64,000 bases of DNA, from contig RSEE01000034.1 of the NCBI GenBank assembly GCA_003971905.1, positions 124,001 to 188,000 on the forward strand. Direction: 5' to 3'. This document shows positions 1-64,000 of the stretch, piece after piece; within the stretch, counting starts at the first letter, position 1, and each line of letters opens with the position of its first letter. This DNA comes from Moniliella sp. 'wahieum' (lineage: Eukaryota). The notes under the pieces are model-generated. The model searched no databases, was not told the DNA's origin, and saw only the letters and a list, made by a program, of their open reading frames with translations. Both the position numbers and the translations under genes were made by a program.

Positions 1-870
1 TTTGGACCGGTTTGGTCTGTTCTGTACGAACAGGGGCGGCGGCTGCAGTTGAATGCTTCTTTACTTTGGTCCTGCTGGATTTGCGCCCACCTCCGCTCTT
101 AGCTGAAACCAGCGCAGGGTCCTGTGACTTGGTAGAATCGCTGATGATGCGGCCTGAATGAGTGCGGGTTGCAGCACGTGCCGGTACAGGAGGTTGGGAT
201 GGGAGTCTTGGCTTCGGTTCCAAAGCACCAGGAGGGACGCTTTTTCCCTTTTCGGGTTTGGCAACTTTTGGATCGGTCCCCTTCTTAGCCGGAGAAGGCG
301 AGGGATGAGAATGTTTTTGGCTCGCTGTTTTGGGGGTCCCACTCGCGGACGGTTTTGACCCTAAAGGCTTTGGGGAGGGCTTCCCAAAGTAGGCACGGAA
401 ATATGCGTCGTTGCGCGGCTCTTCTTCCTCTTTGGAATTGGGAGGGTCCCTTTTGCCATCTCGGCCAGGAGCTGGCATCGTGTGTGAAGGTCTGAATGGA
501 TGTAGGGGCTGGAGGGCAACAGGTGGGGTGCTGGCCACAACTTCGGAGGACTCACAGCTCAGGTCTCTCTCAAAATGGTTGGCTCGGCAAGCGGTGGTAC
601 AGGACAACCAAGGAAAGGTGGATCTGATAAAGAAAAGACGTGGGTCTAGTTAGCCTCTCGATCCGGCACCTCATCGCTTACACCCCACACCCACCAGCGT
701 GGCGGTCACCACGCCCCCTCAATGCGAACAGGTGGGAAGTGGGCTTGTTCGAAACGTACCAACGGCAGGATAGAGGAGGTGGAGGAGCAAAGCGAAGTAT
801 CTGCGGCAAGTCTGTAGTTGTGTTGTAGCAGCTAAGAACCCCGATGACAAGTCTGTGGTTGTGCAGCATG
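1..870 (-). CDS. Hypothetical spliced gene, K/P/S-rich, running off the left edge of the window (5' boundary uncertain)
   Basis: Stop-free minus-strand frame from ~640 to 1 (...NSKEEEEPRNDAYFRAYFGKPSPKPLGSK...KKHSTAAAAPVRTEQTKPVQ). Canonical intron at ~681-625 (GTAAGC...GCTAAC...TCAG). No recognisable domain. Confidence 0.4.
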
Positions 871-3229
871 CTGAATCTACATAGGTAGAGTCTTGCGCAA
901 TTTTAATTGGTTGGACGATGTGATCTACAAACTGCTGCGCACGGGGGCAGTCGCCACAGTGATATGCGGATCCTATCGAGTAACCGGGGGTGCCGTTGCA
1001 TTAAATAACGCGTCTCCGCCTCAGCACGGGCCGGGGGGAGAGCCTATTCTCGCCTATCCCGTCCACCATGAATCGCGTAGACCAGACATCCAGTCATCGC
1101 CACTGCGTCACCGGCGGCCGGTCACCTCTGTGGGCCTATGGTCTTTCGTGGCCAAGGTCACTTCCATCACCGGCACCGCTGACCGATGAGTGACACCATG
1201 TGTGATGTGCGTGTGATCTTGTTCTGATGTGTGGCGTTTCCGGCTCAATAATGACAACTTGGAATCACCATGTCTTCAATCGCAATTTGATCTCCATCGA
1301 CCACCATTTCCATTTACTAGCTTTACTGTCCTTTCGGCTCCTCCTGGGCGTTAATACATTCATCTCCACTAGCCTATACTCCCCCTCAGACATCCCACAT
1401 CGTGCATGAGGCCAGGGGTTTTCTTCAGCGGTTGTTTAGTTATCGAAGTGATCAAAAAGATGTTAATTTTGTTGAGCGTGGGAGTCGTTGTGTCACACTG
1501 ATGACACCTTTGCTTGAAGAGCAACGGCAATAACCCTCAGGGCAGCCGTGTTGGTATGGTTGCAAGGCCAAATTCGCCTTCACCTCGTCGAAATGAGCTG
1601 CTAGTCTGACTGGGTGCGTGGGATTGCTGGGAAAATGAACCACAATACCATACCCCCGATCCATGATACCCTTTCCACCGATCCCTTGACGCTCTGGGCG
1701 AAGGGCCACTCTTCCGACTGTGAAAAGAGCAAAATGAGTCCCTATCCTGCTGCGTGGTAGTGCAGCATGAAAGCGTTCATATTGCTACAAATAGCCCTGT
1801 GTAAAACACGTAGCCCCAGGGCAGGAGGGCTAAGAGCTGTTGGCGCGCCAAACGAGAGCCAGTGTACCTGAAATATAAGAGAAGGCGGTGGTGGAAGGGT
1901 GGTGTACACCCATACGATGCACGAGGCAAAAGGCCGAGGGAGGGGGGGGATCGATGTTACGGGGCGCTCCGGTTATCTCCGGACGCTGAGCCCCGCGTGT
2001 CATAGACATCTCAGCCCAACACGCGTCAGTCCGGTTAGATTAGCGAAGAAGAAAGAGAGCCAGTCGACACCTTATCCTTGCTGCGGATATCATCCGCGGC
2101 CCGCCATGGTCGCATGGGCTTATCGGTACGATGCTTTGTGCCCATCGCCTCCAGTCTTGTCAGATCGATGAGAACCCTTCCTGCTGCGCCCGACTATGCA
2201 GCGTCATCACTTTGGAAAGCAAGGGCTGCGCATTAGTCTTTACCTCTCTGTGGGAAGTGCCCCGCATTCTGTCTATACCTGACATGCATGATGAGGCACT
2301 TGAGGCCTTTTGTTTCTTTCTGCTGTATGTAAACAGCCATGTTCCTTGTCGACCATACCAGTGTCTCCTATCTTTGGTCTCCCCGACTACCAGTTCCTCT
2401 CTCGCCCTTCCACCTTCTACCGCCCTTACGCTGAAGAATTTACGACTTACGTCGAGTGCACTGCTAGCCGCGGTTACTCTCATCAGTAGCGTGCTCTTCT
2501 TTAGGAATCTGTCAGTTCCCGCCTACTACAGCATACCGAGTGTGGTAACGCTGCGAGGAACAGAAAATAACTTCAGAGCTCCTGGACCCCTTCAGCTGGT
2601 CTAACGACCTACGGACGCGGCTCCTACCTCGGAGGATCTGAACTACGGCCTTTGCACGCGACTCATCGTATCAGAGTATTCCTCAATCACCTCCCCGTCC
2701 CACTCCTCGTGTGATCATTCGGAGAAGGAGGCGTTGTCGTCCCACTCTTTGGCTCCAAATTGTTGGAGATGTCGTTCAAACCGATCGAGGATCGCGTCAA
2801 GGTCGGCATTGAACATGATGGAACGCTTCCGTTGCGCCCGGTCCCTCTGATCGCTCTTGTTGGATACGTGGCGGAAAAAGAACTCGTTGGCCGGCACCTC
2901 CACCTTCTCGCGGGGCAAGGTAGCCTTCAACGTCGACTAACACTTGGGCTCAGATTTGGAGAGCGGTTTTGAGCGCAGCTTCTTGGTAGGAGGGGGTGGT
3001 AGCGCCCCCCCCCCGTGTCCTCACCCTCATCCTCGTCCCGCGCGAACGAAAACGGGTTATTGGCCCTGGGGCTGGATGAAGCAGGCGCGGCAGGGGGGCT
3101 AGTAACGGGGGGTGAATGAACGGTCGGAAGCTGTTCTTTCGTGTTAGGATGGCTGCGTGACCCAACAGTGTGAGCGAAGCGAAGAAGGGGAAGCTCGTCG
3201 CATACGAGCGTCAGAGTCGTCAAAACGAC

Positions 3230-5000
3230 CTCTCACTGCGGGCACGCATCAGCGGCGCACGCAAGGAGAGGCCTTTTGGGCGTGAAGCGGAGGCGGCTGC
3301 ACATGTGGCAAGGCTGCGGAGGCACCGGCTTGGGCAGTAGTAACGTGTCTGAAGCCTCGGGGCTTCTTCCCTCCGCAAATGATCGACATAGCTCTGGACT
3401 CGCTTGCGCGCCTGTTCCAAAGCATCATTGAACTCCTGGGTTGCATGATGGCACAAGCCACTTGATGTTCCTCCTCTGGCCCATCCGACCTCGCGGCAGC
3501 GACTGGGTCACCTGGTTTGCGCGGCTGGAGCCCATGCATGATGTAGAATGGAGACAATACTGTTGAGGCGAAGAGAGCAGTGTGGAGGGCAAAGGTAGTA
3601 GAGGGCAGGCAATCGACCCAATCGGATTGCATATCGTTGACGAAATGGCGTAGATGAGTCTGAACCAAGTCGACAAAAAACCGTCCCGACTGCACATCGG
3701 ACTGGGGGTGTTATGTAGTGGCCATTATGCTTTGGCGGATGCCATGTTTGCCGCGTCGTAAAAAGCCACCCACCCAGCAGTATTAAGTGAACAAGAGCTC
3801 TCTGTCGCTCACTATCTCGATAGTCAACCCGTACACTTGGAACACCTTCTGCGTCAGCCGCTCGAGAAAGCGGCCTGCCGTTGCGCTCGCGGCACGAAAT
3901 GGGCACCACCATCTTGGACAGCCAATCCACCACCACCATGTGCAGCGTCTTGCCCTTGCTTTCAAGTCCTCCCTCTGGAAAGGGACCGAAATGATCCATG
4001 CTGAAAGTGGACCAAGGCCGAGCTGGTACTTCAAGCGGATGCAGTAGATCATAGGAATGATGGCGGTGGCTCTTGGGAGTTTGACACGACGAGTATGTTC
4101 CCTTGTAGCGACCCGTATCGAAGGACATACCGGGCCAATCTTATCACCGCGCCAGGTGATCGTACGTGCGCTCTCTCCATGGTGCCTTGCCTGGGGCTTA
4201 CTATTGTGGGGCAAGGGATACCGCAGCGCTTCAGACTCGGACAACCACGTCGCTCTGAAAGTCGATCCAACCACTTGCCCGCCGATGAGATCATCATCTT
4301 GTTGAAGCCTATAATTGCAACGGGGTGCCGAGAGACGAGACGTATGTCCATGATACCACAACACTCGATCGGGGGCCAGCACTCCTAGAAGCTAAGCTCG
4401 GCTGAACTATCTCGAGCAAAGGAGACCGACACCTCATTGGGGTACAGAAATCAGGTACCCAAGACCGCTGCATAGCGCAGAATTGATGTATATCAGAAAA
4501 CTGGTGGCTGAACGTTCGACCGCCAGGTTAAAAGGCAAAGGCAAGAGCGATAGTACCTGATCAGCTCCTTTGCCCATCCCGTCCCCACCTGGAGGGGGAC
4601 AGAGAGGGGAGTCATGACGTACCCGTATTTGCGCATAACCATCTGGAAACGTGTGGGTGCGGTTCTAGACGGCCGTCGCGACGAAGTAGGTGGCCGTGGC
4701 ACGCATACACGGCGGAGCCCCTACCTGTAATCACGCGCCTGCTCCGGCGAGATCGACGACGTGCTGGCCTCGCCCCTCGCCAGGCCCGACCCCCCTTGGC
4801 TCGGCGACTGACCCCCCTTGGGGCCGAAAGCGACGGCCACACTGCCCCGGGCGATGACCGTTCTGCCCCAAGGGACACTCGCTACGCCAATGACCCCCTT
4901 GCCCCCAGCGCATGCGTATGCAGAGACCACCCTCGCGGCGACAGGCGTACTCTTCACCACTGAGCCGAAACTTGCGTCTCACGGGACGGACCTTCGCTCC
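3230..5000 (-). mobile_element. Degenerate Ty3/gypsy LTR retrotransposon: gag zinc knuckle, protease remnant and integrase; RT/RNase H not found
   Basis: Frameshifted CCHC knuckle (LCIR..GQGGHWRSEC, ~4860-4925). Protease-like 'AVLGT*FL' at ~4450. Integrase motifs LLHPLEVPARPWSTFSMDHF, MVVVDWLSKM, EIVSDRE and LRHFVNDMQSDWVDCLP...SPFYIMHG, split by frameshifts. Confidence 0.85.
3262..3365 (+). repeat. Fragment of unclassified dispersed repeat family (copy A)
   Basis: gcctttgggcgtg..gaggcggctgcac..gtggcaaggc..gtagtaacgtgtctgaa matches 23915-24000 and the reverse complement of 5255-5355. Confidence 0.75.
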
Positions 5001-5215
5001 AGCTAGGTTGTCGGCCCGTAGTGATTATAGTTGCTGGTGTTACGCGCGCGCGGCTGGAAGCCAGGAGTTAGCCATGGCGAGGTACGGGAATGGTTGCGGC
5101 CCGGGAGGATGTCTTGTGACAACAAATGCAACTCGGCTCGGGTCACCCACTCGATTAAGTCATCAAGCTCCTGGGCCTGCATCGACGCGTTGACATAGAA
5201 ATGCGCCTGACGTAA

Positions 5216-5600
5216 TTGGGCAGGGTTTGTCCTCCCCTGCCTCTACCGTCCCTAAGCCTCGGAGGCTTCAGACACGTTACTATAGCCTACCAAAGCCGGT
5301 GTGTACGCAGACTTGCCACACCTACAGCCGCATCTGGTTCACGCCCAACGGCCTCTCCGCATACTTTGATCCCCTGGAATCCACCACCCGATCCAAGTCC
5401 GAAACTATCGTCAGTCGTCCGATTGTCTCCTAAGAGATTGTACCCCCGAAACCTGTTTGGTCACAGGAACCCCCTGGCGCCCCCCCATGACAAGTTATGC
5501 CATAGGTTATGTTGTTGCCCGAGGGCCATGATGGATGATGAGGAATAGGGGTCGCGTCACCAGCCCAGAGCAGGTGGATTTTGTGGACTGGATCTCTTGA
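5216..5600 (-). repeat. Unclassified dispersed repeat family (copy B)
   Basis: Reverse complement aligns by eye with 33280-33450 (caggttt..ggggtacaat..ggacgact.acg.tagtttcgg.cttgg) and with 23915-24040. Confidence 0.75.
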
Positions 5601-5655
5601 TGCGAGGGGGGACGCACCCACTTACTAGGAGTGCGACGTGACACGTGCGATCACA

Positions 5656-5742
5656 TGTGACATGGGCTGTGACATGGGCTGTGACATAGCTGTGACATAG
5701 CTGTGACATGGGCTGTGACATGGGCTGTGACATGTGACATGG
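5656..5742. repeat. Minisatellite: 8 copies of palindromic TGTGACA with 0-5 bp spacers (TGGGC/TAGC)
   Basis: TGTGACA starts at 5656, 5668, 5680, 5691, 5702, 5714, 5726 and 5733. Confidence 0.95.
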
Positions 5743-6699
5743 GACGCATCCCCCATGGGGGAAGCGGAGTTGAAATGTGCAACGCGAGCCCGCAGCACGG
5801 TCGTCGGTACGCCGACAAAAGCGCGGCTGGAGAGACTGGCTCGCTTCTGCCGTCATGCCCAACACTCGCGCCATTGCCCACCACCATCGCCGCCACGCGG
5901 AACGACTTGGGGATGGAATGTGCGACCGGTGCGGATGGGAAGCCATGCGACGCTTTTTGGCGGCCCCTGCATGACCGCCTCCATCTGCCTCGCCGATTCT
6001 CCTGGGTCAGGGGCAACAGCGGATGAGTTGCCCGCGAGTGACCCAGCCCCCGTTCGTGGTACCACAAGGCCCAAAAGTCCACGAGACCACCAGGCCACAT
6101 GCCCACTTGTCCAACCCAGATTTCCAAAAGGTACGTCGAACTGCACAGGCCAAACCATTCTGGTCGGCGATTGTAACGTGCTAGATCAAGGCTATGTGTG
6201 TCTGATCGAGAAAACGCGTTTGATTCTGTAAGCGCAGATCGGAAGAAGATCGATCGCAGCCGGCAATGGAGGAGAATGGAGCTTGTCCCTCCCTCGTCCG
6301 AGGAACGGGGAGAGGATCAGGGTGCTTGTGATGGTGGCGAGCAGCCCACACATGCAAAAAAACCGTCAATCATCAAGAGGAGGCATTGTCCCGCAGCGGA
6401 GCCTGAAAAGGGAGCGCCCGACCTCTGGCCATCAGCCTAGGGGGCGGAGGCCCGCCCCCGGCGTTTCTTGGGATGGGAACCCGCGTGGGACGAACACGGC
6501 ACGACAGGACCCAACCGACCCAGTGTCGCACGCATTGGGCCATGGCAGAGGGGGTGAGGTGGCACGAACCACTTCGGTGCGGACGATCTGTTGGGGACGA
6601 AGCACCGCTTCAGTGCTGGCGACCACCGGAAGAGGGGTGACCGGAACCAGTCGATGCGAGCCGGCCTACTATTCAGTCTCACTTGACGGCGGGGGCATG

Positions 6700-7120
6700 G
6701 ACATTGTGTCGGTACTGGGGCGCATACATGTTCGTCAAAGACCGTGTGCGCTCTTCAAATGCCAACCCACGCTTCTCCTTATGTTGCGGTCAAAGTGTGT
6801 TTCAACTCTCCTCTCCTCCTGTATTGTTCCACTGCTCTAACCCTTCCTTTCCTTTCTACCGGATGATTTCCCACCGCTCCGAACCGTGCACATCAATAGC
6901 TTTAAACTGTGCACGTGCATGCAATCGCTGGTACTCAGTAAACCCGCGAGCGACTCGTTGATGGATGTACAAGTCGCCGCTCTGATCCTAGCCTACCCTC
7001 ACCTCTGCCACGTTCGTCTCTTCCGCATGGACAGTGTCGGCCCATCGACGATGCAGGCCTTGACGTTGGTGGCCCGTGGTTTGCAACGTCTTGCTCTGAA
7101 AGACTGTGCGCTAGTTAGGT
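6700..7120 (+). pseudogene. Possible LRR/RNI-like (F-box type) gene fragment
   Basis: VAALILAYPHLCHVRLFRMDSVGPSTMQALTLVARGLQRLALKDC resembles RNI-like leucine-rich repeats and is followed by a GTAAGG donor at 7119. No complete gene model. Confidence 0.3.
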
Positions 7121-7299
7121 AAGGCTGTAAATGCATGACTTCAGTATATTAAGTATACTGCCGTCTTGCTGGGTCGCCAGGAGGGTCCATTGCGTGCTAA
7201 GAACGCGACCCCGCCATATTTTGCATTCATTGCGCGCTGAGAACCAGGCACCGCCGTTTCGCGCTTTTGAGGACAAGGGGGCAGTATAGGCAGGGGAAG

Positions 7300-7990
7300 A
7301 TGTACTGCCGGGACTGAGACAGCTGATACTGACGGCGAACTGGACTCTGGCATGCTCGGGAAGGAAGGCGGGCGTGATGGCGTGGGACTGGACTAAAGGC
7401 GATCCCTTACACGAATGTCGAATAAAAGCGAACATCCTCCAGACGAGAGACAAGACAGTGTCGAGACATGGGGTAGTCCGTGAATTTGGGATATCTGGCC
7501 CCTGTCCCGTTCTGAGCGCGAGGCCTGGCGTGTCTTCTTCCAAAATCTTGGCTTTATAGAAGGAGATGCCCGTCCCTTCGGCGAAAATCGTCGTCCAGTT
7601 GCGCCGTTACGAGGTGCCCCGACCCAAGTGTGGCTGGCAACGTCTCCAACGTTGGCTGCTTCGCAATGAAGAAAAAAAAGCGGGGGGAGGGAATCGCCCT
7701 GTCGAGCATCCTCCATGTTCCCGTCCGAAGCAACCCAAAGCTGAGTGGGGGGGGGGCATAAAACCCCCGGTCCAAAGAAGGGGTATGAGATGGGGGAAAT
7801 AACAGTGGGACGCGCTGGCGAGGGTGCGAGGGCGCACAGTGTTGAAAGCGTTGGTGAAATCGAGCATGACAACGCGGTTGAATTTGCTTCGCTCCGGGTG
7901 CTCCTTAGCCCCAGTTGGCCGCTGTAATGCGTTCGACCATCCACACCAGAGGTTCCACCCCATTACGCGATGCTAGCTCCAGCTGGATAA
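7300..7990 (-). mobile_element. Degenerate non-LTR retrotransposon reverse transcriptase, CRE-clade-like
   Basis: Ordered RT motifs across frames: NGVEPLVW, VMLDFTNAFNTV, ARQGDSLPPLFF and VTAQLDD (YLDD equivalent). Confidence 0.75.
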
Positions 7991-8169
7991 AGAGGATCCT
8001 GATGGAGCAGGAACCGCTAGGGGTGGAGGAGGCGGCGGCGCTGGCGGGGGCGGCAGGCTTCTCTGCGTCAGTAACTGCCAACGCTCACTTTAAACTACGC
8101 ACTAAGAGGTGTATTAAGCTATCTTGAATACAGCACAGGGCCCATACTACCCCTAGCCGCACCCATTGA

Positions 8170-10010
8170 TCGGTCAATCGATCCGCCGGCTGTCTTCCTC
8201 GTCCAGGGCCTTCAGTCGCTCATCCTGTAACACGGCTAGGGCCTGTCGCTCCAATCCCCGCGCGGACCGGATCCGAACAAAAGGAATACCAATTGTGGCA
8301 TGAGACTGTCTGGCAAGGCTCAACACCGTTTGCTCGCCATGTGTCGTGGAGGGGACCACATGTGTAAGAACAAGTTGCACAGGATGGTCGATATGGACCA
8401 CAGCTTCCAAGCCACGTACAGGGATGCTTAAGCCGCTGCCATTGTTCTCCCCATTCTCTGTTAAGGCTCAATCTGAGCGCTTCGGATCGTTCTCTTCCAT
8501 CTCGGACCGTTCACGCACAGCACTGACCACCACTTTGGTTACAGACAATCCTTAGGACCGCTGCAGTCAACGAAGCGAACATGGACCTGACTTCGGCCGC
8601 GATCCAAATCTTGTATGTCACCGACGGGTCCTGAAGGCCAACCAGAATCCCCGGCTGATCCCGACTTCCCCGCTCACTGCGGACCGGACGTTGATCTACC
8701 TCCCAAACCATGCAATCCCCACGATCTGAAGATGATTGGTGTAGGCATTCAATAATCCCAAGCCAGAGCGTTGCAGAGGCAGGACTAACCTTCGCCTTCG
8801 ATACCAGACTCGGAGACGGTAAAATGTGGCGAATGTGGCGTCCATTAGTATGCAGTCGCGGACACGGAGAGGGGCCATAGTTGAGAGGTACCATATTCAA
8901 ATCTGCACGCCAAACCCGTACCATGCTAACCAATGTGCGATCCAAGCACTCAGCCTTGCAATGTACCGGAGGGTATACTAGGGAGTATTGATCTCGCGTG
9001 CAATACCCAGAATACGTTCTTAGTCTTACCGTTAATGCATGGAGACCGATTGTCCGACTGAAAGAACTTGGCCTCCCTTCCCCGCTGCACCTTGTGCAAG
9101 ACCGGAGGAGCCCAAGAATTTGGGTGGTGAACCTTTGGAAATGTAGAGCAATGCAATCGCGATGGTGGTGGTCCAAGGTCTAAGCCATCTGCCACACCTG
9201 GAAGAGACAGGGGTTCGAACAAGCAGAAATATACAAGTGGAGCCTTCTGAGGTCAATTAAGGGGAAAAGGGTGGTAAGGCATCTTGGCCTACGTCGGGAC
9301 CACGGGTCCTAACCTCTTGGTCACGGCGAGAAACATATTAATCAGCTCAGTAAGCCGCGCAGTGTTGGCCAAGGTGGATACCCAACACTTGATTGAAAAA
9401 TCATCCACCACGGTAACGACAAACCTCACCTTGTTCACGTTACTGGGAAGGGGTTCAACATTGTCTGCGTGAATACGCCGGCCTCGGCCCCGGCTGGGTA
9501 TTCATGCACATCAGCTTAGGCTTGATATCGAAAAGGACAGTTCCGAGCAATGTGGGTCTCCTTGTTGCAAACATAGCAAAGTCGCCGATGTCGCTGGCCC
9601 GACGCCTCTCTGACAACTGGGCTCGGCGGGCCACCATCTTGGCAGCCTTCTTTTCCTCGTCGAGATGACGCTGCTTCTCTTTGAGCACACGTTCATGGAT
9701 CAATAGCTCTGTCAAAGCTTCTTGGCGCGTCAGATTCGGACGCCACTGACATGGAATGATGACATCGGTGTACTCTGAGGGAAGACCGTTCCACACAGCG
9801 GCAAGGTAGCAAATATCGTCCGTTTCGTAGCCTGCAACCTTCATGTGCGCCACGTAGCCATCAATCCGATTGATGTAGTCGCTGATAGACTCCGTCGGAT
9901 CCTTGCGGGCTGAGATCAGATTACTCATGACCTCGTAGACATAGGTAGTGGCATTGCCGGAAATGGAGGCACGCAAAGTGGTGCTGTTGATCGACAGCCT
10001 CGGGTCCATC
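8170..10010 (-). mobile_element. Degenerate Ty1/copia element (gag/UBN2-like, integrase, truncated downstream region)
   Basis: 9455-10009 is gag-like (ESISDYINRI...LAAVWNGLPSEY). Integrase remnants VVDDFS, FQSDN, KAECLDRTLVSMVR and GILVG..YKIW, with many stops and frameshifts. Confidence 0.8.
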
Positions 10011-11989
10011 GGACGGGGACCAAGGAGGAGCAGGCCTTGAGGCCCTAAGGGTCGATGAGGTTGCAGAGTGGTGGTAGCCAGTCAAGTTCAAATTTCAAGG
10101 CTTTTCACCGGATGGTGGGAGGAAGGCGCTCGCTGAGGTAAGCACACACAGTTCGCCTGGTTAGATTCAATGCCTGTCAATGCCCTGCTAGGCGCTGCGC
10201 TGCGCTACCCAGTTCCAGCCCCGCAGCCTACCCCAGTCTGCCCCAGCATATCCCCGCCTGCCCCAGCTGGCAAACGGAGTTCGGCGCAGCGCTGCGAGCT
10301 TGAAGCTAGAAGGTGGAAGGTTGGAAGGCGGCGCGCACCTGGTCAAATAGTTGGAACAGGGAACCATCCCGACGAGCATACGCTGCGAACGTCTCTGTCG
10401 TGCTTTACATGGTAATACTTGCGCAGTTCCAGCGATCTTTGTGCACCAACATTCACTTCGTGTTCACAGTAAAGCTCGTCAAAAGTATAGGTAAACCTTG
10501 GCCTTCGCAAGTATGACCCCACTGCAAGGAGCACCAGCAGCTAGACTCGCAAAACGTCTCATTGTCCAGATCAAGTCCCCAAACATTTGTTCCACTTTGG
10601 TGTCGTTGGGGCGAAGAGGGAAGCTCAATTCGGCTTGGTTGGCGTTGCCGCTGACGGCACCAGCACTCCAAATGCACTAGCAGGCGGGAGCACACTGCGG
10701 AATCCGTTACTCTTCAGTACCAACAACGGGATGGCGGGGGCAACTGCTGCGCCTGTGCCTCCTTTGGCCCACCTGGGACAATTAGTATAGCCAACACGGA
10801 AAAATGACGAGAGCCAGTCGATCCAGCAGATGATGATGAGGAGGTACGACTCGAGTAGGATTTTCCCGCCCCATTGGCCCCAGTCACTATTAAGGCCCGA
10901 GTGGACAGAGAGGTCCGAGTAGGCTTGTGCACGACTACTGTGTGAGTGAACATGGGGTTGGCGGTGATCGTGGTGGTGATGCTTGTCGAGCAAGGACTGT
11001 GTGGGGAGCGATGGAATCCAGGAAGGTGATATGGGTTGGCATAGCAGTCTGTCCACAGGCATCCCTTGACGACGACACAAGGCGGGAGGCCAAAGTCATC
11101 GGCTGGCTTACAGGACAGGAGGTTGAGCAGGCTAGGCCAAGCTGAAGAGGGTGAGGTGGAGAAGGGGCCATGCAAGATCGATATAAACACGCCTAGCCTC
11201 AAAAAAGAGCGCTGATAGTGTGAAGTATCGGCGGGGGGGGGGGGTTGAAGCACAGAAGCTCAGTGCGTGTTCAGCGTCGGGGACGTCCAGCGGTCAGCGA
11301 TACCCGAGGAGGAGGAGGGGAGGAGGGAAAGGGCAACGGTAGACTGCTCTATGCACAGTGCATGCCGTCTCGGACAGCAGAGCAGAGTGGTGGATGCGGG
11401 TGGCGACATGCGCGGTGCTGGCGCTGGTAGCGGGAAAAAGCGTTGCGATGGCCATCGTCAGGCCTCAGGCCCTCAGGCCTCACCGGCCTCAGGCCTCACC
11501 CCGCCCCCAGTTGGCCTCACCCCGCCCCCGTACCTACACTGCTGCCTTGCTCCGTTCCCGATGTGCAAGTGATCATGCAGATCATGCTGTGACGCCACAT
11601 CGTGTGCATCGCGCGTCAGTCGCGTCAGTGATGCACGCCAGTACTCAGTAACTCAGTTGAGCGCTGATTAAGGATTGAGCAGATCCCCCACGAGCGTGAG
11701 CGCGTGAGCGTAGATGAACGCGTGAACGTGTGAAGAGTTCGCATGCATCACAAGGGGGAGTCAAGCTAGTCACTAGTCGTGCATCATAACCTGCTCGGGC
11801 TGGTCGACGGGCTACCAAGTGCTACCTTCTCTGGCCACGGGCCCCAACCGGTAACCAAGCGTTGCCTAAGGGCGCCAATGTAGTCACAGAATCAATAAAC
11901 GTTCAGATCGAAGGGCACAATAGGTACTACTAGTCATACAAACAGATACAAGAAGCCACCAGTCCCACCACCACGGCCAACGCACCGAT

Positions 11990-13115
11990 CTACTTACGGT
12001 GGTAGCGCTGGTCCTCGAGAGCGCGGGCAAACAAAGCGCGTGCTTGGGCCTGCGCTTCGGGCGTACCCACATGATTCTGCGGCGGCGCAGAAAAGTACGG
12101 GGGCGGCATAGCCGGAGGAAGACGAGAAGAGTGCGCAGGATCGGCGGGGGGCGGCTGAAACAAGTGATTGAAATGAATGGGCGCGCCAGGCGGCTCTGGG
12201 GGACGCGGCACACTGGGTTGGGCTGGAACGTTCTTCTTCTTGGGCGCCTTGCGTGCACCGCCCTTCTTCGCTTGAGGCCTCGGCGCCGGACTAGGCTCCA
12301 TAGGAATAGCACCGCCCGGGTGGTGCATAGGCGGGCGGTGCCCTGGCGGGGCCTGCTCCACTCCACCAAGAGGAAGTGCCATAGACATGTACAAACCCTG
12401 CTGCCCCTGCCCAATGGTGTGCGGGCCAGGGGGAAGCGCGGTAAGTGAAGACGGGGGCAACGCCGAAGGGGGGAAATGCATCCCGGGGTGGCCAAGGTTC
12501 GGGTCCGAAGGCGGCTGGGCCGCGAGAGCGGAAGCATGCTGCGCGTGCGCAATGCTCTCGTCAGGGGCTTGTTCCTCCACGCGAGACGAGCGATGGGCCT
12601 TGTAGATGTGCTGGCTCAGTGCATGACGATTCTGCGCCGTGTAAGGGCAGTACTCGCACCGGTGAGGGCGATCAGCCGTGTGAACACGCATGTGCCACTG
12701 CAAAGCCGGCGGAGAGCGAACGGTTCGCGCACAAATGGGACACGTCACGCCACCCACGGGGGTGGAAGAGGCTTTGGAAGAGTAGCCTCGACCGCGTGGC
12801 GCCTTCTGCCCCGGCTGGCCGTTGGCGCGCTCGGCGCGCGTCGGTTGCTGACCGAGTTGGGGTTCCGGTCGCGATGATGCTTGTACATGTGTTGGTGGAG
12901 CGCGTGACGCGTAGGCCCGGAGTAATCAGAGCACAGAGGACAAGGGAAGGGGCGATCGCCCTGGTGCGAGCGCATGTGCCATTGGAGCGCGGGGGGGGAG
13001 CGCACGTGGCGGCCGCACACGTTGCAAATGTATGGCCCAGCGGTGGTGGAAGGCGAAGTTCCGGGCGGAGCACTTCCGTTTGCGCCACCATCCATGTTGG
13101 GGGGATGGCCGACAT
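11990..13115 (-). CDS. C2H2 zinc-finger transcription factor (4 fingers in two similar pairs, Pro-rich C-terminus); two apparent homopolymer frameshifts
   Basis: CNVC...HMRSH-QGDRPFPCPLC...HMYKH and CPIC...HMRVH-TADRPHRCEYC...HIYKAH. Adding one C in the runs at ~13100 and ~12760 gives a single ORF. Confidence 0.85.
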
Positions 13116-13445
13116 GACTTGGAGGACGGGCACGGACAGGGGCGACGCGCTCGAGCCGTTGGATGGTGGAAGGGGGGAGCGCAGACGCGCGGTCGAACCC
13201 AAGCCCCCAACCGCACGGCAACCCTAGCACAGCATGACGCGTAACGTAATCACCGATGCAAATGCTGGGCTGAGCCTCAGCGCGGAGGCTCAGCTGAGCC
13301 CGAGGGGAAAGGAAGAAAAAAACATGTGACGCGCACGCGAGTAAAGCGGACGCCGTTCACGTGCAGGGCTGGGCGCCTTACGTCACCTGGTCAGCTGCGC
13401 CACCGCGGCCATTGGGATTATCGAAAGGAGCGCACCACCACCGCC

Positions 13446-15431
13446 ATGGCCGAGGAGCGTGCGACGCTCGATGATTCGCACTTTGACGTACTTCTCGTCG
13501 GCACTGATCTTCCCACTGCCATAACGGGTGCTGCACTGGCCCACGCCGGCTTGCGTGCACTCCACATCGACCCCCAGCCGTACTATGGGGGGGATTGGGC
13601 CAGCTTGACTTTGACCGAACTTGCCCAATGGGTTTCTCACCGGCCTGCTGCTGCTCAGGCCTCGGTTTGTTTTCCATACTTTCGCACACCAGATGGAGCC
13701 CCCACGGAGATTCCATCCGCGCTCCAGCGTTTGGACCGTCAGTTCAGCATTGCCCTCACGCCCACGCTGTTGGCCAGCCGCGGTCTAGGTATCGACACGC
13801 TCGTTAAGAGCAATGTGGCTCAGTACAGCACCTTCCGCCTGCTTGAACTCACTGCGTTGGTGTCCAACACTGCACCACCAAGTTTGCGGAAAGTTCCAAG
13901 CAGCAAAGAGGACGTGTTTAAGGACCGCTCGCTATCGCTCATTGAGAAGCGCAAGCTGATGAAATTCCTCCAGCATGTCTCTTCTCTCGCCTCCGAGTTT
14001 GGTGGAGATGTAGCGGCGATTGAGCAGCAAGCTGCGAAGGATCCGTCCTTGATTCCAGATCAGCCATTTGACGTTTACCTACGCTCTCAGTTTGGCTTCC
14101 CCGACGGCTTGGTGGTCCCCCTGCTGTATGGCATTGGGATGGCCCCCTGGGATGGGAATGACGAGCTCCACCCCTCGCTGTCAGCCCGCGAGGGGATTCT
14201 CCGCGTCGCTTCCCATTTCTAGCACAGGCCGATATGGGAACAGTGCGTATCTAGTTGGCCAATATGGTGGCGCAGGCGAGATGGTCCAAGGTTATGCCCG
14301 CTCGGCCGCAGTCAAGGGAACCTTGTTCATGCTGTGGGTGTCAGATCGAGTCGTTGTCCCGCGCCGAGCTTTCAGATCAAGTCAAAGGAAAGAACGCCGT
14401 TTGGAAGGCCGAGATCAGTTCGGTGCAGGGTCCGATTACTGCCGATTGGGTCGTTGGGGCGCCCAGCCTTACCCATGGCGCAAATGCCACTTATGCCGTT
14501 ACGTCGTCCATGGGAACTGTTGCCCGTGGGATCGTTTTGCTTGACCGGCCGGTAGACTTTGCTGGAATGTTGGCTGCTGGGGCAGCTCCCGCCCCGACGC
14601 CATCTAGCATGACGGAAGGGACTGGTGTTTCAACGGCAGGCAAAACGTACGAGACGGCTTTATTGGTGATCCCACCTTCAGCGGAGGGTCACACTGCCTG
14701 CAACATTCTTGTAATGGGGGAAGGGACGTTCAGCTGCCCCAAGGGGACATACTTGTACTACCTCACCCAGTACCTTCCAAGTCTTCCTGCTCCAGATGAG
14801 ACGCCAGAACGGATGTTGCGCCCCTACGTGGAAATGCTTTTACATTGGGCTGCACCTTCCCCTCCCGAATGGAAACCTCCCGATCCTGAAGTTTCCACTT
14901 CAGCTCCCGTGGTGGGGCCAGCGCAGGTACCCGAGAAATCGGATGATTTGACGCCTATTCCTTCATCCGAGCCCGTCCCGCTTTTCGAAGCGTTTTACTG
15001 GCAACCGAGTGTGGCTTCAACTGAGGAGAGTGCTCCCAGTGAACACTTTGTTCCGTTGACGTTCCCTCCTGTCCCTAGGGAGATGGTCGGTCCGGCTCTG
15101 CCTCCCTCTCTGGCCGAGATAACTGATCGTGCCGCCGAAGTTGCTGAAGATGCATTCTGGTACATCTTGGGTCATGAAGAAGTTACTTCGTCTCAGCCTA
15201 CTGCCGCCACCTCGATCCAAGCCAAGGAGATGGGCCAGCGACTAAGGGTGCGTGCCCAGCTCAAAGCCCAACGCCGATCCAAGACATGGGAGGGTCGAGA
15301 CGCTGCTGAGTATGCAGGTCGGGCAGGTGTGTTGGAGGGACCTTCGGATGGGTCTGACGCTCCCACATCAGACGGGATCAACTGGGACGAGGTGGTAGAG
15401 TTTCCCTCCAAAACAGGAGGAAGAGGTATAA
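13446..15431 (+). CDS. Rab escort protein (REP / Rab geranylgeranyltransferase component A, GDI family, MRS6-like); apparent frameshifts
   Basis: FDVLLVGT..AALAHAG.RALHID..PYYGG.WASL, KVPSSKEDVFKD..LSLIEKRKLMKFL, STGRYGNSAYL..QYGGAGE..QG.AR.AAV.G and SCPKG. Frame changes near 14220, 14337 and possibly 15400. Confidence 0.85.
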
Positions 15432-15527
15432 CATGTAACACCCTATCTGCACTAATCAAGGGGTGTACACAGATGCAATGCCAGATAACTAACGGTAGGT
15501 GATGTGTATAGCATACCAATCCAGCCG

Positions 15528-16932
15528 CTACGCGTCTTGGTTGTTTTTGGGCTTCTCAGCGGAAACCTCCTCGCTAGTCTTAGTGGCAGAGTTTTTTTCG
15601 CGTCCTCGGCACGTTGCAGCTCCTCGGCCAATTGTTCGCGCAAAGAACGGGATGGGTTGGCCTCGGCCGCAGCTTGGCCCCCCTCAGTCGCCGGTACGGT
15701 ATGAGCGAGAGAAGAGGGCAGAATAGGCTTCACGACGCCCGTTCCCAAACGAGCCCGAACAGCAGGGTTCGAGAGGATCAGCGTCTGCAGTGCGGTAAAC
15801 ACGGCGTTGGTCGCCCAACATCAGTAACACCGCCGCCGGGAAGTTAGTTAGAGGAACAGTGGAGACAAGAGGAGCGCACCCCGAACAATGTTGCGGGTCA
15901 TCTGAGCCATTGGCTGGTTCTCCTTCGACACCGCGTGGGTCGCCGACGACAACTCCATCGACAGCAGTTGGCTGGCAGCAGTGGCGACGGGCAGGATGAG
16001 GTAGGGATCCGGAACGGTCAAGTTGGGGAACCAAAGAGCGCCGCCTGTCACCATAGACGCCAGCCCAGCGTGCGCCATGTAGTCAAACGCAAAGAAGAGC
16101 GTAAGGAAGATGGGCATGTTAAAGACGACGGGCACTAAGGGTGCCAAGGGATTGGCCTTGTTTTGCACCAACAGCAGCTTGACATCCGTTGACGCACGCA
16201 TCATCTGAGCTTGGTCGTTGGTTTGCCGAGCGAGTGTGAGTTGGTTCATGAGGCGTGCCATGTAGGGCTGGATCGCGGCCAAGCGGGCCGAACTCCGCAT
16301 TCCCCGAATCATGACAGGCAGTAGCGCCAGCTTGGCAGTCACCACAGCACCCACAATCACCTGCCACCAAGGCAGGCCGGTGGAGACAGCGACCCACTCG
16401 AGCAATTGCTGCATGTACGGCACTGTGAGCCACCCGTTGGGAAGACCAGCGGCAGCGAACTCGCTTACCCTGTCGGTAATCCCAGTGTCTACTGCGGCTT
16501 GGGCCACCTCCACTGCCTCTTGCATGGAAGAAGCAGTGTCGGGAGCAAGCGACGTGAAAGTGTCGGATGCGCCAGACACAGCTCCACCTTGCAGGGTGTC
16601 GGGGCAGTGGCCACGGCGCTGGCTGCGCCAAGGGCATCGCCAGGGACGGCGTCACCGACAGCGAGCGAGTCTTCAGGGAGAAAAGGGTCCGAAGTGGGCG
16701 CCGCCTTCTCCTTATTGGAGGACGACCAAAGCGAGAAGGAGCGAGAGGCCGGGATGGAGGCCAGAGTCGCGAGCGGCGTCCGGGTGGGGATGGGACGGGA
16801 CGAGGGCAGAGAGTGGAAGAGCGACGGGGACCGATACGCAAGAGACCGTGCGAGTCCTGATGCGGGCGGGGGCCGAAGCGAGGGCTTGGCGTGCGCGGCC
16901 GGGCGGAGGAGGCGGAGAGCGGCGGTCGACAT
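15528..16932 (-). CDS. OXA1: Mitochondrial inner-membrane insertase Oxa1 (YidC/Oxa1 family); apparent frameshifts
   Basis: Arg/Ser-rich presequence MSTAALRLLR; TGLPWWQVIV..KLALLP, GGALWFPNLTVPDPYLILP and FPAAVLL.WATN..FT.LQ. Confidence 0.88.
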
Positions 16933-17023
16933 TTGGTTGTCCTCCACACTGGCAAGCGTCCAAGAAGCAGGTGAGAAGGGAGGCGGCGCACCAAAGAAGT
17001 CCGTCTTGGGAGGTGCAAATGGG

Positions 17024-17111
17024 CATTGAACATTGCACATTGAACATTGCACATTGAACATTGAACATTGAACATTGAACATTGAACACTGCATCACCAT
17101 GATGCATGATG
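17024..17111. repeat. Heptamer microsatellite (CATTGAA/CATTGCA) x~10 followed by (CATGATG)x2, in the Oxa1 upstream region
   Basis: Read directly from the sequence. Confidence 0.95.
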
Positions 17112-18027
17112 TGCATGGTGGCTGCTGCGACTGGGTGGCTGAGCGCGGAATCCTAGTCAAACGCGGAATCACTGGCTGAGCTCAGCGCAGGCCCTGAGCG
17201 CGGAGGACTGGATGTCGCGCGACATCTGGGAGGCCCAAAGCTTAATACACGCCCGAGCACCTGCTGGGTCCTGGGTGCGTACGTAGGCCACAGCGCCTTA
17301 TCATGTCGGCAGTGTACCACCCTTCTGTCCCCTCTTTGCTCTCCGACGCCTGCACGTGTCTGCACCGCGGACCTCTTCCAGCCTCCCTCTCTGCTTCGGG
17401 GGGTTGGCACCTCTTGCATATGAGCCCTGAGGCCGAGACCTCAATAACCCACCACATTGCTTTGCGTTGCTTCTCCAGAGGTTCTCTACCACCCAACTCT
17501 CCCCTGGGTTCCTCTGTGGTCTTGTGGCGCATTCTCCAGGACCAATCGATAGCCAAGACGGATAGCCGGTAACTTTACCCGGTAGTCGTAAGCTCAGGCA
17601 GCCACATTTTGCCCATGGGCCTGAGAAGGCTGTCTTGCCACTGCGCACGAACTATGCATGTGATCCGCGGTGCATTGATCAGTCGATGAGACCCGCAGGC
17701 CCCCAGCCTCTCAGCGCCGGAAGCCCGCAACGATTTCCGAGTACCCTCTAGGACCGACCCTACTCACCCACCCCCTGTGCGGCCAACACCCCAGTCCCTC
17801 TCGCTCTACACCCTTGAAGCCGGCCCTACCGGCGTCGATAACGCCGCGCTCTCCCACCCACCCCTCCTTGTCCATTCGATCTGCCCAGCCAAACCACGTG
17901 CAAACCCCCTCCCTTTCATCTGCTGCTCTGCCTCTCATCGCTATCGCCTCTTGGTGCTTTCCCCCCGCCTTCCCCCCCCGTTGCCTTTGCACCTCCCCAA
18001 CAGCATTCGCCCAGCAGACAATCCCCA

Positions 18028-19739
18028 ATGGGCGCGCTTCTTTCTCAGCCAAGCGCACAGGACAACCGTCCGCGGCTGTCCACCCGAGGACAGGCCCATG
18101 CGGATCGCTTCCCCCCTATCCTCAGTACGTTTGAGCCCATGATAACACTGCATCGTTCACAGCCACTGACGTACCTCCTGACCTCCAGTGGACAAAATTG
18201 AGAAGCTAATGATGAACCCCTACGATGCGTGACCAACAAGACCGGAATTGTTAGCATGGGCATCGCCAACAACAGCTTGCTTGCTGCGGAGCTCCTCAGC
18301 TACCTCAACTCCCATCTCAGCCTGAAGCCTGAAGACCTCACCTAGTAAGTGCCCCACCCTTTGCTTTATACTTGTTCAGCCACTCACCTCGTTTACCGCC
18401 TTACCGTGCTAGTGGGACCTCCATGGTCGGATCCGTCCGTCTCTTTGCAGCGCTATGTGACTTGTACAACACCGATCACTTTGGCCCGCCCATTACACCT
18501 GTGCTTCCCAAACACATTATCACCGGACCAGGAGCGACCAGTCTCCTAGACCAACTTGGGAACGTACGTGCACCCCTCTTCTTGCCCAACGAATGATGCT
18601 GACGATGCAACGCATCAGGCCTTGCTCGACGACAAGGAGAGCCTGCTGATCGCTGCGCCTCTGTACAATGGCTTTTTTGAAGATATTGCGACCCGTGCTG
18701 GTGGGGTTGTGCGTCCCGTTCATGCCCCTGGAGGTGAGAAAGAGGAGTACGCACCCTCTTCCTTCTCGGGGGCAACTGCCCTTCGGGGGTTCGACGAAGA
18801 ATTGGCGAAATGTACCAAGATTGGTTCGCCAGCACGTGCTGTACTTCTTTGCAATCCTCAAAACCCTGTTGGAAGGTGCTACGACCGGGAGGCAATTGTG
18901 GCTTATGTACGTCTTTCTCTTGTGACTCACTTTGTCTACAGACAGACGATCTAACCAACGAGATCCACCCGGTATTGTTTTGACAGGGAAAATGGTGTGA
19001 AAAGCACAACCTTTTCTTAATTGTGGATGAAATCTACGCTTTGAGCGTTTTCGCTGGCTCCACTCCCTTTATCTCAGCGCTCAGCATCGACTGGACCGCC
19101 GAAGGCGTGTCTCCTGCCCGAATTATTGTCGTGACGGGTATGTCGAAAGACTTTGGCGCCAACGGTCTACGAATTGGCGTAGTGATCATCCAGCACAACC
19201 CCGACCTCGTCCGGGCCATTAAGGATACAGACAAGCTCACTATGATCAGCAGTGCCTCGGACGCTCTCTGGTCCAAGATGCTCACCGATACCAACTTCTT
19301 TTCGTGGTACGTGGCAGAGAACCGGATTCGCTTGCGGCAAGCGTACGAGACTGCGTGTGACTGGTGCAAGGGACACAATGTGCCCTACATCCCCTCTCAC
19401 GCTGGGCATTTTATGCTGGTTGATTTCTCCCGACACCTTGACCTAAGCGCCGAAGACGAGGTTGGGCGCTTGGTCACCCCTCAGGAAGCGGAGCAAAACT
19501 TGTGGAACAAAGTGCGTATCGACCATTTCCCAGTTGACCAAAAGGTTGCCAATGCAGGTTTTAGCTCAGCACTAACTATTTCCTTCCAGTTCATTGATAT
19601 GGGCGTGCTGGTCAACAACGGAGGCCTTTACGCATGCTGCCGCCCGGGTATGTTCCGGCTCACGTTTGCTCTTGACCCAGAGACGATGAAAGAGGGGCTG
19701 TCGAGAATCGAAGCCACGTTGAAGTGCAGCAGCGCGTAG
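18028..19739 (+). CDS. PLP-dependent class I/II aminotransferase, ACC-synthase-like; 5 introns
   Basis: LSTRG, NPYD..TNKTGIVSMGIANN, LCNPQNPVGRCY, LIVDEIYALS and GMSKDFGANGLRIG (PLP lysine). GT-AG introns at ~18125-18188, 18345-18412, 18564-18618, 18907-18986 and 19512-19589. 1-bp shift near 18228. Confidence 0.88.
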
Positions 19740-20517
19740 TGCTTGAGCACAACGCCCACGTCTTATCCGACGCCTCTTGCAGCTCAGTTTACAGTTTGCC
19801 TCCCTGCCCACCCATTCGGCTATGTACATCCTCCGAACTTTTTGTCTATATCATTCTTCGTCCCATTTTTGTGGTTGGCATTGGCGGCGTAAAAAGGACA
19901 GAACGAACGAAAAAGAGCAGACTTATGGCTCATTTATATAGCATCTGGTCGGGGAACGTACTCAACTACCCCCCGTTCACGGCGTCACAAGCAAGCTGCT
20001 GAGCTGATGGTCAACACCGTCGGCGGTTGCCAGCGTTGTCAGTGTGGCCTTTGTTACTATACTATTGTCACGATGCCTGCCGCAATAATTCAGATCATCA
20101 TATGGATGCCAGCCATATTGTATCCCGCTATACATACACCAGCGCATCAGCTTCAACAACCTGGGGGTGGCCCTGAGCCCGGTCCTGAGTTTGGAAGTAG
20201 GGTCCCAGCATTAAAAGCAGCTCAAGCCTCCCCATAGACGCGACATCAGAGATCCCAATATATGCAACTCTAAACTTCCGATCCTGGCGGAGTCGAGGTG
20301 TTGCACATGCGGAAGGGGTAGAAACTGTCCCTGATCCTGCAGTCGTGACTGTGGGCACCAGTGTGTTAACAAGGTGGTATATGGGCCATTCTTTGAGGGC
20401 GAAACGGCGACGACAAAATCCGATCGGCACCACGAGACGGAACAGATCTGCGGAACTCGGCAGGGACATCATCGATCCATCATCATGTATTACCGCCCCT
20501 AGTTGTGTTGACAGCAA

Positions 20518-20585
20518 TGAAGCTTCAAACAAGCTTCAAGCTTCAAGCTCTTCAAGCCTCAAGGGCCTCAAGCCTCAACTTGAGG
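20518..20585. repeat. CTTCAAG/CCTCAAG heptamer cluster
   Basis: tgaagcttcaaacaagcttcaagcttcaagctcttcaagcctcaag...cctcaacttgagg. Confidence 0.85.
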
Positions 20586-20730
20586 TGCATAATGCCAGTA
20601 CAGATCTATGCGGCCATCGCAGGGCAGTGGGAAGATCGCTGAAGAGATATTGCCGAAATCGTATTCACATTGTTTGATCACTGCAAGCATCGAGGAGGGG
20701 CGGGCGGAGACGAAGAACGGCAACGGTGAC

Positions 20731-20780
20731 TGTCACGTGTGAAGTTTATGATTTCTGTCACGTGTGAAGTTTATGATTTC
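20731..20780. repeat. Exact 25-bp tandem duplication containing CACGTG
   Basis: tgtcacgtgtgaagtttatgatttc x2. Confidence 0.95.
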
Positions 20781-23712
20781 TTTTTTTTCCTCACCAATTT
20801 CACCCAATGGCCGCGAAGGTATTTGGGAGAGGAGAGAGCAGTCGATCGTCAGTGGTTCCCACTGACGGGCAGACCACGTGTATACCATTCTGTAATGCAT
20901 GTAACTCGTTATCAACCGAACGCTCAAGATCCCCACACAGATCAACCCCTTCGAAGATACCGTCCATATACATCGTACACACAGGAAGCGCGCATCCGCT
21001 ACTTTCAGAGTGATAACATACGCAGACCCTTCCCTGCTCCACCTTGAGATCTGCGAGCCTCTCTGTTCTCCCCCTAATGTGACAGACAAGTGTAACAAAT
21101 GCTTTGTCGGCATGGTTTAACTATTAATGGAAAGGTTATATACTCCACCCTGGTATTGCAAAGGCACCATTTGCATCATCTTCTCTTCCACACAGCAGTA
21201 CCACATCATACGGGTGTGTTTTAACTTTGTTTGTGTGGGCCACCTTAGCTGCACGGGCTTCACAAGGGTTCAACGTTCACAGCAAGCTCTCCGTCGAATA
21301 ACATACTTAGTAGTCTGTCTCATCGGCATCCTCCATCCAAAACAATAATGAAGGGGTACCATACGTGGAATCCAGATTTGCGAGTAAGCGCGTAGTCCCC
21401 GCCAGCCCGTCCTCTGCTCTTTTGCCTCGTATAGTCAATCCCGTGATGCATGCATGATGAGAGACCTGTCAACATGTCAAAGTGTTTAGCAAGCCTCCTT
21501 GCACAAGTCACTGAATCCAAATGAGATGCCTAGGACACACCCTGTAGAAGGGCAAGCTGCCTCTCGAGTCCCTCTCTCTACCAGATATAGGGAAACGTTC
21601 TATGAGTGTACAGAGGACATGACTGGTATTTGGCACTATATTTAAATGGGTCAATCAACTCTTCTTCTTGCCTCGTATCTACACACTGCGGCATCCCTAT
21701 GCGTCTTCCTCATACACCTCCTCGAATTCGTTCCCCCCTCCCTACCGGCAAGGGCGTTCTCCAGGATTGTCATGAGGATTTCAGTTGTGCGCCATTAGGA
21801 GCACCCTTCCACCAAAAAATGCTTCCACCTGATCCCCATTACAATGCCTGCCCTATGATCCGAACGTATGTATGCACACAACGCACTCTTTCCCCTGGGC
21901 ACACCTTTTCTGATTCTCCGCTTTAGCTTCTCCATTCCAGTTCCTACCCATTCACAGTTCTTGGCCCAACAAGCAATGGGCAAGGTGGAACCGACGGCAA
22001 CTTTCGAACAGCCTTACACGATCGCGAACACTTCAGGTGCAACTTTGGACGGACCCAATAACAGCATCGTGCCAACAGAGCCAGGATCCGCCTCCCCCCA
22101 TCCAGCTACTTCTTCGGCCCTTGGGTATTGGGGGGTGACGGTGACGAAGCGGACGCCCATTCCTCTTCCATGCCTGGGCTTGAGATGCCTTCTTCTTTGG
22201 CAAGCCGATCCTCATCCGCTGGCACAGCATGCTCCACTCCCTCCATCTCTACCCCAGGCAGTACCCTCTATCAACGTTCTACTTTTTTGGCAGGAGAAGT
22301 GATCAAGCAAGACGTGCCCTTTATCAACGAATCGTTCGCTGAGGCTGGGTACTTTGCATTCCCTGCTCTTCCGTCTTCCACGAACCGAATGACCAGTAAC
22401 GCATGAGTAAGACCAGCACATCTTTTCCATCTTCCTCTCATACTTCTTACAGTCACTTCCCGAGTAATTCATCATTGTGAGGTTCTCCCACCACAGGCAT
22501 CAATCATCATGGCATCCCCTATCATTCTGTGTGATAGAGTCCGGAGCTGATCACATTCGTTTTCTTCTTCGCGGCCCCGCCATACCGTACTGCGGCTTAT
22601 AAGGGGGGCACAACGTCAATGAAATACGGAGCTTATTGACGTGTTCCTCATCCGCCGTCAAGGCTAGCAAACCCGAATTTTCCTCCCAAGTGGCATTGCG
22701 GAGGCAGCTATCCAAAATGGCGCCAGTAGCAGGTATAATGGTAGTGCTGAGGTCCTGACACGCGTTCATAGGTGCCGAGAGCTGGCAAATCGTGAACCAC
22801 ATCTGCTGACGTTTCTCGCTCTCAAAGCCATCCTTTCGGCCATCTCGAGAGCCAACAGGCAACCTGGGTTCCAATGGGGCTAAAGACCGAGGCGATTGGA
22901 GAAGGTGGTACCATGGTCGCCAACTGAGAGGTGGACGGGCTTGTCGCTACCATCGGGCGGACGCGATAGATGTTTTTGGTACGTGTGCCAGGCTTCGGCC
23001 ACGTCTGGATTCTTGGCACAGTGAGCACCAGTCACTCTCGTGCACATCCAAGTCAGATCCAGCCCCCAAAGGGTAGGAGGAGGGCATGGAAGGTGGTTTC
23101 GCGGAGCAGGCCGGCGCTAGCTCGTTCCACAGGTTTCACCCTATGGGCGCCCGGGCCGCATGCAGGGTGCTGATAAAGAGGTGGGACAGATTTTTTGGCG
23201 TTTTGTTGTTCCAGTCGGCCCATTAACAGTGACGGATCATCAGGCGATCGAGAATATTTTCACCTTGGGGACCCCCCACCCAACATACTCGTTTTCGGTG
23301 GGCAACGCGTCTTGAGTCTTGATAATGTGGTTATATCGCTTGCACAAAGATACTTCTAGGCCTTAAAGAGGGCGCGATGCTCTCCTTTGCTCTTCGCTGC
23401 TCCAGCCACCCAAATTGGTAACACTATATGTGGTCGGAAAGAAAGTCTCACTTTGACATGCAGGCTTTGTGGTTTACGACGAATGAAGGGGCGCCGCCTC
23501 GGTGTTTGAAACAACCAAAGCCATCCGAGAGACGGCATGCTTCCTTGTCTTTTCGGCACCTATCTCTAAGTTCCATATCGGAGGGTGGAAAGAAAAAGTG
23601 CAACCCTACTGCCCCCCCCCCCCCCACCTGCACGTGACGGCTGGGGGGCTGGCTGCGCCAATCATCGGGCATATGACAGAGTCGCGTCGACGCGTCCCTC
23701 CACCCACTTAAA

Positions 23713-24311
23713 ATGCTCCCTACCCGTACTCCCCGCCGGTGCCCCCATTGCGACACCGACGCTCACACTCGCACACGGTGCCCCTTCAATCCACGCCCGC
23801 GGTTGTGCCCCCACTGCCGTCGACCTGGCCACAAGGCTGACGCGGAGCGGTGTAGCAAGTTGAAACAAGCAATTGCGACTCACGGGCTACCTGGTGGATC
23901 CGAGCGAGGAAGAGAAGCCTTTGGGCGTGGAGCCGAGGCGGCTGCACGCGTGGCAAGGCCGCGTATACGCCGGCTGGAGGGTAGTAACGTGTCTGAAACC
24001 TCCGGGGCTCAGAGACGGGTAGATGCAGTGGAGCGGACAGACACTGCCAGGGCTGAGGCATGGCAGTGACTGTGAAAGGAACCCACGCGACATGCTGTGG
24101 TACGGGGAACCGACGCGGCTGATGGAAGGCTCGCGCGACTGGGCAGATGGAAAGCTGGAGGAGGAGGTTGGATGATGAAGATGATGCAGCCAAGTGGAGA
24201 CGAGAGTTTGCCTGTATTACTGAATCAATTGGCTGGAAACGTTCAGGAGTTGGACAGGAAATGCGGGAAGGGAACGAGAATGGAAGGTGGGATAAAGGAT
24301 CCCCACCAATC
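23713..24311 (+). mobile_element. Unclassified repeat family (copy C) preceded by a double zinc-knuckle ORF
   Basis: CPHCDTDAHTRTRC and CPHCRRPGHKADAERC at 23713-23860. 24010-24311 is colinear with 33420-33692 (gaaggctcgcgcga.tgggc..atggaaagctgga...actgaatcaattggctg...aaggatccccac.aatc). Confidence 0.7.
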
Positions 24312-25650
24312 GAGGATGCTGACTGTTGGTTGGCCCCATTTTGGTAACCCCCTTCTGTCTAAGCCCCATCGCACAGCGAAGCAGACGAAGCTGCTATAGA
24401 GTGCGACTTGGGAGCACTCGCGATCCTATGGATCAGCTGCAGTGCAGCCTTCAGACAAGGCGTGAAAAGGCAAAGTTCAAGCAACATCTGAATTGAAGGG
24501 AAGGAGACAGGAGAGAGAAGGGAGAGATGAAGTGAGCAGGGCGCGCGCGCCCTGCGAGCGGAACTCTTCCGCCCGGTTAAGTGATCGTCACTGATCCACC
24601 GAGAGTCGTGCAAGGGAACCCCAGCACTACCCTCCAACAGAAGCAAGTGAAGACCAGTGGGAAGGCACTAAGAATGTCATCCGATAGCACTTCCTCGTAC
24701 AATAATATACCAACCAGTAAGGTGTGAAGAGGGAGAGAAGTGGGAGAGGGCGGACCGCATCTCTGCTTTGAAGTTGTGTGTTGGCCAGAACACTGATGGG
24801 ATGCCAATGAATACAGAGAACGAGTGACTAATGATTAATGAGGGGGCATTGCCCACGAAGGCATGCGTGCCTGAGAGGGTGCCGTTGATGCGACGCCCGC
24901 CCCAGCGATGCCCAGGACATAAACTGCGGGGTTAGGCCGGTGACCGTGAGGCGTGTTGGTGAGGCGGAGGGCGAAGGCGTTGGACGAGGCAGCCACCACC
25001 GGCCACAGCGGCGTGACGTCATGCAACCTGGTGCCAAATGGGAAGGAAAACGAAGGCCCAGGAGGCTCACGTGCCCGAGATTGCTTTTTGCTATTACAGA
25101 GTTGCTCCTGATGTGCCCTGCCTGGGTGTGATGCATGAGTGAGCGTGATACATGGGATGTGGAACACGTGACACCACCGGGGCCCGGCGACCTGGCAGCA
25201 CAGGGGGCACTCCAAGGCACACGGCCTCAGCCTGAGGCCGGAGCTCAGAGGCCCGGGAGTCTGAGATCTGTGGAGATTGAAGCGATCGATCGATCTCAGA
25301 ACTGCATGTGCATGCGAGGGCCTGAGGTTGGGTGCGATCTGAGATAGTATAGTCAAATCGATCAGATCTGAAGGATCTGGAGGTGAAGCTTGAGCTGAGC
25401 AGCTTGGGGCTCGGAGCTCTTGAAGCCGGAAGGCGCTGAAGCTGAGCGCTGACGCTGAGCCTCCGCCGCAGCAGAGCGGAGCCCGCGGAGCAGCCACATT
25501 CAATACGCAACGTCACGCGTTGCGCGTCATAGAGTCGGCAATGGTCGATGATCGATCGGGATCAGGCGCTCGATCATCGATCAGTAAAGCAGCCACCGGC
25601 CCCACCGCCGATGGCGGCTTGGCGATGGGCGCTGGGCGATGGACACAGAT

Positions 25651-25700
25651 GCTGGACGCTGGACGCTGGACGCGGGACACGGGACGCGAGACGCGGGACG
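25651..25700. repeat. Degenerate heptamer tandem (GCTGGAC/GCGGGAC) x7
   Basis: gctggac gctggac gctggac gcgggac acgggac gcgagac gcgggac. Confidence 0.85.
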
Positions 25701-26478
25701 CGGATGGACAAGGCAAGGCTATACTGAAAAAAGGCCTTCTGTGCGCGCCCCTTCCCCCGCCCGCTTGGATGCTTGTGCGCAATGTCGAATGTCAATTGTC
25801 CTAGTCCACGCCGTTCGATGCTCGCCGCTGCCCGCTGGGCGCCACAGGCGATGCTCGATGGTGGGTTTGGCCGGCTGGGCGAGTGCAGTTGGCTGGGCAG
25901 CGTCTTGGGAGGAGGAGACACATCGGAATGCATCCCAGTAGACCACCCGCATGCGCCCCCACAGCCAGCTCGGTGGGTGGCCACCCGCCCAGGCTCAGCA
26001 CCCGCACTCAGCCGCCTGTCTGTCCCGCCCCTGCCCCACAAGCACACACGCGCTCCTGCCGTCTCCTCTTTCCGCCGACCACACACCCCGCCGACGCGCA
26101 CACGCCCAGCCCAGCCCAGCCCTCTCTGCCGCCCGCTTCTGCATCCGCCTTCTCTCATCTCTCCCCTTCGCTTCGCTTGCTGTCCTCCTCTGCTGCGTGC
26201 TGCTGCCCCCATGCCCCCACCAGCGCCCCCTTACCCCCCCCGCCCCCACCAGTGCCGCCAGCACACCAGCCTCCCGCGTCCGCTGCCGCACCCCCCTCCC
26301 GCCCCAGCATCCCCCACCCCTTCTCCACACCCACACCCCACATCGGTAGCTACTCCCCATTCCCCATCCCTGCCGACTCGCGCGTCGCGCGGGCGTCGCT
26401 GGCATGGTTGCCGATAAGCGCCAGGAGCTTCTCTCTGTCTTCCGCCGGCCTCCCTCGGACCAGGCCACGCTCAACGAC

Positions 26479-28828
26479 ATGGCCGCCTCCTTGGTGCTCC
26501 CATCACTGACCACGCAGCTAATGGGCAACAAACCCGTGAGCTCGTTTGAGCCCCGTCGCTGCTACTGGGTCATCTGTGAGCTGGATGAAAGCAGCCAGTC
26601 TGCCCCGTTCCTTTTCCTCGATCCCACCTTAAAAGAGCACTTTGGCAGCGAAGCTTCTCGCGTCCTCGGCACCAACATCTTCGACTGGATACATCCTCAA
26701 GAAGCCAAGCTGTGTTACCGCGACCTACAAGAGATTGTCGCAAGCAAACGAATGAGCGGCAGCATTACGCGCTGCCGCGTCAACCGCATCACTGCCATTC
26801 GCCGTGCCCTTGGCAACCTTCACCCAGCCCAACCCACCTTCGTGCCTGCGTTGGACCAGTACTGGTCAACTGCGCACTTGGTTAGCAACTGGATTGGGGG
26901 CAACCGCCTCCTCATATTTATTCACAACTGCATGAGTGTGTCTTATTCTTTCTTTCGTTTTGTTCTCTTCGCCTCGGCCCCGGGTCTCCGTGCTACCCCA
27001 GCCCGAAGGCCTCAGGGACCCAACAACTGACTCGTAAACCAATTTTTAACTTTGATACAGAAGCACCGTTGATGGACAAACGGAGGAAACCGACCCAGCT
27101 TGGTTGACGCATCGGTGTGGCATGGACGATGTGGCACTTTCGCCCCACGAGCTGCAAACGCTCTGGAGGGCATTCATGATGACTGAACCGCCGCGCAGTC
27201 TCCAGCCCACCGGGCCACCATCCTGCATCTTTCAGCTCCTTGGCGTTCCTACAGGCGAGATCCTATTTTCCTGGCCGCCGCCCCGGGTGTATACGAGCCA
27301 AGACGAGGCTGACGCCCATTCAAAGTCTGGCGAGTTCGAAACGTATACTGATGGCTCCTACTTTGCCGATGACTTTGCTCGGCTGGTCCAAGGGGCTTCC
27401 TTGCCGCAACGCCCCCCCCTACCCGACCAAACAGACGACGTGCCAGAGACGAGCTGCACACGCCGGTTCCATGCTACTCACACGTTTATCTCTGCCAACG
27501 TGTCTCATGCGGTGGAGAGCGTGGTGGTACCCTATGGCCAGATTATGTTTGCCTGTTTCCGTGTGGTGACAGAATCCGTGGTGGGAGCGCCGGCGACGGA
27601 TCTCCTCGCCCCAGCCCCTCCTGCCTTGGGGGTAGGATACGCGCCCCAGCCCACCTCTCCGTCTGACCATATTTCTGCCTGGATCGCGGGCCCGGCAGCG
27701 GATACGCCCGTTCTATCTACGAGCGGGACGGACAGCCTGGCAGCGCCGTTAACGCCGGCCTGGCCATCGGTCATTGCTACCCGGCCACCAGGGGGACCGG
27801 TCGCACCGCCCGGGCCTCCACCCACCTCGAGTTCGGGCCAGTGGGATGCCACCCTGCCGGTGGACCAGCGCCGCAGGAAGCGAGGCGCGAGTAGCATGGG
27901 CTCCGCTGACGGTGCGGAAGGCCGTCAGCGCCCTCGCCATGCCCCCCGCCTCTCTGGTGGTGATGGAGGGGACAAAGTATGCACGTCTTGTTTTACCAGT
28001 TCCAGTCCGGAATGGCGTAAAGGGCCCGGCGGTCAGAAGAGTTTGTGCAATGCGTGTGGTCTTCGTTTCTCGCGCCAGGTGCAACGGCTACAAAGGTTCC
28101 TCGAAGCGGTCTATGCGCGAGAAGGAGAAGAGGGCCTGCAACGTGAGTTGCAAGCATTGGACAAGATGGAAGGCGTGGCAGAAGCGGCAGCTGGGGTGCG
28201 CAGCAAGGCTGCCAGCAAACGCGAAGCGGAAGCTAAGCGGCTCGCATCTACTTCCCATCCCCCTGCTTCGGGTCCTATGGCACCTGCACCACTGGTACTT
28301 GGTGGATCTAGCGCCACGCTCACCCCTATCGCTCATCCTCCGTCGGTCTCAGGGGCCGGTGACTCCACCTCGTCTTCGCCTACTGTCTTGTCGCAACGGG
28401 GCGTGTCGCATGCCTCGTCCGATACGGCCTACCTCGCTTCCAACCCCGTGGGTGGTGGGTATGGTTCAGAACGCGACCTCGGGCCCGGCGGACCTCCGTC
28501 GCACTTCACGCCCAGCGGGGAGGCGGGACAGAACGGCAAAGTGAGCGAAACGATTTCGTCTATCGCCATCACATCGTATGAGCATCCGTCCCGTAGTACC
28601 TTATCTCCCGGCCCGGGCCCGCATCCACCACCGTCGCCCCACTCAGCTCCTGCCTCCGCGGACAACAGCAGGTACCCTGACCCTGGCTTAGATCGACCCC
28701 CTCGTTCCTCCGGCCCCGACGGGACGATAGATACAACCGCCTCCCCCCATCCAAGTCACGGACCAGCATCAGGATCCGGGAATTGGCTTCCATTTCTCCC
28801 TTCCTCCCACCAGCCCGGGTCCTACTGA
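26479..28828 (+). CDS. GATA zinc-finger transcription factor with N-terminal PAS-like domain (WC-2-like architecture); one intron
   Basis: PAS-like [24 protein letters not shown] finger [30 protein letters not shown] (C-X2-C-X18-C-X2-C). Intron at ~26936-27060, phase not perfectly resolved. Confidence 0.85.
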
Positions 28829-30351
28829 TTTCCCGCTCGCCTTCCTCCCCCCGTCTTTTCTTACTGATTCTTTGACAGCGTGTCCCTCCCCCCCCGTACA
28901 CCGATTACGGGCGCCAGTCCAAGTGAGCTTTACTCACCTTGCTCCAATGTACATTGATGATCTAGTAGACCTGAGTGATTGCTTCGTGTCGGCGCACCAG
29001 AACGGACCAAGTTCCGTCATATTTTTGCCACTCTCTACCCGGCTGACCTATACTCAGTACTACTCAGCGCTCACAGCGGTCAGATTCCCGATCTCCTCGA
29101 GTTTGCAGTACAGTGTGTGGACACGGACGGATCAATTTTGGTACGAGGTGCATATGAGGCGATAGGAGGCCAGAAGCGGCGCAACAAGTGCGGCTTCAGT
29201 CGGCGACTCCCTTGAGCGAACAAGTAGTGTAGTAGCCATTGCACCGACTGGGTTCCGAGTCCCCTCCCCGCATGGAACCGCGGGCATCTCGTCTCTCGCG
29301 CCCAACCGGACCGAGCGAGACACATGATCGTGTGATTAATCCCTCCATATTATACGCTTCCACAAGTTGCTGGGCCAAAACGACGAAACAGACGAGTGGC
29401 AGGGGCGCTGCTCGCCCCTCCGCCGCATTGACATGCTTGAAGGCACCAGTGTGCGACCTGCTATACGTGTCTTTTCCTATTTTCAACAACCAAAACAATA
29501 CATGAGCCTTGGTACCACAAACAAAAACATATACACTGTGCATGTGATGAGTGCTGCCGTGACACATTGAATGCTTCCACGACTTGACAGCCCTCTTTTC
29601 CTGGTCATCACACACCACACAGCCACTGGCGAACCAGTCAGTCTCTTCACGAGACTGGGCCAGCCTGCTAACAACCGCGTTTCCAAAAGTCCGCCACGGG
29701 TGGCTTAATGCACAAGCTACTAGCTATAGCGATGGAAGAGAGGTCGTGCAGGTCATGCATCTTATGTGATGCCACTGAATGATTATCCCGGTGTGATCAT
29801 GATCCAGCCAGGTGATTGCTGATTCTGATTTATTGTGGATGCACAAATGGTGAGTAGGTTTTTGTCGACGACAATGTTGACAACGTTGACAAGCCCGTTC
29901 CCCACAGGATGTGTGAGATCTGAGGTGTGCAGTGGCCGTGCCCGGCATGTGCGTCACAGATAGTACGCGTCAGTGCTCAATGGTGGAGGGGGGGGAAGTT
30001 GACGCGCTGCGGCTGAGAGCTCTGGATTGATGTGGTCCGTCCCACCGTCCGCCATATATTCCGTCCCGTATTTGCGCTCTGCGTCTAGTAGCAAACTAGT
30101 AGAGAGTAGTAATAGAGTAGTAATACCAGTTACGTTGAGCTTGGGGAGTGCTCGGATGTGGGCGCCCTGAGTTGAAAGAGTACAACACTGCGCAGCGGGT
30201 TCCATCAAGTTTTCCTGCGGGGCTCTCGCGTATTAGACGCCACGTTCGTTCGCCCTCGCCCTCCACCTTCCCACCTACGCATCCAATACTTCTTGAGCAC
30301 CACCGTCGCAGCAACACTCATCCTCTCTCCCTCGTTTGAAACCACATACTA

Positions 30352-31938
30352 TGAGTGCGTCTTCATTTTCTAGCTCCGCCTCCGGCTCCCCACGGACGTT
30401 ATGCTACTCCCCAACTTGGTCGCTCAGGGATGCCGACGAATGGGCTACAACGTGTACCTCTCACCCACCCTCGACTGTTCCCAGCCCCGAGGTGGCAAGG
30501 ACTGATGGCAAGGACAGAGTACAGCCTGCCCATATTACCTGTTGGGAACCCACATCGTACCGCAAGCCACAGACCAGTGATGATCCCGCTGATCGATTCG
30601 AACGAGTCGCACCATTCGGTTCGCCTTACACCCTTGCCTCTCAGCATCGTCCCACTGCTGAAGATTATCATCGACTCGTCCTTCCCCCGCCTGATAAAGC
30701 GCACCAACACTGGCTTCAGACATTGTGGACCTCGGCCCAGGCCTCGCTGGAGAGGGTAGAGTTGGAAAAGGGAGTGGCGGGAGCCCGGTGGGATTCTAGC
30801 CAGGGAGGAGAGGCCAGACCGTCCTGGTCCCCCGTCCCTTGCCTCAACAGGAAGGAAGCCTAGCCGAATTCCCGGCTTTCTCTCCCTTGGAGAAGGGTGC
30901 GGCCATGAGCTACTCTGACAGACCTTGGGTGGATTTTGCCACCAGCATTCGTCCTTTCGCTTGTCCTAGCCTTGGACGGTTGAAGGACGGGTTTGGGCCT
31001 CTCTATCCCGGGGCGGATTTGGCGCCTAAAGATGTTTCATCGGCAGATTGGACAGTAGGTTGCAGCATCCCATCCCAATGGACGAAAACCATCAATAAGG
31101 TGGTCTCAAGGACGCGACTCGATGATCAGAATGCTGACCTTCCTTCTCTCTGACCAGCGCTTTCTAGCTGACATTGTCGTTTGTGGCCATGTCTTTGCCC
31201 CCCAACCCCTTCAAACAATCTGGCGCACTCTATCGGGTCTGAGTCCCATCCAGACCATTGCCACACTCACTGTGGTTGGGGCTGAAGGACAAGGAAATGA
31301 CGGCGCTGCTCCGGGCTGTCAATATGGGGAGGCCCAGGCAAAACAGGAAAGGTATGCGTTTCGCGCCGACGAGGCTCCCATTGCCATCATCGAAGCTCTT
31401 CTTCCTTCCCCGCGGAATGGATGTATGCGTGGTGGAACACCGGCGGCCAGGTCAATGTCTACCCATCTCCCGCGACCCGGTCACCACTGGGTACAAGGGT
31501 GGCGGGGGCCCGTTTGTTTCTCATGCAGGGGCAACCCCTGTCTCCCTGACACCCGGCGAATTCATCGACAGCTTCCACGGACCCTCCTCTCCTACGGTAG
31601 CTTTTGAGGGCCACCTCTTCCGTCGCAGCGCATTGTACCCGCGAGGCCCGGTGCCCAAGGTGAATGAGGATGTGTTTTGGCAAGCTGTTACGCCCCCCCG
31701 CATCGCCGCATCCCCTGTGATGGTACACTGGAAAATTCCCTCTGGCTCGTGTGTGCGCCCTTGCCTGCCTATCCGATCGAGGAGCAACACAGCTTTGATT
31801 AGGAGCACACCAGCCGGTAAGGGGTCAATGCCCATATACCACCTTCTGAGAACATATTCTTCTCGCCGTTTCCCACTAAAGATTGAAGCTCGTCTCACCA
31901 AACTCGCCCCCTCCCCTGTTTTGTTGTTCTCAACTTGA
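30352..31938 (+). CDS. Hypothetical protein (spliced/frameshifted), no recognisable domain
   Basis: Chain of overlapping plus-strand ORFs (30336-30863, 30839-, 31122-, 31258-31938) with a plausible intron GTAGGT...GCTGAC...CCAG at ~31055-31157. Confidence 0.4.
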
Positions 31939-33139
31939 GCACCGTGGCTATCGAGAACCACACAGGATGCACACGCCAACTACCTCACATAGCCATCATC
32001 AATCTTCTTTGAGACTGTCTCCGCCCCCCCGTCATGAGTCCCAACAACCGGCATCTCATCGCATTCGTCAGCCCGTCTTTTCTCGGCCTCATTCACAGAA
32101 GAACGTCTCCTCCTACGTGTTCTCTCCTCTGCATCTCAATCGTGGCAACTTTGGCCAATGTGGCTTCTATGCACCCTATACTACTACCGCACGTCATCTT
32201 CGCGACTTTGGAGATAACCCTTTTCTGCACTGCCTCTTGATATTATATGCATTTTTGTGCCAATGCCCACCCATTGATCTAGCCACAATAGAGACCAAGC
32301 AACATACATCGTTCACAGTGCGCAGAATGATCCACCGTATCAAATACGCGATTCTCGCAAGAAGACTCTGCGTATAAACAACCGCAGGGACCGTCGACGG
32401 TACGGTCAAAAATACTAGTACACCAATAGTAATAAGCGCGTTCATAAATAAGCACACAGGTCGGTCGATGACCTTCTATGGTACTTATTGGTGCAGTGTT
32501 GATGAGATCGGGGCTGCCCAACAACAACAAACCCTGGTCATATGACACAGAAGTTCCTCTTCCACTAGGGGAAGGGGACGGGGGGGGGAAGTCACGGAGG
32601 GTCAGTCCGATGAGTTCACCTTATGGTGGGGGAGGGGGGACGGTGCCCAAACAAGGTAGCGATATGGCCTACAACGGAGGGGTCATTGACGATTGAGAGG
32701 CCCTGCAGTGGAGTGCGTTGGCACACGAAAAAGCGTGTTGCGTGAAGCTGACATGATTTGTGCAGTTTTGCGTATGTGTACCTGCTCTTGTTTTAGTGGC
32801 TGCACACCGCCATTCATCCCACAGATGATACGCGCCCACGGACGTTACGAAAGACCACCGTTTGTACCCTGACGTTCTGACTTTCAAACTTATATAACCC
32901 GTAATCTCAGAGGACGTGTACCACAACGGGTAGGCACTACCTGCAGTTGGGCTGTTTACTACTTCACGTACAAGGCGAGTGGAAAGAACGGCCCTATTGA
33001 TAAGAGCCTTGCGGTAGAAGCGTCTGCTTCGTTGGCGCAGTTGGCTAGCGCGCAGGTCTCATACATCTGTTTATGAGTGGCTCAGCCATGTCATCCTGAG
33101 GTCGCCAGTTCGAGCCTGGCACGAAGCACATTTTTGTTT

Positions 33140-33695
33140 GGGCGATCCAGTTTGCCATGGTGGGTTCTTCCTCAAGTATCCAGCCCTAAGGCAGTGGGAG
33201 ATGATGACGCTATTCCAAGAGAGCATGGCGCAGACAGCCCCACTACGACACGACGTCAGGATCCGATGGGATGGAAGAGAACTGTGGAAGAGAACTGTCA
33301 CGGGCGGGCCCCGCCCGGAGGCTCACCCAGGTTTGTGGGGTACAATTCCTTACGACACGGAAGGACGACTCACGGTAGTTTCGGGCTTGGGCTTGTTGGT
33401 GGATCGGAGCGGAGCTAGGGACGGTGGGTAGAGGCAGTGGAGGACAAACACTGACAGAGCTGAGGCTGGACAGGGGCGGCTTTCACGTGGCTGGAAAGAC
33501 ACGATAAGCTGGTACAGGGAATCGACGCGGGCTGAAGGAAGGCTCGCGCGATTGGGCGAATGGAAAGCTGGAAGACGAGGTTGGAAGACGAGACAGCTAA
33601 GTGGAGACAACAGGTTGCCTGTACTGAATCAATTGGCTGAAAACGGGCAGAAGTTGGACAGGAAAGATGGGGGAAAAGGATCCCCACTAATCAGG
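33140..33695 (+). repeat. Unclassified dispersed repeat family (copy D)
   Basis: Similar to 24010-24311 and to the reverse complement of 5216-5600. Confidence 0.75.
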
Positions 33696-34098
33696 GGTAC
33701 AGGCTAGATCAAAAGGGGAAAGGGATACAATAGGGGTTAGATCTTAGAAAGGAAGACATGTCAGTCAAAAGAGGGGTTGGTCAGGCGCAACGGAGAAGGA
33801 TGAAGTAGTAAGTGGTGCCGGGCGACAGCCGTCGCAAAGATACCGGAAACTTGGTGGCTTGATTTAGGCCAACTGACTTTGACTTGAGCTGGGGGCGACT
33901 ATTGTCGCGCAAATGCATGGCCACTGGGGCCACCGTATATGGTTTAACCAACCATTATCAATCTTGGTTGGACTTCGGAGCGCACTCTACTGGGCATGTA
34001 CAGAGCACGGACCTTCGTTTGGATCAGACCATCTCAGATCCAACGCAGTCTGTACCTAGAGCCAACATCAAGTACCTTTGGCGAGGCCGGAGTTCGAG

Positions 34099-36600
34099 CT
34101 AATCTGAGCCAAATATGGGCTTGATGCGCGGAATCACGCCAGCGCCGGCATTATCAGGATCCGGCGTGATCGTGAGATAGCGGCCCACCCTTAAGCGTTG
34201 GTCTGGATACTTGATGAGCCTGGTAAAGTCACTGGCTGGGTTCACTGTCACGTCTTTGTGCCATAAAATGAGCCCCGAATCGACCTGTTCGCGGAACCAA
34301 TGCAAGTGAACATCCATCTGCAAGTCATCGAAGCTCGACTGAGACATAATTGAGCGCGAGGAAGATGCGTCACTGTAAAGGTCCACTGGGCAGTTGGTGG
34401 GGACAACCTGGAGCTCGACCATGAGGTTGCGAATGCCGAGGACGTCCATAGCGCCTTCGGCGATAGCCGTCATCGCAGCTTCAGCTTTCGATCTGGGAAT
34501 GTGGTTCTGTTGGGGGCTTCGCCAGTACACGAGGGCGCCAAAAACAAACACAGCGATGCCTGTCACCGTCTTGCGTGGGTTGCCTGTGGCATTGTTTTCG
34601 TCCCAATCACTGTCGACAAACACGGCAAGGGGGGGTGCCCTAGGGTTGACTTTGAGGGGCAGAGTCCAATCCAATGTACCACGGAGGTAACAGAGAACCT
34701 GCTGGGCGGCACGGCGGTGTGCGGCAGAGGGATCCTTGGTCCCACGACGGAGGAGTTGTACGACAAATTTGAGGTCGGGTCGGCACGTCTGCGCGGCCCA
34801 ACCGAGGCTCTCGACAACTGATATGTAGTGCTTGCGCTCAGCGGCAGTGGCGCGCGGTTCGTCCGAGGGGCGTGGCGGGAGGGGCGTACCCGGATCGATG
34901 GGCAAGTGGACAGGGGTACATTCGAGCATGTCGGTACGGGTGAGTAAAGCCAATAGGAATGCACGCTGATCGCAGTCAAACCCGTCAGGGCGAGCGACAT
35001 AGTGCACGCCAAGCATTTTATTGAGGGGACCCTCGTCGCCGACCTTGATATCACGGCCGAGCTCGCTCATGAATACGTCAAAGGCTGCTTGCGACGGGGC
35101 CATGACCATTCCAACATCACAATAGATTGCAAGCATAATGGTCGTATTCCCTCGGGTGCGCGTCCAAACGTCCGGCTCCGTCAATGTAGATCGGAATCCA
35201 AGATGATTCAGCTTATTGACGAAGTGGCGGTTCCATGCGGCGCCTGAAGCCGCGAGACCATAGAGACATTTCTTGAGACGCCAAACGTTGGTTTTGCGAC
35301 GCAGGAAACGGTCGGGGGGCTTGACATAGACCTCATCAGGAATGGGACATGAAGGTAGGCATTCTTACAGTGGAAATAGTATGCCTGTAGGCCTTTTGCT
35401 TTACCTCCCACGGCCACAACGCGGAAAACATGGCGTTCGGCGCCACTCGAGGTGGGGCGCTTGGTGAGCTCACTCGTGTCCTCCTGGTTCCCTTGGACCA
35501 CAATGTGGGCCTTGCGTTCGAGGAACATATTGTCAGGTGTGACATCGACCTTGTAGATCGTGCGCGCACCCAAGACCTTTGTTCCAGAGGGGGGACGCGG
35601 AACCTCATCAAAAGCATCCATGGTTTTAAGCTCGCTGAGCTCAATGTCTTCGGCTTGGCGCCACAGGGACCACTCAGGCCTAGCTCTAGCCTCGCGCTCG
35701 TTCTTAGGAGCGAGGGGCACGCCGTCGGCTGTAGTGCCGACGGTCGCGGGAGAGTTGCGGAAACGGCGCTGCCGAGGATGAGTGGCCTTCTTCTTGGGGC
35801 CAGGGGCAGGGCCGGGGTGCAGAACAGCAGGGGAGGTAGCGGGACCAGAAGAAGCGTCCGATCGCAGGGAAGGGGGGCTACAGACAGAGGCAGTAACTGC
35901 GGGAAACCAATCGGGAATCAGTGCAGCGGCGCCTTGAATGCCGTACTTGCGGGCAAAGTAAGGAAACTCGTGCATGACGGCAGGGTCGTGGACTGCATTT
36001 TGCGCCTGCTCCGTGGACCACTCGGGGTGGACATCCTGGAGATGCAACAGGAACATGAGCTCATGTTGGGTGAGCTTGGGTTTAGATGGTTGGGGGGAGT
36101 GCTGCCCCTCGACCAGGGCAGTGCCACTCTGGCGGGCGTCGGTAGGCATGCTTCGCGTGCTGGCTACACTTGTTGGAAGGGGTGGGCGAGCAGTGCGACA
36201 CGGCTCCTGATCGGAGGCGAGTCCTACAGCCGGGGGTTGGTGGGATTAGGGCTGAGGAGCGGATGAAAGTGTGGACTCGACCTGTAGAAGAGCGAGACAG
36301 AGAGCCAGAGGAGATGGAAGTGCTACGCCGAAAGAGGTGCCCGCTCGTCGGATCTCAGAGAGTGCGATCAGGATGATCAGGCGATCAGGTATGGTACTGG
36401 CATGTCACGTGACACATGCGGTGAGTGCGGTGCTAGGGAGTTGTGCAAGGCGGCATCGTTCCGCCCATGTTTCGCCCTCCTGTTTGCCCCTCCCCAGGGA
36501 CTGCCATCCCCTGTTGTATCCTCTACCACTTATCCTTTTTGCCTTGCTCGCCTCCCGCAGGCTTCGTTACATATTACCCAAGTCCCCGCGGGCACCACAC
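34099..36600 (-). mobile_element. Ty1/copia pol fragment (linker, RT, RNase H), largely open but catalytically altered
   Basis: WRQAEDIEL..LKTMDAFDEVPRP, KAHIVVQG, VWRLKKCLYGL, AIYCDV (YVDD site), CRPDL.F.V..L.R and VFVDSDW..RKTVTG...VYWRS. Confidence 0.9.
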
Positions 36601-37086
36601 CTCTGTAGATCACCGCTCGGTCTGAGTTGGCGATGTGGCGGTTGGGATCAGCGAGTATGAGTCTGCAAGTAAGAAGAGTACGGAGTGCGAGGTTGTGCTG
36701 GGCCGGAGTTGGTACCGCCGCAACCGCTCTCAGCACAGCGCGATTGATTCTATAGCGCTGAGATGTGAGATTCATCGATGAAGCTTGAAAGTTTGAAGCG
36801 TGAAGGTAAGAGAAAAAGAAAAAGGGAAATGTGAAAATAAATCAAAAATAAATCAAATAAACCACAGTGCCGCAGTGCTGGCGGGCGGAGACGCAGGAGT
36901 GAAATTGGTTATGACGTGGGAACGCGGAGAAGGACCAGGAAAAAAAAGTCAACGGAAAAAAGTGCGGCGGCTGGGCGCTGGCTGGCTGCCCGCACAGTAT
37001 TTAGCGGCCCCACAACAGCCGCAGCTTGCCCCAACATCCACATCCACCTTCCCCAGGCGATTCTTTCCACTTTGCCCACAACCACC

Positions 37087-38486
37087 ATGTCTCCTATCGC
37101 TCACGACCCGACCCAATGCCCAGAGAGCGCCCACACCGAGGGCCGCATTCAACAAGCCAACGGCCAGACTGCCGACCATGTTGCTTTTGAAACGCCCATC
37201 AGCCACAGCAATGGCGCCTCTGCCGGCAAGGACTTTTCCGTCCAGCCCTTTTCCAACCGCGCCTCGGACTTTCTGTCGAACGTGAGCAACTTCAAGATCA
37301 TCGAGTCGACGCTGCGTGAGGGCGAGCAGTTTGCCAACGCTTTCTTCGACACGGAGACCAAGATCAAGATTGCCAAGGCACTTGACGCGTTTGGCGTCGA
37401 CTGCATTGAGCTCACCTCCCCTGCCGCATCGGAGCAGAGCCGTGCCGACTGCGAGGCCATTTGCAAGCTCGGCCTCAAGACCAAGGTCATTACCCACATT
37501 CGCTGCCACATGGATGATGCCCGGATCGCTGTCCAGACGGGTGTCGACGGTGTCGACGTGGTTATGGGCACGTCCAAGTTCCTGCGGGAGTACTCGCATG
37601 GTAAGGACATGACCTACATTACCAAGAGGCAATCGAGGTGATCAACTACGTCAAGTCCCATGGCATTGAGATCCGTTTTTCGACCGAGGATTCCTTCCGC
37701 TCCGACCTGGTCGACCTCCTGTCCATCTACCAAGCCGTCGACAAGGTTGGTGTCAACCGTGTTGGCATTGCCGACACCGTTGGCGTGGCCAACCCGCGGC
37801 AAGTGTATGACTTGGTCCGTACCCTTCGTGGTGTGGTGAGCTGCGACATTGAGTGCCACTTCCACAATGACACTGGGTGCGCTATCGCCAACGCGTACAC
37901 TGCTCTTGAGGCTGGCGCCACCCACGTCGACACATCCGTTCTTGGTATTGGCGAGCGGAACGGGATCCCCTCCTTGGGAGGATTCATTGCCCGGATGTAC
38001 ACGGCTGACCGGGAGTATGTCATGTCGAAGTACAACCTCAAGGCGCTGCGTGAGGTGGAGAACTTGGTCGCAGAAGCGGTCGAGGTGCAAGTGCCGTTCA
38101 ACAACTACGTGACGGGGGCCTGTGCGTTCACCCACAAGGCGGGTATCCACGCCAAGGCCATCCTTGCCAACCCTTCCACGTACGAGATTCTTCGTCCGGA
38201 AGACTTTGGCATGAGCCGGTATGTGTCGATCGGCTCGCGGTTGACGGGCTGGAATGCGGTCAAGTCGCGTGCGCAGCAGCTCGAGCTCAACATGACCGAC
38301 GACCAGGTCAAGGACGCCACGAACAAGATCAAGCAGTTGGCCGACGTGCGCCCCCAGTCGGTGGAGGATGTGGACGTAATCTTGCGTGTCTACCACCGCG
38401 GTATCCAGGCCGGCCACGACATGACATCCGACAAGGTGTTCAAGCAGCTCTTTGAGCAACATCAAGCTGCTGCGATCGAGGCCTAA
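37087..38486 (+). CDS. LYS21: Homocitrate synthase (alpha-aminoadipate lysine pathway); single apparent 1-bp deletion at ~37627
   Basis: [60 protein letters not shown] and [20 protein letters not shown]. Confidence 0.95.
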
Positions 38487-39844
38487 ACGTTGAGACTGGC
38501 ATTCATGACGAGTCCTTGCTCCTTATTCCATTCAGGCGCTTCCCCAAAATGACGGCCTGGCCTGGCCCATCACCACCGCCCTCTCTTACTGTACTTATAC
38601 ATCTTCTTCTATCAGGTGGAAACCCACGCCCATTTGTGCCGCGCTCGGCCATGCATAGTACACATAGCATTTATGGGAGTAAGCTGCCGTAGTTGAGAAG
38701 GTGAGTAAAATACCTATTGAGTTACTACCTCCGCCTGAGTTGCGTCCGACTGTTACGAAGGGCGGCTGGTGAGCCGAGGGATGAGCATCCCAAGTAGCAG
38801 CGGGGGGTGCTTGGGGGTACAGTTCGTTCATTCCTGGGCCATCTACGAGTCTCGTCGTTGCCGTAATACTTGACTCGTTAGTGTATCTCGCCCCGTCGTC
38901 ATCGATCATCACTGGTGGCACGCAGCACACGCCTGTCTTTTTTGGATGATACAACCTCGGGCAGGGCGACTGAACTTGCCGTATCTGTAGCAAAAAGGGT
39001 CAAGGCAGAGGGGATGAGAACCACAGGAAACGTATGCCTCAGCTTCGTACCGAGAGGATGTGCAAAAGTAAAACTCGTTTGTCATATATGGCGTTCCATT
39101 TGGCGGCTCACACACGTTCAGCCGTCGGAGATGTATGCGACGGCGGCCGTCGTCGAACTTTCTCGGCGGTGATCGCGACCGCCAAACCAATGTCGCCAAC
39201 TTGGAGCCTTCGGGGCGATTTGCAGTTACGCCGCAAGAAATCTGTGCGGCCGAACTGGTCGTTCTTACGAATTCAGAAGCGGATTGGGCGGACAATGCCG
39301 GCGCGCTGGGCAAAGCCTGCCAGGGCCTACCGCGATACTATTACTACCTGTTGAACAGTGGGTGACTTTAGCAGCCGTACTAGTACTCATACCTCCGACC
39401 GTCGGAGAGACCCGCAGGCTCAACGTCTCTTTTCCACTCTCTCTTGCGTCCCCGCCGCATCATTGTGGCGCTTGCGTGGAGGTCATGAAGTGCCTACTCT
39501 GAGGTTGTGCGGGCAATACTCGGCTGCGACGGTCAAGTCGACTACGATTATGAAGAGGCACTCAGGAACAGGCACGATGGGTGCGGAATGACCATATCTT
39601 TCCATGGGCCAGGCGGCCTAGTTGTTTAGCAATGAGCCGCTGTGCTTAGCACATGAGCAAGGTGCATAGAGAGAACAGTGTTTTGGGATGGAGTGCATAT
39701 GCCCACTCCACAGGAACGAAGGAGGTAGCCATACAAATCCTATCACAGAATAAAAGCATCTGTTCAGTCGGCCAAATTTTGGCGCGGTGTACCATGAGCC
39801 TACTGGGCCGCTCCCTCATCCCCCAGGTACCAGTGACGAGTGGC

Positions 39845-40636
39845 TTAGTTGGCCGCCTCGCGCTGGGCACGGCGCTGGTCACGCTCCTCCGTGATGGTGA
39901 GCTTAATGCCGCCGCCACGAGGGAGGGAGATCAAGTGCTGACCGTCGTTGCCGGTGATGAAGATGTTGCCAATGCGAGTGGAGAATTCGCGGCCAATGGG
40001 GTCACGAACGTGGACAATGTCAAAGCCACCGGGGTGCGAGTCGCGGCCAATGATCACGCCCACACGGCCCTGGTTACGACCGCCGGTGGCCATGACCGAG
40101 GCACCCTGTTGGAACTTGACAATCTCCTCTAGCTTGTTCTCAACCAAGTTGAACTTGATCGAGTCACCAGCCTTGACGTCCGGGTCCGGGTAGCGGATGG
40201 TCCGGCCGTCGTGGGTGACAATGTGGGGCACGCCGCGCGGGCCGAGCTCTGCACGCTTGACCTTGAGCAGCTTGTAGGCAGCCTCCTCGGGAGCGATGCG
40301 GTGGACGACAAAGCGGCCCTTGACATCGTAGAGGATGCGGAAGTACTCGCCCGACTTTTCAATGCTAATCACGTCCATAAAGCCCGTGGGGTAGGTGATG
40401 TCGGTGCGGACCTTGTTGTCAACCTTGATGAGGCGCTGCTGGACAATGGTGTTGACCTCGCGGCCGTTGAGGGCGTACTTCAAACGGTTGCGGAGGAGCA
40501 CCACCATGGGCAGGCTCTCACGCAGCTTGTGGGGGCCGGTGCTGGGGCGGGGGGCGTAAACACCGCCGAGCTTGTCGAGCATCCAGCTCGAAGGTGCTGC
40601 GAGCCGCTTCAGGTGCTTGCGAGGACCACGGACCAT
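39845..40636 (-). CDS. RPS4: 40S ribosomal protein S4 (eS4)
   Basis: Intact 263-aa [28 protein letters not shown]...[12 protein letters not shown]... Confidence 0.98.
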
Positions 40637-40714
40637 CTGAGGAAGGGGAGCAAACGAAAAAGGTTAGTCGGTAGCCGCGTTGACAAGCACATGCGCATGC
40701 GTGGCTTCACCTAC
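40637..40714 (-). other. 5'-UTR intron of RPS4 ending immediately before the ATG
   Basis: AAG|GTAGGT...GACTAAC...pyrimidine tract...CCTCAG|ATG on the minus strand. Confidence 0.85.
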
Positions 40715-41142
40715 CTTGCCAACGTCTGTTCTTGGTGGAGGTGTAGGAGTCGGACGTGCTGGTCTTGGCCAAGCAGTTGCAGGCGGGAGCGGGTGGGTGC
40801 GGCAGGGTTACAGCTCGGCAGCATGGGGCTAGTGGTGCATTGCCGCAGCAGCTGCCTCACTCTCGTTGGGGGAGGCTAGGGTTAGTTGAAGCTTTTCGTT
40901 GCATGCGTCGCTGTCACAGAAGTAGAGAAAGGTTAGCTTTTGAACGTTGAAGTTGTGCGATGGCACCTGGTCGTTCATTTGAACGTTCAAGTTGGATGTT
41001 GAACAGTTGAACGTTGGAACCGGGGCATTGACGCTTGGTAGCGCCACAGCCTCTCGCCTGGTGCCCCGATGGTCGTAGTAACACAATCCTCCACCATCTT
41101 CCAAGTTGGCTCGGGCCGCTTGCCGCGTGGATGCTCATGGCC

Positions 41143-41803
41143 ATGTTCCACACATGGGCACCCAAACCACGCATCCTCGTGCTGGGAATCTGCTTCCTGG
41201 TGCTGGTGTTAGCCCAGGCGGTGTCGTCTGCAGCCTCTGCGGCGCCCCATCCCACGCGTCTCATCCCATCCAGCAACTTCGCCCCACAAGAGTCATCTTC
41301 ATGGCACAGAAGGGATACGCCGCTGGTGCCTGCTGAAGTAGGCACAGTGTCAGGGTACATGTGCAGATGCACGTGCTTTGGCACCAACTCCACCGTTGTC
41401 CCCCTCCTCCTCCTTCTGCCGGAGCTACGGGCCCTGCCTGCTCGGCCTGTACCAAACAGTTCTGCCTCAGCCTCGGCCTTGACATGTGCCAAGGTGCCCA
41501 AGCTGGATCGGCGGACCAGGATACCGGCACAGGGTTCGAGGGTGACGTATGGGCACGCTGTTTCCAAAAAGACTCCGACAAGGACTATGCAGTGGTGACC
41601 TTGTACCTCACCGCCATTGTCTGCCTACTCCTGTGGGCCCTAATTCGGCCACATATGCACTCGTGGGTTGCAGTACGTCATTTCGCATTCCTTCTCCTCC
41701 TCCTGGACTGACTCTCTGAACTCACTTGAAGATCTACCGCGACGGCGGTCCTGGAGCAGTCTATCAGGCTGTCCGGCGCGCCCCTTGGGGCCGGGCTCGC
41801 TGA
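41143..41803 (+). CDS. Small Cys-rich fungal membrane protein of unknown function (signal peptide, C-terminal TM)
   Basis: Hydrophobic N-terminus; MCRCTCFGTNSTVV, CSACTKQFCL..LDMC and RCFQKDSDKD + TM. Frameshift near 41400; intron ~41673-41731. Confidence 0.7.
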
Positions 41804-42079
41804 GTGCTCGCGATTGCGAGTTTCTTGGCTGCCCTGACTTGTTGTTTGACTTGCACACCGCCCTCATGTCCCACTACCTTTACAGCCTAAATTAACCCTG
41901 CAGCAGTCGATACCTACAGTGTCACGCCTGGTAGACATAACATCAAATAGATGAGGTAGTCGACCAGCCATCAGCTCTCGGCTTCTTCGAGCCATCAAAT
42001 CAACGAGAAGTTAGATCAACCCCGTTTTGCAAACATTGTCGCTGACCGTAGCGGTGTAGAAAACCGAGCGGTCCAGGAC

Positions 42080-43132
42080 CTAGGCAGCCTTTCGGCCCTT
42101 TCCCCTGCGTCGCTTCGGGGCAGGCTCCTCGTCTTCGTCGTCGTCATCGTCTTCCTCTTTGTTCTCGGGTACCACCTTCGCATTCTTGCGCCTTCCACTC
42201 CGAGGTTTGATAGGCTGAGACTGGCCCTCTTCTTCCTCATGCTTCTCCTTCTTGGTACTCTTTCGGGACTTCTTGCTCGGCGCATCCTCATCCTTCGTCT
42301 CTGTGGGAGCCTTGCTGGCCCGGCCGCGCCCGCGCGTGGATCTAGCTTTAGGCTTGGGCTCTTCCGGCTCCTCTTGCACGACTTCTTCCTCCACTGGCTT
42401 GGCCGCCTTGGCGCGTCCTCGCGTAGCCCTGCCCTTGGCCTTTGGTTTCTCATGCTCCTCTTCCTCTCTCTCTCTTCATTTTCTTCTTCCTCCTCGGTCA
42501 GGGGCTCTTCTTCGCTCTCCACTGTCTTGGTCTTGCGCTTTCGCTTGGGGGTCGCCTGACTCTTTTTGGCTTCGCGCTCTGCCTTCTTGGTCTCCTTGGC
42601 TGCTTGCTTGCTGGCCTCGCGCTCGGAAGGCTTGAGCTGTGTCGGCGGGATGTCTTCATCGGCAACGTGGCCCTCCTCAATCGCAGTCAACACCTTTTCC
42701 TGGTCCTCCTCCCGCAGCCCATCAAACCCCTCTAGCTCCTTGGCCACATCGGCATACTCTGTTTTCATGTTGGCTAGCTGTCGGTCCGTCACACAGCCCC
42801 CTGCACCCCACCCCATCATCACCATCGCCACGGGTCAGTTTAACCGGTTAGCATCCAGCCTCTCACACAGACCGAAACAAGACCCCACTCACAATGCCGC
42901 CAGTGCCAAGAAGGATGGCCATTAATTGTCACCATCGTTCCGAATCGCAACTGGCCCTTCTCAATTTTGGTGCCTGTGCACGGCGCAAGTCCCTGCATCA
43001 AGGGGCGGGGAGAGGGGCACAACAAGGGACCATAACGCGGCAGCGGTCAGCTGGGGCTCTAGGTAGGAGGCGAGGGTAACGCACCTTGCACCCGGACCGG
43101 CTGTTGTTGCTATACTGGATGCAGTACACCAT
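42080..43132 (-). CDS. Stand-alone PARP-type zinc-finger protein with K/E-rich tail; 2 introns
   Basis: Y.IQYS..SRSGCK|GLAPC.GTKIEKGQLRFG...WHWRHWGCVT...LEGFDGL.EEDQEKV..AIEEGHVADEDIP. Introns ~43084-42993 and ~42892-42801; frameshifts in low-complexity tail. Confidence 0.85.
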
Positions 43133-43652
43133 CCTGCTTGCTGGGCGGTTGGACAACTGGGTAGATGGGTCGAGATGCTGATGGGTCAGAGAAGAGAAAG
43201 AGGTGGAAGCAGCTAGCGATGCTTGACGTGCCCGCCGAGCAATAAGGTGCCGTGTTAACTGGGTCCGAACGCGAATTTAATTGCCGTTTACTTAGTTAAG
43301 CTCCCCAGCAGGCTCGGGTTGGATTTTAAATGCGCAGATATTAGTGGCTGAGGCTCAGGCGCTCAGGGGCGCAGGGACTGCGGCCAGAAGCTAAGGGCGC
43401 CTGAAGGGAGCCTGAAGCTTGAAGGGAGCCTGAAGGGGGAAGGGGCGGCTGCTTGGCAGCTACAGCCTGCTATAGCAGAACGCGTCACTTCTGTGCTGCT
43501 TCCCTCTTGATGAACGACATTAGAGCGCTACAGAAGCTATTCTGATGGTCGATGACGTCGATGACGCGAATGGGTCCGCCAATGGAGACAGGGCGAAAAA
43601 ACTGATAAAGGTGTACTAACGATTGCTGGACAGTGGACAAGCGAAACTCCAA

Positions 43653-45470
43653 TCACGATAGATATATATTTTGGTGGGGCTGGGTTATTACGTCTTGGGC
43701 GTCAGGAACCGCACCACTAGCCATGCCGCCAGCCCAAATCCAAGGCCTGACAGCTTCTCTTTGGCTGTGTGGAAAAACCTGGGTCATGAGCAGCATCCAC
43801 ATCCACAGCCCTATCAATGCAAGCGTCAATGCGAGAGACAGAGCGTGAACGAGAGGTGAGAAGAGGATCGGGACCAGCCCTGCAGGCGGGCTGGCAGTTT
43901 TCGAACCACTGCCACCGTTTGAAAGGTAACTCGTCCCATCCCCAGCCCAATTTGGTTCGCCGTGCAGAGATGCAGTGATGGAGCTGGACGCCGTTCCAAC
44001 CATGATTGCGGCCAGCTCGGATGATGAGATATGCAACTGGGAGTGTGGGGGAGTGTAGTTCGGGCCACTGGGTAAGGGGGTAAAGTTGGAGGTGGGGGTG
44101 GAAGGGGTGATGCCCAGTGCACAGGATGCGTAGGTAAATACACGGAATGGGTTGGCGGGCCACCGTGTCCTGCTTGGATATAGTTCCCCAAGACACGGAA
44201 GCACGTACGGCAAAAAGGGAGTAATCTCTTCCAAAAGCCAAAGGATGGAGAGTACAAGAAGGAATGTATGTCCGGAAACGTCATGACCGTTTTTCCCTGT
44301 GCAAAAAAACAAAGTGGATACAAACAGAAGTCAGCCAGGGTAGATGCACACATATCCATCAGAAATACTACGCACATTCAGCTGACATGCCGCCACCAGC
44401 AGCGACACGCGCAGCGACCCGGTCGCCTTCTTGAAAAACTGGGGATGGCTCTGTAAGGTAATACGCTTGCGGGGATTGAGGCAGTAAGAAGGGTCCACAG
44501 CTTGTTGGAGAGCGAGCTTGAAGCTGGATGAATAAAGCAACGACGAGGCGGAGACGGGCAGGAGAGGCACACAACGTCCGCCCGTGAATTGGTACACACG
44601 CACCATAATGGCTGGGCCAAAGAACCAGGTAGTGAATGTAACTAAAAAGAGATAATACGAGTCGGTACATGGAACAACAATGAGGCAGAGGAAGATGAAC
44701 GTACACCAGCACATGGTGGCCACGATCAGGCGGGCGATCGAGGCTCGGAAGGGGGCTGTGAGAAATTGGAGTTCTTGGCTGCGTTCCTGTTCGTGTTCCT
44801 GGTAGATGAGAGACTGGGCTTGTTTCAGCAGCAGCTCCTGCTGGTGTGGGTGTAATTGACGCCGGCGCGGGGAAATACTTGTTACGGTGGATAGATCTGG
44901 GTGCAGCTGGAAAACAGAAGAGGCCGGGGTACGAGGGACGGGACTTCCATGCAGGTCATCAACAGTCGTGTCAGCTGACGCATTCTCCATTTCGAGCTGG
45001 CGACGCAGTTGTCGGTACTTCTGGCGGACGAGCTTCTCGAGCTTGCATTTGCGACGCAAGTCGCGCTCTGTGACTGCCAGACTGTAAGTGGAGCGAAGGA
45101 GCAGGAACTGTACGGCCCAGAGGGCCAAGTTCCAGACCCATCCGCGCTTAACAAAGTAGATGTTGAAGATGTTGTGTTTCTGGGAAAACAGGTGGGACGG
45201 GGGGAGAAAGCGGCTGTGGGACGTGGGGGAGGAGGAGGGGGCGAGCTGGAGGAGCTCAAGATGGTCGAGCCCGGCGAGCCGGACATGGTAGCCGTTTGTG
45301 TCAAAGGCCCAGGACCAGAGCGAGCCAGCAAGGACAAGTGCAGCGACCCCAGCCACGTAGAGGCGGTGGTAGGGATGCAGCTCGAGCGAGTGCCCAACCC
45401 ACGGACGCCGCGAGCCAGCCATGTCGAGATGGGCGTGGGGATTGTCGGTGGGCCTGACAGTGGCAGGCAC
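43653..45470 (-). CDS. SCS3: FIT/Scs3 family acyl-CoA diphosphatase (fat storage-inducing transmembrane protein)
   Basis: FSQKHNIFNIYFVKRGWVW, TTWFFGPAIM.RV...TGG.C, GHDVSGHTFLL and LWMWMLLMTQVF.HS..E. Exact splicing unresolved. Confidence 0.85.
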
Positions 45471-45760
45471 GCTGAGCGCTGCGCTGACGAGACATATTCC
45501 ACCCAGCAGGCCCTGGTACCTGATTGATGAGCTGATGCATGATGGCCCTGGGACGATGCTTGGCAGAGCGCGGGGCTGGCGGAATTTAGGCGTGCGGTGC
45601 CCCGCGCGCGGAATGCCAAGCGCCAGGCTTCAAGTTTCAAGCGAGATGATCGATAGCCGATCAGCACGTGCGTCTACCCGTTCAACTTGAACGTTCACAT
45701 ATGGCTGGAGTATGGCATGTGGCTAGCTGCTACGCTGGTCTGGGTATCCATTTCGCCATT

Positions 45761-47187
45761 TCATGTCTGGCCATCCTGCAGGCACTGGTGCAGAGGCGGC
45801 AGAGTGTACGCTGGTGCTGCCTCGTCCCAACGCCGCCGCGTCTGCTGCAGCTGCTCAGTTGCTCCCGCCCGCCGCACCTCCAGTGGCGCCGCCATCGACC
45901 CAAGCCCCTCGCGCTGCGTCATCGGAAGCGGTGGCAAGGCCGGGATGCGACTTTGGGGGAGAACATCCGCCGCCCACGGGGTCACGTTCTGGCTGGACCG
46001 ACCGCTCTGCCTCTGGCCCTGGCCCAGATTCAGGCCCAGATCAATCGGGGAAGCGGTGGCATCGAGGGCGGAGGCATCGGTGGCAGAGGGGGAAGGATCA
46101 GCCGTGTGGGTCCAGATGGCCCCGCACGTGGTGGCGAGGTGCCTCTTGCCTCCTGTACGTGGGCGAGGTGGGGCAAGGGACTGGGCGGCGGGGACGGGTG
46201 CCTGAGCTCGATGCTGCCAGTGGGCCGGCCCGCTTGTCGCATCGCCTTGGCTGCGTTCGATGCTCGGTTGCGCTCGGCCCGGACTCGTGCCAGCTTGGTG
46301 GACCACCGCCCGCCTGGGCGACAGGACTGGGCATGTTTGCGCAACAATTCAGGCGAGGTATGGTAGTAATAACAGTCGCCAAACACGCAATGGAACTGGC
46401 CATCGGGCGATCGCTCCACTTTGAACACGGTTGTCTTGCGCAGTGGATACGGAAGTTGGTCAATCACTTGTTGGTGGGCCAAGCGGCGGTGGGCACGCAT
46501 CTGACCTGAAGAAGGGTACTCAGCCCCGCACCCGGGCACAGGACACTTGTGCAACTTGGTCCCAACCCCATTGGAAGCGGGTGTGGGAGTAGAGTCCTGC
46601 ACCTTGCTTCGGCGCATTGGCAGTTTTGATGGCGCGGGAGGCTCGGGAGGGGGTCGAGGTTGGGCGAAGTGGGAGTATGGATGGGAAAGCGGGTACTGAT
46701 GAGGGTGGGAATGAGGATAGGGAGGGGGCGGAGCCGGAGTCGGAAGAGACCCTATGCTTGGCTCGGATGTAGATTCAACGCCACCCCAGGGAAGGCCAGC
46801 CAAAGCAATCGCAGCAGCCCATGCGGATTGAACGGACTCGTCGCCAGGCGGCAGTGGCAGCGACGACGGATGCGGCAGAGTGACAGAAGTCGGCATAGTC
46901 TGTCCCTGGGCCTGAGTAGGCTGCTTGGCGGCACAGGTACGCACATGAGGGTGCAATGAAGAGGTGTGGAATGTGGTCCACTTGCATCCAGGCCAGGGAC
47001 AGACCCATGGATCTTCTTCGTGTGCTCGAGAGACGGTGATGCTTGCTCCACCATCGGATTCCCTCAGGCGAAGGGTGCTGGTGAGCTGGTGCCGTCGCAT
47101 GTGAGATCGACGGGCCGAGCTGGAGCTGAACTCGGCGGAGCAGTGGGGACATTTTTCTCGCGATGAACCCGGTGGACTGAAGGACAT
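45761..47187 (-). CDS. Zinc-finger protein with two (C2H2 + C2HC) modules; C-terminus probably frameshifted
   Basis: CPHC..HMRRH / CPWPGC..HVRTC and CPVPGC..HRRLAH / CVFGDC..HAQSC in ORF 46030-47187. An overlapping frame continues to 45761. Confidence 0.75.
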
Positions 47188-48435
47188 GATGATTGGGAAG
47201 GGAAAGGAGATGTCGGCGTGAGGTCAAGAAATGGTCTGGGGTGGAAGGCGGTCGTATAGAGGTCGAGAGGGGTGTTGCGGGCGACTTAGTGTGAGACGGA
47301 AGCACAAGGCTCAACGATGATGTTAAAGAGGCGGGGAGAGGGCGGAGAAAGGCGGAGAAAGTGGAACACAGATGCAGGGAATGGGTGTATCAGCATCCGT
47401 GTTACCCACACGGGTGGTAAAAGTGGCGGTTACGAGCGACGGTGGTTTGCTTGGGGTTTAGTGGCGGGGAGAAGGCATGGCAGTGGACAGAAAAGATGTG
47501 GGGGAGGGGGGAGCTGATTGTGAACAAGTCTCGCCAAGAGGGGAATTGGGAGGAAGGGACCGAGGGGGGGGGATCAGGTGTTCTCAGCCTAGCTAGGTGT
47601 AACCTCACACGGTGCCAACCGTCAACATTCAAGGTTGAACTTCAACGGTCGACTGAGGTTCGACCTGCGGGTGCGATTGGTTGGCGCAAAACCCAGAGGC
47701 CTCAGCCTAGCCTACGACAAAACCCCCGCGTTGGGCAGGCCGATCTGGCTGCTGGGGCTGCGGCGGGAGAGGTTGTGCTCATTGCGTGTTACGCGTTACG
47801 GGACTGGCTGGCTGGGGAGACCGGAGACGAAGGGTTTGGTTGAACCAAAGTTGACTCGAGCGCTAAGCAAGCCTGCGATCGAGCCCACCCGGGCAGCAGG
47901 CAGGGGCGTGTGCAATGGGGCCAGGGGCTGGGGAAGCGGGTGGGAGCAACTGGCGGGTGGGGTGATGCATCCGGGTGGGTGAAGCTGAAGACGCGAGTGG
48001 GCCGAGCTGGATGTGGGTCACGCGCTCCAGCCTGGTTTTCAAACGGCGGAGCCGCACTCAGTAACTCAGCACCCAGAACGTAGAACCCAGAACTCAGCTG
48101 TCCTCAGCCGGCTCGCCAGTGTGGCAGCAAAACTCGTATGGTTATGCCGGTTATGGGTGATGCATTTGTGCCGCTCACCGGTCACGTCAGCGGTTGTTCT
48201 TGGGGCAGCCCGAACGTTACGCGTCAGAAACGCCAAACGTCAAGACGTGACTATTGGTGACTGTGCGGCGCCATGCTGCGGCCCAGAGCCCTGCCGAGCG
48301 CCGCCTGAGGCCTGAGATGGCTCAATTGGGCGGATCGATGGGTTTGCGCAGCGCGGGGGCGGTGTGTCGCCATCAGAGGGTGTCTGTGCGACTCGCCTGG
48401 GCGTCTGGCGAGACAGTTTTCTGTTGTACTTGCTG

Positions 48436-48950
48436 AGTGACTGGTTACTAGTTACTAGTTACTGAGCACCGAGTTCAGCTACGCCCGCCTGCCTGAGCAA
48501 GCAGCAACCGCCCCCCCGAAGCGCCGACAACACCCTATGTAGCACCAACAAACTCACCCCAGTCTTGCCAGGGCTCCGCCCCGTATGACCCTATTTTTGC
48601 CTCTCAGATCTCAGGGCCCGCCCTGAGACTGCTCTACTCCTGCACCCAAGCACCAGCGCGCACATCCATCACATCCCAGCCTCATAACCTCTCGTCTCTT
48701 CCTCCTGATGCATCTGATGCATCCGGCCCCATTAGCGTTACGCGTTACGCGGTTACTGATTACCGGTTACCGGTTACCGGTTACGCGTGCACAGAGGGCG
48801 CATATCCTTGTCCTGTGTGTACTTTGGCCGTAGTCACCTATTCGTGTCTGTCACTCGTTATACCCGCTGGTGTCGCGTCTCTTCCGCATCATTCAGAGTT
48901 TCAGAACCTCAGAGCTTCAGAGCTTCAGAGCTTCAGAGCTTCAGCCGTTC
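48436..48950. repeat. Cluster of short palindromic tandem repeats: (AGTTACT)2, (CGTTACG)2, (GGTTACC)2, (CTTCAGAG)~4
   Basis: 48450-48463, 48736-48749, 48765-48778 and 48908-48945. Confidence 0.9.
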
Positions 48951-49449
48951 AGCGCGCCTAGCCCAGGCCTAGAAACTCAGAATCCAACAACAGATCAGTG
49001 CATATGGTACATCACCGATCAGTCACCGGACAGTTCGTTTGGACCCAATGTGCCCATTCCACCTAAGTGGTGGTGCTGGGAACGCACTGATGGCGTAGAA
49101 ACGTTGCACATTGGATTCTCTCTTGGTCACAAGCGGGCTAGACATCTGCATCATGGTCAAACACCGTTGCCCCTTCCGAGTACCGAGCCCCGCGGGCCAT
49201 CCAAGGCCACGGGCATGTGCACCCAACATTGACACGATGGCATCCTATACTCGGACCAAGACCCAGCTGTACACAGAGCCGAGGCATTCCAACAAGGCGA
49301 CGTGGGGTGGGTGAGAAGCCTATTACCCCCCAGACAAAAATGCATTCACTGCCCCCTCCGTTGTGATTACTGACGGATTCAACGGCCTGCCCCGGCTTCC
49401 CCCCTCCGCCGCGGCGGCGATAGCACCGAAATGGGGTCAGGCTCAGGCC

Positions 49450-51695
49450 TCACGCTTCCCGCGCACGCTTTTGCTCCGTGCCGTCGTCACCAGCCACAGC
49501 AGCCGAGTCGCGTGCGCGCTTGCCCTTGGCCGGGCCCGGTGTCATGCGCGCCGCCGTAGCTGGCCCCCAATTTGGTAGTGGGTTCTCCTGGTACCGTACG
49601 ATCCGGCTCCTCTTCGGCCCTACCTTGCGGTGGAAGTGTTCGCCCGATGCAGTCACTTGTCCTCCCGTTTCGTCCGTCGTGGCCGCCACCGGTTCGGCCC
49701 CAGGCATTTGCGGAAGCAAAATCCGGTCTGCATCCGGGTGGGGCGAAAGGTTCCATTCCCGCTCGATGGGCTTGGACGAGAGAACAAAGGCCGGTGCCTG
49801 CTCATTCTGTGCCTTGACCCGCTTGCTCATTTCGATCGTCCGACCCACCAGCGGTTCTTCATTAAGTTCCTTCTCTGTTTCCTCTTTTCCCGTCTCAGGA
49901 GACGACAGCAGCAGCAGCAGCGGCTTCCTTGTCCTGCTGCCGGCGGAGCCAGTAACGGTAAATGTCCTGCACCGCCGAGAAAGGGGCGGTAGTCTTCATC
50001 GAACCAGGTAGGCAGTGGGAGCGGCTGACCTCGTACCCGGCATGCAGTAGCGCGTGCACAAAGATGGGCAGAGGTGCCGAGGTACCATGAAAAGCGCGCG
50101 AAACTTGGGCAGAAGTAAAGTAGAACAAGCTTCGCTCAGAAGAGGTGGAGAAAAACCCATTCGCATCGGTCTCCTCTCCGGGGCGGGAGGCGGGGACGGA
50201 AGGCAGCTTGGTCTCGACCGTCGCAGTCCGAGGATCGGGCTGGTGAGCATTGCCCAGCTCCTCAACCGCAGTGGAGACCATGCCAATAATTCGGGGTGCT
50301 GTGCGGTAGTTACTTTCTTCCTTTTGAACCAGCTCCAGAAGCCGCGTGCAGAAACCAACGTCATGCAAAGGCCCCGACCAGTACGGCCCTGCCATGAGGA
50401 AGCTCCCCCACACAGGTCACACTGGGACCCCACCGGAGGCCGGCGGTGGAAAACTTGATCTGTGCCTGCCCATTCTTGGCCGGTGGGCCTTGGCGCACAC
50501 GGGCCATGGGCATATGTGCCGTGTTGGAACAGCTCTGGCAGGTCCAGGAGAGAGCGGATTGGCTAGCAAGGTGCTTGGTCTCCTGAACACTACTGTACAC
50601 TCGTACAAATACGCGCACGTAAAAGTCAATCGAAAGAGATAGGACTGGCTGGATCACGCGCCCATAGCGAGCTGCATTGGTCGCAATCGCATGCAGCAGC
50701 AAACGCAGCGCAAGCTCATGACTGTGCTCGGCACGGAGGTTCATACCTCCATAAAGCGTGAACGACTTTTCAGGGTATTGTCCCCCAGCCAGCACAGCCA
50801 AGTCAGTGCACGTCACGCACAGCAACCCCCCATCGGCCACGGCTTGGACTGTGGCATCCAGGAACATGGATGCACTCCCGTATGGATCGAGATCGATCAC
50901 GTCAAACCGACCCATATCGTTGGTACGATGGGCATACATGACGCTCAGCGCATCCCCTTCGTTGATGCGAATCTTGCTGCTGCCGTTGACGCTGGCTTCA
51001 GCCGGGCCAGATGGGCTGGGAGCGTCAGTAGAAGCAGCATTCCCTTCCTCCGTTTTGCGCGTAGACTCGTCGGCTGGTTCAGGGAAGTTGAGCGCCACAT
51101 TCCTGCGCATCGCCGTGATGGCGGAAGCAGAAATGTCATTGGCCAAAATCCATTTGATGGTGTCAATCTCTTTGGCGTAACGGATGCTGCGCAGGCCCGT
51201 GGCGGCCAATGCCTCAAGCACAGTGAAGCGCTGGACAGGTAGTTGTGGAGGTCCAGAGGCAGAAGCTGCCGCGGCCTCAGAGGGGTCGGTAGTGGTGGTG
51301 TTGGAAGTGTCCGCAACAGGGGGTTGACGGGCCTTGCGCTTGGCAGCCTTGCGCTCGCTCGCAGCTTGTTTCTGGACCCACGCCAGGTGTCGGCGGTGCT
51401 GGCGTTCGGCCTGCATATCCGCTTGCCAGGTGCGGATCGCACAGATAGACAAGTCGCGATTGAACTCCTGGACCGGATTGAGGAATGCAGCCGCTGAAGG
51501 TCCCTGGCCGCCGGGGACGATAATGCCACTGCCTTCGGGGGCTTTTGCTAGCTGGGTGTTGTCGACAGGTGCGGCAGGGGTGGCGAAGAGAACGAAGGCC
51601 TTACCCTCGCGATAAGCAACCTCGTTGGGGTCAATCGTCACGCCGAGCTGCTCCGCCATCTCGGCGGGGGTAAGCATCTTTGGGCCGGGCGCCAT
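49450..51695 (-). CDS. TRM1: tRNA (guanine26-N2)-dimethyltransferase; apparent frameshifts near 50420 and 49900-50000
   Basis: FLNPVQEFNRDLS, LEALAATGLRSIRYAKE, FDVIDLDPYGS, GGLLCVTCTDLAVL, SLSIDFYVRVFVRV, GPYWSGPLHD, GYEVSRSHC and YQENP.PNWGP. Confidence 0.93.
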
Positions 51696-51910
51696 GTTGG
51701 GCAGGTGGGAGGTGGAGCAGAGCGATGTGAGTTTTTCGTACCATTGAAAAAGAAAAAAAAGCCTAGGCGGAAAGAGCGGCCGGCCCGGCCAACTTTCTTC
51801 CGCCGGAGTTACTTACCTACGCATTGCTATTTGCGCTGCAGTCAAAACATCTGTCCCACACGCGCTTCATCAGCTCCGTCCCCATTGCTGGTTGTGCCAC
51901 CGCCCCGAGG

Positions 51911-52983
51911 ATGTGGCCCTTCTCATCTTCTCCGGCCTCCTCGGGAAGCAACTCGTCGGGAGAAGTTTCGTCGCCACCTCCATCTGCCACTTCTGAGCCA
52001 AACAAGGGTCCAGAACCCCCCCCACTGCGACGACAGTGGTGCGAACCAGTTCGCTCCGGGCTCCACCACCTGGTGAAGATGGGCAGCGCAAACCGCACAT
52101 CATCAGCCCGGATGGCACAGTCAACTTCTCGGCTAATGCGCCGATGCGCATCGTGAAGGCGACTGCCCTGACCTGTTTCGCGGTGGCGAGCTTCACAGGG
52201 CTGTGGGGCGTGTACCGGCTCAAGCCGCGCCCGGTCGTGCTGGCTCGCCAGTCGCTGATGGGGTCCGCACCGCTCGTGTTCTCCTACTTTGCTATACGCG
52301 AGTACGGAATCACGCCTCTCTTGTCGGGAGAAGGTTGGGAAGAAGAGCGCAGCTTCTCCCGCTTCCAAGCTGAACGGCCCAAAATGTCCAGTTTGGTCTT
52401 CGACTCATTCCTCGCTGGCCAGCTGACCGCAATGGGCGCTGCTGTCATGGCCAAACGCCCTCCCCTGCCCACGCACATTGCATTCGCCATTGTGGCGCCT
52501 GCTGGGCAACTGTTGGCGAATGGGGTGCGTTTGCTGCTGTGGCGCCAGTCGCGCACGCCAAAGGCGGGGGGATCGGACGATGGCACCCCTTTCCAGGGAT
52601 ACTATACCATGTTCCGCAACCAGCTCATTCTTCCCCCCTTGGAGGTGGATCCCGAATTAAGAAAGAAAAGGATGGCAGAAGAAGGTGTGGATCCGGATGC
52701 CACGCCATCGTACCTTTTGCCGGCACCCAAATACGAGCCAAGGCCTGACGAAAAGACCCTATCGCTCTGGAGGAAGATTGCGTCGAGCGAGCACAACCCT
52801 TTCTTCCGGCGAAGGACCGACGAGGAGGTGCATGACACGCTGCGGACTGAGCTACAACAACTGCACGAACAACAGCAGCTGAAGAAAGCTCGCGAACAGT
52901 TGGAGGAGCGCAAAGCGTACATTGCGGAGCGGCGACCCGCACCGCAAGAGCCGCAATCCGTAACTGTGCCGCGTCTTATCTGA
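51911..52983 (+). CDS. Hypothetical multi-pass membrane protein with C-terminal coiled coil
   Basis: 315-aa ORF with several hydrophobic segments. Probable start MWPFSSS at 51911, joined by a shift in the C run at ~52020. Confidence 0.6.
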
Positions 52984-54049
52984 AGTCAGCGGGAAGAACA
53001 TGCCTACACTGAGTGCACACCAACACATTGAGTATGGAGTAGTGAGCATAGAGCACAGCGCGTTTGATCCGTAACCGCATGCCAGGAAAATGGGAGCAAC
53101 GCAGGCAACGGCGGCGGGCTTCTCGGGAGCAGCCGAGAACGCAAGTCAGGCAGCTAGAAGTGCGATCCACATTGAGTGGTTCCGCTGCTTCTGGGCGGTC
53201 AGCTGTGTTGCACCGAATCCGTTTGAGGATTATTTTTTGACGCATGTCCTGCTGTGTTCATCTCAAGATCTCAAGAGAACTGAGAATGTCAGTGCTGGCA
53301 TATCTACATGGAAACCGTCAGTGCGTGAGTGCTGATGAGCTGCCGTGGATGCAAGGAAGACCAGCCCCAGCGGCCGCCGGCACACCGATGCGCAAACGGT
53401 GCGAGGACCGATTGGCGACTGGCGGTAACCGGTAACCGGGAATCGAGATAGCACAGGTAACCCTATGGCAACTACCCACTGCGTGCGTGTGATGGATGTG
53501 GCAGCGGGAGCAGCCAAGATAAGATTACGCCATCGCATACACTGCCCCCCAGCCTCAGCAGCGCAGGCCTACACTTCGCCGTGCTAGCTCTGCTCCCTCG
53601 TATACTGTCGCAGGCCCCGGGCAGAGTTGGCGTGCTTGCGCTTCCTGCGCATCTGTTACCCGTCGGATGTCACTCGTCACTGGTCACTCCGTGGGCAGGC
53701 TGAAGGAAAGAATAGTACGCAAGCGACCCCTCCATCTCGCCGTGTACAGCCAGATATCGCACTCGTACGCAGAGCCACGCACTCAACGCCCACAGCACCA
53801 TTTACGCAGCCACAGCCATCACATACTGCCCCAGCACGCCAGCATCCCTCCCTAGCAGGATGGTAGTGCCCCTGGCCAGCGCTTTTCCCGTCGAAAAGCT
53901 CGCACAACAGCGTCCCTCACACAGACATAATCGCCGTGTAGCACTGGCCCCACCCCCCAGAGTGTTGGCCATACATAAACCGTCCAATCCGCCATCCGAG
54001 AGCCACATCTTCTCTCCCACCACACTCCCCATCGCTCCTCCTCTTTGCC

Positions 54050-55461
54050 ATGGCTCCCGTCGCTGTTGCATCGCACCCTGTTGACGCGCCTTCCACGGCA
54101 GCTGCAACCAAGAAGTCGGTCATTCCCGACTACATTGCACCCGTGCCTGCTCCCAACGCACCCCGCCCTTCGGAGGCGGACCGGGAGGCCCACGCCAAGT
54201 ACGCCGACACCCAGGCACCCGAACCTAACCTGAACGACTTGCTGCCCGAATCGCGGGCCGCCTACCATGCCGAAATTGAGCGGCTGAGCGGCATTGCCAA
54301 CAAGAAGCCACCCCTGGACCTGGATGTCGTAGCAGACGACTACAAGTACAAATGGGCGCTCCCTTGGTTTGATGAGCGGTACAAGCACAAGCTCTTCAAG
54401 GACCCCCACCTTGAGCCCCTGGAACAGTACGTTCACTGTCCCTTATTCTTGACCCCGCTCTGTGATGGATTTTCTAACTGTTATTGTCCTCCAGCATTGA
54501 TGTTGGCCACCGCGCCTTGCAGCATGCCAACCCGCGTTCTTTCCTCGACAATGCCGAGGTGGACGACTTGACCCCTCGGTTGGGTTCGAGTGTCAAAGGA
54601 GTTGACTTGACCAAGCTCACCACCGACGAGCTGGACGAGGTGGCGCTGTATGTTGCCGAGCGGGGAGTGGTCGTGTTCCACGGGAACCAGGAATTTATTG
54701 ACCAAGGTCCGGAGGAGCTCAAGCGGTTCGGTCAGCACTTTAGCCCCCGCCTCCATGCGCACCAAGTCAGTGGTCAGCCCAAGGGCCACAATGAATTCCA
54801 CCTGGTCTACAAGAGCCCTGGGATTGAGGTCAACAACTACGAGCACACGCAGGACTTTGTGCCGAGCGTGTGGCATTCGGATGTGTCCTTTGAGGCCAAC
54901 CCACCTGGCATCACCTTCCTCTTCCTCTTTGACACGCCAGACACTGGCGGCGACACACTGTTTGCCGACCAGCGCGAGCAACTCCGTCGCCTCTCGCCGG
55001 CGTACCGTGCCTTCATCGAGACGCTTTACGCAGAGCACTCGGGCTTTGAGCAGAGCCAAGTTTCTGAAGCAGCAGGCAAGGCTGTAGTCAAGCGCCCGCC
55101 CGTCGCCCACATTCATCCTGTTGTCCGCACCCATCCAGTGACTGGCGAACGGTGCTTGTTTGTCAACGAGGGGTTCACCACCCGCATCCCGTCTCTCAAG
55201 AAAGAAGAGAGCGACTCGGTGCTCAAGACTCTGTTCAAGTTGAACGCGGATGCGGTCGATGCCCAGGTTCGCGTGCGCTGGGGCCCTGGCGCCGTGGTGG
55301 CGTGGGACAACCGCATCACCAACCACACCCCGGTCGCCGACACGCGGGCTCAGGATCGCCGTCACGGTGCTCGGATCACCCCGGCAGCGGAACGCCCGTT
55401 CCATTCGGACATCGGTGTCTCTGTGACGGACGACCGGGACCTGCACCGCATCCAGGTTTGA
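54050..55461 (+). CDS. TauD/TfdA-family Fe(II)/2-oxoglutarate dioxygenase (JLP1-like sulfonate dioxygenase); one intron
   Basis: DLTPRLGS.V.GVDL, VAERGVVVF, WHSDVSFE (HxD), GGDTLF, HPVVRTHPVTG and WDNRITNH. Intron 54427-54494. Confidence 0.93.
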
Positions 55462-55680
55462 TCTCTTTCTCTTCTGTTGATTGACTGTTCTTTTCGATGG
55501 AGGTCCTTACAGGGCCGATTATGTTGCCATTCCTCATCATCTCGTTCATGTTCTTCCCCCTTTTCCTCGTTGATTTCTTCCCTCTCCGTACAGATCCATT
55601 CAGTTTTTCCATTGTTTCCTTCTCTAGAGATGGTTATAATGGGGAGTGCACACAGGTTGAGGTCTGAGGCTAGAGTACCA

Positions 55681-56403
55681 TTAGAGTTTGCTTGGCGCTT
55701 GAGCCCCCGGAAGGTCACTGACATAGCCAGCCGGAGACTTGAAATGGGTTGAATTGTCGATCTTGGTGGTGTTGCCGGAACAGACTTGTTTGCCGCGCGG
55801 ACGATCAGGGCCGTGGGGGAGCATGAACAAGGTCACGCGACAGACAGCAGCGGGGTGCGACCAATGCTTTCGACTGCCGTCTCAGCCTCGATCCAGGAGT
55901 TGATCGGTACCGCCGACAGATAAGACGTGGTGAGAGACACGTTGATCCCCATTGTGGACCAGGGATCACCGAGCTTACCAGAGGAGTGCAGCAGCACGGG
56001 AACTCCGGATAGATACTCGACCAAGCCAGCACACGCGGCCCCTGTGTGGTACCACCCGAAGGCAAGTGGAGCGAGGAACTGAATCAGTGACTGTGGGCCC
56101 AGAAGAGGTATATACTTCTCGGCGTTGAGAGCATATTATAGGGGAGAAAAGAGTGAACCCATACGTACCATGAAGTGTACCTAGCGAGTTCCCTTGTTCC
56201 GGACCCACTTTGAACTGGAGCGTGGCCTGGCCCCGACCTTGTGCGTCGTACCCCAGGCTGGTTAGCTTACCACCGGGCTGGAGTAAACGGGCGCCAAAGT
56301 ACGGACTGTCTTGGACGCTGTCCAAGGCCTGGGTGAGCATCGTCCTAGCCTGCTCCAGGGGCATAGGCTGAGGGGCGTTTGGTATGCGTTTGATGCTGCC
56401 CAT
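55681..56403 (-). CDS. PaaI/hotdog-fold acyl-CoA thioesterase (ACOT13-like) with C-terminal SKL
   Basis: QGNSLGTLHG, MGINVSLTTSYLSAVP..SWIE.E...ESIGRT, and ...GNTTKIDN...APSKL*. One intron plus frameshifts. Confidence 0.8.
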
Positions 56404-56914
56404 GTGAATGTAGTCGTCCTGAATGGTTAGGCTGACGGTTTTTGCCAATCTGGACGCTTGAGCAGCTGTCCGAGCGAGTAGGTGGCGAGAAGAGGAATGT
56501 GGTGGTTTTGAGGTTCGATGTTGAGAGGGTTGAAGCCTAAGTTCTAAGAGGGATGCGGCTCGATGTGGTCCCCTGTCTTCCTCGGTCTCTTTCATCCACC
56601 GTCACATGTTATTGTGAGTGCCAGAGTGATATAGTGATAGTTTATTTTTTGGTTCCTAGCCGGCCTAGCGGGGCTAGCGTCTAGGGCCTATCATTCTCGA
56701 ATATCAAGTACACATCCCTTTAGCCACTCGTGCTTGAAGTGAACCCCCGCCGTTAGACGGACTGTAACTCGCTGCCAGCCCCCACCGGTTGCATCAGTAT
56801 CATGCATCATTAGCTCTCGCAAAGCCACTATAACATTACGGGGAAGTGCTGTCGGATGCTTTTCTCCTTTTTAGCTCCACGGGGCTTCGCAGCCTTCGTA
56901 GGTGATGACTAGGT

Positions 56915-57270
56915 GACTTCAAGCTTCAGTACTCGCTGCCTCTCGCTTGAAGCTTCAAGCTTCAAGCCTCGCTGCAGGCTTGAGCTCAAGCTCAAGCTTC
57001 AAGGGAAGCTTCAGCAAGCTCTTCAAGCCTCAAGTTCTCAAGCTTCAAGCTTCAAGCTTCATCATGCATCATCGAACATCGATCATCCGGTGCCCTACCG
57101 TGCTTCACACCGTGAACAACTCTTCCCGCCTGCATCTGAGGATGGACGTGGTGGACGATGGTCGATGGACAATGGTCGATGGACGATGGTCGATGGTGAC
57201 CGGTGACCGGCGACGTGGGACGCGTGACGCGGGACGCAGTGTCACATGTCAGGAACTAGGAACTAGCGGC
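56915..57270. repeat. Dense cluster of heptamer/palindromic tandem repeats (CTTSAAG, GATGGWC, GGTGACC, GGAACTA)
   Basis: 56946-56966 CTTGAAG-CTTCAAG-CTTCAAG; 57043-57056; 57141-57195; 57195-57208. Confidence 0.9.
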
Positions 57271-57590
57271 TGACGCAGGCGGGGTGTGATGCGTGTGATG
57301 TGGGGCATGTTGGCCATGGGCTAGTGGATGGATATGAGTGCACGTGGTGCATCCGCCTGCAGTTTCAATGTTCAATCCAGTGGTGAAATGTAAGATCCCA
57401 CCGACGGCTGCCAGCCGCTGGCGTGGCGCTTAGGGTGGCAATAAGCGGGACGCGCCCTGAAGCGCACAGACCGCCCTGTCCCGTGCGTCTTGCACGTCCA
57501 CGACGCTACTACTGTCCTATACAGTCGTCCCAACAACCCCGACCTCAATCGACCGCATCGGCCACCACATTTGCCCCCATCAACCCCACC

Positions 57591-59330
57591 ATGGGGCCTC
57601 TTCTCTCTCTCCTTTCCCCCCTCACACGCCATTCCAGACCCCTTCCCCCAGGGAGAAACGAAGAGCCTGACGCGCCTGGGGGTTCCGCCACTGCCACCAC
57701 CGCCGCCCCCCCTGTCGAGCCGAACGAGCCGCCATCACCCCGGGCACTGGGACGTTACCAGCGCCATGCCCTTCTCTTGTGCGCCGGCTCGTATGCGGTC
57801 GACAACATGTGGCTTCAAGGCATTGCTGCGGCCTGCCGCGTGTAGCCGACGAGTGGTCGTTGAGCCCTGCCCAGGTCGCTTCCCTCTCCTCCGTCACATT
57901 CAGCGGCATGATGCTCGGTGCCTTTGGATGGGGTCTCTGTTAGCGTCTCCCCCCCTCATTGCTTGTCCTGCCCTTGCTTACTAGGTCTTCTGCCAGATTC
58001 CGATGCCCGAGGACGTGTGGCTGCGTGGACGGGGGCGCTACTATTCGCTTCCGCCGGTGGCTTGGTCTGCACCGTCGCACCCTCCTTTCCGCTCCTGTGT
58101 TTCGCTGCGTTGTGCGCCGGCACTGGTGGGGGGCAGCTTGCCCGTATCTGGCACCTTGGCCATGGAGACCATCCGAATCGAGGAGAGCGCAGAGCAGGAC
58201 CAGGACCAGGACCAAAGTGTACGCGCTTCGCTCCTGCCCGGACTGAGTGCTGCATTTGGTGTGGGAGGTGTCTTGGCTGCTCTGGTGGCAGCGGCCGTGT
58301 TGCCCCCATTTAGTTGCACCAGCGACTCTTCCCTAACGACGCGCCTTGCCTGCGAACGAACAACTGGGGATGGCGTATCCTCTTGGGTGTTCTGGCTGGC
58401 CTGGTATGTCCCCGCCTCATCCCGGCTGGCTAGTTACGATGGAAGTGCTAACCTGCTCTATGCTACAGGCCGGGATTCTTGCTTTGACACGATGGCTGGG
58501 TTTGCCGCTGTATGAACCCCCGGTAGCCCTTGCATCGTGGGAGATATTCGGAGGCAGCTCGGGTGCACACGGCCATTTTGGCGTACAATGCCGCCCACCT
58601 CCCAGAGGGGGCTGACCCACGTCGAATGCAATGGGAAGAGAGGACCACCATCCCTGCCTCTTCTCCCTCTGATCCACCTTTACCGCTCCTTGCCACCCTC
58701 ACTTCCGCCTTACAGCAACTGATCGCACCAGATTGGCGCCGACTTACCCTGCTCTTGTGCAGCGTCCACGCGCTGATCAACATGGGGTTACCTCGTTCAA
58801 TGTGTTTCTTCCTGCTCTTCTTGAGGTGCTACAGCACACCGTTTCCTCCTCTCCCGCTCGCGAGCCCAGCAGTACACGACCCTCCTCGCGCGAACTACGT
58901 GCGACGTTGTTGGGATGGCTCGTGGCGTCCGTGGGCGCGATTGTGGGGAGCTTTGTTGGTGCCAGGGCGGCCGGAGACCGACGATGGGGTCGAGTGGGAA
59001 CGCTCGTGCTGTCCTGCTGGGTCGCCGCACTGAGCATGGCCGTGACGGCACTGGGCGTGGTCCGGTGGTAGCGAGTACCGTGGCCAGTCTGGCCTCGGCC
59101 GCGGCCTACGCTGCCCTCTACAGCTACACTGCCGAGGTCTATCCAGCCTCGATGCGCGGCGTCGGCGGTGGACTGGCCATGGCGGCCAGTCGTGCTGCAG
59201 GCATCGTGGCGCCCGTGATGGCAGGAGCGTTGGGCCCAAGCAGGGCGGTCTGACCCCTGCTCCACTTTACTTGGCCGCGAGCGTTTTGCTGCTTTGTGCT
59301 GTGGCCCGGTGCCTGCTTTGCCATATGAAA
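57591..59330 (+). CDS. MFS transporter (SV2/SVOP-like), many frameshifts; gene with errors or pseudogene
   Basis: GRYQ...LLCAGSYAVDNMWLQ, FSGMMLGAFGWG..SDARGR, GGSLPV.G.L..E and YAALYSYTAEVYPASMRG.GGG. Confidence 0.75.
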
Positions 59331-59580
59331 CGCTGCCTCAGGCCGCGCGCAGCCCCGACGAGGGACCCCAACAAGGTGCCTACCGCACCTTGCCCCAAGA
59401 CCCAGCCGATGCGCAACCTTAACCTGGTTACCTACCAGCTACACGCCATCCGTCCACGTTATACATGTTTCCATCTGTGTTCCCATCAGCGACGTCGGGA
59501 CACTGCTCAAGGTAACATGGCAGACGAGGTGAGGGCGACCGATTGAGCATGCTTTCATATCCTGGATTCTCGGGGGGCAC

Positions 59581-60137
59581 TTAGAGACCCAAAAATGACT
59601 TGAGAGGCTCAAAACCCAAGTTCAACTGGGTGGTAGAATGTGCGTGTCAGTACTCTCGTCCGCACACCCTCCGCAGTATAGGGAACACAAACGTACATTG
59701 TACAGGCCAGCAAGGACCGTGATGGCCACTGTGCCCAGGGCACCAATGCCGCGTCCAAAGCCATCGGCGCCGGGAGTCAAGATACCAAAGTTGGCCTGGA
59801 GGACGCGGAGACCGAAAAGGGTAGCGTAGGCACCGTGCACCAGCGCCGTCGGCGCACCGTTGAGTTCAGCCAGGAAGATGAAGCCAAAAGCGAGCGGGGT
59901 GTTCTCCACAAAGTTGGCGTGCGCACGCACGGCCTTAATCAGCGCCAGCTTGTCCTCGGTAGTGTTGGTTTCGTTGCCGCCATGCTTGATCGAGTCGGCC
60001 TCGTTGCCCTGGCCCTCACCAATGTAGTAGCCAGTCTTGACGCGCTGGCCAATGACCTTGACGGTGAGGTAGGAGTAGTAGCCTGCAAAGAGGGCCGAGT
60101 GGGCGAGGGAGGCGGGGGAGAGGACGAAGAGGGGCAT
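59581..60137 (-). CDS. MAPEG family membrane protein; one intron
   Basis: VRAHANFVENTPL...LAELNGA....H...L...RV. Intron 59696-59626 then LNLGFEPLKSFLGL*. Confidence 0.88.
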
Positions 60138-62053
60138 TGCCGGCAAAAGAAGTGGAGGAAGGGGGTTGGTGGTGGGATGGAAGGGAGGGCGGGACGCTGG
60201 CTGTGGAGTGGGGAGGGCGAGTGGGCAAGTGAGGCTTCTGGGTGCGTGCACGGACCGCGGGAAGCGCAGCGGCAGCAGGCAGCCGCAAGCCGCAAGCCGC
60301 AGCCCAACCAGACGCCTGCCGGCAACCCTACTGCTCGGGCTGCGTCTGTGCCGCCCACCGGCGTCCTGCGCTGTGCTGCTGCGCTGTGCTGCTGCGCTGT
60401 GCGGCTGCGCCGTACTGCCCGTCTGCCTCGCCCTGGTGCATGATGCATGGCGACCGGTGATCGGGGCTTAATAATTCCGCCCTCGCGCGTCCGCTGCCCC
60501 AGCATGGCCAGCCGGCAGCCGACGCACAGGCGCGCGACAACGTTCTTCATCTGTCGAACCCTGCCGAAGTGCCCGGGCTGCCTTGGGGCCTTCAAGCTTC
60601 AAGCTTCATATGCATCGATCAGGTGACCTCGTCGGTGACGCGTGACGTGTGATGGCCACCGGATAAGCTGGCTCGGACGGGGCCGTGGGCTGCTGGTGCT
60701 TGCACAACACCAGGAGAAATGGCAACGGCAGGCTACACGACTCGACGTCGGCGATGATCGATCAAGCTTCCAGTCGCTACACCATTTCCCAGGCCTCGCT
60801 ATTAGCCGTGTCGGCGTTAGGCAATGAATGAATGGAGTTGGGTTTAACGTTTAACGTTTACCACTAGGAAGCTAAAGGGAAGCCAACCATACGTGCGGAC
60901 TGTGTGCCAGTGTGAGAGGCTCCGAGGCCGAAAGCCCGAGGAAGGCCCGACCAGGCCCGATACACACGCGCCACACGACATCACACATTCAGCGATAGAA
61001 CAGCCAGAGCTTGGACAACAAAAAGAGAGAGCACTGAGATCTGAGAAAGCATCACGTCTTCGTTGACTATAAAGCAAAAGCCTTCAAGTGCGGACCGAAG
61101 AGAATCTCTCCTGGTCGTCTCCTTCTGTGTGAGTGCCCTGCAGGTGGTCGATGTTGTCGTATGATCCCACAATGGCAACCAAAGCGCTGGTTGGCCTTGG
61201 CGCCAAAGCGTGCCACACATTACGGCTGCCGGTGCCGGGAGGAGCCGACAGGGTATTCTGAGAAAAGGAAAAACGCGCAAGGGTGTGAGAGAGACGATAG
61301 AGAGTTGGTGGTGGGCATCGCACCGATGACCGAGAATTGGCCAGAACTTGCGGGAAAAGAACCATTGAGAGCTCCGTTGAGCACGTTGAGCATTGAGTAC
61401 TGTCCAGGCCATTTGGGCCACAGCCAAAGGCAGGCAAAGATGCAGCACTCGAGTCAGCACCAAGTCTAGTATTGTGACGTGGAGATGGTATAGTAGCTTG
61501 ACCTGGACAGATCACCCTGTGCGATATGCTTAGTGGCACGGCACTATAGTAGGCCATGCAATGCTCTGACAGCGCGCCTGCGCCTTCCTTTTGTGTTCGC
61601 GTCCCCTCCTCTCTTCTCTCCACGACTGACGCCACTTCCACTCGATACTTCGTTCACACTCCGTGCTCGCCCGTCAGCTCCCAAGTAGTAGCTCTTTCGG
61701 TCAGTAATAGGTGAGCCATCTGATTGCGGCCAGTTGGTCACGGCGCAACACAGTAATAGGATTCATGATATATTTTTCGCCTGTTTGCACAGCCGGCCGA
61801 TTACCGGTTATCGCCGCGGCTCTAGCACAGCAGCCGTTGGAGCTGGGAGCGGGCTTTGGCCGGACATGTTTGAGGAAGCATGGGTGCCTGCGCAGCACTG
61901 GATCCGTCAATAATAATGTATACCACCCGCGAAGAAGCTTAGCCTCCAAAAGTTATATCTGATCGATCTGATCTACTGTGACATCTTTGCGGTCGCCTTC
62001 TTCTCTCTTTACCACCACCGCTACTCCCCCTTCGCTCTCCTACTGTCAAGGCC

Positions 62054-63683
62054 ATGCCCAATCCCCTGTGCGTCCCTCTCTGCACTCGCCTTGGCAGCGC
62101 CGTAAGCTTTGGTACCTGCTTCCGCAGCTTTCCAGTAACAGCAACTGCAACTGTAACCCCCATCGCCCTCCGTCCGTCCGTATTGTCACCCAACCATCAG
62201 TGGGGTAATGTTGCATACTCTTATCGGCCGCTTTCTTCATCGGCACACGCTCCACAAGCAGTCCCCGTCGATCTGCCCGCTTCTGTTGATGCCCGCCGTG
62301 CGCCACGCGGGTCATCCCAGAGCAGCGGTCGCAGTATGTGTCACCCAAGTTCTGTATCCAACCAGCCGAGTACCTGACCATTTCCATCTGTCCTCAGATC
62401 TTTTGACCGAAGTGCTCGAATCCCGCCCTAAGCACTCGACAGCACTGCGTCCCATTTATCTGGATTCCCAGGCGACCACCGCACTCGATCCACGCGTGTT
62501 GGACGTCATGCTGCCCCTGTTGACCAATCGGTACGGCAACCCCCACTCGCGCACCCATGCATATGGCTGGGAGGCAGAGGAGGCGGTCGAAACGGCTCGC
62601 GAACACGTTGGTGCCCTAATTGGAGCGGATGCCAAGGAAATTATCTTTACGTCGGGCGCGACCGAGTCCAACAACTTGGCGCTTAAGGGCGCAGCCCACT
62701 TTTATGGCTCGAAAAAGAAGCATATCATCACAGTCCAGACAGAGCACAAGTGTGTGCTAGATTCGTGCCGAACGCTTCAAGAGGAAGGGTATGAAGTCAC
62801 TTACCTCCCCGTTCAGAGTAATGGGATGATTCGTCTCGAGGACCTCGAGGCTGCCCTGCGCCCGACGACGGCAATCGTGTCGATCATGTCGGTCCACAAC
62901 GAGATTGGTGTAATTCAGCCGCTTAAGGAGGTTGGGCAGTTGCTTAAGACCAAAGGAGCCCAGCTTGCCAAGGAGGTGGGGCTAAGTGGCAAGCCACTGT
63001 TCCACACGGATGCGGCCCAGGCTGTGGGCAAGATCGCATTTGATGTGAACGAGATTGGGGCAGATTTGGTGTCCATGTCGTCGCACAAGATCTATGGGCC
63101 GAAGGGGATTGGCGCCATCTACATTCGCCGACGGCCGCGCGTGCGCCTGATGCCAATCATCTCGGGTGGAGGACAGGAGCGTGGCTTGCGCTCCGGTACG
63201 CTAGCTCCTGCCCAGGTAGCCGGGATGGGGGAAGCAGCACGCCTGGCCAAGGCCGAACGAGAATACGATTACGCGCATGTGATGGCGCTGTCGAAACGGT
63301 TGCGAGAGCGGATCGAGGGCAAGGTGACCCACGTCTTATTCAACGGCGACGAGCACGGTTACCCCGGCTGTGTTAATTTGACCTTCCAGTATGTTGAGGG
63401 GGAGTCGCTGCTCATGGCGCTCAAGCGAATCTGCCTTTCATCCGGGTCAGCGTGCACGTCCGCCTCGCTCGAACCTTCCTACGTTCTTCGTGCGCTCGGA
63501 TTGAACGACGAGAATGCCCACTCTTCTCTCCGGTTCGGCATGGGTCGCTTCACCACCACAGAAGAGGTTGACTTTGTGGCGGATCAGATCATTGCCGTGG
63601 TGGAGAAGCTGCGTAACATGTCCCCGTTATGGGAGATGGTGCAGGAGGGTATTGACCTCAACTCGATTGAGTGGTCCGAGTGA
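62054..63683 (+). CDS. NFS1: Mitochondrial cysteine desulfurase (IscS/Nfs1); one intron
   Basis: PIYLDSQATT, YGNPHSRTH, IIFTSGATESNN, FHTDAAQAVGK, SSHKIYGPKG and LSSGSACTSASLEPSYVL. Presequence-like exon 1 joined in frame by intron 62334-62397. Confidence 0.97.
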
Positions 63684-64000
63684 CTCTTGGTTGTCAGGAG
63701 TGTGCCAAGCCTTTTCATTTGTTTACTTTTTCTTCTCTGATCTTCTCGACCTCTCCTTCCCCGTTTCTGTGTTGACATTGTCCCTTTCCCCCCTCACCGA
63801 CCCTGGTAATCTATTCTCACCACGTGAGACGGGCCTCAGCGGCCTTGCCCTCCTGGAGACATAACTCCTTTGGCGGTACGCAGTCGGGACGGGGGCGTAC
63901 CCTGACGTACCCTCTCAGTTGACAGTGTGACATGTACAATGGACTGGTGCTCGATGGCAGCCAGCAGAGTATGGAGAGAGTACTCCTAGTCCACAGGGAA

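Follow-up and report, generated by a model that had tools for sequence, protein, structure and literature searches.

An even hairpin at the element boundary is the geometry of RAG and Transib, coding joints made by RAG carry even P nucleotides, and PIF/Harbinger elements prefer TWA or TNA targets. Excision footprints of Ac/Ds (hAT) elements in Candida albicans, budding yeast and plants keep the target duplication and carry short P-nucleotide palindromes at the joint, as far as the accessible part of the source describes them (PMC5873905); the same source documents hairpin-derived P nucleotides at excision sites in a fungus, with the hairpins opened near the tip. The Ac/Ds palindrome is odd, being centred on the complement of the element-adjacent base. 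Hairpins on flanking DNA that are opened by host enzymes are described, in the excerpts available, for RAG/Transib and for the MULE element Muta1 (PMC5499845, PMC2803484). In Muta1 a 43-bp flank yields an 86-nt hairpin, compatible with even symmetry at gel resolution, and excision in yeast is >90% precise; target duplications measure 5 bp in RAG/Transib and 8-10 bp in MULE elements (PMC5499845, PMC2803484). Basidiomycete DNA transposons with documented 7-bp duplications include hAT7 of rust fungi and Kyakuja (KDZ) of Agaricomycotina, the latter with CA..TG ends and no TIR (PMC12730594). The accessible text of that source, as distinct from its duplication figure, mentions neither a TNA preference nor footprints for these elements, and its main text and supplement contain no match to 'Ustilag'. 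The literature searched, with most subscription journals outside its scope, yielded no published description of the heptamer grammar considered below.

The window, by which we mean the whole 64-kb stretch analysed here, comes from a fungus of the Ustilaginomycotina, and holds 28 perfect period-7 tandems, against 4.3±2.2 expected from 100 block-wise dinucleotide shuffles. A sequence-only reading had described tandem heptamers of differing sequence that share one palindromic geometry with a core that is always T-N-A. Every heptamer dimer that it listed lies where it was placed, and the T-N-A core holds for 16 of the 17 tandems that have a palindromic rotation (0.06 expected), the other being G-N-C. 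The geometry is less general than claimed: 11 of the 28 tandems have no palindromic rotation, T-N-A lattices with non-palindromic spacers exist (for example, 17051-17088), and CCA/TGG cores obey the junction rule set out below as well (11 vs 1.9 expected). The stretch at 13269-13299, read as a period-7 array, is not a period-7 tandem. The TGTGACA cluster (5649-5741) does contain the eight copies reported at 5656-5739, of which only the last two are spaced at 7 bp (one link, 5726-5741); the others lie 11-12 bp apart, probably through later slippage. Further periods also exceed the shuffles, with 85 tandems vs 60 for period 5, 43 vs 16 for period 6, 6 vs 1.1 for period 8 and 6 vs 0.3 for period 9. 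Duplications of 7, 8 and 9 bases all occur, centred on TNA. When the window was divided by hand, after sequence reading, into intergenic DNA (21.6 kb), genes (24.0 kb) and retroelement or unclear DNA (18.4 kb), heptamers with a TNA core numbered 147 vs 63±8 in shuffles, 49 vs 61 and 61 vs 58, respectively, and ANT, CNG and GNC cores showed no enrichment in any of the three classes. Within the window, the near-restriction to non-coding DNA, and the excess over shuffled intergenic sequence and over other cores, are thus borne out.

The repeat unit is not the palindromic word. It is a site, ab-TNA-cd, that has been duplicated directly, with the junction made from the site's own flanks. The left TNA copy retains the left flank ab, the right copy retains the right flank cd, and the junction consists of cd and its reverse complement, or of the mirror case from the ab side; the 4-6 bases between the copies join the first bases of one string, cd followed by its reverse complement, to the last bases of another, the reverse complement of ab followed by ab. 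Two TNA with the same N are found 4 bases apart 80 times in the window (14.3 expected), 49 times with a palindromic spacer (0.8 expected); the junction model fits 43 of the 80 without a mismatch (0.2 expected) and a further 20 with one (2.1 expected). TNA copies are direct in 49 cases and inverted in 8. The 4-bp core, which takes 13 distinct forms in 64 kb, tracks the flanks and not fixed element ends. Among 41 single events the heptamer is incompletely duplicated in 30, and in 17 one flank contributes exactly 2 bases to the direct repeat and the opposite flank 0-1, the longer extension lying left or right equally often; in 12 neither flank matches over 2 bases, which counts against the model.

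In the 8- and 9-base variants both 7-base copies are present, with 1 and 2 mirrored bases added, respectively. Both copies are kept in 12 non-genic cases of the 9-bp class (0.17 expected) and in 10 cases of the 8-bp class (0.08 expected), and a 4-bp palindrome adjoins 9 and 7 of these, respectively. Events at gaps 7-9 number 0, and the +8 and +9 classes stop at +9. Six TCA copies at 11456-11500 are joined by GGCC, GGCCC, GGCC, CCGGCC and GGCC, all of which, judged by eye, fit a 7-bp duplication plus 0-2 mirrored bases; the TCA array at 20518-20578, with joints AGCT, AGCTCT, AGCC, AGGGCC and AGCC, mixes 7- and 9-bp steps. The junction type alters step by step in both arrays, as expected of repeated enzymatic hits.

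We scored ten duplication and hairpin geometries, only on junctions that plain tandem duplication leaves unexplained. Blunt (even) hairpins with a 7-bp duplication fit 28 junctions against 0.8±0.8 expected, the geometry having been chosen and scored on the same window. These 28 require P nucleotides whose template is the end of a complete copy of the duplication, and direct target duplication is present on both sides of the joint, as a hairpin-type excision footprint in general requires. Blunt geometry at other lengths fits 2 junctions at 3 bp (1.1 expected), 4 at 5 bp (1.8 expected), 3 at 9 bp (0.2 expected) and 1 at 11 bp. The odd, hAT-type geometry fits 2 junctions at 7 bp (2.2 expected) and 16 at 9 bp (1.45 expected), yet 21 junctions fit the blunt 7-bp model alone and 9 the odd 9-bp model alone (1.0 expected). 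A 3-bp duplication flanked by hairpins on either side was rejected as well: it should yield adjacent TNA heptamers that are both palindromic but unlike each other, and only 2 of 31 adjacent pairs have this form, one of them intragenic.

The junctions resemble Ac/Ds footprints in keeping the target duplication with short palindromes at the joint, and the route proposed below likewise opens hairpins near the tip; unlike those footprints, they have an even palindrome and are natural, dense and iterated. The hAT duplication is 8 bp, or 7 bp in hAT7, so that, among the duplication lengths modelled, the best fit here matches hAT7 only. The 7-bp length also agrees with Kyakuja. Pairs with 2-bp inverted ends number 34 in the window against 25.3 in shuffles, many of them inside arrays, and none outside the arrays has CA..TG ends. 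An even boundary hairpin, as in CMC/Transib-type elements (EnSpm, Transib, RAG), is what the junctions fit. The duplications of that type, given as 2-3 bp (EnSpm, Plavaka) or 5 bp (Transib, RAG) in the parts of the sources available, differ from the 7 bp found here, with only 2 and 4 even junctions at 3 and 5 bp (PMC12730594, PMC2803484). For the 8-10 bp of MULE elements, where 9 bp was the one length modelled, 3 even junctions compare with 28 at 7 bp, and Muta1 excision in yeast, being mostly precise, also differs. PIF/Harbinger, which the sequence-only reading had put forward, shares a short T..A-type target, but the proposal is not supported; its 3-bp duplication (PMC12730594, in the text available) fits 2 junctions vs 1.1 expected, and the core follows the flanks. 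None of the families compared pairs even hairpins with a duplication of 7 bp, and an element with a new combination of target length and chemistry is therefore predicted.

Links number 81 in the window against 2.5 in shuffles, with 75 in the 21.6 kb of intergenic DNA, about one per 290 bases, and 3 in the 24.0 kb of genes. They are scarce in retroelement remnants, a depletion that may be overstated with class borders drawn by hand. Divergent spacers carry 27 links in 5,683 bp and convergent spacers 1 in 2,103 bp, the events being clustered and the counts non-independent. Several clusters lie upstream of recognisable genes: links at 24832, 25129, 25384, 25443 and 25574 upstream of a GATA-factor gene (24823-25585), an 8-bp event (36375) and a TGA lattice (36757-36805) upstream of homocitrate synthase (36366-36805), a TGA-ACGT lattice upstream of RPS4 (40939-41016), and 9-bp events (61376, 61958) with a TTA-CCGG-TTA link (61801) upstream of NFS1 (61376-61973). 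Between OXA1-like and aminotransferase genes (17024-17111), a TGA lattice with a non-palindromic spacer (17024-17088) is followed by a CATGATG dimer (17098-17111). The tandem-gene spacer at 47187-49450 holds 16 links and is the densest of its kind, with CGCG, CCGG, GGCC, CTAG and GATC cores, a 9-bp event (48140) and an 8-bp array (48892-48952) within 47787-48952. A divergent spacer (56625-57253) has 11 links, in AGCT arrays and with TGCA, CCGG and CATG cores, and the segment 60590-61046 contains CTTCAAG and GTTTAAC arrays together with GG-TGA-CGCG-TGA-CG and AC-TGA-GATC-TGA-GA. The cluster at 11571-11709 contains 9-bp (11571, 11614) and 8-bp (11643, 11695) variants, in which 2 and 1 mirrored bases, respectively, accompany a pair of 7-bp copies. 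Other sites comprise a lone 9-bp event, GTTGACA-AC-GTTGACA (29876-29891); a lone 5+2 event, CG-TCA-TCGA-TCA-TC (38897-38910), the sole link in a convergent spacer; 8-bp (43353), 5+2 (43411) and 9-bp (43551) events at 43353-43566; the 5+2 event GC-TGA-TGCA-TGA-TG (45531-45544); and an 8-bp event (53261) with a GGTAACC dimer (53424-53437) at 53260-53439. No tRNA gene was found in the window.

To judge from the junctions, the arrays are probably piled-up excision footprints of a hairpin-forming cut-and-paste DNA transposon. Its target would be nn-T-N-A-nn, with a preference of TCA/TGA over TTA/TAA over CCA/TGG, and its target duplication 7 bp. Insertion would duplicate ab-TNA-cd, and excision would seal each flank as a hairpin exactly at the duplication edge. 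A host nuclease would then open each hairpin some 2 bases beyond its tip and leave a pair of 4-base 3' overhangs, each self-complementary; end joining at 4, 3 or 2 bases of overlap would leave a net gain of +7, +8 or +9. A +7 event would make one heptamer palindromic; a later hit there would have fully complementary overhangs and add an exact copy, so that pure palindromic arrays would grow in register, and slippage may lengthen them further. The gene-upstream bias would reflect insertion into open chromatin together with selection against frameshifts in genes. The anatomy supports the general idea, raised in the sequence-only reading, of a generative process in intergenic DNA, whether hairpin repair or the footprint of a nuclease or transposase. 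The matching transposase suggested there did not appear in the window, no family being recognised among 92 frames of at least 95 aa, nor among 150 of the 165 that measure 55-94 aa. A search for a resident element in the window gave 3 TIR candidates, vs 1-4 in shuffles, and no candidates with 4-bp inverted ends (1.2 expected), and the repeats within the window include no empty and filled pair. One link per 290 intergenic bases or so would demand very many fixed insertion-excision cycles, which speaks against the transposon reading.

That density, the same junctions and the absence of resident elements in the window would all be covered by a donor-less route, in which a transposase-like or domesticated nuclease cuts with a 7-base stagger at nn-TNA-nn and the ends are filled in, hairpin-capped and rejoined in one episode. 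No enzyme is known to us that, lacking a donor element, converts filled-in ends into hairpins, and we regard this route as unlikely. Nor is an element needed if a polymerase switches template, the new strand copying the opposite strand for 1-3 bases and re-annealing 5-7 bases back, since this with slippage can place short inverted inserts beside direct repeats; tandems of many periods are indeed raised in the window, and the T that begins the second TNA in the +7 class could count as one-base microhomology. Such switching leaves unexplained the fixed boundaries 2 bases from TNA on both strands (28 junctions vs 2, 4, 3 and 1 at other flank lengths) and gives no reason for the +8 and +9 classes to end at +9. 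Loop-free mirror symmetry is moreover a fold-back that is not easily primed by a polymerase, and we consider this origin quite improbable.

The gene-upstream bias of clustered events, together with the paucity of links in retroelement remnants, is what would be seen if the arrays had been selected as sites where one or several promoter-opening factors bind through a TGA/TCA half-site. Against this stand the 13 different cores, the 49 direct vs 8 inverted copies, the usual presence of only one palindromic heptamer out of two, and the fact that the outer flank predicts the core, which is not expected from selection for a fixed motif. An initial reading, in which the arrays were factor binding sites or origin elements, was abandoned on the direct-copy excess and the flank-derived cores, and a structural or binding signal, which the sequence-only reading had kept as an option, is disfavoured and in our view very unlikely as the origin; some arrays may be used secondarily as binding sites. 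Conserved genes split over two frames, such as homocitrate synthase near 37630 and a Rab escort protein near 14220, suggest an unpolished assembly and so raise the question of a long-read base-calling or assembly artefact. A base-caller is blind to genes, however, and would not place 75 links in intergenic DNA and 3 in genes; flank-templated 7-9-base inserts are also atypical of its errors, which makes an artefact extremely improbable.

Comparison with other genomes covered a sample of 80 metagenome homocitrate-synthase loci, among which no close relative with long flanks was found. TNA-palindrome-TNA links number 8 (0.025 per kb) in the 19 loci kept (>4 kb, GC 0.50-0.65; 316 kb), a gene-dense and redundant sample, and 53 (0.83 per kb) in the window. 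The segment 4137-16136, the part of the window queried, has no look-alike in the other genomes compared, and a two-core pattern search returned 0 prokaryote contigs. Among viral contigs, 25, 3 and 4 loci carry single arrays of the same words, with 1-3 cores each and 5 in one AT-rich locus, which we read as unrelated single-unit repeats. The '10-bp repeats' of Ustilago maydis, known here from a citing paper available in part, are many tiny intergenic repeats in a smut that have been suggested to be transposon footprints, and their length equals that of TNA-4-TNA, also 10 bases (PMC4081816). If they are the same thing, the novelty of the heptamer grammar drops.

Transposon footprints are usually examined locus by locus; here, if the transposon reading is true, they would be a main source of non-coding sequence, and a self-extending one. 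It would also provide a way for 7-bp tandem repeats to arise without slippage as the first step, and a natural record of hairpin opening and rejoining in a fungus. Tandem repeats make up 4-11% of the Ustilaginales genomes tabulated in the accessible part of PMC4824034, and the process may explain why the spacers of smut genomes are repeat-rich. As a tentative, less likely and more far-reaching proposal, the promoter DNA of this fungus could have been rewritten tens of thousands of times by an as yet undescribed DDE-type enzyme that cuts with a TNA-centred stagger of 7 bases, forms blunt hairpins as RAG does and possibly leaves no elements behind. On this proposal the tiny intergenic repeats of other smut fungi may be older products of the same process. 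The enzyme's scars would be better, self-copying targets, so that it would act as a programmed source of tandem repeats and of candidate regulatory sequence.

All heptamer dimers listed in the sequence-only reading lie where it had placed them, and the window holds 28 perfect period-7 tandems against 4.3 ± 2.2 in shuffled controls, in which dinucleotides were preserved within 500-base blocks. The accompanying claim that the core is always T-N-A (TNA, N being any base) describes 16 of the 28, which have a palindromic TNA-centred rotation (0.06 expected); one has another core and 11 are non-palindromic. Within intergenic DNA only, single TNA-core heptamers are enriched over shuffles (147 against 63 ± 8), and three other palindromic cores are not. 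The pattern is real and far above chance. All counts are based on these 64 kb alone, under a partition made by hand after reading the sequence (24.0 kb of genes, 21.6 kb intergenic, 18.4 kb retroelement or unclear). Two similar clusters of period-7 arrays, at 25626-25703 and 57152-57237, carry TGG or GGA where TNA would stand, beside TCGA or CGCG, which suggests a relaxed target rule.

The pattern takes the form of a lattice: a TNA, four bases, and an identical TNA. Pairs with the same middle base lie four apart 80 times (14.3 expected) and enclose a 4-bp palindrome 49 times (0.8 expected), and 13 of the 16 possible cores occur across 46 chains. We applied a test for plain 7-bp duplication that required the direct match to run at least 4 bases past the two TNAs. 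Only 11 of 41 single events reach this total and 30 fall short; in 17 the match is exactly two bases on one side and none or one on the other, and in 12 neither side reaches two. The usual event is thus flank-templated: with ab and cd the two bases left and right of the TNA and rc the reverse complement, ab-TNA-cd becomes ab-TNA-cd-rc(cd)-TNA-cd, or the mirror form. Outside genes this rule is carried by TCA/TGA (39; 1.5 expected), TTA/TAA (12; 0.2) and CCA/TGG (11; 1.9). The duplication geometry is fixed by two longer non-genic classes that retain both copies of ab-TNA-cd: 10 pairs five apart, with a net gain of 8 bases (0.08 expected; adjacent 4-bp palindrome in 7), and 12 pairs six apart, with a gain of 9 (0.17 expected; palindrome in 9), such as GTTGACA-AC-GTTGACA at 29876 and GGTTATG-CC-GGTTATG at 48140.

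For each of ten geometries, every junction was then predicted using nothing but its outer flanks, and only those that plain duplication fails to explain were scored. The even 7-bp geometry, in which a hairpin forms exactly at the duplication edge, explains 28 junctions (0.8 ± 0.8 expected), of which 1, 16, 5 and 6 have gaps of 3, 4, 5 and 6 bases between the TNAs and none has a gap of 7-9. Of the other even geometries, 3 bp explains 2 junctions, 5 bp 4, 9 bp 3 and 11 bp 1; odd, hAT-type geometries of 5, 7, 9, 11 and 13 bp, with the palindrome centred on the complement of the element-adjacent base, explain 1, 2, 16, 3 and 0. The serious competitor is the odd 9-bp model, which alone fits 9 junctions (1.0 expected) against 21 for even 7-bp alone (0.5 expected), with 7 fitted by both; several odd-only cases lie within decayed arrays or trinucleotide runs, but this does not account for the odd-only excess. 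Where same-N pairs lie four apart in intergenic DNA (80 pairs), the even model matches exactly in 43 (0.2 expected) and with one mismatch in 20 (2.1 expected), counts that take in non-independent inner array links. Side by side, the ten geometries in this window favour even hairpins with a 7-bp duplication.

What is seen directly is a direct duplication with fixed boundaries and flank-templated mirror bases on either side. We consider dense, iterated excision footprints the probable explanation. An element would insert with a stagger of 7 bases around a central TNA, and its excision would leave hairpins on both flanks. Artemis opens hairpins about 2 bases past the tip; opening some 2 bases beyond each tip here would give self-complementary 4-base overhangs, and end joining by overlap of 4, 3 or 2 bases would yield net gains of 7, 8 or 9. 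A +7 event would make one heptamer palindromic with perfectly matched overhangs, so that later hits would append exact copies. Inverted TNA pairs are no more frequent than expected overall (13 against 13.0), and eight enclose a palindrome (0.7 expected), as TGA-palindrome-TCA or the reverse, at 5651, 20518, 25362, 36772, 40980, 45688, 56948 and 60755; excision would require longer hairpin-derived inserts for these. In the arrays at 11456-11500 and 20518-20578, read by eye, successive steps use different junction types, for which repeated hits are a better explanation than slippage; the TGTGACA cluster, with its 11-12-base spacing, looks like later slippage.

We count 81 links between TNAs (2.5 expected), of which 75 fall between genes, 3 within genes and 3 in the retroelement or unclear class. 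There are 27 in the 5,683 bases of divergent spacers and 1 in the 2,103 bases of convergent spacers, a tendency only, since events cluster and convergent spacers are short. No link lies within 100 bases upstream of any start codon. Arrays of selected binding sites, our initial reading, seem improbable. Template switching is unlikely, and an enzyme that cuts and reseals its target with no lasting insertion only slightly less so. An artefact is very improbable. Within the 64 kb, no clear candidate emerged for an element that has inverted ends and a 7-bp TNA duplication, Pfam found no transposase in 92 long frames (at least 95 aa) or in the 150 examined out of 165 shorter ones (55-94 aa) from unassigned regions, and the dispersed repeats include no pair of copies with and without an insertion.

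One stretch of 6 kb (30533-36578) starts TGT, ends ACA, is flanked by the TNA-centred TATTACC and contains Copia and other retroelement-like remnants; it is a candidate element only, because the inverted likeness of its ends is weak and such pairs arise by chance (6.45 per shuffle). Two broken Copia-type remnants (gag, reverse transcriptase; Pfam) lie on the minus strand at 8400-10081 and 34102-36245 and contain no links. A degenerate dispersed repeat, its four copies 76-83% alike (3265-3365, 5219-5455 on the minus strand, 23912-24324 and 33328-33705), is possibly a LINE-type remnant; it has no Pfam match, and its frame at 23677-24069 resembles two zinc knuckles by eye. Frames at 3511-4384 (minus strand) likewise resemble a Gypsy-type integrase remnant by eye, with no Pfam match.

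The host DNA is gene-dense and eukaryotic, with 57% G+C. Pfam identifies a C2H2 protein, Rab escort protein, OXA1, an aminotransferase, homocitrate synthase, RPS4, FIT, TRM1, TauD, MAPEG, NFS1 and a GATA zinc-finger factor (26404-28828), whose upstream region is long and repeat-rich. The conserved genes for Rab escort protein, OXA1, homocitrate synthase, TRM1 and FIT are split across two frames (at 14220, 16580, 37630, 50400 and 44330), probably through uncorrected long-read errors. The best named relatives of NFS1 are Ustilaginomycotina (Testicularia, Mycosarcoma, Sporisorium and Ustilago, 76-78%; Tilletia, 73-74%; Malassezia, 70-72%), and one further protein matches at 92%. Metagenome fungal loci of similar G+C carry 0.025 TNA-palindrome-TNA links per kb against 0.83 in the window; these loci are redundant and rich in genes and do not come from close relatives. 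Viral contigs with matching heptamer words have a single core in most cases; in AT-rich ones, CTTGAAG and related heptamers based on AAGC form arrays, several of which adjoin an apparent promoter and gene start.

The pattern behaves as an excision footprint of the hairpin type would. Footprints of Ac/Ds in Candida contain short P nucleotides centred on the complement of the element-adjacent base (PMC5873905), an odd geometry that fails at 7 bp in the window. Muta1 forms flank hairpins (43+43 bases), as proposed here, but its duplications are of 8-9 bp and its excision is mostly precise (PMC5499845), and RAG and Transib make 5-bp duplications (PMC2803484), in contrast to 7 bp here. The basidiomycete hAT7 and Kyakuja share the 7-bp length (PMC12730594), in a comparison by duplication length, and hAT families with 7-bp duplications are mentioned elsewhere (PMC4455052). 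Given these mismatches, we file the pattern under no named family, and the literature searched gave no description of its junction rule. The nearest report, compared through the citing paper, concerns Ustilago maydis, whose numerous 10-bp repeats have been proposed as footprints (cited in PMC4081816).
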